Assembly: GCA_963728565.1 (NCBI GenBank)
Contig: CAVSLC010000009.1
Coordinates: 71,111-135,110 of the forward strand
Reading direction: 5' to 3'
Source: an uncultured delta proteobacterium
Lineage (GTDB): Bacteria > Desulfobacterota > Binatia > UBA9968
Length of the DNA stretch: 64,000 nucleotides
The first letter of the stretch is position 1. Each line of letters starts with the position of its first letter. This document shows, piece by piece, positions 1 through 64,000 of the stretch. The notes beneath the pieces are model-generated. The model had not been told where the DNA came from, searched no databases, and saw nothing but the letters and a program-made list of their open reading frames with translations. The translations under genes and the position numbers were made by a program.

Positions 1-140
1 AAGGAACTGGAGGAGTACCGGCAGTGCTACGGCTTAGGTTTATGCTAAGTGCTGATGAGCAATCAACGTCCACTTGCTGATCGAAACCTGCAGGGTTGCA
101 TTGCAAGATCATGCAGGGTTACCGTTGAGGTATAGATACG
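1..140 (+). pseudogene. Degenerate Y1/HUH (IS200-like or REP-associated, RAYT) transposase fragment
   Basis: Piecewise manual translation gives LEEYRQCYG...VLMSN(H)VHLLIET...KIMQG, matching the YxxMxNHxHLL HUH motif; contains a stop and indels; truncated by the window edge. Confidence 0.6.
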
Positions 141-158
141 GGATGCTCAGCGAGAAAA

Positions 159-187
159 CAGGGAGGAAGCGCTTGGCTTTCCCCCTG
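159..187 (-). terminator. Probable intrinsic terminator of the Hsp20 gene
   Basis: Imperfect hairpin caggg-aggaagc / gctttcc-ccctg followed by TTTTC on the minus strand, about 30 nt after the stop. Confidence 0.5.
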
Positions 188-214
188 AGTTTCTGTTTGA
201 TGGTTCTGCGATAA

Positions 215-661
215 TCAATTCAAGCTTATAGCGATTTGTCTCGGCTTGGCCTCATCGGCTTTGGGAACTTGTACTTCAAGTATTCCGTCCTTATAGGTCG
301 CTTTGATGCCATCGGGGTTCACGGTTTGCGGCACGTGGAAGGATCGAGAAAATTTACCTGTAACCCGCTCGACCCGGTGGTACTCGACTCCACTGGCCGG
401 CTCTTCAAGCTTTCGCTCGCCACTGAGTGTCAATATGCCCTCGTTTACTTCCGTTTTGAGATCCTCATTTCTCATCCCGGGCAGCTCGGCGCGAATGAGA
501 TACGAATCCTTACTTTCAAGAATGTCCACGGGAGGATACCAGACTCCAGCGGCAGCACTCTGTTGCGCCCGTGTGCGACCCAACGCGTCTTCGAATAGCT
601 CGTTGATCCGGGACTGAATTCTGTTTACACCCTCAACCTGTTCCCATCTTACTAGTTCCAT
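215..661 (-). CDS. Hsp20/alpha-crystallin small heat-shock protein
   Basis: PPVDILE..AELPG..GILTLSGER..F.RSF..P..A.YKDGILEV.VPK; ATG at 661 preceded by GGAG. Confidence 0.95.
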   Translation of the reverse strand: MELVRWEQVEGVNRIQSRINELFEDALGRTRAQQSAAAGVWYPPVDILESKDSYLIRAELPGMRNEDLKTEVNEGILTLSGERKLEEPASGVEYHRVERVTGKFSRSFHVPQTVNPDGIKATYKDGILEVQVPKADEAKPRQIAISLN

Positions 662-858
662 AATTAGCACTCCTTTTTAAACCTTTTCTTTAAGCTAGCG
701 GGAAGTTAAGCATGGCGGGTCACCGTGTCAAGGCCAAGGTGTCGCTGGGCGGATTTGCAAAGAGTCGTAGTGCCGATCGACGGCCCTCGGGCTCGCTTAT
801 CTGCGCGTCCGTTCTTCATGAAGGCACTGAGAAGCACAAAAGCAAAATCACACAAATT

Positions 859-1338
859 TTAGGAAAGAAGTCTGTAAAGCAGTGGGTCTGGTAGCGCCTC
901 CTGGGCAACTTCACTAATGATAAAATAAACTACCCCTACAATGGAGGCGGCAACCAGTATAGATTTTGCCGCGCTGACCTCGCCGGATGCCAGCAGGTAT
1001 AGAATCACAAAAAGTCCGATGCTCGGATAAATTCCGATGATATAGATGCTGATATACAACCCGACCAAGATTCCAAAGTACTTTATTGCACCCACCATAT
1101 TCTCTCGCTCTGTAGTTTTATCTTTATCAAAACCTGTATCCATTATCCGCGCGGTTTTAGTTTTCTTTCCTCTCAGCTCTCTTAAAAGCTGGAAAGAACA
1201 CAAAATAAATGCTCCCCCGCCACAGAGCGCCGGAACCACCGCCGTTTTAAAGTCCCATTGAGTCAATGCATATGTGGCAGCGGCAAAGGAGATTACCGTC
1301 ATGAAGATCGTAAAGTAGCTCTCATGATTAATCTTCAT
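859..1338 (-). CDS. tctB: Tripartite tricarboxylate transporter small subunit, TctB family
   Basis: Four to five hydrophobic segments, C-terminal LP motif, overlaps the tctA stop. Confidence 0.8.
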   Translation of the reverse strand: MKINHESYFTIFMTVISFAAATYALTQWDFKTAVVPALCGGGAFILCSFQLLRELRGKKTKTARIMDTGFDKDKTTERENMVGAIKYFGILVGLYISIYIIGIYPSIGLFVILYLLASGEVSAAKSILVAASIVGVVYFIISEVAQEALPDPLLYRLLS

Positions 1339-2857
1339 CGTTGTCCTCCTTCATCGGACTCGGGGCCAGCCGTTTTACGGCTTCATCTCTGGCGATTTGT
1401 CGCTCCTTTAGGAAAGTCCAAATCTGATTCAAAACAAAGATAGCAATCATTCCGAGCACCATGGGCCGCCAGATCCAGGAGATACCCATTAAAGTGATGG
1501 ATATCACGAAGTTCCACTCGGCGATGTTCGAAAGTACAAAGCCCACGATAAGTGGCGGCCGCGCCCAGCCATACTGTTTCATAGCAAAACCAAGGACGCC
1601 GAATATGATCATGACCAATATGTCACCAATGTCCTTGGCTCCGATGTAAACCGCTAGAATAAGAAAAGTCGTGATGACGGCAATAAGATAATGTTGGGGC
1701 AGGTAGAGCAGTTTAGCAATTTGCGAAGTGGCGAGCAGGCAAATACCGCCGCCGACGATATTAGCCAGAGCCAAGGCCCAAATAATCGAATAGGTGATTC
1801 CAATATCCGTGGTAAGCATATTGGGACCCGGGTGGATGCCGGCAATTAGAAATGCCCCAAGGACGAGCGACATACTGGCACTACCGGGTACGCCAAATGC
1901 TAAGGTAGGTATAAAGTCGCCGCCTTTGCACGAATTGTTTGACGCTTCCGGTGCAATGACTCCGCGAACGTCGCCTTTACCAAAACGGCTCTTGTCTTTT
2001 GCCGACTGCACAGCATGGGCATAGGCAAACCAGTCGGCAGTCACAGCACCAACGCCTGGTACTACTCCTATCCATACGCCGATCAGGCTACCGCGGATCA
2101 GCAACGCCCAATGGCGAAAGACATCTGCCATTCCCTGCAATTGTCCACGCAAGAGATTGCCGCGAATTTTGCCTCCCGGGATTGATCCCTTTGCCGTCGC
2201 CATTTTTATCACTTCTGGAATCGCAAAAAGGCCGAGAGATACCGTGACAATCTTCAGGCCATCGATTAAGTACGGGATATCGAAGCTGTATCGGTAGATA
2301 CCACTGTTGGGAGACCGTCCAATGGTGCCGAGAAGAATCCCAAAGAATCCGGCAGCCAACCCTTTGAGCATGTTTCCACTGCTAAGCGCTCCCAGCATAC
2401 TTAGTCCCCACAACGCTACTACAAAGATCTCAGGCGGCCCGAAAGCCAAGACAAATGGACGCAGAATGGGAATTGACAACCAGAGGCAAATTGCACCCAG
2501 CACCCCGCCGATAATCGAACTTGTGTAAGAAGCGCCAAGCGCCCGCGCGGCTTCTCCGTTAAGCGCCATCGCGTGGCCGTCTAGAAGTGTTGCCGAAGCG
2601 CCCGCAGTGGGCGGAACGCCGATCAATATAGTAGGGATGGTATCACTCGTGATAGTGACCGCCAGGATTGCAGTCATCAACACGATCGAATATTGGAAAT
2701 CGATGGTGTAGGTTAGCGGCAACAGGAGAGCTAAAATCGTAATTCCACCAAGACCCGGGATGACTCCCAGTATCAATCCTAAAAGTGTTCCGCCAACAAG
2801 AAACCCGACGCACGGCCAAGATAAAATTCCGACAAAAGCACCCCAGAAAGAATCCAT
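1328..2857 (-). CDS. tctA: Tripartite tricarboxylate transporter permease TctA
   Basis: G.IPGLG, PEASNNS..GG.FIPTLAFGVPG and G..PGP motifs. Confidence 0.93.
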   Translation of the reverse strand: MDSFWGAFVGILSWPCVGFLVGGTLLGLILGVIPGLGGITILALLLPLTYTIDFQYSIVLMTAILAVTITSDTIPTILIGVPPTAGASATLLDGHAMALNGEAARALGASYTSSIIGGVLGAICLWLSIPILRPFVLAFGPPEIFVVALWGLSMLGALSSGNMLKGLAAGFFGILLGTIGRSPNSGIYRYSFDIPYLIDGLKIVTVSLGLFAIPEVIKMATAKGSIPGGKIRGNLLRGQLQGMADVFRHWALLIRGSLIGVWIGVVPGVGAVTADWFAYAHAVQSAKDKSRFGKGDVRGVIAPEASNNSCKGGDFIPTLAFGVPGSASMSLVLGAFLIAGIHPGPNMLTTDIGITYSIIWALALANIVGGGICLLATSQIAKLLYLPQHYLIAVITTFLILAVYIGAKDIGDILVMIIFGVLGFAMKQYGWARPPLIVGFVLSNIAEWNFVISITLMGISWIWRPMVLGMIAIFVLNQIWTFLKERQIARDEAVKRLAPSPMKEDNDED

Positions 2858-3181
2858 ACTGTATCTCCCGTAACATCTAGAATACTTCGCAGGTATGTCA
2901 GTAGAGGATGGGCGTGGTTTCTCTTGAGCTATAATCCTACGGAATACTGGTCACCGCGCACCAATGAGAAAGCAATTCAACGATCCCGAACAATTAAGCG
3001 GTAGCAGCCGCTAACAAAAAAATCCGTGAGTCCCGAAGCCGGTGCGACGAGGCTGCTCGCCTTGGGCGGCTCAAAGAGCCATCGAGACTTTATCAATCTG
3101 ATTTCTTTACCCTCGCACCAAGGCGTAAAGAACTCTGCTTTAATGAAGAGGTTACGGCGATCGCGCAATTCATACCGGGGT

Positions 3182-4201
3182 TTAATAATAGGTCTCCACA
3201 ATCTTCTTGTTCTCATTAAATGATTTGATCAGGAAGTTGATCCGTTGCTTAAGCTCAGGCTCTGGTAAGAGATCCACCGGGGTATCTGCTTTTTCGCTCC
3301 ATTCTATCGTTCGCTTATCCTTGAAAGCTTTGATCAAGCCTTCCCTCAGCGCGCTCTGAATATGCCCGGCTGTGCCGGGCGGCACCTGGATCAGGCGTGT
3401 CAGGGCATAATCAGACCACTCTTTAGGCATTCCCAGCTCAACATGAGTGGGCGCGTCCGGAAACTCTGGATAACGTTTCGAGCTGTATATCCAGAGCAAA
3501 GTCAAATCACCTGCCTTGATTTGTGTGGTGTTGATTCCGGTCAGAGCGCCGGATGTCAGATCGGCATTGCCTGCCAGAACGGCTAATTTCGCATCCGCTA
3601 CGTCTTTGAAACGGGCCATTGTGTAGGGAATTTTTTTCTGCTCAAAATCCACCGCCAGCGGGATAACGACAAAGGTTGCTCCTGCCAACGCGACACGTAC
3701 TTGAGTTTTTGTTTTCAGAATATCCTGATAGCTTTTATAGGGCGACTTTGGAGAACTAAAGATCCCGTAAGGAGGAGTGTCAAGCGCCATAATCACGGGT
3801 ATATTCCGAACATCCCAGGAGTATTGCGTTTTCGTTGTTGCCAATCCGACGTACGTGGCCACACCTAGTAAACTTATTGTATGACCGTCGGGCTTGGATC
3901 CCTGGAGCACATCCATGGCGTTGAAGCCCTGAGCACCTGTGACCAACTGTACAGTCACTTTTTGTCCCAAATAATCGGGAAGTACCAGAGCCAATTGTCG
4001 AGCGATCAAATCGTAGGCGCCCCGACCGCTTAGTATTATTCTGATTGGTCTGCTCGGTTTCCAAGCATCTGTTTGCGCCGCCAGGATTTCATTGAAGCTG
4101 CCGATTGCCAAGACTATAAAAAAACTGATCAATAGAGCGGAAGCGCTGCTGACACGGCAGCCATAGGTGGCATTGCGGTGCTTAAGATTACCAACACGCA
4201 T
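3182..4201 (-). CDS. tctC: TTT substrate-binding protein (TctC/Bug family)
   Basis: Signal peptide, KPSRPIRII, DLIAR.LA, KPDGHTI, R.PEFPDAPT.ELG. Confidence 0.85.
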   Translation of the reverse strand: MRVGNLKHRNATYGCRVSSASALLISFFIVLAIGSFNEILAAQTDAWKPSRPIRIILSGRGAYDLIARQLALVLPDYLGQKVTVQLVTGAQGFNAMDVLQGSKPDGHTISLLGVATYVGLATTKTQYSWDVRNIPVIMALDTPPYGIFSSPKSPYKSYQDILKTKTQVRVALAGATFVVIPLAVDFEQKKIPYTMARFKDVADAKLAVLAGNADLTSGALTGINTTQIKAGDLTLLWIYSSKRYPEFPDAPTHVELGMPKEWSDYALTRLIQVPPGTAGHIQSALREGLIKAFKDKRTIEWSEKADTPVDLLPEPELKQRINFLIKSFNENKKIVETYY

Positions 4202-4202
4202 A

Positions 4203-5045
4203 TCAATGATTCCCCTCTCTTATATTTGTAGGACTCTGGTGTTTTGATAGATATGTCTCCCAATCGACAAATCCAAGCTGCATACCGGCGTCAACATCCA
4301 ACGCTACACCCGTGATCATTTCCGACCATGCGGAAGCCAAGAATACAATCGCCTTCGCCTGGTCCTCGGGCCGTGCGAAACGCCCCAAAGGAACTCTCGG
4401 TAAACGGCCGTCTGTGCGATCTTTCTCCGGGTTTGGCTCATGGGTCGGCCCCGGGACAATCGCATTGACGTTGATGTTGAAAAAACCGCCTTCATAGGCG
4501 AGCTGCTTCATAAAGGTAATAATCGCTGCTTTTGCTACGGCGTAGTCAGCGCCGGAAACAGAGATAGAGCGCGCGGCGAACGAACTTACCAGGACGATCT
4601 TGCCGTTTCTCTGCCGCTTCATGATAGGCAGGATTGCGCGTGAGCCGATGAACGCGCTCGTCAGATTGATTTCTATGTTCAGTTTCCACACATCCAGAGG
4701 AATCTCTTCAATAAGAGTTCTTCCCTTATGCCCACCGACAATATGGACCCAAACATCGATGCGCTTATACTTTTCCAAAATCTCTTTTAAAGTTTTATCA
4801 ATCTGGTCCGCATTCAATGCGTCGAGCTGCCAGACCGAGGCAGCGTTCTCTGCAACTGCGTTAATCAACCTTGCTGTTTCGGCAGCCGCTTCGCTGTTGA
4901 TATCCAGAACCGCGACTTTCGCGCCGAGCTTAGCGAATAAAATCGCGGTGGCGCGGCCGATGCCGTTATTTGCACCCCCGCCGCCTACGACGGCCACAAT
5001 CTTGCCTTGCAAACCTAAAGATCCGGCAACTTCATAGTTGCTCAT
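4203..5045 (-). CDS. SDR family oxidoreductase
   Basis: GGG..NGIG Rossmann motif, YAVAK catalytic YxxxK, NVNAIVPG. Confidence 0.92.
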   Translation of the reverse strand: MSNYEVAGSLGLQGKIVAVVGGGGANNGIGRATAILFAKLGAKVAVLDINSEAAAETARLINAVAENAASVWQLDALNADQIDKTLKEILEKYKRIDVWVHIVGGHKGRTLIEEIPLDVWKLNIEINLTSAFIGSRAILPIMKRQRNGKIVLVSSFAARSISVSGADYAVAKAAIITFMKQLAYEGGFFNINVNAIVPGPTHEPNPEKDRTDGRLPRVPLGRFARPEDQAKAIVFLASAWSEMITGVALDVDAGMQLGFVDWETYLSKHQSPTNIREGNH

Positions 5046-5106
5046 CTAAAATCTCCTCGCGACTACTTCTGCCCACCCTTGCGGCCACGCACCGATTCTC
5101 TTCGAT

Positions 5107-6783
5107 CTAAACCTTGCGTGTACGATCCTGGCCGGCAGAAGGGGCAACTGCTTCCTTGCTTACCACCACATCGACCAGCGCGGGCATCTTTGAGGCTAAG
5201 GCATCGCTGACAGCCTGCTTGAGGTCCTTGCTGTCATTAACCCGCGCTCCGTGGGCGCCGAACGCTTTGGCAATGGCGGCGAAGTCTGTATCGTTAAAGT
5301 CGAGCACTTCCGAAACGACGCGGCCTCCCTTTAGGCGCTTTTCAGTATGGTACTCAGAGGCTAGACAACTATTGTTTAACACGACTATAACCACCGGAAT
5401 ATTGCAACGGAGCGCCGTTTCCAATTCGCCGATATGATAAAGGATGCCGCCGTCGCCTGAGACCGCCACAGCCCGATGATTTGGCCGTGCTAGCGCCGCG
5501 CCCATCACGCCCGGCACGACCCAGCCGAGCGAACCGTTGGCTCGAACCATGGTCTTGCCTGCTTTTACCGAAAACAGGGATCCTACCCATGAGCCGATGG
5601 CGCCCGTATCGGCCCCGATTAAATCGTTTGGCCCCATGATTTCACGCAGGCACGCCACGACTCCCGCCGGATGAATTCCATCGTTCAGCTTTTCTTCCGC
5701 CATGGAGTTGGCGTGTTTTTGCCAGATGGCCACATTGGACGATACCTGCTTTGCCCATTGCGTGCGCTCCGTGTAGAGCTTTCCAGATTCAATCGCGGCG
5801 AGCCCGCTTTCTAACGCCAACTTGGCGTCGGCTAAAATGGTCAAGATGGCGCGGAAGTTGTGGCCGAGAATCTCGTGATTCGTGTCAATCTGAATGAGTG
5901 GTTTCTTGTCGAAGGGCAGTGTCCAACGATGGGTTGCTAAACCGCCAAGCCGGGTGCCAATGGCAAGCATGAGATCGGCCTCGCGCACGGTGTCATTGCC
6001 CACCTTGCGCGAGTTGCGACCGATGGTTCCCACCGCCAGGTCGTGGTCTTCAGAGATCGCGCCCTTGCCGCCGAGAGAAGTTACCACCGGCACGCTCAGC
6101 GCTTCTGCGAATCGCGTAAGCTCGTCCCAGGCCTCGGAAATGACTATGCCTTTGCCGGCTACGATCAATGGGCGGTTTGCTCTACGCAACTCGTCGATCA
6201 CCGCCTGCATTGCACCTAAAGGCGGCGGAATCCGCCTCGATGTGACTTTACCGAGATTCTCCTCGCGGTAAGCCGTTTCTGATCCTGCGTCAGCGCCGAA
6301 CATCTCTGCCGGAATTTCCAGATGTACCGGAGTCGGGGCCGGCCCGGTCGCGACGCGTATCGCAGCCCGCACCATGGCCGCCGCGCGCTCGGGTACCGAT
6401 ACGGTCTTGTTCCAACCGGCAACCGCGGTGTGCATCTTCAAGCCGTCGAGTTCCTGATACTCATAGCGGTCTCGAGATGGCATACCGATGGAGCTGGTTA
6501 GCGAGATTAAAGGGCTGCCGGCCCAGAGTGGATCGGCCATGGCGCCAGCGACATTCGCTACACCGGGTCCGCGTTGTCCGTAAACGAAACCAGGCTTGCC
6601 TGAGACTCGCGCATATCCGTCCGCCATATAAACGGCGCCCGGTTCACTGCGGCAGTTAATGATTCGTATGCCCGCGTCGTGGAGTGCATACCAAAGCTCA
6701 TGGTCGCCGCCCATAAAGCAGAAGAAATATTCCGTTTCATACTTCACCAACGTCTCTGCGACGATCTCGGCAACTGTCGCCAT
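5107..6783 (-). CDS. Thiamine pyrophosphate-dependent enzyme (acetolactate synthase-like family)
   Basis: RSEPGAVYMADGYAR catalytic Glu region and GDG...NN TPP motif; start ATG 6783 follows AGGAGG, so the longer ORF call is over-extended. Confidence 0.92.
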   Translation of the reverse strand: MATVAEIVAETLVKYETEYFFCFMGGDHELWYALHDAGIRIINCRSEPGAVYMADGYARVSGKPGFVYGQRGPGVANVAGAMADPLWAGSPLISLTSSIGMPSRDRYEYQELDGLKMHTAVAGWNKTVSVPERAAAMVRAAIRVATGPAPTPVHLEIPAEMFGADAGSETAYREENLGKVTSRRIPPPLGAMQAVIDELRRANRPLIVAGKGIVISEAWDELTRFAEALSVPVVTSLGGKGAISEDHDLAVGTIGRNSRKVGNDTVREADLMLAIGTRLGGLATHRWTLPFDKKPLIQIDTNHEILGHNFRAILTILADAKLALESGLAAIESGKLYTERTQWAKQVSSNVAIWQKHANSMAEEKLNDGIHPAGVVACLREIMGPNDLIGADTGAIGSWVGSLFSVKAGKTMVRANGSLGWVVPGVMGAALARPNHRAVAVSGDGGILYHIGELETALRCNIPVVIVVLNNSCLASEYHTEKRLKGGRVVSEVLDFNDTDFAAIAKAFGAHGARVNDSKDLKQAVSDALASKMPALVDVVVSKEAVAPSAGQDRTRKV

Positions 6784-6833
6784 TTCGTTCCTCCTTGAAG
6801 CTACCGGGCCGTGTCCATCATTTTGAATCCTAT

Positions 6834-7790
6834 CTATTCTTGCCGGTAGCGGAGTGCCTCTTTGATTGCCTCTTCTCCGCCGAGACCCATGCCAAGTCCG
6901 TAATGTTTGTCGGATGCGACGGCCTCTGGATAAAAGCTGGCGAGATCCCTCTCGGGATAGTTTTGCAGGACCCAATCGGCGATCTGATCGCGGGTGGTGA
7001 TCCACACGTTAGATTTTGCTCTAACGTAACGAATTACTTCTTCGAGAGGTCTTGTGCGAAAACCATGGGCCAGGACGGGATGAGTGCCATAGGCGAGCAT
7101 CTTCGGGAAGCCCCGTTTGCCCTCATCGTAGAGCGCGTCGAAATAATCGCGCCACATCTCGACGATCTCGCGCACATTCATGCCCTTACTGGAGTTGGTA
7201 TCGGACACTGCATAACTCGTCATCCCGACCAGCCTCTTATCGTTGACCCGGATGATGAACGGAACTTCGGCGTTGCGCATACCGCAGGTATATTTGAACC
7301 CTTGCTCGGCAAGGATGGAGAAAGTTTCCGGCGTAAGATGCCCGCCTGGAGAACTGAAACCCGAAGCTTTTTTGCCAAGCACGTTTTCAAACGCTTTGTT
7401 GGCCCGCGCGATTCCATCGGCTTGTTCTTGCGCCGTCATGTCACATAAAAATTCATGATCCCAACCCTGAACTAGGAATTCATGACCGTTTGCCGCGACT
7501 TCGCGGGCTAGCTGAGGGAACAGACTTACATTCAGTCCGTCCGCATAAGTACTGGTCTGAATCTCGTATCGTTTCCACAGATCCAGGAGCCGCTGCATAC
7601 CGCCTGTCTCAGCGAACGCTGTTTCATAAACCGGGCGCATGAGGCGAGTGTATTTCGCCGCCGAGGAAGCTCCACGTCCGCGGTTTTGATCCACCGTGGT
7701 GCCTAACGTCTTGGGAGGAATCTCCCACGACATGTTGAAGACAACGGCGATATAGGCTCCGTTGGGCCACTCGAACTGTCCTTTGTACAT
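6834..7790 (-). CDS. Polysaccharide deacetylase (CE4/PuuE-like) family protein
   Basis: F.WPNG..IAV.F..SWE, G..RLLDL, GHE....GW.H, G.HP...G...R motifs. Confidence 0.85.
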   Translation of the reverse strand: MYKGQFEWPNGAYIAVVFNMSWEIPPKTLGTTVDQNRGRGASSAAKYTRLMRPVYETAFAETGGMQRLLDLWKRYEIQTSTYADGLNVSLFPQLAREVAANGHEFLVQGWDHEFLCDMTAQEQADGIARANKAFENVLGKKASGFSSPGGHLTPETFSILAEQGFKYTCGMRNAEVPFIIRVNDKRLVGMTSYAVSDTNSSKGMNVREIVEMWRDYFDALYDEGKRGFPKMLAYGTHPVLAHGFRTRPLEEVIRYVRAKSNVWITTRDQIADWVLQNYPERDLASFYPEAVASDKHYGLGMGLGGEEAIKEALRYRQE

Positions 7791-8610
7791 GGTGCAACTC
7801 CTTTTTGAATCGATGAAACTTTGATGCTTGCAGGGTCCTGTTATGGAAAATGAAAGCCATCATCTCTGTAATGCTTCAGCTACTGCATCGCTGGTTGTGG
7901 GTCTATTCGCGAATTCATCTCGCGATCGAATTTATCCCTGCACAATACGTAGCACTCTGATTGCCAGTAGTTTATTTTTTATTTTTAATCGCTGGCAGAT
8001 AACGTTCCTGGAGAAAGCTGCTGGCTCGACTGCTCAGCTTTCACTGACGACCAGGTTTCACTTCGAAATCGTTTCTATAATGAAGGCGAATGTTTTGTAA
8101 AGCTTCGAATTCACATCCGCCGGGGGCGAGAGCGATGGTCTTCACTAGCTGCTTGCTCGCATGAACGAGTAGGTCCGAAATTGGCTCCATCAAAAGCTAG
8201 TGTATTCCGCAGCCACTAACGTACGCCGTCGGGCGACCAGCTAGATCTCAGTTGCCAACCCGCAACCGCTTACCTGGCAATCTGCCAAGGGACCCAGGCA
8301 TTCACACGACGGCCTGGTTCTACGAATGATCCGCACAGGAAAGATTTTCGATTCTTGTCCACGGACACACCCGGAGATAACAAATTCGTCAACGCCTTCC
8401 TCCGACTCGCTTCGTGATGGCCAGACATAGCGCGCTTCTGCGCGCTAATAAGGCCGTGAAAACAAAAGCTTTGCATTGCTAGCTTAGCGACAGGGAACTG
8501 TACTCGCTGCTGGCCTCGCTCTTGCGGTGGCAGCGAGGCGTCTTGTCGCTGCTGAGCCCGGGCTTCAGCTCAACCATGGATTTAATCACCTACCACTAAG
8601 GAGAAAAGTT

Positions 8611-8724
8611 ATGACCGGCGCAGAAATTGTAATTGGAGTAATTATTGGAGTCCTATTCGAACTCTGGTCGAATACCGAAGGGACGCCGCATGAAGATCTA
8701 GCTGTTCAAGGCATCGCAAAGTAG
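8611..8724 (+). CDS. Putative 37-aa small membrane protein
   Basis: Strong RBS TAAGGAG 7 nt upstream of ATG; MTGAEIVIGVIIGVLFELWSNTEGTPHEDLAVQGIAK. Confidence 0.45.
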   Translation: MTGAEIVIGVIIGVLFELWSNTEGTPHEDLAVQGIAK

Positions 8725-9135
8725 TTTACGGGCGATGACGGCGGCACACTGCAAACCGCTCGAGGCAAACCTTTCATCAAAGATAACGAGCTGTCGCCCT
8801 TCCAGGGTATTGCCGGCGATCACGAATTACCTTGAGGGCGGCTCGTGAGTGGGACGCTTGATCGGGAAAAAGTAACGGCACGGCAATCCCGCTCGTTGAT
8901 CACGCTTCTAGTGTTATCTCTCATCTGTTCCCGCCGCGGCAAAGCTCCCGTCACTTTATTTCCTCCTAGAGTCATCAAAGCTGCGCTTCGGAAATTGTCA
9001 TTAAGAGTTCTAACGCGCCAGCCCGCTACGCTACTTTCGTTGGTGTTTAAGCCCGAGAAAAACGCTTCCTTGTCACTGCTACGCTGACGTCCACCGCCGC
9101 ATTCAGCTTCGATGAGGCGTTAGCGAATCTGCCTC

Positions 9136-9171
9136 GTCGCAGATGTGAACGCGGTCGCAGATGTGAACGCG
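9136..9171. repeat. Perfect 18-bp tandem duplication (gtcgcagatgtgaacgcg x2)
   Basis: Seen directly in the sequence. Confidence 0.9.
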
Positions 9172-9265
9172 AAGGTTGACACCTCATAAGCTGATCCTTT
9201 TGCCCGGCACCAGAAATTTTAGCCGGCCCGGTTAAATCTTTGGTGCTTCGTGGCATGATGATGTT

Positions 9266-9892
9266 ATGCCCAAAGCAAATGGTGACCCGACTCTATTTGA
9301 CGCCTCGGCGCAAGTTCCGGATGGATTTATTTATCGACAAAACTTCGTTTCAGAGGCTGAAGAGCAGGAACTTATCCGGGAGATTCAGAAGTTTCAGCTT
9401 GAGCCATTTAAGTACTATCAATTTACCGGCAAGCGGCGAACAGCTAGTTTCGGCTGGCAATACGAATTCGGCGCGAGTGAAATCACAGCAGCTCCAGAGA
9501 CGCCGCCATTTCTTTTACCGCTGCGGACACGCGCCGGTAAAGTCTTTAACATTGATCCGAAAAGTTTGGTTCAAACATCGATCATCGAATATTCTACTGG
9601 TTCACCGATTGGCTGGCACCGGGATATTCCGCAGTTTGGCGTTGTAATTGGGATTTCCCTTGGCGCACCGTGCCGGATGAGATTTCGAAAATATAGCCGC
9701 GTCCGACCCAAAATGTTAAATCGTGATGAAATATTATCCATCGAACTACAACCGCGCTCGATCTATCTGATGAGCGGAGCTTCGCGAGAGAGCTGGCAGC
9801 ATTCAATTCCACCGGTGAAGGAGCTTCGCTATGCGATTATGATGCGGACTTTACGCGCCAAGCCTGAAAAGGATTCGAGACAGAAACCGTAG
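9266..9892 (+). CDS. 2OG-Fe(II) dioxygenase, AlkB family
   Basis: IGWHRD (HxD), WQHSIP, R..I.MR motifs. Confidence 0.9.
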   Translation: MPKANGDPTLFDASAQVPDGFIYRQNFVSEAEEQELIREIQKFQLEPFKYYQFTGKRRTASFGWQYEFGASEITAAPETPPFLLPLRTRAGKVFNIDPKSLVQTSIIEYSTGSPIGWHRDIPQFGVVIGISLGAPCRMRFRKYSRVRPKMLNRDEILSIELQPRSIYLMSGASRESWQHSIPPVKELRYAIMMRTLRAKPEKDSRQKP

Positions 9893-10015
9893 TTGTTTGT
9901 TTTATTGGTGGGAATGAGCAGCAGGCCGGTGCAGGTATGCGGACGGAATGTGAATCTTGCGCTGCGGCCCGATGCTCTTTAATTCATTAAGGCTCAATCT
10001 TCAACGAGGTAAATC

Positions 10016-10801
10016 ATGCAGCATTTAGCCAAGATTCCTTTCCCGGAAGTCGAACGTCTTGCTCGGGCCGGCAAAGCGCTGGTTATCCTGCCGGTGGGCG
10101 TAGTTGAAGAACATGGAGCGCACTTGCCGTTGGGAGTGGATTCCTTTGCCGCCGAAGCTTACGCCACCGCGACGGCACCGCACCTCGAGGAGCAAGGCTA
10201 CGAGGTCATCGTGGCGCCGACCATCAATTATGGCGTGGCGCATCAAGCTTTGAATTTTGCCGGAACGCTGACGTTGCAACCGGAAACCCTCAAGTCTCTA
10301 GTTGTCGATATTGGGCGCTCCCTGGCGAAGCATGGATTCAATCGCCTGGTGATTCTCAATGGCCATCGCGATCTGGATCATATGAAAACTTTGGAGGCGG
10401 CCCGCAGTGTTCTTGTCGATGAGAAAATCTCGCAGGTTCTTTGTACTGGTTTTACCAGCGATCCGGCGGTAACGGCGGCTTGCTATCGGGAAGGGGTTAA
10501 GCAGTTTTACCGCAGTCCGAGGCCCGATCGCGAAGGGCACGGCGGCGAATCGGAGACCTCAGTCGCGCTGCATTGTTTTCCCGACTTGGTAAGAAAAGAA
10601 TTGATCGAGCAGCTTGAGCCGAACTTCGATTATGATGTCGAAGCATTTCGTAACGAGACCAAAGATTATGGCACTCTTAGCGGCGGCCGCGGCTATTTCG
10701 GTTGGCCGCGAGCAGCAAGCGCGGAGACCGGAAAACAACTGGTGTTGACTCGTGGCCACAATATCGCGCAGTTCATTCTGAACGCGTGGGGTGTTCTTTA
10801 G
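10016..10801 (+). CDS. Creatininase family amidohydrolase
   Basis: LPVG.VEEHG.HLPLGVD, LNGH, HGGESETS; GAGGT RBS. Confidence 0.92.
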   Translation: MQHLAKIPFPEVERLARAGKALVILPVGVVEEHGAHLPLGVDSFAAEAYATATAPHLEEQGYEVIVAPTINYGVAHQALNFAGTLTLQPETLKSLVVDIGRSLAKHGFNRLVILNGHRDLDHMKTLEAARSVLVDEKISQVLCTGFTSDPAVTAACYREGVKQFYRSPRPDREGHGGESETSVALHCFPDLVRKELIEQLEPNFDYDVEAFRNETKDYGTLSGGRGYFGWPRAASAETGKQLVLTRGHNIAQFILNAWGVL

Positions 10802-10990
10802 AAACATCGAAGAGCCCATCAGAGCCGGCTATTACGCCATGCACCACAGGTTCTTTATCGACGAAATCGACGAGCGCACTAGTCGGTTTGAAGATGGCGG
10901 CGTAGTGAAAATTCCCGGTGAGAAAAATCCACCGGATATCTTGCCATGACTATTTTGCCGGAACGCCGATGTACGTCAGATTAAGGCGCC

Positions 10991-12390
10991 TTATGGAAGG
11001 CGAGGGGCGTTCGAAGCCAGCGGAGCGGCGCCAGCGTCGTTTGAAACGATGATGAGTTCTTGTCCAGGACGGAGGCGCGCGCTCTTGAGGCTGTTCTCTT
11101 TCACTAGTTGCTTAGGCGTCACATTGTATTTTTTTGCGATGCGCGCGAGTAACTCACCCTTTTTCACTCTATGAAGACTCACTTTGATTTTATCCGAACC
11201 CGCCAACTGTTCGTAGCCAGCTAGAAAATCTGCCTGGCTTCCCACCGGCAGTCGAAGAGTGAAGCCGCCCTCCGTGGGCGGTGTGAAATCGCGGAGCAAA
11301 GCCGGATTGAGTTCTTTGATAATATCCACCTCGGTGTTCGCAAGACGCGCGACGGTTTCGAGTCTCAATGGCTGATTGACGATCACTTCGTCATACTCCA
11401 TGGGCGCTTCATAGGAGATCTCTTCGAAACCATATCGCTCAGGTTGCCGCGCGATGAGAGCGGCGGCGACGAACTTGGGCACATAATCGCGTGTTTCGAG
11501 CTTTAAATGTTTTCGCTCCTGCCGCAAGAGCCAGTAATCATTTGTCTTGGAACGTTGCAGGGCCGTTCCAACCCTGCCTTCTCCTGCGTTGTATGCTGCT
11601 GCCGCCAAAAACCATTCGCCGAACTTTTCATGCAGATCTTTGAGGTAGGCCGCGGCAGCGCGCGTAGAGAGCACGGGATCACGGCGCTCATCTAACCAGG
11701 AGTTTATCGTCAGGCCATACTGAAGCGCGGTGGCTCGCATGAACTGCCAGGGGCCTAAGGCATGGGCTCGTGAGTAGGGCATGAGTGGAAAAGCCGCTTT
11801 CGATTAAGGCGAGATAGACAAGATTGTCGGGGAGGCCTTCACTTCGCAGAATCTCCGCCATCATTGAGCGGTACTTGCCCGAACGTGTCAAAGCGCGCTC
11901 GAAAAAATCTCTCATGCGGCCGCAAAACCCCTCAACGTAGAAGCGAACTCGATGGTGTGATTCAACGGCTGGGGAAATCTGAATAATGCGTTGATCGGGC
12001 GGTTGCTGCATCGCTCGATCCATGTCGCTGCGCCACAATTCAATCAAGTCATCGTCGGAGGCGGCATTTGGCTGTTCGATGAGTGCTGCGGATTTCGTCT
12101 GCAGCTTTGTGCTGCTCTTTGAGATTTGACGTTTTTTTCTAAAGTTTTCGGTGACAACCCGGCCGAACTGAATTCATTATTCTGCGCTAAAGTTTTCTCT
12201 TTCGCTTGAATCGTCGGTGCGCGTCGCGATTTCACTTTCGATAACCGCAGTAGTATTGATCGTCGCGGGCGAATGCGACGCCTGTTTCATTGCGGCCGGT
12301 TGGATCATTAGGAAGTGGATGTGGCAGCGAGCAGCCCAGCAGGGCCGCCGCGAGCCAACAGTAGACAAAGGTGCGAAGCAGTGAAAGCAT
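10991..12390 (-). pseudogene. mltD: MltD-like membrane-bound lytic transglycosylase (SLT + LysM), frameshifted in this sequence
   Basis: Lipoprotein signal (LLGC) from ATG 12390; GLPDNLVYLALIESGF / AYSRAHALGPWQFM / DERRDP / AAAYNAGEG / ETRDYVPK and a C-terminal LysM, split across 3-4 frames (for example an extra C near 11778). Confidence 0.8.
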
Positions 12391-12474
12391 GATTCTCGAT
12401 CCAGAAGCAATCCGATTCGGCAATCGCTGGCTTTGCCATCGGCATTCAAGCGGGCTGGCCGCGAGCGCATGTAG

Positions 12475-12490
12475 GGCAAGCTTCATGCCA
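12475..12490 (-). promoter_or_regulatory. Sigma-54 -24/-12 promoter upstream of the mltD-like gene
   Basis: TGGCATGAAGCTTGCC on the minus strand (GG-N10-GC, TGGCA...TTGC). Confidence 0.65.
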
Positions 12491-12830
12491 GACGAGCCAA
12501 ACGGCTCTTTTCAAATAACTTTCAGGTTCCACAGACAAAGGCATCGGCCTCGCTCGGCTAACAAAAAAAGCCGGAGGGGACAAATTTGGCGGCTTGTAAA
12601 ATGAGACTAATTGACTCCGTAGATCGGAGTTCTCTTCCAATTTCGGGCTTAAAAAGAATCGCGATGATTGGGCTCGACAATGCTTGGCCGAAGACAATTC
12701 TCGATACTTTATCGACAGGATTCAGTTGCCGAACAAGTGCGGTCGCTTTTCAGTGTCGCCTAGTCACATATTGTTCGCAACGCACGTTCAGCACGACGTG
12801 AGTTTACCGGTGCGGCCTTACGATCTCTGC

Positions 12831-13739
12831 TCATCGTACCCGGGCCGGTGCGAGACCGACGCTTGTCAGCCACTTCACCGTCTCTTGTGTTACCGTTAGC
12901 TCATTGTTCACGAACAGATGAGCCTGGAAAGGGGAGTTGCCGGGGTGAGAAGGAATCACGACGATATCGGCTCTGCGGCAATTCACCGCACTTTCTTTGA
13001 TCCGGGCGGCGATGGTTTCCCGTCGGGTGATGCTACCTTTTCCCTGTATGTTGTCGGCACGATCATAAACAATCAGCAGCGGGACCTTGATATGCGCAAT
13101 CATCTGTTCCACCGCGGCTTTGCTGGTCTCGACGTCGCGGTAGCTGAGAAATGTTTTGGCAGAGGTGATGATCACTTTGCCTTCCCGGAATGGCAGAAGT
13201 TTAATCTCGTCGCCCTTGCCGCTTGCAACCAAGCTCCGGCACTCCGCAGCAAACTTCTCGTACAGATCGGCACCGAGCAGGGACTCCTTTGTGACGCTTG
13301 GAATATCGATGTGCGGGCCGTAAACGCCTAGGGCTTTAACCAAAGGACTGGGATTGTCTCCTTGATAATACTCGATGATCGGAGTGCCCAGGCTATGTCC
13401 GGCGAGAAAGATGTTCTCGAATCCGCGAGCTCGAGCAAAAGCGATGGCAGCATCAACTTCCTTCACCGCGACCTCGAATTCCGACGTTCGAAAGCTCTCT
13501 CCGGAGTGGACACCATTGTAAACGAGCGCCGCATAACCGGCCTCGGCGAGATAGCATCCGAGAAACATCGTCGGTCCGGAATACCAGTATGCTTCAACAC
13601 CGTGCACCAACACCACAGCAGTGCCGGGCTCATGGAAAAGCTTTGGATCGGGGGCGAATAAGCCTCCTTGCACAGTCCTGCCGCCACTTTGAAATTCAAT
13701 CAGCTCAAAGCTGACATCTTTTTTTGGCAGATAGCCCAT
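12831..13739 (-). CDS. Alpha/beta-hydrolase fold protein
   Basis: VLVHG, GHSLG nucleophile elbow, C-terminal His; GGAAGG RBS. Confidence 0.85.
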   Translation of the reverse strand: MGYLPKKDVSFELIEFQSGGRTVQGGLFAPDPKLFHEPGTAVVLVHGVEAYWYSGPTMFLGCYLAEAGYAALVYNGVHSGESFRTSEFEVAVKEVDAAIAFARARGFENIFLAGHSLGTPIIEYYQGDNPSPLVKALGVYGPHIDIPSVTKESLLGADLYEKFAAECRSLVASGKGDEIKLLPFREGKVIITSAKTFLSYRDVETSKAAVEQMIAHIKVPLLIVYDRADNIQGKGSITRRETIAARIKESAVNCRRADIVVIPSHPGNSPFQAHLFVNNELTVTQETVKWLTSVGLAPARVR

Positions 13740-14049
13740 GTGGTAAATTACCTTCCTTCTCTAAGCCAAGAGCGACATCATCGGAGCGCTTGAGCTCGCA
13801 GGCGGCAGCAAGCGCAAACTTTCAAAGTCAGATTAAGTCCTTTTCCCGTCGCACGCTTGTTACCATGATCAGAGCTACGGCGAAACTGCGAGCAAGCAGC
13901 GGTCCGACCGATCGATCTGTTCGTAGCGCATTTTTGCGGCAAGCATGTTTGCTGGATTGACAGAAAGCCCTTGCCGGCGATAGAAGCGGATTGACTCGAA
14001 TAGCAATCCGGTTAGTCAAGCTGGAGCAAAACGTAAAGGGAGGATCTCT

Positions 14050-14487
14050 ATGGGATTACTCAAAATCGAGGGAATTACGCACTGGTCGATTCCAGTTAAC
14101 GACCTGGACGAGTCGGAGAAATTTTACGGCGATCTCCTCGGGTTAAAACCGCTGGGGCGGCTCGGCAATTCCGGCATGTCCTGCTTCAATGTCGGCGATC
14201 AACATATTCTATTGTGCCAGCGCGCGGAGAACGTCGACAAATCCCATGTCGAGGAGGAGAACGTGCACCATTCTTTTACGGTGAGCCCCGAAACTCTCGA
14301 TCAGGCGTGCAAGTTATTTGCGGAAAAGAAGGTTGCCATCGATCGTCTGTATTATCGCGCGAAAGGTTATTTCCCGGGAAGGGAACTCTATTTCTTCGAT
14401 CCCAGCGGCAATCGTCTCGAGTTGCGCGATCCGACATGGAAGGCCGGCATGCCGGAACCTAGTTTCGAAGACCTCGTACGCTCGTAA
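14050..14487 (+). CDS. VOC/glyoxalase family protein
   Basis: GITHWSIPV.DL..SE.FY..LLG, YFFDPSGNRLEL; GGGAGG RBS. Confidence 0.92.
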   Translation: MGLLKIEGITHWSIPVNDLDESEKFYGDLLGLKPLGRLGNSGMSCFNVGDQHILLCQRAENVDKSHVEEENVHHSFTVSPETLDQACKLFAEKKVAIDRLYYRAKGYFPGRELYFFDPSGNRLELRDPTWKAGMPEPSFEDLVRS

Positions 14488-14496
14488 TCGCGGTTT

Positions 14497-14712
14497 GGTT
14501 CAAGCGAGTCAAACAGTTCAAGTCGTTCAAAACGTCAAGCGCGGACTCTCTTGATGAGAGTTTATTGGGCTTAAGAGTAGAGAGAAACTTTACAATCGAG
14601 CGGCGGAACCTGAACAGCGAAGAAAACAGGATGAGTGTCAATGTTGCCTCGGCAAGCGAGATAGAACTGGGCGAAAGTTCGGAACGGCTTAAACGATTGA
14701 ACCTTAACTCGG
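14497..14712. repeat. Degenerate GTTCAA / TTGAAC micro-repeat clusters between convergent genes
   Basis: ggttcaagcgagtcaaacagttcaagtcgttcaaaacgtcaa on the left; cggaacggcttaaacgattgaacc on the right. Confidence 0.6.
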
Positions 14713-14753
14713 CCAAATCGCTCAAGCCGGCTCTGAAGATGGTTGAGTTGTAG

Positions 14754-15590
14754 CTACTTGGTTTCCGGCACTCCCGGCAGTTTACTGTCTTTATCGTAGT
14801 ATTCCTGGCTAAACTCAGGTTTGCGTCTCTCGGTGAACGCCGCCGAACCTTCATCGTAGTCTTTGCTCTGGCGCAGGTGGGCGTAATATTCTCGGTGCAC
14901 TTCGAATCCTTTTTCGTAGCCCTGAATTTCGTAGAGCAGTCTATCTTCGATATACTCTGTCGTGTGGGCGGCGATCAGCCGGCCATTGCGGTTAATCGTC
15001 GTACACAACTCGACGCAATCATCGATGAGCTTGTCGGGATCGCAGATTTTCTGAACCAGTCCTAACCGGAACGCCGTGTCTGCATCGACCATTTGCCCGG
15101 TGAGCGCAAACCAGTAGGCCCAGCCCGTCGGTAGCTGGCAAACGTAACTCGGCCAGGCGGCCATGTGGGACCAGCGCACTTCGGAGCAACCGAACTTAGC
15201 GGCGGGTACGCAATAACGTATGTGACATGCCAGCGCCAGATTGAAACCGCCGCCAACGGCGAAGCCATTGATTGCGGCGATGATCGGCTTGTGCATCTGC
15301 AGCGCGCGCAAATTGCTGTACTGACGCGGGCCTGATCTTGGCCCGGTCATTTCACCCTTGGCAAACGCGAGATTCTCCTTCAGATCGCCGCCGACGCAAA
15401 ACGCGTCGGCCGTGCCGGTGAGTATGATCGACCAGACGTCATCATCGTCCTTGGCTTTATGCCACGCTTCATCGAGCGCCCAGTAGAGATCGCGGCTGAT
15501 AGAATTCTTCTTTTCCGGTCTGTTCAGACGAATAATCGCGATATGTGGATCGCGTTTATCATAAACAACAAGCGGTTGTGGTTCTGACAT
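14754..15590 (-). CDS. Enoyl-CoA hydratase/isomerase (crotonase) family protein
   Basis: LNRPEKKNS, AFCVGGDL, KPIIAAINGFAVGGG. Confidence 0.92.
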   Translation of the reverse strand: MSEPQPLVVYDKRDPHIAIIRLNRPEKKNSISRDLYWALDEAWHKAKDDDDVWSIILTGTADAFCVGGDLKENLAFAKGEMTGPRSGPRQYSNLRALQMHKPIIAAINGFAVGGGFNLALACHIRYCVPAAKFGCSEVRWSHMAAWPSYVCQLPTGWAYWFALTGQMVDADTAFRLGLVQKICDPDKLIDDCVELCTTINRNGRLIAAHTTEYIEDRLLYEIQGYEKGFEVHREYYAHLRQSKDYDEGSAAFTERRKPEFSQEYYDKDSKLPGVPETK

Positions 15591-15649
15591 GTGTCCTCCG
15601 TTGAGTAGTTCGATTTAGATAAACTCTGTTTATGTCTCTTGATCCGCGT

Positions 15650-16858
15650 TTAGTACAACACCTTCTCTTCGTCCAGCTTCTTGATCTCCTCGTCACTGAG
15701 ACCGAGGAGTTCGCGGGCAATTTCGTATGTGTGCTCGCCCATTAACGGCGCCAGCCCGCGTACTTTGCCTGGCGTCGACGATAGCCTGATCGGCACTCCT
15801 TCGGTGACGACATCGCCGGCTTCCGGCTCGGTCATATTCACCAGAAATCCGGTCGCGGCGTACTGTTTATCTCGTTTGAATTGATCTTCGACATCCTGAA
15901 CGACAGCCGCGCTTACGCCGATGCCCTGCAATTTCTCCATGACCTCGTACGGATCATGCTGTTTCGTCCAACTGCTAATCCAGTTGTCCAACTCTGCCTT
16001 ATGGCGCACCCGTTGCAGGTGGGTGGCAAATTTAGCATCGCGCCGGAGGCCGGATTTTTCCAGCAAACCCGCGAGGCGCTCCCACTCCTCATCGCTATAA
16101 ACTGAGATCACGCACCAACGGTCATTGCCGCTACATTGGTAGGGACCATACGGAGCGGCCACTAGACTGCGGTTACCGTGTGGTTGCGGCTCGCGTTGGT
16201 TAACCGAGTATTCCAGGTACTTGGGCCCGAGCAGCGATGCACCAATCTCTACCTGGGCGCTATCGATCCACTGCCCGCGGCCGGTTTTCTTGCGATGAAT
16301 TAGTGCCAGGACTACGGCGAATGCACCGGTGACTCCACCCATGAAATCGGGATGCTGCGTGCGCGGCTCGGCGGTGGCTGTTGTCGCACCGGGATAGTTC
16401 CACAGATAAGTCGTACCCATAGTGTTGCCGACATTGGGGCCATAGGTTAGATCAGCCGCATGGGGACCGGTGCAGCCCATGCCTTTGACGCGAATCAGAA
16501 TGCAGCACGGATTGATCTCCTTCAGTTGCGGCCAATCCAAGCCCCACTTTTCCAGGATGCCCAGGCCGAAGTTTTCCACCAGCACATCGGATTTCTTCAC
16601 CAATTCTTTAACCAACTCGCGACCCTTCGGCGTCTGCATGTTGACGGTGAAAGACTTTTTGCCGCGCTGGAGCTTCATGAAATCAGGCTTCTTGTTCCAC
16701 AGCTTTGGATCCTCACCGCGATGACCGTCACCGCGCAAGCGCGTTTCACAGCGAATCACTTCCGCGCCGAATTCGCATAATACCCGCGCGACCGTCGGAC
16801 CCGCCGCGCCCGTGGTTAGCTCGATAACCCGAATGCCTTCAAGGGGTAGCTTGGCCAT
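15650..16858 (-). CDS. Class III CoA-transferase (CaiB/BaiF), subunit retaining the catalytic Asp
   Basis: LEGIRVIEL, GAEVIRCE, RGKKS, DVLVENF, HPDFMGG, GRGQWID. Confidence 0.92.
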   Translation of the reverse strand: MAKLPLEGIRVIELTTGAAGPTVARVLCEFGAEVIRCETRLRGDGHRGEDPKLWNKKPDFMKLQRGKKSFTVNMQTPKGRELVKELVKKSDVLVENFGLGILEKWGLDWPQLKEINPCCILIRVKGMGCTGPHAADLTYGPNVGNTMGTTYLWNYPGATTATAEPRTQHPDFMGGVTGAFAVVLALIHRKKTGRGQWIDSAQVEIGASLLGPKYLEYSVNQREPQPHGNRSLVAAPYGPYQCSGNDRWCVISVYSDEEWERLAGLLEKSGLRRDAKFATHLQRVRHKAELDNWISSWTKQHDPYEVMEKLQGIGVSAAVVQDVEDQFKRDKQYAATGFLVNMTEPEAGDVVTEGVPIRLSSTPGKVRGLAPLMGEHTYEIARELLGLSDEEIKKLDEEKVLY

Positions 16859-17062
16859 AGAATCCTTCAATTAACATCTCCAGCAGAAATTGTCTGCGCA
16901 TCGACGTCATCGCGTCAAGAATATTTCACCATCAAGAGACTCGTGCATCAAAGCCGCAACCAAAAACAATTGACACGAAGATCACGACGGGCACGGATTC
17001 AGAGTTGTCCAACCAACCTTTTAGCACCTCGTGGCGGTGCTTGCCGGTGAAAACCTCGCGTA

Positions 17063-18274
17063 TCAAATAACGCCGCTGGCGCGGAGCGCCACAAGATCGT
17101 CGTTGCTCATGCCCAGCTCGCCGCAGTAGATTTCTTGGTTGTGCTGGCCGAGCAGCGGCGCGGTGCAGCCTACTTTGCCAGCCGATTCACTCAGTCTCGG
17201 CACTGGGCCGAAGTGCGCGTACTTGCCGATGATGGGATGCTCCATTTCGCGGAAGATCTGCCGTTCCTTGACTTGTTCGCTATTGATGAACTCCCCGGCT
17301 GTATTGATCGGAGTAACCGCGATCCGGCGCTTCTGGCCTTCCTCGTAGAGTTCCTCTTTGGTATGCCGGGCGCAAAATTCCGCGATCGCGCCCACCACCA
17401 CTTCCGGGTGTTGCCTGCGATAAGACATCTTCTCGAATTCCGGTCCGGAGATCGCAGGTGGGCGCCCCATCCAATCTACCAGCCGACGCCATTGTTCGAC
17501 CGGGATAATGAAAATGCGCGCGTAGCCGTTCTTTGTGGCGTAAGGATCGTAGAGGTCGGTTTCTTCGCCTTTGCGTGAAGCGCGCGCGGGTTTCGCGCCG
17601 GTGTAACCGTAATTGGGAATGAAATAGCCGGCGATATGGCCGGAACATTCGTGCATCGATACATCGATGTGCTGGCCGCGGCCGCTCTCCAACCGATGAT
17701 AGAGCGCGGTGGCAATGCCGAATGCACCATAGGTGGATGCCATGCCATAAGCGATTTCGCCCGGCGGTTGCAGCGGCGGCTCCCCGGGTTCGCCTGCCAG
17801 ATACAACAAATTGCCCAGAGCTAATCCGGCTATGTCGTCCGCCTTGTAGTCGCGCCAAGGGCCGGACTGGCCGAAGGGAGTGATCGAGGCGACGATCAAT
17901 CCGGGGTTGCTTGCGGTAAGATCCTGGTATGTAAGGCGCAGCTCTTTGGCATGCGAGGGACGAAAGGTTTCAATCACGACATCGGCTTTGGCGGCTAACT
18001 CCAGCAGGATCGCGCGGCCATCGGCCTTCTCAATGTCAAGTGTGATGCCCCGCTTATTGGTATTGAAGTGCAGAAAATAAAGACTCTTCTCCGGATGCGG
18101 CGAATCATCTTTGAATGGTGGAACGCGCCGTGACTGATCGCCCGAGGGTGGCTCGATTTTGATGACGTCGGCTCCCATGTCGGCCAAAAGTTTAGTGCAG
18201 TGGAGCGCCAAGGGTCCGCCGATGTCGAGAACTCGACAGCCCGCCAGCGGCGGTTGCTGATTAGATTCAATCAT
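17063..18274 (-). CDS. Class III CoA-transferase family subunit, apparently lacking the catalytic Asp
   Basis: LADMGADVIKIEPP.GD, NTNKRGITLD, SITPFGQSGP; the Asp region reads PGEIAYGMAS. Confidence 0.9.
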   Translation of the reverse strand: MIESNQQPPLAGCRVLDIGGPLALHCTKLLADMGADVIKIEPPSGDQSRRVPPFKDDSPHPEKSLYFLHFNTNKRGITLDIEKADGRAILLELAAKADVVIETFRPSHAKELRLTYQDLTASNPGLIVASITPFGQSGPWRDYKADDIAGLALGNLLYLAGEPGEPPLQPPGEIAYGMASTYGAFGIATALYHRLESGRGQHIDVSMHECSGHIAGYFIPNYGYTGAKPARASRKGEETDLYDPYATKNGYARIFIIPVEQWRRLVDWMGRPPAISGPEFEKMSYRRQHPEVVVGAIAEFCARHTKEELYEEGQKRRIAVTPINTAGEFINSEQVKERQIFREMEHPIIGKYAHFGPVPRLSESAGKVGCTAPLLGQHNQEIYCGELGMSNDDLVALRASGVI

Positions 18275-18499
18275 GAAATTTTCCTAAAAAATTACGATGT
18301 GCGACAATCGCTACAGTTACTGCGGATGAGGGAACACTGTCAAGCAGCGCTGAGATTTTTTCCTGACTGATAATCGTTTAAGTGGTAGCGGCGTTAGCTA
18401 CATTGAGTGTTCGTTCAGTGTTTCGCGGGTAATTCCATTGACATAAAACCGCCACGGTGATAACCGGCAAGGCTAATCCTTTTCATCTGGAATCGCCCT

Positions 18500-19504
18500 A
18501 TGTTACGAGCAATCAGTCTTATTGTCCGATCTTTGATAGTCATTGGGCTGCTTTCAAGCGGCCAAGTGTTTGGCGCCACACGGCTTGAACCGTTAACAGT
18601 CGGTTATTCCAACATCACCGCGACCTACGCTCCCCTCTGGATCGCCGTCGAGGAACGTGTCGGGCTTAAGTATGGGTTGGACTTGAAGGCGATTTATGCC
18701 GGCCGGGTACGACCACAGCAGTTGCTCGCCACCGGTGATGTGCCGGTGGTCATTGCTTCCGGGACCGGCACTATGACCTCGCATATTGTCGGGGTCAGGG
18801 ACCAGGTGTTGGTCGCAACAATTACCAGTAAAATCGGCACATCGCTCTTTGCGAAGCCAGAGATTAAAAGTGTCGAAGAATTGAAAGGTAAGACGGTCGC
18901 GACCGGCCGCCCTGCGGCTTTTTTGGACGCAACGGTGAGATATGTGCTGCGCAGCAAGTTTGGGCTTATTCCGGATCGCGACGTGAAGTTATTGCCGACC
19001 GGCGAACCGTATCTCGGCCTGCAAGCGCTCGAACGCGGCATCGTCGATGGCGCGGCGATGTCCATTCCGCATTTGTTTATCGCGCGCAAAGCGGGCTTTA
19101 AAGAATTGGTAAGTTTCGACAAACTCGGCGTCGAGTATCCCTATACTAGCGTGGTGGTGTTGCGGCAAACGGCGGCCAAGAGCCCTGATCTGGTAGAGCG
19201 AGTTATCAAGTGCATCGTCGAAGGAATTCATATCTTCAAGACCGATAAAGCAAAGTCATTGGCGGCGTTGAGGCTCTATATGAAAGGTGCCGATGAAGCA
19301 ATTTTAGAGGAGTCCTATCAACACACTCGTGGTACCATCGATGACGCGCCTTACCCGTCTTTGCAAGTCGTCAAGGCAGGATTGGAGATGTTATCACTGC
19401 AATATCCGCAGGCGAAACAAACCGATGCGAGTCTGATTATCGAGCCGGCGTTTATGAAGCGCATCGAGGAGAGCGGCTTTGTTCGGGCGCTGGATAAGAG
19501 ATAA
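18500..19504 (+). CDS. ABC-type substrate-binding protein (NMT1/SsuA-like)
   Basis: Signal peptide, PLWIA.E...KYGLD, IKSVEELKGK.VA, GL.P.RDV. Confidence 0.88.
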   Translation: MLRAISLIVRSLIVIGLLSSGQVFGATRLEPLTVGYSNITATYAPLWIAVEERVGLKYGLDLKAIYAGRVRPQQLLATGDVPVVIASGTGTMTSHIVGVRDQVLVATITSKIGTSLFAKPEIKSVEELKGKTVATGRPAAFLDATVRYVLRSKFGLIPDRDVKLLPTGEPYLGLQALERGIVDGAAMSIPHLFIARKAGFKELVSFDKLGVEYPYTSVVVLRQTAAKSPDLVERVIKCIVEGIHIFKTDKAKSLAALRLYMKGADEAILEESYQHTRGTIDDAPYPSLQVVKAGLEMLSLQYPQAKQTDASLIIEPAFMKRIEESGFVRALDKR

Positions 19505-19579
19505 GTTATACTCCGCATTACGCCGGTTTCCTAAATTGCTCGCCATGTATTCGCGTCCATTCAGAAAGTGAGAACCGCC

Positions 19580-20620
19580 ATGCTCGATGGTAAATTGAGA
19601 ATTGCTCCTACTTGTTATCATATGTTGCATCAAGTTCCGGTGATGACGGCGCATGAGATGAATTTCTTCTACGACGAAGGCCTGATGACGCCGCATGGAA
19701 CCCTGGGGTACGAGATCTTAACCGAATCGATGGTGCCGTTCGGGCTTGAAAAGCTCGGCATCTCGCAAGCGATGAAGGAAAAATCCATCGACATCGCACT
19801 GGACGTTCAGTCGCGCACAGTTTTCTATCAACGGGCGCGCGGCGCCGATCTGTACATCTTGTGCGGCTGGCGCAACCAGCATACCAACGTGTGGATCGCG
19901 CCGCCGCATATCAGGACGCTACAAGAGTTGAAAGGCAAGCGGGTCGGGATCAGCGACTTCAATAGCATTCGCCACTGGGCAATCCAGATCCAGTTGAAGA
20001 AGGCCGGATTGGATCTGGAGCGCGATATCGAGTGGGTGAGGCTCGGCGTGAATTCGCGATTCCACGTTGATGCCATCCGCAATGGCAAAGTCGAATGCGC
20101 GCCGGTGCCGCCTTGGAGCGCCGAAGATCTCAAAAAAGAGGGCTGCAATGCGCTGGTTTCGCCGGCGGATCAGTATCCCAACGGGCGTCCCGAACGCATC
20201 ATCGCTGTCACCGGCCGAGTTCTCGAAGAGCGGCCAGACCTGGTCAAGAGTTTTCTGCGGGGAATTATCCGCAGCTACTGGTTTATTCGAGACATGCCGA
20301 AAAATTATGAATACGTAAATAATTTGGAAAAGCGGCTGCGGCTCAAGAGTGCGGATCCGGAAGAACGGATCGTGACGCATCTCCGAACTCCGCGGGATCT
20401 GGAAGCAATGCCGTTTCCCCTGAACGGCCGGGCGACAGGCTTCGAAGATATGCTCAAAGAAGAAGAACGGCTCGGCGAGCTGAATTACCAGGTTCCGCCG
20501 ATCCAAGAGGTGGCGGCGCAGGATCTGGTTGATGAGGCGTATGAAGAATTGCGCGGACGAAAAGAGCTCGCGGACGAGTATGAGCGAGTCAGTAAAGTCG
20601 AGCAGCGCTGGGGGTATTAA
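19580..20620 (+). CDS. NMT1/SsuA/THI5-like fold protein without a signal peptide
   Basis: IRTLQELKGKRVGISD, LKKAGLD.ERDIEWV; N-terminus is not hydrophobic. Confidence 0.8.
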   Translation: MLDGKLRIAPTCYHMLHQVPVMTAHEMNFFYDEGLMTPHGTLGYEILTESMVPFGLEKLGISQAMKEKSIDIALDVQSRTVFYQRARGADLYILCGWRNQHTNVWIAPPHIRTLQELKGKRVGISDFNSIRHWAIQIQLKKAGLDLERDIEWVRLGVNSRFHVDAIRNGKVECAPVPPWSAEDLKKEGCNALVSPADQYPNGRPERIIAVTGRVLEERPDLVKSFLRGIIRSYWFIRDMPKNYEYVNNLEKRLRLKSADPEERIVTHLRTPRDLEAMPFPLNGRATGFEDMLKEEERLGELNYQVPPIQEVAAQDLVDEAYEELRGRKELADEYERVSKVEQRWGY

Positions 20621-20824
20621 CCAAGATCGAAGCTTTAGCGCCGTTGCAATAGTTCCAAGCGTACAATCGTTCAACTCGTTAACTCGCCAACGTGCAGAGT
20701 TTTGGATCTTCGGGACGGCATAATCTTATAAGGAGCCGGTAACGAGTGAAACACATGAAGATCAGGACAACCTCTAATAGAGAAGGCGCGCTCGTATCGA
20801 ACAACGATCGGTCTGTACGTAACG

Positions 20825-21823
20825 GTGGTCGCGCTTGCAGTGGCTTTGCCTTTGCAGGCGCAGACGTCCAAGAACTTCTACGAGGGCAAGACTATCACAT
20901 TTCTGGTCGGCTCTTCGGCGGGCGGCGGTACCGATCTGACCGCGCGTGTGATCGCTCGGCATATCGAACGTTACATTCCGGGCAAACCGCGCATCGATGT
21001 CGCCAACAAGCCGGGCGCAGGCGGCATGATCGCCGCCAATGAGCTCTATAACTTGAAAAAGCCCGATGGCCTGAGCATCAGCACGCTCAATACCGGGAGC
21101 CTGTTCGCTACCGCCACCGGCAATGAAGCGATCAAATTCGACTTGCAAAAGTTTATCTGGGTCGGCCAGGCATTCGATGACGCGCAGGTGCTCTATCTCA
21201 AAACTTCGACGCCGTATACGAGTTTTGATGCGATTCGGAAGGTCAATCGCGCAGGAAAACAGCCCAAGATGGGCGCCCAAGCGCTCGATCACACCAGTAA
21301 TGTCGTGGTCAAGATCGCCGAACAAATCTTTGGTCTCGACTTCCAAGTCATCCCGGGATATCCGGGCACGCCGCAGATACTGCTCGACATCGAACGCGGC
21401 GCCCTTGACGGCCGTGCCCAGGGAATCGGCTCTTTGATGGCGACCCGACGCGATTGGATCAAAAATGGCTACATCAAGATTTTGGCGACTTCAAAGAAGC
21501 GCCGCGACCCGCGCATTCCGGATATAGCGACGATGGAGGAGCTAGCGCCGGCGGGTAGCAAAGGCTTGTTGCAGGCATTGTACGCCGGGCAGAATCTCGC
21601 GCGCTCCGTGGTCTTGCCGCCGGGAGTGCCCGCTGATCGCGTGAAAATCCTGCGCGACGCTTTTGCCTCCATGACCCAAGACGAACATTTTCTAAAGGAA
21701 TCTGAAAAGTTGGGTTTGGAAGTAGATTTGATACGCGGCGAGGACATGAACCGCGATATCGAAGGCACACTGGGCGATAAACGGCTGATGGATCTATATC
21801 GGACGATCGCAACGGCGAAGTAA
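20825..21823 (+). CDS. Orphan TTT substrate-binding protein (TctC/Bug family); start uncertain
   Basis: FYEGKTITFLVG.SAGGGTD..AR, NKPGAGG.IAAN, KPDGL, GYPGT. Confidence 0.9.
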   Translation: MVALAVALPLQAQTSKNFYEGKTITFLVGSSAGGGTDLTARVIARHIERYIPGKPRIDVANKPGAGGMIAANELYNLKKPDGLSISTLNTGSLFATATGNEAIKFDLQKFIWVGQAFDDAQVLYLKTSTPYTSFDAIRKVNRAGKQPKMGAQALDHTSNVVVKIAEQIFGLDFQVIPGYPGTPQILLDIERGALDGRAQGIGSLMATRRDWIKNGYIKILATSKKRRDPRIPDIATMEELAPAGSKGLLQALYAGQNLARSVVLPPGVPADRVKILRDAFASMTQDEHFLKESEKLGLEVDLIRGEDMNRDIEGTLGDKRLMDLYRTIATAK

Positions 21824-21925
21824 ACAGTCGCAGCCTCCCCGGCCCGATCTCACTTCTTATTTTCTGCCGAACTCTGAGCCCTGATGTTCGCTGCTCGTAT
21901 CTTAACCTTGCCTGCTTGTTGTTAG

Positions 21926-23370
21926 ATGTTATCCGTTGCTTTCCTCATCGACTTCGGCAGCACCTTCACCAAAGTCGTTGCCGTTGACCTCGATAAATCT
22001 CTGGTGGTGGGTAGGAGCCAGGCTCCCACCACCATCCACACCGACGTGCGTGAGGGATTGCTCCAGGCGCTCTCCGTACTCCACGAACGCCACTCACTAT
22101 TTGCCCATCCACCCGAGAATCTAGACGTCTTGAGCGGGCACCTAGCTCTTGCTTCGAGCAGCGCCGCGGGCGGCTTGCGTATGGCGGTGATCGGTCTCGT
22201 ACCCGGTTTGACGCTGCTTGCGGCCAGCCAGGCAGCCCTGGGAGCCGGCGCCAAAGTGGTCGGCTCATTTGCTTTTAAGCTAGCCAGCAAAGCGATCGAC
22301 GAAATCGTCCGGTTACGGGCGGATATCGTGCTTCTTACCGGCGGCACCGACCGCGGAGATAGCGCAACGATTCTGCACAACGCCCGCCTGCTTGCGAACT
22401 CTTCAGTATCCGTGCCGATCATCGTCGCCGGAAACCAAGCAGTCCGGCGCGCAAGTATGCGAGATTTTACAAGCCGGCGGCAAAGAAGTTCGTCTGACCG
22501 GCAATGTGATGCCGAGTTCCGGACGTAATCGCAGTAGATTCCACGCGCGATGAGATACGCAAACTGTTCATCGAGCGAATCACGCATGCACGGGGAATGT
22601 CGGCGATCACTGAACTCGTTTCAGTTGTGCTGCCGACGCCTATGGCGGTGCTCAACGGGGTGAGGCTCGGCGCCGTTGGAACCGATCAAGAAGAAGGCTG
22701 GGGCGAAATGGTCGTGGTTGACGTTGGTGGCGCGACGACGGATGTGCACTCGATCGGCTACGGCTATCCCGCCGGTGAAAATGTCATAACCCAAGGACTC
22801 CCGGAGCCGTACGCCAAGAGAACCGTGGAAGGGGATCTGGGCATTCGTTTTAACGCCGCCACTCTTCTGGAGCAGGTCGGTCCGGATCGCTTCGATGCGG
22901 AATGGCGCTCGATGTTTCCTCCGTTACAAGTCTCGCGCGATGAGATCGGCCGCTACATCAACGAGATTAGCGAAAAAACTGCTCGTATTCCCGAGGAAAA
23001 GTGGCACGCGATTGCCGACGCTGTATTGGCGCGCCTCGCCGTAGATATTGCTCTGGAGCGTCATGTGGGCAAACGAGAAAGGATTGTGACTTCCGCGGGT
23101 GAGGCCTGGGTACACTACGGCAAAGACTTGCGCAGTACGCCACGGCTCATCGCAACTGGCGGCGTATTCGTACACAACCCTTATGGTCCAATGATCGTGC
23201 GCGGTTCCGGGAAAGGGCAGCTTGATGCGACGGTCCTCCGTCCGGAGCGCCCGCAGGTCTATTTGGATACCTCCTATATTCTCTATGCGATTGGGTTGCT
23301 TGGTGAGGATAGTCCGGACCTGGCGGTTCGGCTCTTTAAGACGTCTATGACTCCAGTCGCGGACAAGTGA
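21926..23370 (+). pseudogene. glmL: Glutamate mutase accessory protein GlmL/MutL family, frameshifted in this sequence
   Basis: DFGSTFTK, SSAAGGLRM, AALGAGA, LLTGGTDRG, PTP.AV, VDVGGATTDVHS, KRTVEGDLG; indels near 22445 and 22525. Confidence 0.85.
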
Positions 23371-23514
23371 GGTTATTTTTCAGCAGGTACGAAGGGCAAT
23401 ACGTCGAGTTGGGCAGATCCGTATTCGTAAAGCTTCGATCGAATCTGGTGGTGCGATGACAGTGGGTATTTGCTTAATCCTGTATCGGCGAACAGTGCGT
23501 TCGTTAGGATGGTC

Positions 23515-25028
23515 TTAATTCACACCGGAAACGACATTCCCATTCGGTGGCCGCTTATCTTTGGTTGGCCGTTCAAAAAAAGCATCTTCGCGATGAACAT
23601 AACCGCGAATTGTCTTGCCTTCGAAAACCGCCTGTACCTGAAGATAGTCTCCTTTGGCGCTGACTACCTTTATCCGTGTCGACGGTTCGAGCGTAGCTAT
23701 AATCTTGGCGTCTGCCCGAGGGCTACCGCGGACAAACGATGATTGTCCAACAACTTCAAAGGTTCCCAAACGCGAATCTCTCTTCTTGGGCGAGCTTTCT
23801 TGCGGTGGGGGTTGCTCGGAGTTGGGCGCAGAGGACGGTGCAGCATGATCTTTCGGAAGATCCTCCGGCTTCGCGCGCACCGCGGTTACGCCTTCGCGCA
23901 GGGCCAAAGAAAGCTCTGGCTCGCTGGTTCGTAACCTCACTGGACGATTTTGATATTCAGCAAGCGTTGCCGCCGGACGATTGTCTGAGTGGCGGCACTT
24001 GCCCGAGATACCCTTTAATCTGCTGAGAATACAAGGCTCCGCCGGCACCACCAAGGGCAAGCAAAGCCAGGACTAAGCCCATGGGTACCCATGCTAAACT
24101 TCTGCGCCGGGGCGGTTGCATAGCAGCGGTAGGACTGGACGATGTAGCCGGGGAGGTTTGAAGGGCGGAGTGGCGTATGTCCGGTGCGGTGAAAGCAACG
24201 CCACGGTTTGGCTCGGGACGATTTGCTAATCCAAGGTCGCGCGCAGCCTCTTGAACTATTTCAGTCGTGACTGTTTTCTTGCCGTCGGCATAGGCAAGAA
24301 GTAGTGCGTTATCGCAGATAATGTTAATCAATCGAGGAATACCGCCGGAAAACAAGCTGATATCCGCAAGTATCTCCGCATCGAATAAATCTTTACCGCG
24401 AAATCCTGCGCCACGAACTCTGAAGGTAATATAACGACTTACCTCGTCATTGGTGAGAGGAGTAAGGCGGCTGTGAATGACGATGCGTTGCTTGAGGTGG
24501 TGTAGTTTCGGCTGGTTCAGTCGGATTTGAAGCTCAGGTTGGCCGGTCAATACGATCTGTAGTAATTTTTCGCCGCCATATTGAAAGTTTGAAAGAAAAC
24601 GAATCGATTCGAATGTCTCATCGCTCAAGTTCTGCGCTTCATCGATCAGTAGCGCAACGATGCGGCGCCTACGAAACTGTGCGATCAGAGTAGTGGCGAA
24701 GCTGCTCGATGCTCGAAACCCGGTCCTGAGGATCGCTCACCAGACCCAGCTCACGGGAAACTAGCTGGATCAGCTCGGTTGAATTGAGTTGATCGTAAGA
24801 GATGAAGATAACCTGAATGGTCGAGCCCAAATCGCGAATAATCTTATCGAGCAGGGTGGTCTTTCCTGTGCCGACGTCGCCGGTCAGCAGGATTAAACCT
24901 TTTCTCCATTCAACGCCGTAACGCAGATTGGCAAAGGCCTCGCGATACAATTCGTTATCGTAAAATATTCGTGAATCTGGCGTGGCGCTAAACGGTGGCG
25001 CTAGGAAGCCAAAGTGTTCGTTGTACAT
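23515..25028 (-). pseudogene. ExeA/GspA-like AAA ATPase with TM helix and C-terminal SH3-like domain, frameshifted in this sequence
   Basis: MY.EHFG...PF..TPD, GDVGTGKT, LLIDEAQ (restored by removing one base near 24690), LQIVLTGQPEL, GIPRLINIICD; C-terminal VRGSP..DAKIIATL...GYV. Confidence 0.8.
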
Positions 25029-25635
25029 AAAAAGGCCGATGCCAGTCCGGTACGGCGACTAAGACCTAGCGCTCAGAACCTTTAGACTGATAATCGGAGC
25101 TGCGTTAACATTTTCAGCGATCGCCTAGCCGATCGACAAGCGAATACTCTCTTCGTCGGTTTAGAGGTTTAATATCATTTTATAATCTCGGCGCAATCGG
25201 CTGGTAATAAAACAGCAAGACATTGTTCGCACACTGTTGCGACGGTTGTCAAGAATGTTTTTTGGGAGCCTTCGCGTGAGATTCAAAAGCGTGGGGCGCA
25301 TGGCAGGTGCATTAGGCCCACGATTCAGACGCTTCAGCGTCTACCCGGACTCACTCGTAACAATTGAGCATCCGGCCGCTGTCGGTCAGGAGATAGAGAA
25401 ACCAATCGGGTTAACCAAGACAATTACCAGCGCAAACACAGTGGCCTGTTCAAGCCGATTCCGCATTCGAGTATTGTGCCGATTCATGTCGGTGTGTTGG
25501 CTAGCAGATATTGAGGCAACCAGGATGATCGTTGAGAGGTGCTTCGTGTTTTATGGTTAAGAACCCTGGGGGATGTGACAGAACTGAGCGATTGGCGAGA
25601 AGGCCGGCTGCGGAAGAATTGTCGGCAGCCGCAGG

Positions 25636-27267
25636 CTAATAGCCCGATATTGCCTGATTTGCTTGAGTTTCGATTGTCGGCTTTGGAGTGAATGGTAGCC
25701 AACGGTTTGTGAAGCCGATCTGGATGGGATGCTTAGCGTCTTCGCGATTCTTCAATCCATTTATCTCGAGCCGGTGCAACACAAGGTTATTCGAGACGGG
25801 TATAACTGTGACGACCACTGGAAAACCATCCCGCACAATACGCTCAGCGAAATCCTCGGCTTCTCTGCGGGACAGAAACGATGCCACGATGAGACGGAAA
25901 GAGCCGTCCGGTTGCTGACGCAGCAATGTTTCCTCATTCAGCGCAGGTAGTAAAAGGTCCTGTCCGGCATTAATCCAGTTTAGATTGGCAATGTCCGGGT
26001 TGAACTCTTTAATAAGGTCGATACCCAGTATCGCGCTCCTGCTGCCATATGCATCAGTGGCGATCTGAAAAACCGTCGAGCCGTTTTGAATCGTTAGCCG
26101 ATGATCATTCGATTTGACACCGATTTCGGCGGTTTGCTGTCGCGTATCTGCTATTTCTACGTTCGTCTTAGACCGGTTGGCATTTTGGCCGGTTACCAGT
26201 AAAGCCCACTCGGCTAAGTTTTTCTGATATCCGTTTAGAGACTCACTGTCGCCTGTGAAAAACCTTCCAGGATCGGTGAGGAAAGCAAATCCGAGTAGGA
26301 TGACGATCGCTAAAGAAGCGGCCGCAGCGGCTGCTAACGTACTTATCGGCTTGCGCTTGGAGATCGGAACTGTCGTTTCGCTCGAGAGTATTTCGGCGCC
26401 CGCAGTTGGTTCTGCGACGGCCCGGGCGCGGTCGGTTTGGGTAGGGATAAGCTGGTTGTCCGGCGCGATCCGTAGATCGCGAACCACTTCGCCGATAACC
26501 TCTGGAGAAACATATTTCTCCGAGCCAGCAAACGCTATCACTAAAGCATTATCACAAATTACATTGATTAGCCGTGGAATGCCCTTTGAATAGAAGGCGA
26601 TTTTCTCAACGGCGTCACTGTGGAATAACTCAGGATTGTCACAGCCGGCGACCCGGACCCGAAAATTGATGTAAGAACCTACCTCGTCATCTCTCAACCG
26701 AGCGAGTTCCGACCGAATTGCGATTCGCTGTTTGAGCTGCCTCAGGTGTGACTGATCAAGTTTGGCCTGAAGTTCAGGTTGACCCATTAGGACGATCTGA
26801 AGAAGCTTTTGGCGATCTGTTTCGAGATTCGAGAGAAGCCGCAATCCCTCCAACGATTCGTCGCTCAAATTTTGAACTTCATCTATGAGCAGGCAAACGG
26901 TTCGGCCATGCTCAAGTTGTTCGATCAGATAGTCGTTTAGTCCCTCTATCATGCTAAGCCGGTCTTTTCCTGCCGTTGGTAAGCCGAGCTCTCGCGAAAT
27001 TACCCGGAGCAGCTCATTGAAAGTAACATCAGTATTGAAAACCAGCACCGTCTGGATCGTCTTGTCTAAGCTGAGCATCAGCTTACGTAACAGCGTTGTT
27101 TTTCCGGTTCCTACCTCGCCGGTAACCGCAATGAATCCCTTTTTTGCTTCGATACCATAGCGAAGGTTTGCATACGCCTCCAGATAAACGGAATTGGCGT
27201 AAAAAAATCGTGGATCAGGAGTTATGCTGAAGGGCGATTCGCGAAATCCAAAGTGCTGTTCGTACAT
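25636..27267 (-). CDS. ExeA/GspA-like AAA ATPase with TM helix and LysM-like plus SPOR-like C-terminus
   Basis: GEVGTGKT, IDEVQ, GQPEL, GIPRLINVICD; IQNGSTVFQIA..YG...IKEFNPDI.NLNWI..GQ.LLLP (LysM-like); FRLIVASF.SR.EA (SPOR-like). Confidence 0.9.
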   Translation of the reverse strand: MYEQHFGFRESPFSITPDPRFFYANSVYLEAYANLRYGIEAKKGFIAVTGEVGTGKTTLLRKLMLSLDKTIQTVLVFNTDVTFNELLRVISRELGLPTAGKDRLSMIEGLNDYLIEQLEHGRTVCLLIDEVQNLSDESLEGLRLLSNLETDRQKLLQIVLMGQPELQAKLDQSHLRQLKQRIAIRSELARLRDDEVGSYINFRVRVAGCDNPELFHSDAVEKIAFYSKGIPRLINVICDNALVIAFAGSEKYVSPEVIGEVVRDLRIAPDNQLIPTQTDRARAVAEPTAGAEILSSETTVPISKRKPISTLAAAAAASLAIVILLGFAFLTDPGRFFTGDSESLNGYQKNLAEWALLVTGQNANRSKTNVEIADTRQQTAEIGVKSNDHRLTIQNGSTVFQIATDAYGSRSAILGIDLIKEFNPDIANLNWINAGQDLLLPALNEETLLRQQPDGSFRLIVASFLSRREAEDFAERIVRDGFPVVVTVIPVSNNLVLHRLEINGLKNREDAKHPIQIGFTNRWLPFTPKPTIETQANQAISGY

Positions 27268-27486
27268 GCCGTTAGCTATAGGTGATTAGCGGATGACCAA
27301 TGCTTCTGGTTGAAATCTCTAATGGAACAAGTCAGCTCGGCCTCTACCGGGGCCTACCTCAATCAGGACCGCTAAACCAGAATACAAACTAGGCATCGGC
27401 TGGCACTGAGCACAGAACGACTCCGATGTACCAACCGGATTGCAGTCTCGTTACTGCGGCCAGAGACACTGAGGAAGGTTAAAGAG

Positions 27487-27502
27487 TGCAACCTTTGTGC
27501 CT
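27487..27502 (-). promoter_or_regulatory. Sigma-54-like promoter upstream of the ExeA-like gene pair
   Basis: AGGCACAAAGGTTGCA on the minus strand (GG-N10-GC). Confidence 0.55.
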
Positions 27503-27834
27503 GCTTTGTAGCGCTCGATTGTTAGTATTTCGAGCAGCAGGCACTAATCCTGCCGCCGTCAAGCGGCAATCTCGCCTGCTCACGCTGGGAGAAGGAATTT
27601 ATCGGGTTTATACGTCGATAAGCTCGAACAAACAGATGCGATACGGGGATAAGCAGATGGCTACGGCGGCCGTCAATACTAGAGCAAGTCCGCCGTGATT
27701 ATCGTGGCAAGTCATTGGCGCATTGGGTTTTCGCATTATTTTGGGTTTGTACGGTCTGTTTTCTATAGCCGGGAAGTAGCTAATAGTGTAGATAGAAGCT
27801 ATTCTAGCCAGGATGCGATCACGAAAGGATAAGC

Positions 27835-28098
27835 ATGGCCGCACGTTACCGCAACCATCTGATTCTTGTTAAAGCTGACTTTGACTCTGAGTCGCGCTTC
27901 TGGAACGTAAGAGCGCATATCCAATTCAACCAACACATAACCTTTCGTGACGTTCTCATCACCGGTCCGAAGGACACGTTCAAAACCCAGAAGAGCGCCG
28001 AAACTCATATCATCCAAGAAGCAAAAAAATGGGTTGACAATAGACTTCGCGAGAATGCCGGTAAGACTAAGACTGCTGATACAGGCGTTGAAACGTGA
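27835..28098 (+). CDS. Hypothetical protein (87 aa)
   Basis: AAAGGA RBS, ATG start, globular-looking sequence. Confidence 0.65.
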   Translation: MAARYRNHLILVKADFDSESRFWNVRAHIQFNQHITFRDVLITGPKDTFKTQKSAETHIIQEAKKWVDNRLRENAGKTKTADTGVET

Positions 28099-28309
28099 CT
28101 GATCCTTGATCTCGCTTCTTAGCCTAATGCGCATCATTGATATTGCAGGAAATGAGATCTCCTTGTTAACGTTAGTTGCATGGCGTGATCTACTAAGGTC
28201 CCCTCTAGTATTTTGAAACAAGCACGTCACTATTGGAGTCTACCAATTGCTTCCTAGAACTCATGCATGACTTCCCAACCGTGGCATACTACAAGCGAGC
28301 GATTTACTC

Positions 28310-28501
28310 GTGAACGAAATACTCTGTGACCACTGTGAAGGGCCTCTGACGGGCAACGCTTATCGCGTACTAAGCGAAGAGGATGGCGTAAGGCTACTCG
28401 ACATGGTGGTATGTCATGCTTGTTATTTGGAAGCGCGAAGGATCGGACTCGAGACTGCCGAACTCGGCTCGATGGTACAGCAGCTGCCCGGGCGTAGCTA
28501 G
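28310..28501 (+). CDS. Small CxxC...CxxC zinc-ribbon-like protein
   Basis: CDHC and CHAC pairs in 63 aa. Confidence 0.6.
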   Translation: MNEILCDHCEGPLTGNAYRVLSEEDGVRLLDMVVCHACYLEARRIGLETAELGSMVQQLPGRS

Positions 28502-28808
28502 AACGATCCCGCGCGCTGGATTATTCCGGAAAACCCTCTGCTCACCCCCAAGGTGTCGGCGATCAGTTCAATCCGCTGCCTTCTGGCTCTAAACACGCAC
28601 TCGCCGATCGTAAGCCGATTTATAGTTAATACCGCGATCTCGCTATTTTATCTTTGCGCGATACCGGATAGCCGTGTGTTCCCGCTGGCATGGGTGCGGA
28701 TGTTGATAATAGCTATTTTTGAAGAGAGTCGGACGGCCGATTTCGAATCGCGTGCCTTTCTAATACGGGAATGTAAAAGAGTAGACGCACGACAGGAACC
28801 GGAGATGT

Positions 28809-29234
28809 TTAGGAGAGCGATTTCAAATAGGTGACGACAGCTTCAGCGTCGGCTCGCGTTAATCGAAATTTGGGCATAGGGGCTTTGGGGACTCTCCCGT
28901 CCGGTGTAATTCCTTCCGTTAATAATTTGATCCCATCTTGGATCGTATAGCCGGGTAGTCCTGCTATCGCTGGAGCCTTATATGCCCAATCGATCCTGAA
29001 GTTGGGCGGCGCTGAAACCGGAACCGGCCCGCCCTGTAAATATCGGGTTTCAAGCAACTCGCCCGTCTGATTACGAGGCGTGTGACACTGGACGCACATC
29101 GCCACCCGCTCGACGAGGTATTTCCCGCGGGAGATTCCATCCTCGATGTTGCCGACCTTATTGTTGCGGTCAGCGGCGGTTGCCAGCCACCAAGTCATAA
29201 AGCTAAACACTAAAGTTAGAAGTATTTTCGTCAC
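28809..29234 (-). CDS. Monoheme c-type cytochrome
   Basis: Signal peptide, RGKYL...CVQCHTPR, PMP axial Met; AGGAGG RBS. Confidence 0.92.
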   Translation of the reverse strand: MTKILLTLVFSFMTWWLATAADRNNKVGNIEDGISRGKYLVERVAMCVQCHTPRNQTGELLETRYLQGGPVPVSAPPNFRIDWAYKAPAIAGLPGYTIQDGIKLLTEGITPDGRVPKAPMPKFRLTRADAEAVVTYLKSLS

Positions 29235-29259
29235 CTACCCTCCTGTAATGAACCGAGTG

Positions 29260-29275
29260 AGCAACGTGCATGCCA
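29260..29275 (-). promoter_or_regulatory. Sigma-54 promoter of the cytochrome c gene
   Basis: TGGCATGCACGTTGCT on the minus strand. Confidence 0.75.
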
Positions 29276-29439
29276 TGTACCTATTAAACGAGCATAGAAT
29301 CACCGCGCAGGGGTTATTAATTGATGCGAATACGTCGATTCCATACATGATAAGAACTGCCCTGCTTGTCTCAATATTGAGATCACTGCGACGATCAATC
29401 ATTTACAACAATAGGGGTCGCACCCCATGCTGAGCTGCA

Positions 29440-29455
29440 TGGTACGTCGATTGCG
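29440..29455 (+). promoter_or_regulatory. Sigma-54 promoter of the oxidoreductase gene
   Basis: TGGTACGTCGATTGCG. Confidence 0.6.
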
Positions 29456-30129
29456 CTATTCGCTCTTGCTATAATTAAGACAACTCCAGTTTTAGCAATC
29501 ACCGTTCATCGGCTTCACAACGCCTTCAATTGAAGGGATCGAACATGCGCGCAATGGTTCTGCCACGGTTTGGGGGATCGAATCTGCGTGAAATGCACGA
29601 ATTAGAGCGTCCTGAACCCGGCTGTGGCGAAATTCTGGTTCGTGTTGTAGCTTCGGCGGTCAATCCCGTTGACGCAAAGCTGCGAGCGGATGGTGGTTGG
29701 GCCAAATTAGATCCGCCCGTGATTCTAGGGTATGACGTTGCCGGCATCGTGGAAGAGGTTGGACCCGGCATAACCGATTTCAAAATAGGCGACGAGGTCT
29801 ACTACACTCCGGAAATCTTTGGCAACCCACATGGGAGTTACGCCGATTACAATGTCGCATCCGCTGCGATCGTCGCGCGCAAACCGACTGGTCTGTCATT
29901 TGTCGAAGCCAGTGCGATTCCGCTTGCCGCGGGCACGGCTTGGGAGGCGGTAGTCCGCAGGTTAGCGCTTCGGCCCGGCGAAACCATTCTGATTCATGGC
30001 GGCGCAGGAGGGGTCGGTTCCTTTGCAGTTCAATTTGCCAAAGCCGCAGGGGCGAGAGTCCTGGCTAGCGCGAGCGCTGACAATCAAAACTTTTTAAGAC
30101 AGTTGGGTGCCGATGTGACCATTGATTAT

Positions 30130-31661
30130 CCCGGATTCAGCAGTTAACAATCATGATATAGAAGAGGGCAGAGAAAAAAGATAGCGGGAGTGAATGGTTA
30201 GGATGAGCAAGGCAAAACGAGACCGATCACCGCTGTATCCGAAGATTATGTTTGGGTTTACCGATCATCCTATCACGGTTTGGGCCGGGGTGATTTACTG
30301 CGGGTGTACTTTGAATGGATCAAGCTTAGAGAGGAGTTGAGCACCGGGTTGGCCAGTTTCACTAAGCGATCAAACAACCAGATAAGCGCAGTGGATGTGA
30401 TGTTGGGGTGGTTTTATGGATTAGCGTTAGGGGCCGAACGGTTTGAGCATTTTACGCGGTATCGGCGCGACGATTGTTGGGGGAGTTGTTGGGAATGGAA
30501 CGGTTTGCATCTTCCGACACGATACGGCGATTGTTTTTGCGATTTGACTATCGGCGTGTGACGAGGTGAGCGAGCGGTTGATGCGATTTAGTTTATCGCG
30601 GATGCGACCAATCATGTTGGGACACACCGTGGACTTAGACTCCACCGTGTTTTGCCGCTACGGGCACAGCAGGGAGTTTAAGAGGATACAATCCTCACAA
30701 ACCGGGGCGACCAGCCATCATCCTTGGTGGCGTTTTTAGCTGAAGGGAGACGTTTGTTACGGGCCACGCTACGAGTGGAGACACTGCACGCCAATGAGCG
30801 TGAGTTCATGACACAGGCACTGACGGCGCTTCCCCCAGGGCATCGGATCGCTATGGTACGGGCCGATGCAGGATTTTTCGAGAAACGGTTCTTGGATCAC
30901 TTGGAGAAAGAGCAGTTGCCCTACATTATTGTGGCTCGGTTAACGGCGGTGGTGCGCAAGCTGGTGATTCACCGGATACCATCTAAGGCCTGGCGCGTAG
31001 TGACACGGGGAGTGGAGGTGGCCGATGTTGAGGCCAGTTTGTCCAATTGGCGGGGTGCCCAGCGCCGTTTTGTCTGTCTGCGCCAGGAAGTTGTCGAGCG
31101 CCCCGAGGCACGCGGCAGACGTCTGGTGGATTTTCCTGGATACACCTATCGAGTCGTCATCACCAGTGTGCCGTATGCGGCCGAAGTGGTCACGCGCATG
31201 TATGCCGGGCGTGCCGACAGTGAGAACCGGATCAAGGAGTTAAAAGAAGATTTAAGCCTGGATACTTTTTGTCTCAAATCCTTTGATGCTACCGATGCCG
31301 CGTTTCGGATGGGCTGCATGCTGTACAACCTGTTAGCGGATTTTCGCGAAACTATGTTGCCGAGGCCATGGTTTGAGCGGCGGCTTAGGGCGCTGAGAGA
31401 TTTTGTCTTGGTCGTCGGGGCGGACTTGATTGCCCAAGGGCGCAGAGTTCAAATCCGTTTAGCCATGCCACAATCACAACGCGCGGAGTTTCTGCGCCGC
31501 TTGCGCACCGTCTCACAGGGACTTCCAATTGCGGCGCAGTTGGAATGGTCGGTAGTGGATCAGCCTGCAACTCATCCCGACAATATCATTACCCCGATCC
31601 CGCTTCTCACTCCAATTCCAACCACAAATTCTTCCCCATGAAATCTCTACTGCGGAATGGG
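30130..31661 (+). mobile_element. IS1380-family insertion sequence
   Basis: Imperfect terminal IRs cccggattcagcagt / actgcggaatggg; ATTAT direct repeats at 30125-30129 and 31662-31666. Confidence 0.88.
30203..31641 (+). pseudogene. IS1380 DDE transposase, multiply frameshifted in its 5' half
   Basis: DLDST, VRADAGF, Y.GRADSENRIKELK, YNL motifs. Confidence 0.85.
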
Positions 31662-32100
31662 ATTATCGCAAAGATGATGCGGCCGAGATCACGCTTCGGG
31701 AAACCTATGGCTATGGTGCGGATGCCGCGTTCGACATCGAAGGAATCGATATTGTAGCCCGTTGTTTGCCTGCGGTCCGACCGTTCGGTCGGGTCGCCTG
31801 TGTCTTGCCGCCGCAAGGTGATCTGTCTCCGCTTTATCAGAAAAAGATCACGTTGCACGGCACCTTTCTGACGCGCGAGCGCCGGCGGTTGGAGGAGATG
31901 CGGCCGCTATTTGAAAGAAAGCAGGTTCGTGCCGTGATCGACACGGTGCTTCCTCTGCAGGAGGTCGGTAAGGCCCATGACCGCCTCGATTCACATCACG
32001 GAAGAGGAAAGATCGTTTTGCAGGTCGGAAGCGACAATTAATCCGTAATCGCAATTCCGAACAGCAAACGTGTGTAAAAGGAGAGGGCTCGCATCTGCCG

Positions 32101-34539
32101 TTGCAAATGCGCAGACATCCTATGCGAATTCAATCTAGGGGAAAACTTCGAAAGTTGCTGGCAGGCGGGGTGCTCGTCGGTATACTGGCGGGGGCTCTTG
32201 TTGAACGCGGCCAAGCAGCTACCACTTCGCCCCCTGTGGCAGAGACAGACTCTGCTACCGCCGTGCCGAGCCCGGCAGCGATTCCATTGCCCGAGATAGC
32301 CAGGGAGGCCGAGGCAGCCCTGGCGCGAGTGCGTGAACGGCTGGCCGAGGCTCCTGATAGCCGAACGATGCCGGCGGTGGTGCACCAGTTTCCGCTATTG
32401 ACTCGTGAGATCGACGCGCGTCTTCGTCAGACCCGCAGGATCTTGGCGCAGCGACCGGCGATCCAGACGCTCAGCCACCTGGAGTCGGAATGGCGACCGC
32501 TGCGGCGCAATCTCGCCGCCTGGAACCGGCAACTAACCGGCTATCTAAGCCGGCTCGAAAGTGAGATAGCCGAACTCGACGAACTTGGTAAAGTTTGGCG
32601 AGAAACTCTCGAGGCGGCTAAGCTCGCAAACGTTCCCCCGGAAGTTCTCGATCGAATTCAGGCGGTTCTCGCTGAAACTGAAAAGGCGCGCAAAGAGATT
32701 GAGGGTTACAGCGGACGCGCCTTGAGCTTGCAAAATCGCGTGGCTGCTCAAGATGGTCGCATCGCCGATGCCTTAGCTTTGATCGCAAAGGCACGCGAAA
32801 ATGCGCTGGACCGTCTTTTTACGCCGGACAGCGAACCGATTTGGAGCATCGAATTAGGTTTGGATAGCACCCACGAGCTTCGGACGGAGAGTAGCACTTC
32901 GATTGCGACCCAATGGCAGTCATTGAGCGCCTATGCGGCGCGCCAGACACCGTCCTTCCTGATTCATGCCGGAATTTTTATCGGTATAGCCGCGGGCTTT
33001 CGATGGTTGCGCCGACGAGTCGAGCCGCGGTTAGAAGATGCCGGGATCGGGTGCTCAGCCATTGTCTGTGAAACACCGATTGCCGCCGCTTTCCTCCTCT
33101 CAATGTTTTTCAGCCGCTGGATCTATCCGCAGGCGCCGCGTTTGTTCTGGGCGTGTCTCGGGACACTGGCTCTGATCCCCAGCGCAATCATCTTACGCAG
33201 GCTTATCGCACGCGATCTTTATCCGGCGCTGTACGGTCTGGCAACGTTTTATGTTGTCGATCAGGTCCGCGCGATTCTTGTTGCGGAAGAACTTGCGGCT
33301 CGCCTGCTTTTGCTCGGCGAAACGTTGGGCTTGATGGCGTTTCTGGTTTGGCTGCTTCGCTCTGTCGATCGGCTGGGTATTCAGAACACCAGCTTTGGCC
33401 GACTGAGCAAGATCGTCAAGATCGCGGCGAGTCTGGCTTTGATAATGGCCGCGGCGGCTTTCATCGCCAACGCCACCGGATATATGACGCTCGCTAGCCT
33501 TCTCGGTAATGCGCTTCTGAGCAGCGGCTACTTTGCGCTGATTCTTTATGCCGTCGTCGAGTTGATAGATAGCCTCGTGATGATCGCGTTCAGTCTGCGA
33601 CCGCTCCGAATGCTCCGTATCATCTCCAAGCACGGCGCACTGCTTCGCCGTCGAATTTATCGGATTCTACAATGGACGGCGGTCCTTCTGTGGGTTATTC
33701 ACATCCTCAATCGCCTGTTGTTACGCGACCGTTTGTTCAGCGCGATCAGCGACTTTATGACCGAACAATTAGTTGTCGGCTCGCTGCGAATTTCGCTGAG
33801 CGACATAGTTGTTTTTGGCGCCACAGTTTGGGCAGCTCTTCTGGTCTCGCGCTTCGTTCGTTTTGTTCTTGATGAAGAGGTCTTTCCACGAGTTCATCTG
33901 ACTCGCGGTTTGCCTTATGCGATTTCCACTATGATCAACTATGCCATTGTGCTGGTTGGATTTTTTGCAGGGGTAGCGGCGTTAGGCGTGGATATGACGA
34001 AAGTTACGATACTTGCCGGCGCTTTCAGCGTCGGTGTCGGCTTTGGCTTGCAGAACATCTTCAATAATTTCGTCTCGGGTCTCATTTTGTTGTTTGAGCG
34101 GCCGGTTAACGTCGGCGATATCGTGCAGATCGATGACGCCTCGGGGGTGGTTCAAAGGATTGGTATTCGCGCGAGCATTATCGGCACACCGGCCGGCGCC
34201 GAGGTGATCGTTCCCAATGGCAAATTGATATCAGAACGGGTCGTCAACTGGACGTTTTCAAATCGTCGGCGCAGCATTGAGCTGCAATTGGCGGTGGCAC
34301 AAGTCGCCGATCCGCGCCGAATCATCGCCTTACTTGAGCGCGCCGCCAACGAACATCCGCTTATTAGCCGCGACCCTCCTCCCAAGGCATGGGTTGTAAA
34401 ACTCGGGCCGGATTCGCTCGGACTGGAGCTGCGCGCCTGGACCGATCGCATACACGACTGGATGGAAGTGCGCAGCGAGCTTGCAATTGCGGTTAGCGAT
34501 AACTTAGCGGCTGAAAACATAGCTTTGCGTGCAGTTTAG
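32101..34539 (+). CDS. Large mechanosensitive channel, MscS/MscK-like
   Basis: Periplasmic helical N-region, many TM helices, GVGFGLQNIFNNFVSGLILLFERPV.VGD, VPN motif. Confidence 0.92.
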   Translation: MQMRRHPMRIQSRGKLRKLLAGGVLVGILAGALVERGQAATTSPPVAETDSATAVPSPAAIPLPEIAREAEAALARVRERLAEAPDSRTMPAVVHQFPLLTREIDARLRQTRRILAQRPAIQTLSHLESEWRPLRRNLAAWNRQLTGYLSRLESEIAELDELGKVWRETLEAAKLANVPPEVLDRIQAVLAETEKARKEIEGYSGRALSLQNRVAAQDGRIADALALIAKARENALDRLFTPDSEPIWSIELGLDSTHELRTESSTSIATQWQSLSAYAARQTPSFLIHAGIFIGIAAGFRWLRRRVEPRLEDAGIGCSAIVCETPIAAAFLLSMFFSRWIYPQAPRLFWACLGTLALIPSAIILRRLIARDLYPALYGLATFYVVDQVRAILVAEELAARLLLLGETLGLMAFLVWLLRSVDRLGIQNTSFGRLSKIVKIAASLALIMAAAAFIANATGYMTLASLLGNALLSSGYFALILYAVVELIDSLVMIAFSLRPLRMLRIISKHGALLRRRIYRILQWTAVLLWVIHILNRLLLRDRLFSAISDFMTEQLVVGSLRISLSDIVVFGATVWAALLVSRFVRFVLDEEVFPRVHLTRGLPYAISTMINYAIVLVGFFAGVAALGVDMTKVTILAGAFSVGVGFGLQNIFNNFVSGLILLFERPVNVGDIVQIDDASGVVQRIGIRASIIGTPAGAEVIVPNGKLISERVVNWTFSNRRRSIELQLAVAQVADPRRIIALLERAANEHPLISRDPPPKAWVVKLGPDSLGLELRAWTDRIHDWMEVRSELAIAVSDNLAAENIALRAV

Positions 34540-34726
34540 ACAAACTCTCGACCGCCGCCTTCCCCCAACGATAGCGTTACGAACATTGATTCACATGAAC
34601 CTTGCCTCGCCAGGAACGCTTGCTGAAACGGCTCGCAACCTGCCCTACTGCTTGGAGCCGAACCCGGCTGGCACTCGACTAGTGTCTCCCTGGCTTTTCA
34701 GAGGGATCTTCCATGATCTCTTTGCG

Positions 34727-35047
34727 CTAATCCTTCTTGGCAATTTGCTCTAGATCCTCGATAGTCGGCCCGTTTAGCCGGAAGGCGCGATGCGCTCGCC
34801 ATTCCAACACTTGCATCTTGCGAATACCTCGAAGATGGTGCGGATCCTGAGCTGCGATTTCCTCTGCTTCGCTGAGACTCGATGCAAGCATGATATAAAT
34901 TCCGAACCCCCCATCTCTAGTAGGGCCGGAAAAAAGTAATCTGCCGGCCCTGTGTTGATCATCCAACCACAGCCGATGCTCCTCGTAATGACTCTGCTTG
35001 TCTGCTTCTTTTTCGGGTAATGATCGGGAAAGAACGATATACCACAT
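34727..35047 (-). CDS. YciI family protein
   Basis: EH..WL......G.LLFSGP, A..IAAQDPH; GGAGG RBS. Confidence 0.85.
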   Translation of the reverse strand: MWYIVLSRSLPEKEADKQSHYEEHRLWLDDQHRAGRLLFSGPTRDGGFGIYIMLASSLSEAEEIAAQDPHHLRGIRKMQVLEWRAHRAFRLNGPTIEDLEQIAKKD

Positions 35048-35059
35048 GTTTGACCTCCG

Positions 35060-35733
35060 ACTTCTAGTTCGAACGATAATCGCTCAAGTGCCAAGAGGAA
35101 TCCAGGCTCGAAGCCGCTCGTAGCCCGACTCTTGCGAGATCTAGCGTTGCGACCGCCAGTGTAGGCAGCTCGAGGCGCATGAGTCTCAAACCAACGCTTG
35201 AGATTTGGCAAATCGTTCAGATCCTGGCCTGTCTTTGGTGCGGCCACGGTCGAGGGATAAGCAGCCATGTCGGCTATAAAATAGGCGCCGACTATAAATT
35301 TACTATCAGCAAGGCGATAGTCGAGCACGCCATAGAGCCGCCCGGTATCTTTCCGATAGCGCTCGATAGGATAGGCGATTTTCAGGAGCATAGCCGCTGA
35401 AATGATGATTCTGCCCGAGCATCGGACGAGCGCCACTCGCCTGCCATTGTCTCAGTGCGGCCGCGTACGCAGGAATTGTCCCGATTTCTCGGCAAGGTAT
35501 TGAAGAATTGCGCCTGATTCGAAAACGCTCAGTGCCCCTGCGCCGTCGCCTGGTTCATGGTCGATCATTGCAGGGATTCGGCTGTTCAGGGTATCGCCAG
35601 AAACTCGGGCGAAAAACTGATCTCCTGCGACCGATGATGATCCGCTTGAACAATCGGAGACGGTTGTTTGCTCTAGAAAAATGGTGATCTTACGAGAATT
35701 AGGAGTGGTCCCAGTAATGCCATGAATCATCAT
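35060..35733 (-). pseudogene. Degraded glutathione S-transferase (YfcG-like)
   Basis: TPNSRKITIFLE, NSRIPAMID, FESGAILQYLAEK, then in another frame RLYGVLD.RL...IADMAAYP; stops, indels and eroded motifs. Confidence 0.75.
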
Positions 35734-35933
35734 ACTCCGGGTTGCCCGAGCAAATTAATCCGGATCCCGGTAAACTTTCTTGTCTTTGCATATTGATAGA
35801 CGCACGAAACAGCGTTCAATCGATAATCGACGAGCTTGCTCCAATTGTGAAACAAAAGACTTTCCTATGTCCCGCGATGGTGACAGTTTTCCTGCCTCCA
35901 ACGCATGCGCGATTGAGGATGATTACCATGTGC

Positions 35934-35949
35934 TGGCATAAAAGTTGCC
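35934..35949 (+). promoter_or_regulatory. Sigma-54 promoter
   Basis: TGGCATAAAAGTTGCC about 35 nt upstream of ATG 35983. Confidence 0.7.
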
Positions 35950-35982
35950 GTTTAATTAGGACAGTAGAATAAGGAGATGTGT

Positions 35983-36441
35983 ATGGATCGATTAGAAACC
36001 GCTGGCAATCGTAACGACAACAAGTCGTTTGGATCATTGATTTCTGGAATTTTCCAGGATGCTCAGACTTTGATAACTAAAGAAATTGCTGCAGCCAAGC
36101 TTGAGCTTAAGCAAGAGATGAGCAAGGGCATTAAGGCGGGCGTATCGCTCGGGATCGGCGGCTTTTTGCTGGTTGTGGGATTCATTTTGTTGACTCTCAT
36201 GATCGTATTTCTCATTTCAACCTACACACCGATACCACTTTGGGGCAGCCTGGGCATAGTCGGGTTGGTCTACTGTGTTGCCGGTGCGATTGCGTTGACG
36301 ATTGGCAAGCGCAAAGTTACCGAGGTAAAACCAGTGCCGGAAGATGCGCTACAGCATACGAAGGAAGATGTCCGATACATCGCCGAACGCGCCTCCTCGG
36401 GACTTGAAAAAACCGAGCTCAGAAAGGCTACCCAGCATTAG
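35983..36441 (+). CDS. YqjE/phage holin-like (DUF1469-type) membrane protein
   Basis: SFGSLI...D..TL..KEI..AKLELK then two TM helices; AAGGAG RBS. Confidence 0.8.
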   Translation: MDRLETAGNRNDNKSFGSLISGIFQDAQTLITKEIAAAKLELKQEMSKGIKAGVSLGIGGFLLVVGFILLTLMIVFLISTYTPIPLWGSLGIVGLVYCVAGAIALTIGKRKVTEVKPVPEDALQHTKEDVRYIAERASSGLEKTELRKATQH

Positions 36442-36708
36442 CGATGGAATACGATCCGACAGGCAACGATGTCGCCGATCAACTCAGAACTCCTTGCCCT
36501 TGTGATCACCCGACTCATGGCCCAAAGGGTTGTGAAAATTTTATGCACGCCGGAGAAGAGAAGTGCCCGGCGTGCAAAGATCATATCGATTCTGCAATCG
36601 TGCCATAGAACCCCCACGGCATCCCCGCCGCATGTAACGCATCAAAATTCCTCCAACTCGAATTCTCAACCGTCGGTTATTAATACTGCTGAACTGCGCC
36701 GGAGCTGA

Positions 36709-38131
36709 ATGGCTCAATCGCAGCGATACGATGCCGTCGTTGTAGGCTCCGGCCCAAATGGGCTTGCCGCCGCGATTACAATGATCGATAGCGGTAAATC
36801 CGTGGCGGTGTACGAAGCGGCAGACAAGATCGGCGGCGGAATGCGCTCGGAAGAATTAACCTTGCCCGGATTCGTCCATGACGTCTGCTCGGCAGTTTAT
36901 CCATTGGCAATCGGCTCACCGCTGTTTCGTTCATTGCCTCTGGTTCAATACGGCCTGGAGTGGGTACAGCCGCCGGCGCCGCTCGCCCATCCTCTCGACG
37001 ATGGCTCGGCTGTCATGCTTGAAAGATCGTTGCACGACACAGCCGCCGGGCTCGGTGGAGATGGGGATGCTTATCAGCGGTTGATGCGTCCGCTGATAGA
37101 GTCATGGCACGGCCTCGACGTCGATATGCTCGCGCCGCTTAGATGGCCACGTAGGCCCCTAGCCATGACCCGATTCGGCCTCTCCGCAATCCGCCCGGCG
37201 CGGAGCTTTAGCGAGAGCTGCTTTGAGGCACAGCGGGCCAGAGCGCTTTTCGCTGGTCTGTCTGCGCATTCGATGTTGCCTCTAGAGGCGTGGGGTTCGG
37301 CGGCCTTCGGCCTGGTGCTGGCGACGACCGGCACATGCGCTCGGCTGGCCCATCGCGCGGCGGGGGTCACAATCGCTGGCTGACGCGCTGGTTCTGTATC
37401 TCCGATCGAAAGGCGGCGAGATCTACACCAACACGCCGGTGCGAACGCTGGATGAACTTCCCTCCTGCAGAGTAATTTTATGCGACATGACGCCAAAGCA
37501 ACTGCTGCGACTTGCCGGGGATCGACTATCGCCGAGCTATCGACGACGGCTTGAGCGTTATCGATACGGCATGGGTGCTTTTAAAATCGACTGGGCGCTT
37601 TCCGCCCCGGTTCCGTGGAAAGCGCAGGTGTGCGCGCGTGCGGCAACGGTTCATCTGGGCGGCACATTGCAGGAGATAGCAGCTTCGGAGCGCGCCGCTT
37701 GGCGAGGCGATCACACAGAGCACCCGTTCGTCTTGGCGGTACAGCCGTCGCTGTTCGATTCATCGCGGGCGCCCGAATCAAATCACACGCTATGGACGTA
37801 CTGTCACGTGCCAAACGGATCCGCGTTCGATATGACCGCGCGCATCGAAGCTCAGATTGAGCGCTTCGCGCCGGGGTTTCGCGATACCGTTCTTGCCCGC
37901 AGCGTTGCTGCGCCCGCCGATCTAGAACGGCGCAACCCGAACTTGATCGGTGGTGACATCAACGGGGGCGCCCCCACTCTAGGTCAATTGTTTTTACGGC
38001 CCACCTTGAAGCTGTATTCGACGTCGGCGCGCGGACTCTATCTCTGCTCGGCGTCAACCCCACCCGGCGGCGGCGTGCACGGAATGTGCGGTTACTTTGC
38101 CGCTAGGCAAGCGTTAAGGGATTGTTTTTAG
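36709..38131 (+). pseudogene. FAD-dependent oxidoreductase (phytoene dehydrogenase-related), frameshifted in this sequence
   Basis: VVGSGPNGLAAA, HDVCSAV.P, GGDINGG, LYLCSASTPPGGGVHGMCG; indels near 37332 and 37360 restore HALGWP...GSQSLADAL. Confidence 0.85.
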
Positions 38132-38136
38132 CTGGC

Positions 38137-38307
38137 TCAAGGAGGGGTCTGGGTGAACGGTGTGTGATCCTGCAGGCACTCCGTGCATTGTTGCGCCGGA
38201 GGTTTTACGCGCTTGCGGCACCGGCCGAGAAAATGGGTGCCATGAGTGCAGGTGCATAGAGTTGTCTTCTCTGCTTTGGTCTTCTTAGACTTATTCGCGA
38301 GGCTCAT
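38137..38307 (-). CDS. Putative 56-aa Cys/His-rich microprotein (absent from the ORF track)
   Basis: MSLANKSKKTKAEKTTLCTCTHGTHFLGRCRKRVKPPAQQCTECLQDHTPFTQTPP, read manually; weak RBS. Confidence 0.45.
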   Translation of the reverse strand: MSLANKSKKTKAEKTTLCTCTHGTHFLGRCRKRVKPPAQQCTECLQDHTPFTQTPP

Positions 38308-38425
38308 CGTTCAAAGCCAGTATAGCCGTCTGGTCCGTGGGAGTTTTTAAGTTTCATGGGCATGAGTCCTTGTTGCAGGTGATCGCGCAGTTCTTAATGA
38401 AGTTTCTCCCGAGATACATCCGATC

Positions 38426-39548
38426 CTAGCCGCTTCTATCGCGTTCTGGCCCGGAGGCTTTGAAGAATCCGTTTGACGCATTCGTATGCAATGCAGAGCG
38501 CGGCTCTTCATGGTTGCGCCGGATGACCCTATCGGCCGTGCGGGTAAGTACCGATGGCGCCATAAAAGAGTAGCTTTGCCAGCCCCGTTTCAAAGCATTC
38601 CCTTCACCCGGCCGGGTGCTTGGCAGGCCTCGTGAAATCAATCCTAGAACTTCCGCGGTAATGTTTGGGAATAGAGAATTGACCAGATGAAGAAGGCGCG
38701 CTTGAGGCGTAATAATCAATTCGGCTTTGCCGTAACGGCACGCTTCCACGATCTGCCGGGCCGCTCGTTCGGAAGCTGTAGAGAACAACGGTGACGCATT
38801 GGCGATACTGAAGAGTGCGAACTCTTTTTGATGCTGTCCCTTAAAAAACGCGTTGATGTGAGAGCCGGTGCGCATCAAACCAGGAACCACCGTGGTCACG
38901 TAAATACCGTCTTTTATCAGCTCTGCCCGCATCGCCTCGGAGAAGCCGACCAAAGCGAATTTACTGGCGACATAGGGCGCCAGATGAGGCACCGCGACCT
39001 TGCCGCCAATTGAGGTAATGTTGACGATGCGGCCACCGCCTTGCCCCTTCATATGCGGAAGCACTTCGCTTATCAGGCTAAGCGGAGCCCAGAAATGCAC
39101 TGCCAACGCGTCGCCGTAATCGTCTCGGTTCATGTTTTCCGCAGGCCCGACTTGGATGATGCCGGCGTTATTAACCAGTACATCGATTGTTTTGAACTCA
39201 TCGATAATGGACGTAATAGCGCGCCGCGCTTCGTCGGCTTGTGTCACATCACACTGTCGGGTCGATATCCGCAACGCCGTATCTTCTGAGTTCTTGAGCG
39301 GCTTCCGTTAGCCGGTCTTGATCGCGGGCCAGTAACACAACGTTAGCGCGTTGCGCTGCAAAACAGCGAGCCAGTTCTAAACCAAGCCCGCGTGATGCTC
39401 CCGAGATCAACACGGTCTTTCCGGAGAAATCGATTCTACGATAGCGACCCAAAGCGTAGGAGAGACCGGCGGCCGCGACACCGACTGCGGCAATTTTTAC
39501 CGGTAGCGGCAGCCTGTTCTGCGAAGTGACTCTCATGATCTCCTCCAT
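38426..39548 (-). pseudogene. SDR oxidoreductase with N-terminal hydrophobic anchor, single frameshift near 39265
   Basis: SGASRGLG in the 5' ORF; NNAG, YVASK and PGLMRTG in the 3' ORF. Confidence 0.85.
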
Positions 39549-39664
39549 GACGACGACCCTTAACAGAATCGATCGGGCGCGAAACTAACATTGCGCAATC
39601 ATTGGACAGACATCACTGCCTAATCATATGCAGCGCCCGGGAACCCATTCATTATCGCTGAAAA

Positions 39665-39680
39665 CGCAATCTGTATGCCA
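39665..39680 (-). promoter_or_regulatory. Sigma-54 promoter of the SDR gene
   Basis: TGGCATACAGATTGCG on the minus strand. Confidence 0.7.
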
Positions 39681-39755
39681 CTGGCTCGGCGTGCTGCACA
39701 CGCTGAGCTAAATCGATCTGCATTCGCACATCTTGAAAAAAGGTGAAAACCAGCG

Positions 39756-40025
39756 ATGATAACTTACATGGAAACAATTAAGATCGATGATCCGCGACTC
39801 GACGAGAGTTTTGCATTTATGTTTCAATTAAGAAAAGGCGATGCAGTTGTATTGAAGAGTCAAAACTCGCTGCGCGGCAAAGTCAGCGACGGCGTTTACA
39901 TTGGCGAGTTCCCGAAGCATGTTGCCGGCGATATCCATCCGCGAGGGATAACGCTGTACGAAATTAGGCTTGCCGATGACTCCACTCAAATCCTCGAAGA
40001 GAAAGAGCTGCAAAAGATTGATTAA
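39756..40025 (+). CDS. Hypothetical protein (89 aa)
   Basis: AAGGTG RBS; small beta-rich-looking sequence. Confidence 0.6.
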   Translation: MITYMETIKIDDPRLDESFAFMFQLRKGDAVVLKSQNSLRGKVSDGVYIGEFPKHVAGDIHPRGITLYEIRLADDSTQILEEKELQKID

Positions 40026-40279
40026 AGCCTCGCCCTGAGTTCCGATTCTTTTATTGTATATTTAAGTTACGGCAGGGTACATCCGTCGGTGCAACTAGCA
40101 GCGTTAATTTAGTGGTGACTGGATTTGTCTTCATGTGGAGGCTAGCGACCATTCACATCCGACTGTTTGCGCGCCAGTCGATCCACTTATTGTCTCAGCT
40201 TTGGGTCAAGTTGCTGCTGCCGGCGCCCGCCCTGTTTCAGGCGACGTACACAAGGGCCGATAATTAGCGATACTATTGC

Positions 40280-40295
40280 TGGCATTCTAATTGCT
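40280..40295 (+). promoter_or_regulatory. Sigma-54 promoter upstream of the lipoprotein gene and opgGH
   Basis: TGGCATTCTAATTGCT. Confidence 0.7.
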
Positions 40296-40318
40296 CGACT
40301 TGTCGTCGGGATAGCAAT

Positions 40319-40750
40319 ATGAAGCAGAAGTTCAGAGCGAAGGCGATAGCAGTTGCGCCCCTGATGTTTATGTTGACGTCCGCTGGATGCGAGAGCATCG
40401 CGCTTTTACCACGGCGGGCGATTGATGATCCCGGCAACGTTAGCCGCCGGGACTTGGATCGTCGGGAGTTAGACCGCCGGCCGGAAAGCCGTTCTGAGAC
40501 CACGCGGCCGCGAGCCGCGGATGAAATGACCGGGACCGTGCAAAAGGTTGATCAGAGTCGCCGCGAGATCCAGCTCCGCACTACCGAGGGACGGATGACA
40601 GTCATCAAGTACGATCCGGCGACCGTCGTTTATAATCGTGAGCGCGAGATGCCGGTCGATGATTTACGTTACGGTGACCTTATTTTGGTCAAGGTAATAA
40701 AGAATGACCGCGGCGAGCAGTATGCTGACCTCATCCGGCTTGCATCTTGA
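40319..40750 (+). CDS. Hypothetical lipoprotein (OB-fold-like C-terminus)
   Basis: Signal with SAGC lipobox; GTVQKVD...I.L...DLRYGD.I.V. Confidence 0.7.
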   Translation: MKQKFRAKAIAVAPLMFMLTSAGCESIALLPRRAIDDPGNVSRRDLDRRELDRRPESRSETTRPRAADEMTGTVQKVDQSRREIQLRTTEGRMTVIKYDPATVVYNREREMPVDDLRYGDLILVKVIKNDRGEQYADLIRLAS

Positions 40751-40939
40751 GGAAGCTTTGGAGTGCCGAGAGCTGCTAGTGATGACGCGCTGATGGCTAC
40801 AAGCTCGGCTTCTGCCTTCAAGGGATAGGGCAGCCTACAGCCGAAACTTTTCCAATTTAAATCGCTGTTAGATCGACTGCTTTCAGAGGCGCGCTGGCAT
40901 ATGCCTGCGACGCAGCCGATGGAGTGTATATAGAACCAA

Positions 40940-42469
40940 ATGATGCCGCCACGTTCGTTTCTTCACCGAGGTCAGATTCTGGGCTGGAGTTTTTTTGTAT
41001 CGCTGACTTTTCTGTTGAACTGCTCCTTTGCCGCTGCTGACAATGTATTCGGATTTGAGCAGGTTGCCGAGACCGCGCGAAAGCTCGCCGCGGAGCCTTT
41101 CAAGCCACCCCCGCCGGTACCGGATTTTCTCAAGCAAATAAGTTACGACGAATATCGCGACATTCGCTTCGATACTGCGCAAAGCCTGTGGAAGGACAGT
41201 GGCAACTTCCAAGTACAGTTTATACATCCCGGACTTTTTTACACCCATAGTGTTACGGTGAATACGTTTGATTCGCAGGGCGTGCGCAAAGTCGCTTTCT
41301 CGCCGAAACAATTCACTTACGGGAAGAATAAGTTTGCCGAGAAGATCCCGCCTGAACTCGGCTTCGCCGGATTCCGCATCGCTTATCCACTTTATAAAAA
41401 GAACGAATACAATCACGTCATAGTCTTCGCCGGCGCCAGTTATTTTCGCGCGGTGGCGAAGAAGCAGGTCTTCGGTCTTTCGGCGCGCGGGCTGGCCATC
41501 GACACCGGCTTGCCGACGGGTGAGGAATTTCCGACGTTTAGAGAATTCTGGCTCGAGCGACCGACACCGCAGGCGCGCGCGGTTAAAGTTTTAGCCTTGC
41601 TCGATAGTCAAAGCTTGACCGGCGCCTACGAGTTTGTCGTTCGCCCGGGAGATCGTACCTCGGTCGACGTAAAAGCTCGGTTGTTCGAAAGAAAGAGGGT
41701 CAAAGAGTTGGGGGTTGCGCCTCTCACCAGCATGTTTTTGTACGGTGAGGAGAAGCCGCGTCCGAACAACGACTGGCGTCCAGAGGTGCATGATTCCGAT
41801 GGACTTATGATGGCTTCGGCTAGCGGAGAATGGATTTGGCGGCCGCTCATCAATCCGGTGAGATTACAGGTCAGCTATTTCGATGTCGACAGCCTGCGCG
41901 GCTTTGGCCTGCTGCAAAGAGATCGCAGTTATTCGAACTACGAAGATTTGGAGACGCGTCATGAGATGCGGCCCAACGCCTGGATCACTCCTAAAGGTGC
42001 CTGGCCCAAGGGGCAAATAAAGCTTGTGGAAATCCCAAGCCAAAAAGAGACCAACGACAACATCGTAGCTTACTGGGTCCCGCGGAACATGCCGGCAGTG
42101 GGTCAACCGCTGGATCTCGCGTACCGGATTAACTTCCAAACCGAAGAACCCCTCGATGCGGCGTCGGGCCGAGTAACGGCCACCCGGGTCGGAGTCGGAG
42201 ATAAAGATGATCTAAAGAGGATCATCCTAGATTTTGAAGGCGCTAAGCTCAAAAGCTTGCCGGACACGGCTCCGGTAAAGGCGGTGGTCACCGTTGGCGC
42301 CGATGCTCAACTAGTTCAGCAGAGTACTGTCAAAAATCCGGTCACCGGCGGCTGGCGCGCTGCCTTTCAAGTTAAGCCGCCGAAGGACAAAGCGCTACAG
42401 CTCCGGGCATTTCTACGGAACGAAAACGACACCCTTACCGAGACTTGGAGCTATTTGTTAGAGCCATGA
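40940..42469 (+). CDS. opgG: Glucan biosynthesis protein OpgG/MdoG
   Basis: YDEYRDIRF, FAGASYFRA, GLSARGLAIDT, EEFP.F, RPEVHDSDGL, ETNDNIVAYW, TETWSY. Confidence 0.96.
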   Translation: MMPPRSFLHRGQILGWSFFVSLTFLLNCSFAAADNVFGFEQVAETARKLAAEPFKPPPPVPDFLKQISYDEYRDIRFDTAQSLWKDSGNFQVQFIHPGLFYTHSVTVNTFDSQGVRKVAFSPKQFTYGKNKFAEKIPPELGFAGFRIAYPLYKKNEYNHVIVFAGASYFRAVAKKQVFGLSARGLAIDTGLPTGEEFPTFREFWLERPTPQARAVKVLALLDSQSLTGAYEFVVRPGDRTSVDVKARLFERKRVKELGVAPLTSMFLYGEEKPRPNNDWRPEVHDSDGLMMASASGEWIWRPLINPVRLQVSYFDVDSLRGFGLLQRDRSYSNYEDLETRHEMRPNAWITPKGAWPKGQIKLVEIPSQKETNDNIVAYWVPRNMPAVGQPLDLAYRINFQTEEPLDAASGRVTATRVGVGDKDDLKRIILDFEGAKLKSLPDTAPVKAVVTVGADAQLVQQSTVKNPVTGGWRAAFQVKPPKDKALQLRAFLRNENDTLTETWSYLLEP

Positions 42470-44931
42470 GCAAGAATATTTATCAGCCCGGTTTTTCAGC
42501 GGCGAACGAATCATTGTCTGAGATTGCCGCGCCGGCGAATGGGATGCGCGAAGTAAACACCGCGGCAAACGTCGACGGCGTTATCAGCAGGCAAAAGGAG
42601 CGCGATTCGCATCGGGGAATACGCGAACTGAACAGGCGAAGACGATTCCATCACAGATGGGCTCAAGAGGGAGGTGACCGCGGCGTTGCTCCAACCGATT
42701 TGAACGCGCTTCGGCGGAATATCCATGCCCTGGCGATGCCCGAGATCAAGCGCTTGTCGATGTTGCCGAATCGGCTAGAACGCAATCCGCTGGTGACTCT
42801 GTGGCGCAGGCTGCGCGGCACAACCAGCAACGATGATCGGGAGAGGACTGGCTCAGCGTCCACCGAGGGTACTGTGGTAGGTTGGCGCGCCGCCGCGGCA
42901 TCTCGCCGTGTGCTGTTGATTACTTTGATCATAATACAGACAGCGATTGCTACCTGGTCTCTAAGCAATACCTTTCCGTACCCATGGCTCAAAGCATCCG
43001 AGATCGCCATCTTGGTGCTATTCGCGATCCTGTTTTCGTGGATTTCGCTGGGGTTCTGGAGCGCAGTGGCCGGATTCTGGATGCTCTGGACGCGCAAAAA
43101 CGAATTTACCCGCGCTGATTTGCCAATCGACGAGCGGCAACCTTTGCGCTCGCGCACCGCCGTGCTCATGCCCATATGCAACGAAGATGTCACTCGTGTA
43201 TTTGCCGGTCTGGAAGCGAGTTATCGCTCACTTGCGGAGACAAGGCAATTTGCAAATTTTGATTTTTTCGTACTGAGCGATACCGGTGATTCGGTCAGGC
43301 AGGCCGAAGAGGAGATTGCATGGGCACAACTCTGCGCCTCGTTGCAGGCCTTCGGCAGAATTTTTTATCGCCATAGGCGCAATAACGTTAGGCGCAAAAG
43401 CGGCAACATCGCCGAATTCCTGCGCCGCTGGGGACGAGAGTATGATCACATGATCGTGTTCGACGCCGACAGCATCATGGCCGGCGAAACAGTTGTCCGG
43501 CTGGCTCAAATGATGGAGCAGTACCCGCAAGCAGGAATCATTCAAACGGCTCCGACCACGGTCAACTGTGATTCGCTCTTTGGACGATTGCAGCAGTTCG
43601 CCAGCCGGGCGTATGGCCCCATGCTTACGGCAGGCCAGCGTTTCTGGCAACTGGGTGAGGGTTATTATTGGGGCCATAATGCCATTATTCGCACTGCGCC
43701 ATTCATCAAACATTGCGGCCTTTCTCGTCTGCCGGGTCACGCTCCACTGGGCGGAGAGATTCTCAGTCATGATTTCGTCGAGGCTGCGTTAATGGGCCGG
43801 GCCGGTTGGGAAGTTTGGGTGGTTTATGATTTAGGCGGCAGTTATGAAGAGTCGCCGCCGACGCTTGCCGACGAACTCAAGCGCGATCGCCGCTGGTGTC
43901 AAGGTAATCTGCAACACTTGCGCTTACTGCTGGCGGATGGGATCCGCGGCGGGCATCGCGCCATTCTGGCGATGGGCGTCATGGCTTATGCTTCGGCTTT
44001 GCTCTGGTTTGTGTTTTTGATCCTCAACACGGTCGAGCTTGCGGCCCAGACGGTTCTGCCTCTGGTCTACTTCTCAAGTGAACCCAGCCTCTTTCCGCTT
44101 TGGCCCCGCTGGAATCCCGATTGGGCGGTAGCCTTGCTGACGACCACTGCCGTACTGCTGTTTTTACCCAAGCTTTTGAGTCTCCTGGTGATTGTCAAAA
44201 ATCGCCAGACGCATCTGTTTGGCGGCCTTTTGCCCTTGTGTATCAGTATCTGTCTAGAGATTATGGTGTCCACTTTACTCGCACCCATCCGAATGTGGTT
44301 TCACAGTCAATTCGTTGTCGTGACTCTGATGGGCAGACAGATAAAATGGGGGCCGCAATTTCGCACCGATAATCAAACCGGCTGGCGCGACGCGACTCGA
44401 CTACATGGTCTCGCGACGTTTGTGGCGTTTAGCTGGGTCTTCGGCATGTACTGGCTAAATCCAGCAGTTGCGGTCTGGCTCTTGCCAGTCGGTATCTCGC
44501 TGCTCCTCGCAGTGCCGTTATCAGTTTACTCCAGCCGTCTTTCCTTGGGGCGGCTGATGCGCCGCTGGCGGCTCTTCCTGATCCCGGAGGAAATTCACTC
44601 GCCCCAGATTATAAAATATCTTCAGATGTCTCTGGGTAAACGAAGAGAGAATCAGCAGATGGATGGCTTTGTTCATGCAGTGGTTGATCCTTATGCCAAT
44701 GCCGTCCACGTGGGCCTGTTGCGCGGCAAAAGACCCAAGGCTAGCGAAACTATCGAGCGAAATCGGAATCTGCGTGAATTCGCTCTGAGGGACGGGCCGG
44801 CGACTCTCAACAGCTCCAATCGAAGGCATCTGCTGCTAGATTCGGAAAGCATGATGCTTCTTCACCGACAGGTGTGGCGTGTTCGTGATCCCAATTTTGC
44901 GAGCCAGTGGGGATTGGGCGAGCTCCAGTGA
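42466..44931 (+). CDS. opgH: Glucans biosynthesis glucosyltransferase OpgH/MdoH
   Basis: MPICNED, RKSGNI, DADS, YWGHNAIIR, ILSHDFVEA, RDRRWCQGNLQH; ATGA overlap with the opgG stop. Confidence 0.96.
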   Translation: MSKNIYQPGFSAANESLSEIAAPANGMREVNTAANVDGVISRQKERDSHRGIRELNRRRRFHHRWAQEGGDRGVAPTDLNALRRNIHALAMPEIKRLSMLPNRLERNPLVTLWRRLRGTTSNDDRERTGSASTEGTVVGWRAAAASRRVLLITLIIIQTAIATWSLSNTFPYPWLKASEIAILVLFAILFSWISLGFWSAVAGFWMLWTRKNEFTRADLPIDERQPLRSRTAVLMPICNEDVTRVFAGLEASYRSLAETRQFANFDFFVLSDTGDSVRQAEEEIAWAQLCASLQAFGRIFYRHRRNNVRRKSGNIAEFLRRWGREYDHMIVFDADSIMAGETVVRLAQMMEQYPQAGIIQTAPTTVNCDSLFGRLQQFASRAYGPMLTAGQRFWQLGEGYYWGHNAIIRTAPFIKHCGLSRLPGHAPLGGEILSHDFVEAALMGRAGWEVWVVYDLGGSYEESPPTLADELKRDRRWCQGNLQHLRLLLADGIRGGHRAILAMGVMAYASALLWFVFLILNTVELAAQTVLPLVYFSSEPSLFPLWPRWNPDWAVALLTTTAVLLFLPKLLSLLVIVKNRQTHLFGGLLPLCISICLEIMVSTLLAPIRMWFHSQFVVVTLMGRQIKWGPQFRTDNQTGWRDATRLHGLATFVAFSWVFGMYWLNPAVAVWLLPVGISLLLAVPLSVYSSRLSLGRLMRRWRLFLIPEEIHSPQIIKYLQMSLGKRRENQQMDGFVHAVVDPYANAVHVGLLRGKRPKASETIERNRNLREFALRDGPATLNSSNRRHLLLDSESMMLLHRQVWRVRDPNFASQWGLGELQ

Positions 44932-45304
44932 AATCGTAAAACTAAGTTGTCGCATGATGCCGTGCCAATAATGATCGGCTCACTCCCCATGTAAATAAGC
45001 GATCGCTTCTTCTCGTCAGTATTCCAAGCGGCCCGCAACGTCGAAAAAGTTGTGGCTTACCAATACCACTGATTGTTGTCGGCTGCGTCTAATTGTCAGG
45101 CAGATTGCTTAGACTGCGATCGCGATTATAACAGCGGTGGCGCCCATGATTATCCGGCCCAGTCTTAAGAATAAAACTAACCTGTGGCCGTTTTGATATG
45201 ATACAAAAAGCCCTTAGCTTATACTGCTAGGCTGTTGTGGGCGCCGTGCTTGTGGTGGGTTGCCCGGCGGGTTAGGCTTGTTAGTCTAAAGATGGCAGTG
45301 GTTT

Positions 45305-46969
45305 ATGTATAACGAATATTTTGGCTTCACCGAAGCCCCATTTAGCCTCACACCCGATCCGCGGTTTAGTTATACCAACGCGCTTTACCAGGAAGCATTC
45401 GCTACTTTGCGCTACGGGATCGAGGCGCGCAAAGGTTTCATCGTCATTACGGGAGAAGCGGGTACCGGTAAGACGACCCTCCTCAGGCGTTTGATGCAGA
45501 GCTTTGGCCGGCACGTGCAAACCGCATATATCTATAACCCGCATGTTACTCTGTCGGAGCTGCTGCGTCTTATCCTAAGCGATCTGGGTTTGACCAACCG
45601 CACGGACGACCGACTGGCGATGATTGCGCAGTTGAATGAATATCTCATTAAACAGCTGAAAGATAGCAATATCGTTACTCTTTTAGTTGATGAAGCTCAA
45701 GAGCTCAGCGTTGAGATGCTCGAGGAAGTCCGGCTTCTTTCCAATCTCGAGACCGACACTCAGAAGCTTCTCCAGATTGTCTTGATGGGGCAGCCCGAGC
45801 TCGAGCGCAAGCTCGATCAGCCTGAGCTCCGGCAATTGAAACAGCGCGTTGCGCTACGTTGCCGACTCGATCCACTGCCCAGTAATGAGGTCGGCGAGTA
45901 CATTTCAGCCAGACTCAAAGCGGTCGGGTACTCGCGTAAAGACCTGTTCCATGCTTCGGCGGTAGAGAAAATCGCCATTCACTCCAGAGGTATCCCCCGG
46001 GTTATAAACATCATCTGCGATAACGCTTTACTGATTGCCTTCGCTGCCTCTAAGAAAATTGTCTCCGCCGCTACGATTGATGAGGTCGCTCGCGATTTGC
46101 GTCTTAACCAGCAAGGGTCCGCTCCTGAGATTCCGCCCCCGCCGACCGTGGGTTCGCCAAAAGGTTCGATCGAAAAGCTAGAAGGATTTCGTTCGAAACG
46201 CGTGTCGGCCCGGCCCGGTTTTCGGACCCCGGCGTCGCCCGAATCCGAATTCTTCATGATCGGTCTTGAGGAAAAGCCAGCTCACCTTCGCAGCGAAAAA
46301 AAACTGGCCGGATATGGAACCGGTGTTTTTTCACTGGGCATCGCCCTAGGCCTTGCCACCATTTTGTTCTACTCCCAACAGATGTGGGGTGGTTTAGCGG
46401 CGCTGACTGCGGGCTTCAAGGGATTTACCGCTACACAAACGAGCGATGCGGTGCCGGCGCAGCCGACGGGCCCTAGCGACAGATCAGCACCGGATCTCTG
46501 GCAGGAAAAAAGCGCTCCTGAAGCTCCGCCGCCTCAATTTCCCACAATCGAGCAGCAAGCGTTGACAGAAAGCCCGAAGCCTAACATAGCTGAACAGCCC
46601 CAGGAGCAATCCTTCGAACCTCCTGCTCCGATTGAACGACAGCGGAATTCGACAACAGGACGAAAGCCGCCGGAAACGGCGCAGCCAATGCCCGGGAGAA
46701 GATCTCTTGCTTCACCTATTCCGTCGCCCGCTAGTTTGCCGCGCAACCAGGCGGCCGTTACAGACCGCGAGTTGGAGATGCAAGTTGAGAAGGCGATCGA
46801 CAATCGCGCTTTGAGGGGAATAAGCGTGTCGGTAGAGAGTGGCACGGTTTATCTCCGGGGGCGTGTGCCGACAACGCGCCAGCGACTTGCGGCGCAGCGC
46901 GCGGCGCAAAGTGTCGAAGGAGTAAAATCCATCGAGAATCAGATTGGCCTCGACACCGGGCCGGACTAA
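45305..46969 (+). CDS. ExeA/GspA-like AAA ATPase with TM helix, Pro-rich linker and C-terminal BON domain
   Basis: GEAGTGKT, VDEAQ, GQPEL, GIPRVINIICD; D.ELE.QV...I.VSVESGTVYLRG.V....A...A.SVEGVKSIENQI (BON). Confidence 0.9.
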   Translation: MYNEYFGFTEAPFSLTPDPRFSYTNALYQEAFATLRYGIEARKGFIVITGEAGTGKTTLLRRLMQSFGRHVQTAYIYNPHVTLSELLRLILSDLGLTNRTDDRLAMIAQLNEYLIKQLKDSNIVTLLVDEAQELSVEMLEEVRLLSNLETDTQKLLQIVLMGQPELERKLDQPELRQLKQRVALRCRLDPLPSNEVGEYISARLKAVGYSRKDLFHASAVEKIAIHSRGIPRVINIICDNALLIAFAASKKIVSAATIDEVARDLRLNQQGSAPEIPPPPTVGSPKGSIEKLEGFRSKRVSARPGFRTPASPESEFFMIGLEEKPAHLRSEKKLAGYGTGVFSLGIALGLATILFYSQQMWGGLAALTAGFKGFTATQTSDAVPAQPTGPSDRSAPDLWQEKSAPEAPPPQFPTIEQQALTESPKPNIAEQPQEQSFEPPAPIERQRNSTTGRKPPETAQPMPGRRSLASPIPSPASLPRNQAAVTDRELEMQVEKAIDNRALRGISVSVESGTVYLRGRVPTTRQRLAAQRAAQSVEGVKSIENQIGLDTGPD

Positions 46970-47055
46970 ACCTAGTTCTGTGATCGGATTAGAGTCGGGT
47001 ATGCGAGCCAAGCGCTGACCGGATAGGCAACGTGCGGTTGCAGAGAAACAGTGAT

Positions 47056-48081
47056 CTAGCGGGATGTAATCGCGGAAGCGGCTTTCATTGGAACGCCGAA
47101 GGCGCAACGCGATAGTAGATAATCGTGGAAATCCTGATCGCGGACGAATCTAAACCGAGCGGCACCGTTCTGTGCCCAAATCTCTTTAGCCGGTACTTCG
47201 CATCGATTGCACGCTTCTCCCCGAATGCAGTCTGGGAGAGGTGATCCGGTTGTGACAGTCGCCACACTTCCAAGTCTCGGGTCCGAGCCTCGCGCGTCAG
47301 CGCGAACCATGACGCCTGAACCGGTATAACGGATAGCGGGAAATTGCCGTAAGCGATTGTCTGGATTGGCATCCACTGGCGCTTCGGAAAACACACCGCC
47401 GCTGACTTCATGCGTGTGAGCGTCGAACTCGACTTCTTCGCCGGTGGGCAGGGTCACGATATTACGATCGCCCACCGTGACCACAGCCGGTAGATAGTTC
47501 CTCGGAAAAAACAGCATCACGCTGTTCATTAGCTCGCTAAGTCTAAACTGCTTATCGCGGGAAGCGACCCAGTCAGTGACCGATAGATGCACGTCCTGCC
47601 GGGCACGATCATCGAAGCGGAATTGGAAATCCCTGGTGTAGAGTTGATTCTTGCTGATATCGCGACGGTGGGGAAGTATGCGATTGCCGCCGTTATTGGA
47701 GAACTCGAAGCCGACAAGTTGCCTTTGACGGTTGTTGCGATATTGCCAGCCAGAATGCGCGGCTGTTTGAACCGATCGTTTTGTCAGAACCGTGTCGTAT
47801 TGGATGGTCGGCGCGACGCTTTCTTTCTCCGGCGCGCTCAGAAGCGATTCCGGCAGTTGCCGCAGTGGTGGCGACGGTGCCACCGGCGGAATCTTTGCCG
47901 GTGTGATTGCCGCTTTCGATCCAGGTTCGTCGGTGGCTGGGTGAGATGATTCAAGATCTGCGATTTCCGGAGTTTGCTCCGAAGCCGGAGGTTTTTGCGG
48001 CACTGTGCCGGTGCGACAGCTGCCAATCAACGCAACCATCAGAAACAAAACAACCGGTAAACGAGGTCTTGCTGGCTTCAT
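47056..48081 (-). CDS. Hypothetical lipoprotein
   Basis: Signal ending IGSC, Pro-rich linker, beta-rich domain with four C-terminal Cys. Confidence 0.7.
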   Translation of the reverse strand: MKPARPRLPVVLFLMVALIGSCRTGTVPQKPPASEQTPEIADLESSHPATDEPGSKAAITPAKIPPVAPSPPLRQLPESLLSAPEKESVAPTIQYDTVLTKRSVQTAAHSGWQYRNNRQRQLVGFEFSNNGGNRILPHRRDISKNQLYTRDFQFRFDDRARQDVHLSVTDWVASRDKQFRLSELMNSVMLFFPRNYLPAVVTVGDRNIVTLPTGEEVEFDAHTHEVSGGVFSEAPVDANPDNRLRQFPAIRYTGSGVMVRADARGSDPRLGSVATVTTGSPLPDCIRGEACNRCEVPAKEIWAQNGAARFRFVRDQDFHDYLLSRCAFGVPMKAASAITSR

Positions 48082-48261
48082 TTTAGGCTTCGCAAAATTT
48101 AGGCTTCGCAAAATCTCTCGACGTTTCACAGACAAATCAATGACCTTGGCTTGAATATCTTAACCCAGGACCCTGCAGCTGCCAAGGTCAAGATTAGCTC
48201 ACGATGTTCCTAGGCGAGCTGCCAGCGCACAGACAATTCCAACGGACCTGCGAATAGAAGT

Positions 48262-48900
48262 CTAATTTTTCACCTCATGCGCTCGAATCTGGCGAGCCAG
48301 GCTTGCGGCGGTGATGACATATCCGGGACTGATATCAAGCCCGGCGCTTTTTAGGGCTTCGGCTATCCAGGTGTTGCATGTTCTAAGGATGCTGAATCTC
48401 CCGGACGCGGGATAAAACCGAGCGTACGGAACCAGGCCGGGCTGCGACTGCGCTAGGATAGACGGATCTGCTCTCGAGAAGCTGGCAGATACAAACTCGC
48501 TCAGCCGCCGGAAAGCTTCGGGCGAAAGAGCGAGTTCGATGATCTCAGCGTCGCTAACATAATCTCTAACGGCGCCCCTAAAGCCGACCACATGAAGCAC
48601 GCTCCCGCGCGACCAAAATGCCGCCCTAAGCGCCAACCCAACGCTTTCCTTCGTCGCTGGGAAATAATCTCGGTCTCCCCAGCCTATTTCGAGATACTCC
48701 GCTTCGGGGAAGTGGCCTTCTTCGGGAACGAGGCCTTCGGTCAGATCGGCCCTTCGCACAATCAGAGCGGCATGCCAGTTATTGTGGACGACAAAAATTG
48801 TTTTGGCATTCTTCCCGGCGGCGTGAGAATCTAATTGCATGATCGGCACTGAACAGGCGGTCAGTAGTTGGAGCAAAGCAGCAAAGAAAAGAAATTTCAT
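48262..48900 (-). CDS. DUF2459-like lipoprotein
   Basis: LTAC lipobox, WH..L, YLEIGWGDRDY, F.ILRTCNTWIAEAL. Confidence 0.8.
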   Translation of the reverse strand: MKFLFFAALLQLLTACSVPIMQLDSHAAGKNAKTIFVVHNNWHAALIVRRADLTEGLVPEEGHFPEAEYLEIGWGDRDYFPATKESVGLALRAAFWSRGSVLHVVGFRGAVRDYVSDAEIIELALSPEAFRRLSEFVSASFSRADPSILAQSQPGLVPYARFYPASGRFSILRTCNTWIAEALKSAGLDISPGYVITAASLARQIRAHEVKN

Positions 48901-49204
48901 CCCACAATCGAAAATCTTAGTGTGAGAGATCGTTGCTTCTGATTCAGCGAAATCGCTAATAAGACCGGCATCTTTGAAATGAAGCGAAACCGAGCTGTGG
49001 TTTGCATAGGTTTTGGATATCCATTACTGTCGAATTTCAGCAGGCTGCTCAAAGTGATCTACCGGTAAAATTACGCGATCCCATGCAACCTTATCGTTTA
49101 AGATCCAACTTTAGCGAAAGCTCACATCGAAGATCCCTTTGACCTGTCTGTGATGGCGTTTCAAGCGCCAGTCAAGAATTTCCAAGTACGGAGTTGCGAT
49201 TGAT

Positions 49205-50479
49205 TTGAAGAGCGCCGTTGAGCGGCAGGATTCAGCTGCACCCAAAAAAGTTGCCTTTGCCGCGCTACATCACAAGGACTTCCGGGTTTATTTCATCGGC
49301 ACCATGCTCGCGATGATGGCTGACAATATCGAGCATGTCATCAGTTATTGGCTGCTGTATCAGAAGTTTCACTCACCGACTCTGGCCGGTTTTGCCGTGC
49401 TGGTTCACTGGACGCCGTTTCTCTTATTCTCGGTTTACTTCGGCGCCATGGCGGATCGCTATGATTGTCGAAAAGTGATCCAGCTGGCCCAGCTCATGTA
49501 TATGGGCGTGTCGGCCGCATGGGCGTTTCTGTTCTGGACCGATACCATCGAGGTTTGGCATGCCTGCGTGCTGCTGACCATCCACGGGATGGCCGGCGTG
49601 CTCTGGGGCCCAGGCAGTCAGCTGCTGATCCACGATATCGTTGGCACCGAGCACTTGCAAAGCGCCGTGCGTCTTAATGCCACGAGCCGGCAGATGGGGG
49701 TTCTTTTCGGCCCCGCCGTGGGCGGCGGCTTGATGCTGCTGCTCGGTCCGCCGGCGGGGCTGTTTGTCAATGCCCTGATCTATTTGCCACTGACTATTTG
49801 GCTATTGACCGTACCTTACACCGGCCACTCTCGAGAAGCGGCGGCGTCGTCGCGCCGCCGCGTTGGGTGGCGCGATGCCCTCGACACCCTGCGCGAAGTC
49901 TCAGGCAACCGACCGATCATCACGATGGTAGCACTCGGCGGCTGCGCATCGTTCTTCGTCGGCAGCGCCTTCCAAGCGCAAATGCCGGAATTCGCCCATG
50001 ATCTCGGCACCGAGCAAGCCGATTTCGCGTACAGCGCCTTGCTCGCGGCTAACGCGGCGGGTGCAGTTCTCGGTGGATTTTTGCTGGAAGGGAAGGGCTG
50101 GCTTCAGCCGCGGGTCAAAACAGCGATTGTCTGCGCTATTCTCTGGTGTCTCGTCATCACCGCGTTTGCGCTTTCGTACAACTACAACCTGTCGCTGATG
50201 CTGTTGTTTGTCGCCGGCATTCTCAATCTTGCGTTCTACTCCATGGCTCAGACTATCGTGCAACTGCTCGCACCGGGTCACCTCCGTGGCCGGGTCATCG
50301 GTTTGTTCTCGATGGCCAGCATGGGCCTGCGCGCATTTAGCGGTGTAACAGTCGGCGTGGTCGGCGGATTGATCGGCGTTCACTGGTCGCTGGCATTGAG
50401 CGCGATGGCACTGCTGGCGGTCACGTTGGGGCTGTTTGCGTTTTTCATGCCCGGCCGGCATCAGAGCGAGTTCAGCTGA
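49205..50479 (+). CDS. MFS transporter (DHA3/EntS-like)
   Basis: About 12 TM helices, GAMADRYDCRK motif A, LRGRV.G. Confidence 0.92.
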   Translation: MKSAVERQDSAAPKKVAFAALHHKDFRVYFIGTMLAMMADNIEHVISYWLLYQKFHSPTLAGFAVLVHWTPFLLFSVYFGAMADRYDCRKVIQLAQLMYMGVSAAWAFLFWTDTIEVWHACVLLTIHGMAGVLWGPGSQLLIHDIVGTEHLQSAVRLNATSRQMGVLFGPAVGGGLMLLLGPPAGLFVNALIYLPLTIWLLTVPYTGHSREAAASSRRRVGWRDALDTLREVSGNRPIITMVALGGCASFFVGSAFQAQMPEFAHDLGTEQADFAYSALLAANAAGAVLGGFLLEGKGWLQPRVKTAIVCAILWCLVITAFALSYNYNLSLMLLFVAGILNLAFYSMAQTIVQLLAPGHLRGRVIGLFSMASMGLRAFSGVTVGVVGGLIGVHWSLALSAMALLAVTLGLFAFFMPGRHQSEFS

Positions 50480-50574
50480 AGATTTCGTGGAGTGATGGTC
50501 GTGGCGGAGAAGTGTACCCACTATCAGGGCTAAAACGGAATGTGAAACACATCGATGTTTGGAGTTCCTGTTAA

Positions 50575-51855
50575 ATGACAAGTCCGCAGAAATCCCCCAC
50601 ATCAGCCGATTCAAACAGCAAAGTCGCATTCGCGGCTTTGCATCATCGGGATTATCGAAGGTATTTTCTGGTTAACTTGTTCTCGACCATGGGCGACAAC
50701 ATCGAGCATGTGATCAGTTACTGGCTCCTGTTTCAGAAATTTCATTCCCCGGTTCTCGGCGGCTTTGCCGTCATCAGTCACTGGACACCATTCCTTTTCT
50801 TTGCGGTCTATTTTGGCGCGCTGGCCGATCGCCACGATTGCAGGAGGGTCATCCAAGCGTCCCAGTTCCTCTATGCGACGGTGTCGCTGACCTGGGCTAT
50901 TCTATTTCTCACCGACGCCATCCAGGTTTGGCATGCCTGTGTGTTGCTGGTGATCCACGGCATGGCTGGAGTGCTGGGCGGGCCGAGCAGCCAGTTGATC
51001 ATTCATGACATCGTCGGCCGCGAGTACCTGCAGAGCGCGGTCAGGCTCAACTCCACCGCGCGACAGCTGGGCATTCTCTTCGGTCCGGCGGTGGGCGGCG
51101 CAACCATGTTGCTATTTGGTGCGCCCGCCGGACTATTCATCAACACTTTTATGTTCCTGCCAATGCTGTTTTTGATGTTCGTCTTCCCCTACACCGGGCA
51201 TAGCCGGGATGAAGGGATGAGCGGCAGGGCGCCGCGACTTACATTTCAGGGCGCGATTCAGTTGCTGCGCGAGACTTCGGCCAATCGCCCGATCTTTTCA
51301 ATGATTCTTCTGGGCGGCGCCACGTCTCTTCTGGTCGGCAATGCATTTCAAGCGCAGATGCCGGAATTCGCGCACGACTTTGGCCATGATAAGCAGGATT
51401 GGTCTTACAGCGTGCTGCTTGGCGCCAATGCCGCCGGCGCGGTTCTCGGCGGCCTGCTGCTCGAAGGCAGAGGCCTACTCAGAGCCAGCCCCTGGAATGC
51501 AGCGGTCTGCTCGATTCTGTGGTGCGTCGCCATCATCGGATTCGCCGCTACCGATAACTATGGTTTGGGCGTTATGCTGTTGTTCTGCGCCGGGCTGTTG
51601 AACCTGGCTTTCATGTCGATGGCGCAAACACTGGTGCAGCTCAGGGCTCCGGCGCAACTGCGCGGCCGATTGATCGGGCTATTCAACATGTCGAGCAATG
51701 GCCTCAAGGCGTTTAGCGGAGTGACCGTGGGGGTGGTCGGCGGCTTGATCGGTATCCACTGGTCATTGGGCATCAGCGCGATGGCGCTGTTGGCGGTCAC
51801 GATTGTGCTGTTTGCGTTCACGATACCCGGGCGCAGGAGTGAAGAGGCGGCTTGA
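50575..51855 (+). CDS. MFS transporter, tandem paralog of the upstream gene
   Basis: Shares DNIEHVISYW, HWTPFL, AFQAQMPEFAHD, AFSGVTVGVVGGLIG with the upstream gene. Confidence 0.92.
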   Translation: MTSPQKSPTSADSNSKVAFAALHHRDYRRYFLVNLFSTMGDNIEHVISYWLLFQKFHSPVLGGFAVISHWTPFLFFAVYFGALADRHDCRRVIQASQFLYATVSLTWAILFLTDAIQVWHACVLLVIHGMAGVLGGPSSQLIIHDIVGREYLQSAVRLNSTARQLGILFGPAVGGATMLLFGAPAGLFINTFMFLPMLFLMFVFPYTGHSRDEGMSGRAPRLTFQGAIQLLRETSANRPIFSMILLGGATSLLVGNAFQAQMPEFAHDFGHDKQDWSYSVLLGANAAGAVLGGLLLEGRGLLRASPWNAAVCSILWCVAIIGFAATDNYGLGVMLLFCAGLLNLAFMSMAQTLVQLRAPAQLRGRLIGLFNMSSNGLKAFSGVTVGVVGGLIGIHWSLGISAMALLAVTIVLFAFTIPGRRSEEAA

Positions 51856-51921
51856 CGGTGCTTCAAACAACCGCATGTTACTGGACATGGCGCGCCTTGA
51901 CAGTTGCGTTTCCCGGCAGAA

Positions 51922-53049
51922 TTATCCGTCGTTATCGAAGCCGTAAAGCCGCGCGCAATTTTCCCATAGGTACTTCCGTTTGGTTTGATCGCTGAACGGC
52001 AGCTTCAAGAAAGTTTCCACCGCGTGCGGATACTTGACGTCGAGGTGCGGATAATCGGTTGAGAAAACGATATTGTCTTCCAAGCCGAAATCGGGAAGAT
52101 TCTTTGCCGTCACTTCGTCGCATTCCACCGCACCCCAACACTGGCGTTGAAAATACTCCAGCGGTTCGAGCTTGAGCTCTGGATGTTCGGCCGCGCCGGT
52201 GAGCTCGGCATACTCGCCCATGCGCCATAACAGCCATGGGATCCAGGAGCAGTTTCCTTCGAGGAACGCGACTTTTAGTTTGGGGAAACGTTCCATGACC
52301 CCGCCGTAAATCATGTCCGCGCAAGCCAGCATGTTGGCCATCGGAAACGACAATGTGTTGAACATCGTGAAGCTTGGGATGAACTGGGACAACGCGGGTT
52401 GCGGCAAGAAGACCCGGCCCGCCTCATGAAAGCCGACCGGAATAGCCAGTCTCTGGCACTCTGCCCACAGCGGATCGTAATAAGGATCGCTCCATTGCCG
52501 ACCGTTTACATGGTTCGGTCGCATGAGAATGCTTTTAAATCCCAGCTCGTTAACTATGCGGTGGGTTTCCTCGACCGCCGAAGAGACATCGTGGGGCGCA
52601 ACAATGGCGGCGCCATACATTCTATGCGGCGCCACTTGGCAGAAATCCGACATCCAGTCATTGTAGGCTTTAGCAATGGCGGCGGCCAACTCCGGATCTA
52701 AACCGTCCACCGCAAGCACGAACAAACCCCGGCTGGGATACAGAATTGCCACATCGAGCCCCTCTTTATCCATCGCCTGCAATTGGGCGATGTTATCGAA
52801 ATTGCGCGCCTCTTCCTCAGGGTATCGCTCCGCTAGAATCTTTTCACGGATCGGACGCAGCGCAGGAATGGGCTTTTCCGGAGCGCGAGGCAGGATCTTC
52901 CCTTCGACTTGAACGCCAAGATCTCGCTTATGCCGGTTGAGTCCGATCGGCGCGCGATCGGCGAATTTTTTATCCATGTACTTTTGCCAAAGATCGCACG
53001 GCTCAACGACGTGCATATCGGAATCCATCGCTCTATATCCGTTCTTCAT
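51922..53049 (-). CDS. Amidohydrolase_2 family protein
   Basis: DSDMHVVEP, MDKEG.D, YDPLW, FH, ERFPKLK.AFLE, FSTDYPH. Confidence 0.92.
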   Translation of the reverse strand: MKNGYRAMDSDMHVVEPCDLWQKYMDKKFADRAPIGLNRHKRDLGVQVEGKILPRAPEKPIPALRPIREKILAERYPEEEARNFDNIAQLQAMDKEGLDVAILYPSRGLFVLAVDGLDPELAAAIAKAYNDWMSDFCQVAPHRMYGAAIVAPHDVSSAVEETHRIVNELGFKSILMRPNHVNGRQWSDPYYDPLWAECQRLAIPVGFHEAGRVFLPQPALSQFIPSFTMFNTLSFPMANMLACADMIYGGVMERFPKLKVAFLEGNCSWIPWLLWRMGEYAELTGAAEHPELKLEPLEYFQRQCWGAVECDEVTAKNLPDFGLEDNIVFSTDYPHLDVKYPHAVETFLKLPFSDQTKRKYLWENCARLYGFDNDG

Positions 53050-53061
53050 GCTTTGTCCTCG

Positions 53062-53190
53062 GCAGGCTGCTGAAAAGCCTCATTATGCTTCGATTGGCTC
53101 AATCGTCTCGTCTTCAACGTACTGGAGAGTACGCCTTCGCTCGTCGATTTCCCACCCGCATGGGATCTGAGATCCTTCTGAGGAGCCTGC
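53062..53190. repeat. About 130-bp palindromic REP/MITE-like element
   Basis: Terminal IR gcaggctgctgaaaa / ttctgaggagcctgc and central hairpin cgtact-ggag-agtacg; related copy at 57017-57136. Confidence 0.6.
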
Positions 53191-53494
53191 GTCTTTGTGT
53201 CAAGACCCTTCTGATGGTAACAGAGGTAACCTGTGAGCTTGAATCGAGTCGGTGGTCCGGCTGTGTCATCGAGCTTTATCTACGAAGCTGAAATCGAATA
53301 CCTGATTGGCCGAGATAGGGCTATTTAGCTCAAGGCTTTTCCTGGTGAAATCGAGTACGCCATCGATCCACGCGGCGGCGGAACCGGCATGCGCGGATGT
53401 CTGTGCCATTCGTAAATTCTTTCTACGGCTGTTGTCATTGCGAAAATTTCCCGATCTGGCCTTTAACTCTAGAACAGTTGAACCCCGAACAGTT

Positions 53495-54616
53495 CTATTC
53501 GCAGACAGATCTGGCCAAGCGCTGCAATTTTTGTTTGTTTACTTCGATACCGAGACCGGCGGTCATGGGCGGACTAGCCTTGCCGCGAGTCACCGGGATC
53601 GGACTGAAGATATCTTGCTCGCCAAGACGCATGAAGCCGGTCATTTCGCCGCCGGATTGCGCGTTTTTCAATGAGCTGTGAAGCTGCATTTCAGCGGCGG
53701 AAAGAATTGTCGTGCACGCGCTTCCCTGGCCGACCACCACCGAAAGGCCCTTGGCTCCGACGACCGCAGCCACTTCGAGCGCTTTTTGAAATCCGCCGAT
53801 ATGTGTCAGTTTGATCTTTAAGAGATCGGCGGCTCGCTCTTCCAACATCCTTAGTGCATCTTCGGCGCAGGTCACGCTTTCTTGAGCCGCGATCGGAATG
53901 CCAACAGCGCGACGCAGTTCCGCCAGGTTACTCAAGTCGCCGCGCGCCAATGGCTGCTCGGCATCGGCGATGCGAAATTGCCTCAGTTCATTCAACACAG
54001 ATCGGGCGTCAACGAAGGAATACGACCCGTTGCCATCGACTCGAATGGAGGCTACATCACCGACTGCCTGGCGAACGGCGCGAACCCGTTCAATGTCATT
54101 GCGACGATTTTGCTGGCCGATTTTTATTTTGAAGGCGACAAATCCCACTCGTTTAAGTTCAGCCGCGCGCACACCGATGGCCTGGGGTCCAAGATCCATT
54201 CCTAATCCACCGACTAGATCTATCTCGCGACGATAGGGCCCGCCGAAAAAGCGACAGAGCGGCAGCCGATAGAATTTACCCAATGCGTCATACAGAGCCA
54301 TCTCGATGGCGGCCTTTGTGATCGGGTGACCCTGGCGAACACCATGAAGTTTCAGCAGGACAGCTCCGGTGTCTTCCAAATCCATCTTGATCAGCGCGGG
54401 GGCAAAATACTTTCGCGCCATGATCTCCATCGTTTCCAACGTCTCATAAGTATTGCCGGGGCGCCCCTGCGTGGCTTCGCCCCAACCTTCGATGCCATTT
54501 TCGGTCTCAACCCGAACGATCAGCGAGCGGCAGTCCTCGAGGAACCCGGCGGCTCCGCCGTAAATCTCCTGGATCGGCAACACCAAAGGATAGGTGTCGA
54601 TGGCAACGATCTTCAT
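53495..54616 (-). CDS. Enolase superfamily, muconate cycloisomerase/epimerase-like enzyme
   Basis: G.EGWGE, AAIEMALYD..GK, FKIKIG, RVDGN, EQP, KIK..HIGG. Confidence 0.88.
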   Translation of the reverse strand: MKIVAIDTYPLVLPIQEIYGGAAGFLEDCRSLIVRVETENGIEGWGEATQGRPGNTYETLETMEIMARKYFAPALIKMDLEDTGAVLLKLHGVRQGHPITKAAIEMALYDALGKFYRLPLCRFFGGPYRREIDLVGGLGMDLGPQAIGVRAAELKRVGFVAFKIKIGQQNRRNDIERVRAVRQAVGDVASIRVDGNGSYSFVDARSVLNELRQFRIADAEQPLARGDLSNLAELRRAVGIPIAAQESVTCAEDALRMLEERAADLLKIKLTHIGGFQKALEVAAVVGAKGLSVVVGQGSACTTILSAAEMQLHSSLKNAQSGGEMTGFMRLGEQDIFSPIPVTRGKASPPMTAGLGIEVNKQKLQRLARSVCE

Positions 54617-55980
54617 GGTTTTTGTCGCAGGAGGTCACCCATGCGCGAGACGTCATCGAGCTTTTCTAAATGTTCGACAGCCTCTACCAGGCCATCCAGC
54701 TGCCGCTCCGACAAGAGCCTGTGGGTTAGCTTTCTTGCTTTGTCTTCCACTTCCGAATGACTCAGAGGGTTACGGGGTGTCCCTTTGAAGTGAATAACCA
54801 GACTCGAGTGACGCTGCTTGTTTGCAAGGCCAATGGTGACTCGCGCGGCGCGGTCCCATCCTCTTTGTTCGATCTCCGAGTCGGTTTCAAGACGAATCTT
54901 GCGCATCATGGCAAGTATTTTTTTGTCCGTGAGCTTGCTCTCATCAAAGGACTCAGGGTCTGTGGGCTCGAAATACAGACTCAGGGCGACGCAGAAAGGA
55001 ATGCTGTACTGCGCCATCATCAAGTCTTTTGGCTGATAGTTGGCGTGATGGGTCACCAACTTTTCGATTCCGCCAACGACGATTTCCTGAATGTCGCCCG
55101 GTGCAAAACCAATTTTCCCGCGCAGTTTTTGCAACGCTTCGATGGGCGCGTGAGCATTGATGTGGCAGGCGCAACGCTTGATGCAGATGTTGAGGCTTTC
55201 GAACTTTGTGCCCAATCGATGGGTAAGATAGGGCAGATCAGGGGAATCAGAAAATGTCTGGCAAAATCCAAACTTTCCTTCGAGGACGCTTTCGGGGCCG
55301 GCGAATCCTCCCCTCGCTAGAAGGGCGGCGGTGACGCCTCCTTCCGCTGCTTTTCCCAGGTGGAGCCGTTTGACCATGGCGCCCTCGCGGCAGCGGGAAA
55401 ATTCGATCAGCCCACCGGAATACGAGCCGGCGATGCCCAGAGCGTTGACCATCTGTGATTGGTTAAGCCCAAGTAGCCGCCCCGCCGCCACCGCGCCGCC
55501 GAACGTGCCGGTCAATCCGGGAGCATGAAAACCTCTTCTCTCGAGAGAGTTGCCTGCGGCAACGCCAATTCGAGAGACGACCTCGCATGCCGCTACAAAA
55601 GCGCTCAGCAACGCTTTGCCGTTGGTCTTTTTCTCTTCCGCCATGGCAAAGGCAGGAAGAAAAGCCGTTGCCCCGGGATGGACGCCCGAGCCGGGCTGGC
55701 GCACATTGTCGAGCTCAAAAGCATGGGCCATGACGCCGTTGGCGAGTGTTGCCTGCGCCGCTTGTGCTTTCCAGTTCCCTCCGAATACGGTAGAGCGACC
55801 GCGAGCGCCAGTCTCTCGAACCAATTTGCTCACTGTCTGGCTCCATGGCTTGGTCGATCCGTAAACCGAAACCGCGACTGTATCTAAGATACAAGCTTTG
55901 ACCCGATCGATGACCTCGGCGGGAATCTCTCGGTAATCCAGCTCGACGGCAAAGCGCGCTAGGCGCTGGGTGGCGTTCAT
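54613..55980 (-). CDS. MmgE/PrpD family protein
   Basis: ANG..AHAFELD, HPG, GFH, KRLH.G, K...C..NAH, KG.P.NP; overlaps the next start. Confidence 0.92.
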   Translation of the reverse strand: MNATQRLARFAVELDYREIPAEVIDRVKACILDTVAVSVYGSTKPWSQTVSKLVRETGARGRSTVFGGNWKAQAAQATLANGVMAHAFELDNVRQPGSGVHPGATAFLPAFAMAEEKKTNGKALLSAFVAACEVVSRIGVAAGNSLERRGFHAPGLTGTFGGAVAAGRLLGLNQSQMVNALGIAGSYSGGLIEFSRCREGAMVKRLHLGKAAEGGVTAALLARGGFAGPESVLEGKFGFCQTFSDSPDLPYLTHRLGTKFESLNICIKRCACHINAHAPIEALQKLRGKIGFAPGDIQEIVVGGIEKLVTHHANYQPKDLMMAQYSIPFCVALSLYFEPTDPESFDESKLTDKKILAMMRKIRLETDSEIEQRGWDRAARVTIGLANKQRHSSLVIHFKGTPRNPLSHSEVEDKARKLTHRLLSERQLDGLVEAVEHLEKLDDVSRMGDLLRQKP

Positions 55981-55988
55981 AAGAAATA

Positions 55989-56969
55989 TTACCGCACGAC
56001 CTTGGCGCCGGCCTCTTTGAGCACGTCGCGCATCTGGACGGTCAGATCATCGAAAAATTTGCTTAATGACGGTCCTTTGAGGTAGCCGTCTTCGAACTGA
56101 TTTTGCTCCACATACTGCTTCCAAGTCGCAGTCTTTACAAAGCGATCGAACACTCCTTCCCAGTATCGAACGACCTCGCGCGGCGCAGCCGGCGGAGCCA
56201 ACAACCCACGGGCTTGGGGAATGAGCGGAACATCGATGCCTTGCTCTTTGATGGTCGGAACGTCCGGCAGAGAGGCCAGGCGATTTTCCGTTACGGCAGC
56301 GATGACCCGCAAATTCCCCGCGCGTATCTGCTCGCCCGCCTCTTGCGGTTCGATCACCATCATCTGCACGTGACCGCCGAGCAGATTCGAGAGTCTCTCG
56401 CCGCCGCTGGGAAAAGAAATGAAGGTCCACTGCGTTCCGGTTGCTTTTTGGATCAGTAAACGGACGAGATTGTCGCGCGACGTGACCGAACCGCCGGACT
56501 GACGAAGCTGGTTCGGGCTCTTCTTCGCCGCTTCGACGAAGTCCTTCATGTTTTTGTAAGGAGAGTCGGCTTTGACGACAATGACTGCGGGTTCCAGAAC
56601 CAATCGGGCGATTGGCGTCAGATCCTTTAGGGTGACGTTCGCCTCAGCCGTGGTCAACGGATTGGTGATCCAGACGCCGGTAAAAAAACCGATAGTGTGG
56701 GTCTCACCCTTTTTCTCGGCGAGATAGGACATCGCCACGGCGCTACCGCCGCCGGATTTGTTGACCACCTGCAGGCGCTGGGAGACGAGTTTTTCCTTCT
56801 GCAGGAGGTCGGCAATGGCGCGAGCAAAAAGATCCGATCCCCCGCCCGGGCCCGTATGGACGACCACCTCGATTGATTTGTTGGGCTTGAATTCCTGGCT
56901 CCAGGCAAGATTGGAGAATATGGCAATTGCGGTCACAATGAGAGGCACCATCATCGTCTTATATTTCAT
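55989..56969 (-). CDS. tctC: TTT substrate-binding protein TctC
   Basis: GPGGGSDLFAR, NKSGGG, LLGGHV, PDVPT.KEQG. Confidence 0.92.
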   Translation of the reverse strand: MKYKTMMVPLIVTAIAIFSNLAWSQEFKPNKSIEVVVHTGPGGGSDLFARAIADLLQKEKLVSQRLQVVNKSGGGSAVAMSYLAEKKGETHTIGFFTGVWITNPLTTAEANVTLKDLTPIARLVLEPAVIVVKADSPYKNMKDFVEAAKKSPNQLRQSGGSVTSRDNLVRLLIQKATGTQWTFISFPSGGERLSNLLGGHVQMMVIEPQEAGEQIRAGNLRVIAAVTENRLASLPDVPTIKEQGIDVPLIPQARGLLAPPAAPREVVRYWEGVFDRFVKTATWKQYVEQNQFEDGYLKGPSLSKFFDDLTVQMRDVLKEAGAKVVR

Positions 56970-57016
56970 CTCTTACCCTCCTAAGTCTCGAGAAGCGGTT
57001 TTATAAAAGCCGACTT

Positions 57017-57136
57017 GCAGGCCGCTCAACAAGCCCTCAAATGCAAGGCGCGCGAATTTCAAAGTATGAAAGCGGAAATCGGAAAGCAGTCAGTTTTCAG
57101 CTTTCATAATTCATCTGTTAAGGCGCATTAGCCTGC
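57017..57136. repeat. Degenerate second copy of the GCAGGCTGC-ended palindromic element
   Basis: gcaggccgctcaacaag ... attagcctgc with internal hairpin tatgaaagcggaaa / tttcagctttcata. Confidence 0.5.
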
Positions 57137-57152
57137 TGCGGACCTATCACCT

Positions 57153-58664
57153 TCAGCGTTCTTGCTCAACGGCCTGAATCCTCCAATAGCGAACTTTGCG
57201 GATCGCAGGTAAGCACAAGAGCCCCACTGCAATGAGCAGTAAGGTTCCGGAGATCGGTCGATTGACCAGGATCGCGATATCTCCCTGTGACATCATCAAA
57301 GATTGGCGCAGTGCTCTTTCGAGCGCATCACCCAAGACCATTCCCAAGATCAGCGCCGCGGCGGGGAAATCAAGCTTGCGCATGAGATATCCAAGCAGCC
57401 CGAACAGACCCATCATCCAAACATCAAAAACACTGCTATTGACGCTGTAAACGCCGACCACGGAGATCCCCAAAATGAGCGGATAAAGAATAAAATAGGG
57501 GAGACGCAAGATCTGAGCGAAAACTGGCACCAAAGGAATATTGAGGATCAGAAGCAAGACATTGCCGATGTACATGCTCGCGACCAATCCCCAAAAAAGT
57601 TCCGGGTGCTCCTGGATGAGGAGCGGTCCGGGCTTGTACCCCCAAAGAATGAGGCCACCCAAGAGAATGGCTGTGGTATTGCCTCCGGGTATTCCCAGGG
57701 TCAGCAGAGGAACCAGTGCGCCACTGGCGTCGGCATTGTTCGCCCCCTCGGGCGCCGCTACTCCTTCGATTACGCCGGTGCCGAATTTTTCCGGATGCCG
57801 CGAGAACGCTTTTTCAATGCCGTAAGACAAAAACGATGCAACCGTGGCGCCGGCACCCGGGAGAGCGCCGACAAAGAAACCGACGAGGGAACCGTTCAAA
57901 AAAGCAAAGCGGCAGTCCTTGAGGTCTTGCAATGTCGGCAAAAGGTTTCTCAACCCCTTTGAAATTTTGAAGAGCTCAGCGCCGCCGCGGGACTCGAGAT
58001 TGACCAGGACTTCGCCGATAGCGAAGATTCCCACTGTCGCGGCGATGAAATCGACGCCGCCAAGTAGTTTCACCTGGCCGAAAGTAAATCTCGATTCAGC
58101 GGTAAAAAGATCGGTGCCGATGGTTGCGACCCACAGACCCACCAGCATTGCCAGGATGGCCTTGATCATCGATTTTCCCGCTAAGAAAACTACCATCGCA
58201 AGGCCCAAAACCATCAAGCCGAAATATTCCGGCGGAGCAAAGCGCAATGCAACACGGGCCAACGGCGGTGCAATTAGCATCAATCCCAATATGCCTAGGG
58301 TGCCGGCGACAAATGACGCAACCGCAGAAATCCCTAACGCTGCTCCTGCCCTGCCTTGTCGCGCCAACTGATAGCCATCCAGACAGGTGACCACCGACGA
58401 TGATTCTCCCGGAATGTTGAGAAGGATGGAAGTTGTCGAGCCGCCGTAGCGCGCGCCGTAGAAGATCCCCGCCAGTGCGATGATTGCCGTGGTGTGATCC
58501 ATCTTGAGCGTCAGCGGAAGCAGCATCGCGATGGTCGCTGCCGGCCCCAGGCCCGGTAACACGCCCACTACCGTACCTAGAATCACCCCGACCAAACACC
58601 AGAAGAGATTGATCGGCGTCAGGGCTACGGAAAAGCCGAGCAGGAGATTTTCCAAAGCACCCAT
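57153..58664 (-). CDS. tctA: TTT permease TctA
   Basis: GVLPGLGP, YGGSTTSILLNIPG, APEGANNA, PLLTLGIPG. Confidence 0.95.
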   Translation of the reverse strand: MGALENLLLGFSVALTPINLFWCLVGVILGTVVGVLPGLGPAATIAMLLPLTLKMDHTTAIIALAGIFYGARYGGSTTSILLNIPGESSSVVTCLDGYQLARQGRAGAALGISAVASFVAGTLGILGLMLIAPPLARVALRFAPPEYFGLMVLGLAMVVFLAGKSMIKAILAMLVGLWVATIGTDLFTAESRFTFGQVKLLGGVDFIAATVGIFAIGEVLVNLESRGGAELFKISKGLRNLLPTLQDLKDCRFAFLNGSLVGFFVGALPGAGATVASFLSYGIEKAFSRHPEKFGTGVIEGVAAPEGANNADASGALVPLLTLGIPGGNTTAILLGGLILWGYKPGPLLIQEHPELFWGLVASMYIGNVLLLILNIPLVPVFAQILRLPYFILYPLILGISVVGVYSVNSSVFDVWMMGLFGLLGYLMRKLDFPAAALILGMVLGDALERALRQSLMMSQGDIAILVNRPISGTLLLIAVGLLCLPAIRKVRYWRIQAVEQER

Positions 58665-58685
58665 ACTTTAGTGCCGGCTTCCGGG

Positions 58686-59147
58686 TCAAAATCCCCAGCG
58701 ACCGACTGGTAAAGAAACGTCGAGTGCCATGACAAAGAGGAAATGGAATCCCACGGCGAGACCGATGGCGACGCCGGCTGAGAGCAGAAGAGGGCGGCGG
58801 TCTAAAGCGGCGATGAGAAACACGGTAAGAAAAACGAAACTGGCGCTAAAACCGATCCAACCGAGAAGAGCGATGGCCGCCATCAAACCGAACCAGCCGG
58901 CCAAAGCCCTGCCGCTGGCTTGCCAGGTTGAGGAGTCACTCTGGGATTCTTTTTTCAGAGCGGAAACGGACGAGACCATCAGATAACCGGCAAAAATCAT
59001 CAACCCGATACCAAGCCACAGCGGGAAAAAGCCGGGCCCCGGACCAACCTCAGAGACATAGGGCAGTCTGGATGCCATAGAGATCACATAGAGTCCAAAA
59101 GCCGCCAGACAGGCTCCAGAGATGAGATTTCCTTTATCGTTTTTCAC
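58686..59147 (-). CDS. tctB: TTT small subunit TctB
   Basis: GPGPGFFP motif, four TM helices, L.VSLP.G. Confidence 0.9.
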   Translation of the reverse strand: MKNDKGNLISGACLAAFGLYVISMASRLPYVSEVGPGPGFFPLWLGIGLMIFAGYLMVSSVSALKKESQSDSSTWQASGRALAGWFGLMAAIALLGWIGFSASFVFLTVFLIAALDRRPLLLSAGVAIGLAVGFHFLFVMALDVSLPVGRWGF

Positions 59148-59394
59148 AGAACGGTTTGGCTGTGCAAAGACATTGGGCTTTTCCCTGAGGAGTTGGCATC
59201 TGAGCTGAGGTAATTAGCAGCCGCAGAATATAAGTTGCAAACTACTCGAGGAGATTTCAGAGGTAGGGCGTGGACCATGATCATACCCGGAAGACGTGAT
59301 CGTAAAACGTGCATAAGCACGACCACGTCACACGAACACAATTTCGTGCGAGTCGATTGAGCGCAGCGATGTCTCAAGACCTTTCAGTGGCCTA

Positions 59395-59787
59395 TTAGGA
59401 TTTTGCCGGTGCCTGTTTATATCTCGCCTTGGGCACGATCTCAGCGACTGTGCCACCAGGAGCGCGAAACTTGATGGGGATCACTCCTGGATCGCTGATC
59501 AATTCGCAGCCGAACTTCTCCAAGTCAGCAGCCGATTGCTTGATATCGTCGACCTCAATCGCAAAATGATGGATGCACGGTCCGAGCCCTGAAGCGCGTG
59601 CCTCGGCCGAGTCTTCGCTGTCATACTTGATCAGGGCGAGATCGATTGCACCGTCGGTTAAATGGCGTGACGTGTGATCTCTCACCTGGCCTGTCTCTAC
59701 TTCGACGAAGCCAAAACTCTTTGCGTAGAACTGTGTTGCCTTTTCCAGATCGTCGACTTTCAGCGCGATGTGAACGATTCGGGCCAT
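59395..59787 (-). CDS. VOC/glyoxalase family protein
   Basis: IVHIALKV.DL.KA..FY, HHFAIEVDD; AGGAGG RBS. Confidence 0.9.
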   Translation of the reverse strand: MARIVHIALKVDDLEKATQFYAKSFGFVEVETGQVRDHTSRHLTDGAIDLALIKYDSEDSAEARASGLGPCIHHFAIEVDDIKQSAADLEKFGCELISDPGVIPIKFRAPGGTVAEIVPKARYKQAPAKS

Positions 59788-59942
59788 GGTTCCTCCTGTG
59801 TGGTGGTCTGACCTCTAACACGGCAGGGAGAAGTGATTCAAGATTTCACCTAGCGACAATCATGCAGGCCTGCACGGCTCCGATTCATAGTAATCTGACG
59901 TTAAACTTTGAACTGTTGAAGGTTGAACGGTTTTACGACCAA

Positions 59943-60926
59943 TCACCGTCTAGCTTTCTCAGCAAACCTCCAGTCATGGACCCGTTGAGCCTGGGCTCCG
60001 CCTTTCTCCTTTTCCTTGGCTCTAAACGTGCCGACGGCAATCCACTCCTCTACCACGGAGTTCGGGACGCTGAGCTCGGGATTATACTGCTCGCGATATA
60101 GCGCATAAAATTTTTCTGCAGCGCCACGGTCTAATTTCAGGGTCTTCTCCATCAACCCGATGCCGATCTCGCGTTCGCTTTGGATAAACAAAGTTGCCGC
60201 CCTAAGCGCTCTCAACACCCGGACAATTTCATCCGGCTGTTTGTCGATTTTTCTTTGCGAGGTGCTGATGCCGGTAATCGGTACCTTAACGAGCTCGGCC
60301 ATCTCGTTGACCGAGACCAGCGTCTTGAATCCTTTCTGCTCGGCAAAGTACTCAAACGGGCTGCCGACAACCGTGGCATCGACGGCCCGGCTAATCAACG
60401 CGGCGAAGCGGGCGTCGGGAGTTCCGCTGATAGTCTGCAACGTCACGTCCTTGTCGGGATCCAGGCCGTTTCGGCTCAACGCCGTATAGATTGCAAAATC
60501 GGCCGAGCTACCGAATGAGTTGATCGCGATTCTTTTGCCTTTGAGCCCTTTCAGGCTACTAATCTCCGGGCTGGAGATAATCGCGTAGCCGCTCGACTTC
60601 GCCCCCGACGCAACTATCTTCACCGGAAGGCCGCGGACCGCGGCTCCGGCAATAAAAGGCAGGATCGTGACATAATCGATTTCATCGGCCATCAAAGCGC
60701 TGAGCATCAGGGTCGTTCCTCGCATGGTAATCAGCCTGATATCGAGCCCTTCCTTTTCGAAGAACTTTCGGTCGACCGCCACCTGGTAAGGGAGCGAGCT
60801 CCAGTTAGACCCACCGGTCCAACCGATATTGATCGGTTTGCCTTCTGCGCTTGCCGCATGGGTAGCAAATCCATACACCAGGAGAGATGACATAAGGAAT
60901 ACAATGACAAGAACTTTAAGTTGCAT
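59943..60926 (-). CDS. ABC-type substrate-binding protein (NMT1/SsuA-like)
   Basis: Signal peptide from ATG 60926, FFEKEGLD, LKGKRIAI, GLDPDKDV. Confidence 0.88.
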   Translation of the reverse strand: MQLKVLVIVFLMSSLLVYGFATHAASAEGKPINIGWTGGSNWSSLPYQVAVDRKFFEKEGLDIRLITMRGTTLMLSALMADEIDYVTILPFIAGAAVRGLPVKIVASGAKSSGYAIISSPEISSLKGLKGKRIAINSFGSSADFAIYTALSRNGLDPDKDVTLQTISGTPDARFAALISRAVDATVVGSPFEYFAEQKGFKTLVSVNEMAELVKVPITGISTSQRKIDKQPDEIVRVLRALRAATLFIQSEREIGIGLMEKTLKLDRGAAEKFYALYREQYNPELSVPNSVVEEWIAVGTFRAKEKEKGGAQAQRVHDWRFAEKARR

Positions 60927-61599
60927 GGGGTCGTCCTTCCAAGTGACTCGCAACAGCGAGCAGGGCTCAAGGTCAAATCGGTGATAGAACATTCCAACGG
61001 GTTAATCAGAGATTGATCAACGTCAGGACGAAGTCATGAGTCAAATCGCTCTTTGAAACCTTATAGAAGAGAAGCTATTTCCCAGTCAATGAACAACATC
61101 GGCATCTCTGCCGATCATTTCTGAGCCTTCCCAGAGGGGACCTAGCGCTTCTGTATGAAGGTTAAAACGGCTCTGCAGATCATATTGCCTTCTACGGCAT
61201 TCTCCGCGGTGGGATTGACAGCGCTGCTGCTGTCGCTGGGATGAAACAGAGTTGACGCGGTGGATAGACATCACCGATGGAAAAGAATTTGCATTATGGT
61301 TCCGACGTACCGGCGAGTTCGTTCAAGCCGTAAAGATCGGGTCTGCGAAACAGAATGACCAACGGGTTCAGACTACTAGCCTAATAGAGATAGAGCATAG
61401 CGGCACGCCAGGTGAGAAGCTAGGGGGCAATGTTTTACTGCGAGAATCGATGAAATCTGCGGTCAACGACCGCGCCGGTTCCGAATCGCCGAACTGCGAG
61501 GGCGCCCTATCACGAGCATACCAAGAACGACCGGCGCTAGCAGTTGCACCATTAATAAAGTGTTCCGCAACAGTTTGATCTAGGTCAAGGAGGTTTGAA

Positions 61600-62469
61600 A
61601 TGTCCAGTCCACAAGAGCAAGGGCCGCAGCCACCGTTTCCGGAGCAACGCCAACAGTGGCCGGGTGTCGAATCGGAGATGCAGCCCAAGCCGGATTTCGG
61701 TGAAAGTTCGTACCGGGGGCACGAACGGTTGAAAGGAAAAGCCGCGATCATCACCGGTGGCGACAGCGGAATCGGTCGAGCGGTGGCGCTTGCGTACGCG
61801 CGCGAGGGCGCCGATGTGCTCATCTCCTATTTCAGCGAGCACTCGGATGCGCAACAAACGATAGCCCTGGTCCGAGAGAGCGGCCGAGCAGGGATCGCTG
61901 TTGCAGGAGATATCAGTCACGAGGATCATTGCACGCGGATTGTCGAACGCGCCGTCAAAGAATTCGGAAAGATCGATATCCTGGTTAATAACGCAGCGTA
62001 CCAGCAGACGTATGAAAGCATTGAAAAGCTTCCTTCGAGTGAATGGCAATATACCTTCCGGACCAACATCGATGCCATGTATTATTTGTCAAAAGCGGCG
62101 CTGCCGAAGATGCGGGAGGGCGGAGCGATCATTAATACGGCGTCTATTCAAGCCTACAAGCCGAGCCCGCAGCTACTGGCCTATGCGACCACCAAGGGAG
62201 CGATCGTCACGTTCACCAAGGCACTTGCGCAGGAGGCGATCAAAAAAGGTATTCGCGTGAATGCGGTTGCGCCCGGGCCGGTTTGGACTCCGTTGATTCC
62301 GATGTCATTCGAGCCTGAGAAGGTGTCGGAATTCGGCAAAGACACGCCGGAAGGGAGGCCGGCCCAACCGAAAGAGATGGCGCCGATTTATGTTTTTCTA
62401 GCTTCCGAGGAATCGAGCTACGTCGTCGGCGAAGTTATCGGTGCGACTGGAGGAACGCCTCTACCTTAG
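61600..62469 (+). CDS. SDR oxidoreductase (YghA/YhdF general-stress type)
   Basis: QQWPG.E.EM.P.PD.GE.SY.G..RLKGK, TGGDSGIG, YATTK, PGPVWTPLIP; AAGGAGG RBS. Confidence 0.93.
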   Translation: MSSPQEQGPQPPFPEQRQQWPGVESEMQPKPDFGESSYRGHERLKGKAAIITGGDSGIGRAVALAYAREGADVLISYFSEHSDAQQTIALVRESGRAGIAVAGDISHEDHCTRIVERAVKEFGKIDILVNNAAYQQTYESIEKLPSSEWQYTFRTNIDAMYYLSKAALPKMREGGAIINTASIQAYKPSPQLLAYATTKGAIVTFTKALAQEAIKKGIRVNAVAPGPVWTPLIPMSFEPEKVSEFGKDTPEGRPAQPKEMAPIYVFLASEESSYVVGEVIGATGGTPLP

Positions 62470-62706
62470 TAGCATAGCTTTAGCAGATCAATATCATGGT
62501 CAATTGTCTCAGGAGCATCCAATATATCGCTCCCGTTAATTTTCCCAGGCAGATTGAAGTCACTTATCACTATATCGAACGGCATCGTTGCCGATAGGCT
62601 GAGCGCTGCCTCGCCGTTTTCTGCCTCGTGAAACGATAGGCCAAGTAAAATGCGCATGCTGCGGCGTGATACCGCGCCGTCTTCGCACCAAGAGGATAAC
62701 CGTCAT
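62466..62706 (-). pseudogene. Truncated response-regulator receiver domain
   Basis: MTVILLV/ED, EAENGEAAL, FDIVISDFNLPG..NG; frameshifted and lacking the C-terminal KP. Confidence 0.6.
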
Positions 62707-63018
62707 CAATGCGACTCCCGGCGACTGGAGCGGTCGCAATCTCTACGTTCTCAGGGAGCGCGCTTGGTTTCTCAAGGCTTCAGTGTCTGGTTAGCTGTGG
62801 CGGTGGCTTGAGGTAGCGAGCTGAAGTGACCAACACAGGTACTTTTACGATCGGTAAGTTGGCCGATCGCATTGGCAATATTCATTCACTTTTTGCCGGC
62901 CGCGTTGACGCCCTGTCAGTGGTCATTTCCGGTGCTCTTAGACGCCGCCGAGCAGCATTGTACTAGAGCGGTAGCGGATATTGAGCACGGACTCAGGTTG
63001 TCCGCGCCTTCCATCTGC

Positions 63019-63405
63019 TCAGTTGAATCGCAGTTGTTCAGAACTCGTTTCCAACATTTCTCCAATTTTGGTCTGGAGATCGACACAGCTAAACGGTTTG
63101 ACGATGTAGTCGCTACAGCCCGCTTCCAAGCAGGTTTTTAATTCATGAGGTCGAAACAGCGCAGTTGTTGCCAAAATCGGAATATTCTTCGTGTCAGGGT
63201 GAGTCCGCAGGGCTCTCGCCGCTTCCCAACCGTCCATTACCGGCATCCTCATGTCCATCAGGATTAACTGCGGCTTCTCTGCGATAGCTCTTTCCAGCCC
63301 TTCTTTGCCGTGGCGCGCGAGAACCGGAAGATAGAAGAGCCGCTCCACTATAAGACACACTAGCTCGCGCATATCCGGATTATCTTCGACGATCAAAATC
63401 TTCAT
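63019..63405 (-). CDS. Single-domain response regulator (DivK/CheY-like)
   Basis: KILIVEDN, LILMDMRMPVMDG, TA, YIVKP. Confidence 0.93.
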   Translation of the reverse strand: MKILIVEDNPDMRELVCLIVERLFYLPVLARHGKEGLERAIAEKPQLILMDMRMPVMDGWEAARALRTHPDTKNIPILATTALFRPHELKTCLEAGCSDYIVKPFSCVDLQTKIGEMLETSSEQLRFN

Positions 63406-63529
63406 TTTCTCACCGTTCGTTAGTTGTGACCGGCGTTATCTTCAACACGCCGAAATTGCGGCGAGTTAGATATCACAAATAATTTTACTTTCAAGTAAGA
63501 AGATCGCCGTCCCCAAGGTCCAACCGGCT

Positions 63530-64000
63530 CTGCTTCACGACCAACTTGTTCGTCGATGAAATAAGCAGATGCTACCTCCAAGAGCGAAATCGATGCGGTG
63601 AGGGCGGCAAAGCCGAGGAGAATGAAAATCCCCGGAGCAACCCAATAACCTCCCGGCAGTTGAGCAAGGCGATGGGCGGCATGCGAAAGATCAACCCTGG
63701 GCCGGCGCCGCGCTCAAGACCAAAGTTAAACGCCAGCGAAAAACGACCAAGTGGGCAAGAACTGCGACAAATGTATCGCCGGCCGCGATGAAAACGTCGA
63801 ACTAACCAATTGCTTCGCCGGGAAAGATAACTCCCATCAGCAATCATCGTCCCCCATTCCGAGGCTCAAAGAGAAAAGTGCCTGCCCAAGCGCTTGCAGT
63901 ACGGCGGTGGGACCGATGTTTGCCACTGCGGGCGCAGCAGGAATTCAAGTCCCGAAGCTGCGCCGCTGGTTTGCAGCGCATAGATCGACAAAACTATCAG
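63530..64000 (-). pseudogene. Degraded sodium-dependent transporter (NSS/SNF family)
   Basis: Manual translation gives GLEFLLRP.W, ALGQALFSLSLGMGTMI..GSY, GPGLIF and FAALTASISLLEV across several frames. Confidence 0.75.

Follow-up and report, generated by a model that had tools for sequence, protein, structure and literature searches.

Membrane-anchored, ExeA-related ATPases with exchanged tails in a Binatia genome

The stretch of DNA analyzed here, a 64,000 nt window from the genome of an uncultured member of the Binatia, encodes three ATPases that resemble ExeA/GspA of Aeromonas and Vibrio, and in agreement with an earlier note on this DNA, no T2SS, secretin or pilus gene is present among the window ORFs scanned. 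What such proteins serve at this locus is the question addressed below. The earlier note had proposed an undescribed system for envelope remodelling or stress. The three genes, designated winA, winB and winC, are members of a large, diversified family of membrane-anchored, ExeA-related ATPases, and because relatives elsewhere head exopolysaccharide (EPS) export gene clusters they do not represent a new system. Their most likely role would be that of an ExeA-like scaffold or switch for the export of glucan or EPS.

Architecture of the three paralogs

The three genes are true paralogs, each specifying an AAA_22 module followed by a single predicted membrane helix and a tail. The tails, predicted to be periplasmic, differ, with SH3_3 in winA, LysM-like and SPOR domains in winB, and BON in winC (Table 1). 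The N-terminal ATPase of about 270 aa is similar throughout, as had been claimed: winB and winC share 61.8% identity across 267 aa (E 8e-107), with the winA pieces 50–54% identical to both in this region. The ATPase motifs listed previously are all readable in the translations, and the ORFs stop where the gene ends had been placed. The AAA_22 HMM scores 96.9 bits in winB and 101.9 bits in winC, and the Walker A and Walker B motifs are intact in all copies (GEVGTGKT and LLIDEVQ in winB). The ATPase is followed in each copy by a single hydrophobic segment, as described before, located at aa ~306–357 across copies and richer in K+R on its N-terminal flank (2 residues against 1 on the C-terminal flank in winB, 4 against 1 in winC); the topology is a prediction from our own Kyte-Doolittle (KD) hydropathy scan, with no dedicated predictor.

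Table 1. Positions of the ATPase genes, their domains and associated features in the window.
Feature	Position	Strand	Evidence or remark
winA, ExeA-like ATPase + TM helix + SH3_3 tail	23515..25028	-	three ORFs as assembled
winA SH3_3 domain, predicted periplasmic	23587..23736	-	PF08239, E 3.4e-6, 27.6 bits, cut-off 27
winA second frame break, one extra base vs G005, ~23986	23984..23988	-	
winA predicted transmembrane helix	24026..24100	-	G005 ortholog aa 310-334, KD 1.93
winA first frame break, one extra base vs G005, ~24688	24686..24690	-	non-homopolymer context
winB, intact 543-aa ExeA-like ATPase + TM helix + LysM-like/SPOR tail	25636..27267	-	
winB SPOR-like domain, aa ~456-525	25693..25902	-	SPOR 18.5 bits, under cut-off 21
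winB LysM-like domain, aa ~387-444	25936..26109	-	LysM HMM E 0.042 + fold match
winB predicted transmembrane helix, aa 306-337	26257..26352	-	KD 2.48
winB AAA+ module, aa 1-270	26458..27267	-	AAA_22 1.5e-27; TIGR03015 285.8 bits
opgG-opgH, directly upstream of winC, 374-bp gap	40940..44931	+	MdoG 2.8e-190, GT2
winC, intact 554-aa ExeA-like ATPase + TM helix + BON tail	45305..46969	+	
winC AAA+ module, aa 1-270	45305..46114	+	AAA_22 4.2e-29; TIGR03015 290.4 bits
winC predicted transmembrane helix, aa 337-357	46313..46375	+	KD 1.71; conserved in alignment A1
winC BON domain, aa 487-547	46763..46945	+	PF04972 6.6e-13, 49.2 bits, cut-off 27

The model of the winC AAA+ module has a pLDDT of 90.3 and gives 500 or more PDB matches at E≤0.001, headed by MuB (8xvb, E 7e-13, TM-score 0.76 on target) as the closest solved structure. 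The nearest folds are those of MuB, ORC/Cdc6, TnsC and RuvB, all four of which oligomerise. Residues K56, D129, E130, N147, R181 and R232 do not vary across 22 sequences, and we read the Asn and the arginines among them as a sensor-like Asn and an arginine finger. MuB, TnsC and ORC/Cdc6 share their fold with the window modules but are soluble, DNA-bound oligomers, whereas the window proteins are predicted to be membrane-anchored and have no identifiable DNA-binding part.

That the tails differ was confirmed for BON and SH3_3, both of which exceed their HMM cut-offs, SH3_3 barely so and with an equal score in the ortholog of the same-genus genome G005 (winA orthologs score 27.0–27.7 bits; L015 and L016b reach 31.4–31.7 bits). 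The LysM-like and SPOR domains assigned to winB are weak by HMM and are backed by a model of the tail core (pLDDT ~90), in which the LysM-like part superposes on LysM domains with Z 4.2–5.5 and rmsd 1.1–1.5 Å, and the SPOR-like part on the RlpA SPOR domain (6i05) with Z 7.2, a value to be read with caution as it is below 8, and rmsd 1.3 Å over 69 of 76 residues. In related tails, SPOR (PF05036) scores 24.5–35.3 bits (25.3 bits in L012, the ortholog of a paralog), and LysM (PF01476) scores up to 28.3 bits. The BON tail of winC, searched with the profile of alignment A1, matches OsmY (8rjx, E 1e-6) and YraP (7a2d, E 0.0015); OsmY and DolP/YraP share the BON domain but are soluble or lipoprotein periplasmic proteins that lack an ATPase. 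Among the 120 winC matches listed, which show 45–96% identity, the combination of AAA_22 and BON is present in all but P0059 (55% coverage).

Copy number and the reading frame of winA

Only three copies had been counted in the earlier note, but the family occupies eight loci in this metagenome-assembled genome (completeness 80.55%), and genomes of the same genus give 4–10 matches each. The neighbors of the eight copies are mostly metabolic genes. Compared with G005, winB has only in-frame indels and a dN/dS of 0.025/0.099, while winA, previously described as one gene, appears in the assembly as three ORFs (24669–25028, 23957–24628 and 23515–24060), pieces 1 and 2 of which match TIGR03015. These ORFs are separated by two single-base insertions relative to the ortholog in G005 (L011:9686–11197), which is intact and 503 aa long. 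Five short, near-identical contigs from four public runs each lack one letter of the window across these sites: record 11 of X15 and record 27 of X4 span the first, and record 2 of X1 together with records 18 and 19 of X2 span the second, with 0 other differences in X2 record 19. Because the G005 gene is intact and the public-run contigs are one letter shorter at each site, the frame breaks are probably assembly errors.

If the breaks were real, winA and the other frameshifted copies would be pseudogenes of a decaying family and the cluster would be partly non-functional. Such decay could be read from the two breaks in winA, the first of which lies outside any homopolymer, and from the fact that four of the eight copies in this genome are broken relative to G005. 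However, it is made improbable by the shorter public-run contigs, by intact orthologs in both G005 and G004, by the winA dN/dS of 0.022/0.066 (0.33), and by the pattern of differences from G005, since across about 30 kb the window shows eight single-base insertions and one deletion inside G005 ORFs, spread over unrelated genes.

Family placement and gene neighborhoods

In a tree of the ATPase modules, the window copies group with ATPases of EPS loci (TIGR03015 type) and not with GspA/ExeA. They lie in a 31-row clade with the EPS-locus ATPases (support 93/90, not starred), and a starred clade of 10 rows (96/95) unites winB with the EPS-embedded L017. The GspA/T2SS/MSHA rows fall in a group of their own (83/71), the GspA rows in a separate starred clade (100/100). 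When the 18-row clade with the window copies was joined to the T2SS group, p-AU was 0.014, a result to be read knowing that key branches are not starred and that both AU groups were named after the tree was seen. Copies with SH3, BON and LysM/SPOR tails are interleaved on this tree with starred support, and placing the six SH3-tailed rows in one clade is rejected (p-AU 1.1e-6). Tail type is out of step with the ATPase tree, and the tails have therefore been swapped, which bears out the earlier idea of a domain-shuffled family of bitopic, ExeA-like ATPases with differing wall- or membrane-binding tails.

The best-scoring family is TIGR03015, the XrtA/PEP-CTERM system-associated ATPase, which is matched end to end (positions 1–267 of 269), shares the clade of the window copies, and has same-tailed relatives that head EPS loci. 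The scores of the window modules are under the curated cut-off of 324.5 bits and are similar to those of ATPases embedded in EPS loci (263–307 bits); 13 forms scanned at other loci, some short and some long, score 112–307 bits, all under the cut-off. The TIGR03015 ATPase is a short cytoplasmic form found in EPS loci, whereas the window copies add a transmembrane helix and a predicted periplasmic tail and sit outside such loci. A search for exosortase (XrtA/EpsH, PF09721) gave no match in this 80.55% complete genome.

Gene neighborhoods were sampled by hand from listed rows, and the related genomes are not independent. In the 20 class-level loci picked for LysM/SPOR-tailed relatives, a sigma-54 response regulator is directly upstream in all, an RfaH-like gene is downstream in 10, and Poly_export-Wzz-AAA_31 is downstream in seven; L018 and L019 have the same arrangement. 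The two nearest full-length relatives, from the sister genus g18 and 43% identical to winB/C11a, show the order RfaH-like, ATPase, Poly_export. With LysM+SPOR-type homologs so consistently linked to EPS genes, the proposal of an orphan, undescribed envelope-stress system is not sustained. Across the 22 loci examined (of 47 in genome contigs), the ATPase lies beside chain-length-determinant or tyrosine-kinase genes in eight. The resulting class-wide module consists of a sigma-54 response regulator, an ATPase-TM-LysM/SPOR protein, an RfaH-like gene and then Wza/Wzz/BY-kinase genes, and no name for it was found in the literature searched. Its ATPase has the architecture of winB, and L018 and L019 are sister to the window-copy clade, but the window copies are detached from the locus, have multiplied (eight here) and include further tail types. 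The EPS loci of this genome (C18 and C23) are ordered RfaH-like, Poly_export, Wzz, AAA_31 and lack such an ATPase, and none of the eight copies lies on C18 or C23. In the few contexts inspected for BON- and SH3-tailed copies (L015, L016 and G008), none of these copies lay in an EPS locus. The earlier note had set consistent ties of homologs to T2SS, MSHA or EPS loci as grounds for giving up its proposal, and ties of this kind were found for the LysM+SPOR type.

The hint that OpgGH might be connected with these ATPases is consistent with the BON type, which directly follows opgGH in seven of the nine genomes with OpgH in the sample of relatives, representing two genera (G000, G002, G003, G004, G005 and G007 of genus g1, and G014 of genus g8). 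OpgH lacks an adjoining ATPase in G018 (an unpublished genome) and G049, and BON copies without opgGH occur in L016 and G008. MltD and MscS had also been cited as neighbors, but neither shows a conserved link; the SLT+LysM gene taken for MltD (10991–11782) is 11.7 kb away, with unrelated metabolic genes between.

Possible roles of the ATPases

The best explanation, to which we give about even odds, is that the window genes are dispersed and diversified paralogs of the 'secretion ATPase' of EPS loci and act as a layer-anchored scaffold or gate for polysaccharide or glucan export. That ATPase, which makes up the TIGR03015 branch within the ExeA/GspA/MshM superfamily, normally lies inside or heads Wza/Wzc-type EPS loci. 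Each copy would be a bitopic inner-membrane protein, with its AAA+ module in the cytoplasm, one TM helix, and a periplasmic part attached to a particular envelope layer: glycan strands for LysM+SPOR, the wall for SH3_3 and membrane lipid for BON. If the analogy with ExeA holds, the cytoplasmic module could oligomerise under ATP control and cluster the periplasmic anchors, and these may then fix or gate, at the bound layer, a polysaccharide export or glucan machine that spans the envelope. The clients might be the two EPS loci of the genome, in trans, for the LysM+SPOR and SH3 copies, and the adjoining OpgGH glucan system for the BON copy. Counting against this explanation are the location of all eight copies outside EPS loci, the BON- and SH3-tailed copies seen elsewhere than in such loci, the OpgH genes that lack an adjoining ATPase, the TIGR03015 scores under the cut-off and the missing exosortase match.

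A close counterpart, and the likely working model, is ExeA/GspA itself, which has an AAA_22 module with the same N-terminal signature, one TM helix and a periplasmic wall-binding domain. In ExeA the cytoplasmic ATPase is required for complex formation, while the periplasmic domain attaches to peptidoglycan, where it multimerises (PMC4098917). With the same overall architecture, the window genes could be true GspA/ExeA-type assembly factors that act in trans to bring secretins of a T2SS or type IV pilus across the wall, and database entries do title matches 'general secretion pathway protein A', while the genome carries secretin matches (C2:114501 and C28:101907). Several features nevertheless make this very improbable. 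The secretins are on other contigs than the window genes, and the ExeA/GspA tail is PG_binding_1 (often with a C39-like domain), for which neither PF01471 nor GspA_C39-like gave a match at E≤0.5 in the window tails. L041, L045 and L047 do carry PG_binding_1, and relatives in the class hold separate PG_binding_1 paralogs (10 of 60 tails scanned). No GspB/ExeB (T2SSB) match was found among the neighbors of the copies, while L043 and L045 do have one; a genome-wide T2SSB search gave no match either, but nor did its control. Window copies lack T2SS linkage, and bona fide GspA+GspB loci belong to the separate starred clade described above. Even further from probable, to the point of being scarcely credible, is a MuB/TniB/TnsC- or STAND-like ATPase belonging to a mobile element or an anti-phage system. 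MuB is the closest solved fold, weak nSTAND and PADLOC P-loop matches occur, and a DDE transposase fragment lies at 30724–31641, but the PADLOC matches are ≤31 bits and confined to the P-loop region, the fragment is in a 1.5-kb insertion missing from G005 and 3.4 kb away, synteny with G005 is conserved, and a transmembrane helix and predicted periplasmic wall-binding tails are present.

Signalling, the core of the earlier note's idea of ATPases that recognise envelope states, is unlikely but deserves more weight. Here the tails, or a separate sCache-HAMP partner, would sense, and the AAA+ module, switching with its nucleotide state, would signal to regulators of envelope polysaccharide synthesis (the sigma-54 response regulator and the RfaH-like antiterminator) without forming a structural scaffold. 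The positions of these two regulators in the LysM/SPOR-type loci suit such a role, as does the likeness of the fold to switch-type AAA+ proteins such as MuB and ORC/Cdc6. LysM, SPOR, SH3_3 and BON are, however, known for binding or anchoring and not as ligand sensors, the proteins have no output domain, and the three window genes lack a sCache, response regulator or RfaH-like neighbor. A sCache(-HAMP) gene is directly downstream of two of the eight paralogs in this genome and in seven of 12 family-f1 loci, where all seven ATPases are without a hydrophobic segment. For those seven cytoplasmic-tail paralogs of related genomes, the pairing with a sCache-HAMP membrane protein favors signalling over scaffolding.

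Gene structure and the shared ATPase module

The source MAG (G000; 4.53 Mb in 28 contigs, 80.55% complete, 5.84% contaminated) carries in the window (C9:71111-135110) three ExeA-like ATPase genes, winA, winB and winC, which are listed in the table with the other features discussed. An earlier note on this DNA had described three such genes with a common N-terminal ATPase and different tails. Its gene coordinates agree with the ORF ends and the description is largely right, except that winA is split as assembled and that the family is bigger than described. The closest named database matches of winC are proteins of 'Candidatus Binatia bacterium' MAGs.

Coordinates of the ATPase genes and associated features (window positions unless a contig or locus is named)
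Feature	Position	Strand	Remarks
winA	23515-25028	-	three ORFs as assembled: 24669-25028, 23957-24628, 23515-24060
winB	25636-27267	-	intact 543-aa ORF
winC	45305-46969	+	intact 554-aa ORF
MutL-like gene	21922-23370		split by insertion
FAD oxidoreductase gene	36709-38131		split by insertion
Short-chain dehydrogenase gene	38426-39548		split by insertion
Other single-base insertions in ORFs intact in G005	20757, 22449, 22523, 37329, 39271, 39686		
Region upstream of winB	27268-29500		about 2.2 kb
Cytochrome c-like ORF	28809-29234		141 aa, upstream of winB
Zinc alcohol dehydrogenase gene	29530-30147		cut short
Stretch absent from G005	30131-31660		1.5 kb
DDE transposase fragment	30724-31641		within the 1.5-kb stretch
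MscS-family channel gene	32101-34539		812 aa
Holin-X family gene	35977-36441		Phage_holin_3_6
sCache_3_2 membrane protein gene	G000:C11:195160-195840		immediately 3' of an ATPase paralog
sCache_3_2 membrane protein gene	G000:C13:457186-457929		immediately 3' of an ATPase paralog
Long ATPase relative	L039:7910-10306		Binatia MAG record, ~770 aa
Long ATPase relative	L040:3430-5820		Binatia MAG record, ~770 aa

The shared ATPase was confirmed by alignment, with winB and winC being 61.8% identical over 267 aa (E 8e-107) and the pieces of winA 50-54% identical to each of them. AAA_22 scores 96.9 bits in winB and 101.9 bits in winC, every copy retains intact Walker A and Walker B motifs, and residues K56, D129, E130, N147, R181 and R232 are invariant in an alignment of 22 sequences. 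A model of winC residues 1-280 (pLDDT 90.3) has an AAA+ fold, the nearest structure being MuB (8xvb, E 7e-13), followed by ORC/Cdc6, TnsC and RuvB. All three proteins (winA as judged from an intact ortholog) have one hydrophobic segment, which lies within aa 306-357 and has more K+R on the N-terminal side; on this basis the ATPase is predicted to be cytoplasmic and the tail periplasmic in each, using our own hydropathy calculation and no dedicated predictor. A PADLOC reading was discarded, its matches being confined to the P-loop (≤31 bits).

The reading frame of winA was examined against G005, a genome of the same genus that carries an intact 503-aa ortholog and shares synteny with the window (92-96% nucleotide identity). 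Within this gene the window has exactly two indels relative to G005, both single-base insertions, at ~24688 and ~23986. Contigs from public runs are one letter shorter than the window at both sites (X1 record 2 and X2 records 18 and 19 at ~23986; X15 record 11 and X4 record 27 at ~24688), as read from the lengths of aligned pieces, within which the exact gap position is not given. X2 record 19 is otherwise identical to the window; none of the four runs covers the whole stretch, and X1 stops short of the 24688 site. Across ~30 kb, the high-identity blocks shared with G005 contain eight single-base insertions and one deletion as frameshifts inside G005 ORFs, and these fall in several unrelated genes. 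Three further ATPase paralogs of the MAG (C11a, C13b and C4) are also frameshifted while their G005 orthologs are intact. The dN/dS of winA against G005 (0.022/0.066) is similar to that of winB (0.025/0.099). The insertions have the look of a systematic assembly error, for which reason apparent pseudogenes in this MAG call for caution, and the breaks in winA are probably errors of this kind. The gene may otherwise be a real, recent pseudogene. Contigs of X15, an RNA library, fall in 27 of the 30 bins across 23400-27400, which does not show transcription.

Tails and extent of the family

The tail of winC contains a BON domain (49.2 bits, cut-off 27) and matches OsmY (8rjx, E 1e-6), while that of winA is barely over the SH3_3 cut-off (27.6 bits vs 27). 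The winB tail gave weak HMM matches to SPOR (18.5 bits, below the cut-off of 21) and LysM (E 0.042), and tails related to it do meet the Pfam cut-offs. When folded from a 16-row alignment (mean pLDDT 74, core ~90), it could be superposed on the SPOR domain of RlpA (Z 7.2, rmsd 1.3 Å, 69 residues) and on LysM domains (Z 4.2-5.5, rmsd 1.1-1.5 Å).

A tree was built from 49 ATPase modules, taken from 51 rows with the long-branch L053b and L054 omitted. Three starred sister pairs on it join differently tailed proteins: winC (BON) with L015 (SH3; support 98/94), a G005 LysM+SPOR protein of the C11a type with the third SH3 copy of G005 (100/99), and two proteins of locus L016, one BON and one SH3 (99/93). 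Constraining the six SH3-tailed rows to one clade was rejected (p-AU 1.1e-6), this group being defined by tail type but named once the tree was known. An SH3-tailed copy repeatedly adjoins a differently tailed one: LysM+SPOR then SH3 in the window (23515-27267), BON then SH3 in tandem in G008 (L071, contig C144), and BON and SH3 3.5 kb apart in L016.

Searching with tblastn found eight loci in G000, and matches at E≤1e-20 in 19 of 31 genomes of a relatives sample (the unpublished G012 and G018 included). All seven other genomes of the window's genus have 4-10 matches each, and none of seven genomes of family f3 has any at this threshold. The ten copies in G005 comprise one with BON, two with LysM+SPOR, three with SH3, one with a tail of no assigned type and three without the hydrophobic segment, the last sharing a cytoplasmic C-terminal region. 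For one paralog with a cytoplasmic tail, ESM Atlas gave DUF8082 (score 0.78), a lead only, and Pfam has no match to such tails. The tail of G005 L062 likewise has no Pfam match, and a LytR_C-like identity guessed by eye was dropped as it lacked Pfam support.

In a wider class sample, matches at E≤1e-15 are present in 123 of 151 genomes, the largest count among the matches listed being 13 ATPase modules in G045. Sixty tails were hand-picked among these listed matches (40 best-per-genome and 20 lower-scoring paralogs), and carry LysM and/or SPOR (24), PG_binding_1 (10), SnoaL-like/DUF4440 (7), Phage_tail_X only (1), ankyrin (1), DUF4215 (1) or no recognized domain (16); BON or SH3 was found in none of the 60. 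The ankyrin- or DUF4215-repeat tails are on the ExeA-like ATPases L117 (G045:C270) and L123 (G165:C155). BON-tailed ATPases are frequent in metagenomes, where a search with winC recovered AAA_22+BON in 119 of the 120 matches listed, of 7,613 scored, at 45-96% identity. For the winB tail type, 131 matches were obtained at E≤0.001.

Relationship to GspA and gene neighborhoods

The best curated family is TIGR03015 (XrtA/PEP-CTERM system-associated ATPase), which matches end to end at 285.8 (winB) and 290.4 bits (winC), below its cut-off of 324.5; ATPases scanned from loci of other genomes, EPS-embedded ones included, are likewise below it (263-307 bits). On the tree, the window copies and EPS-locus forms occupy a 31-row clade (93/90), and the GspA/T2SS/MSHA rows another group (83/71). 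Within the former, a starred 10-row clade (96/95) unites winB with L017, a long form whose gene is part of an EPS locus. Joining the 18-row clade that includes the window copies with the T2SS group was 12.4 log-likelihood units worse (p-AU 0.014), in a constraint chosen with the tree already in view.

In ExeA, the cytoplasmic ATPase is required for complex formation, and peptidoglycan is bound by the periplasmic domain, which forms multimers on it (PMC4098917). The window proteins share the overall build of AAA+ module, helix and periplasmic tail, but PG_binding_1 is absent from them, their genes do not adjoin GspB, and their modules lie outside the GspA clade. These sequence comparisons place them outside the GspA group and with the EPS-locus ATPases. 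A genome search for T2SSB found no match in G000, and its control likewise matched in no genome; the secretins of G000 are on contigs other than the window's, and no exosortase match was found in this incomplete genome. The long relatives L039 and L040 adjoin the GspA clade and have a weak C-terminal T2SSB/GspB match (E 0.0019 and 0.1), and may be GspA-GspB fusions.

Among 22 of 47 genome-contig loci examined, the ATPase lies beside chain-length-determinant and/or tyrosine-kinase genes in eight (L017, L020, L023, L028, L034, L042, L046 and L053), in a T2SS, MSHA or GspB context in six (L041, L043, L045, L047, L050 and L056), between an upstream sigma-54 response regulator and a downstream NusG/RfaH-like gene in two (L018 and L019), and in none of these contexts in six. 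A tblastn comparison of 20 LysM/SPOR-type loci from the class sample showed a sigma-54 response regulator immediately 5' of the ATPase in every one, with an RfaH-like gene downstream in ten and Poly_export-Wzz-AAA_31 in seven. Twelve further loci were examined in the window's own family, f1. Two, of genus g18, best match winB/C11a at full length (43% over ~560 aa) and are flanked by an RfaH-like gene and Poly_export; three have none of the queried neighbors. In the other seven (L158-L161 and L164-L166), an sCache-HAMP gene lies immediately 3' of an ATPase that in every case lacks the hydrophobic segment, and the two genes form a conserved module that resembles a split sensor-ATPase pair. A small sCache_3_2 membrane protein is similarly placed beside two of the eight G000 paralogs, and one partner copy is HAMP-like by sequence reading. 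The two EPS loci of G000 itself, on C18 and C23, have the order RfaH-like, Poly_export, Wzz, AAA_31, and neither includes an ExeA-like gene.

The window genes are surrounded by metabolic and transport genes, with opgGH upstream of winC. OpgH was found in nine of the 31 relatives-sample genomes, and in seven of these an ExeA-like gene immediately follows it (six of genus g1, G000 included, and one of genus g8, G014, where the gene encodes a protein with two BON domains). A contig break separates the two genes in G006, and they are on separate contigs in the unpublished G018. The class sample has OpgH in 64 of 151 genomes, with no further adjacency among the matches listed (164 rows lie beyond them), and BON copies occur without opgGH in L016 and G008. 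By gene order, the opgGH link is thus real but confined to this lineage. The earlier note had also pointed to MltD and MscS nearby; a partnership with them was rejected because no conserved adjacency was seen past plain synteny with G005.

Possible roles and other window features

Until now, ExeA/GspA has been regarded as a dedicated helper of type II secretion. For the proteins described here, the best-supported mechanism, by analogy with the ExeA-like build, is that the AAA+ module would act as an oligomeric scaffold or switch, driven by ATP and fixed by its tail to a chosen envelope layer, and would serve polysaccharide or glucan export. The orphan, undescribed stress system suggested previously is not supported, as LysM/SPOR-tailed relatives are tied to EPS loci. 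Signalling is a strong competing explanation to the export scaffold, given the linkages to response regulator, RfaH-like and sCache-HAMP genes. It is also conceivable, though improbable, that differently tailed paralogs form mixed AAA+ rings which, with sCache-HAMP partners, make up an ATP-gated trans-envelope device, which would give this soil lineage an envelope-homeostasis system not described before. Through such rings the inner membrane would be attached simultaneously to glycan strands, to denuded septal glycan and to membrane lipid, and the device would sense envelope state and set periplasmic glucan and exopolysaccharide export. The recurring SH3 copy beside an other-tailed copy and the BON-opgGH link are compatible with it.

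The data suggest that the ExeA-like design is more general and modular, with one AAA+ module, one helix and a swappable envelope anchor, and that it occurs widely in an uncultured soil lineage, tied chiefly to polysaccharide export and sigma-54/RfaH-type control. If so, EPS/PEP-CTERM loci would have a testable working model for their so far unexplained 'secretion ATPase', and another annotation would be needed for the thousands of genes that automatic naming calls 'general secretion pathway protein A'. The searchable papers contained no description of a role for the EPS-locus ATPase and nothing on the tail variants described here, and the searchable text of PMC1569441, PMC2907700 and PMC10599522 is silent on this ATPase.

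Rfam and tRNA scans of the window found nothing, and promoter and terminator scans gave counts at shuffle level. The MscS-family channel and Holin-X genes lie between the paralogs and are syntenic in G005, with no other tie to the ATPases seen. The region upstream of winB is indel-rich relative to G005 and has small ORFs only and no Rfam match. The 1.5-kb stretch that holds the transposase fragment cuts short the zinc alcohol dehydrogenase gene, which is whole (324 aa) in G005.
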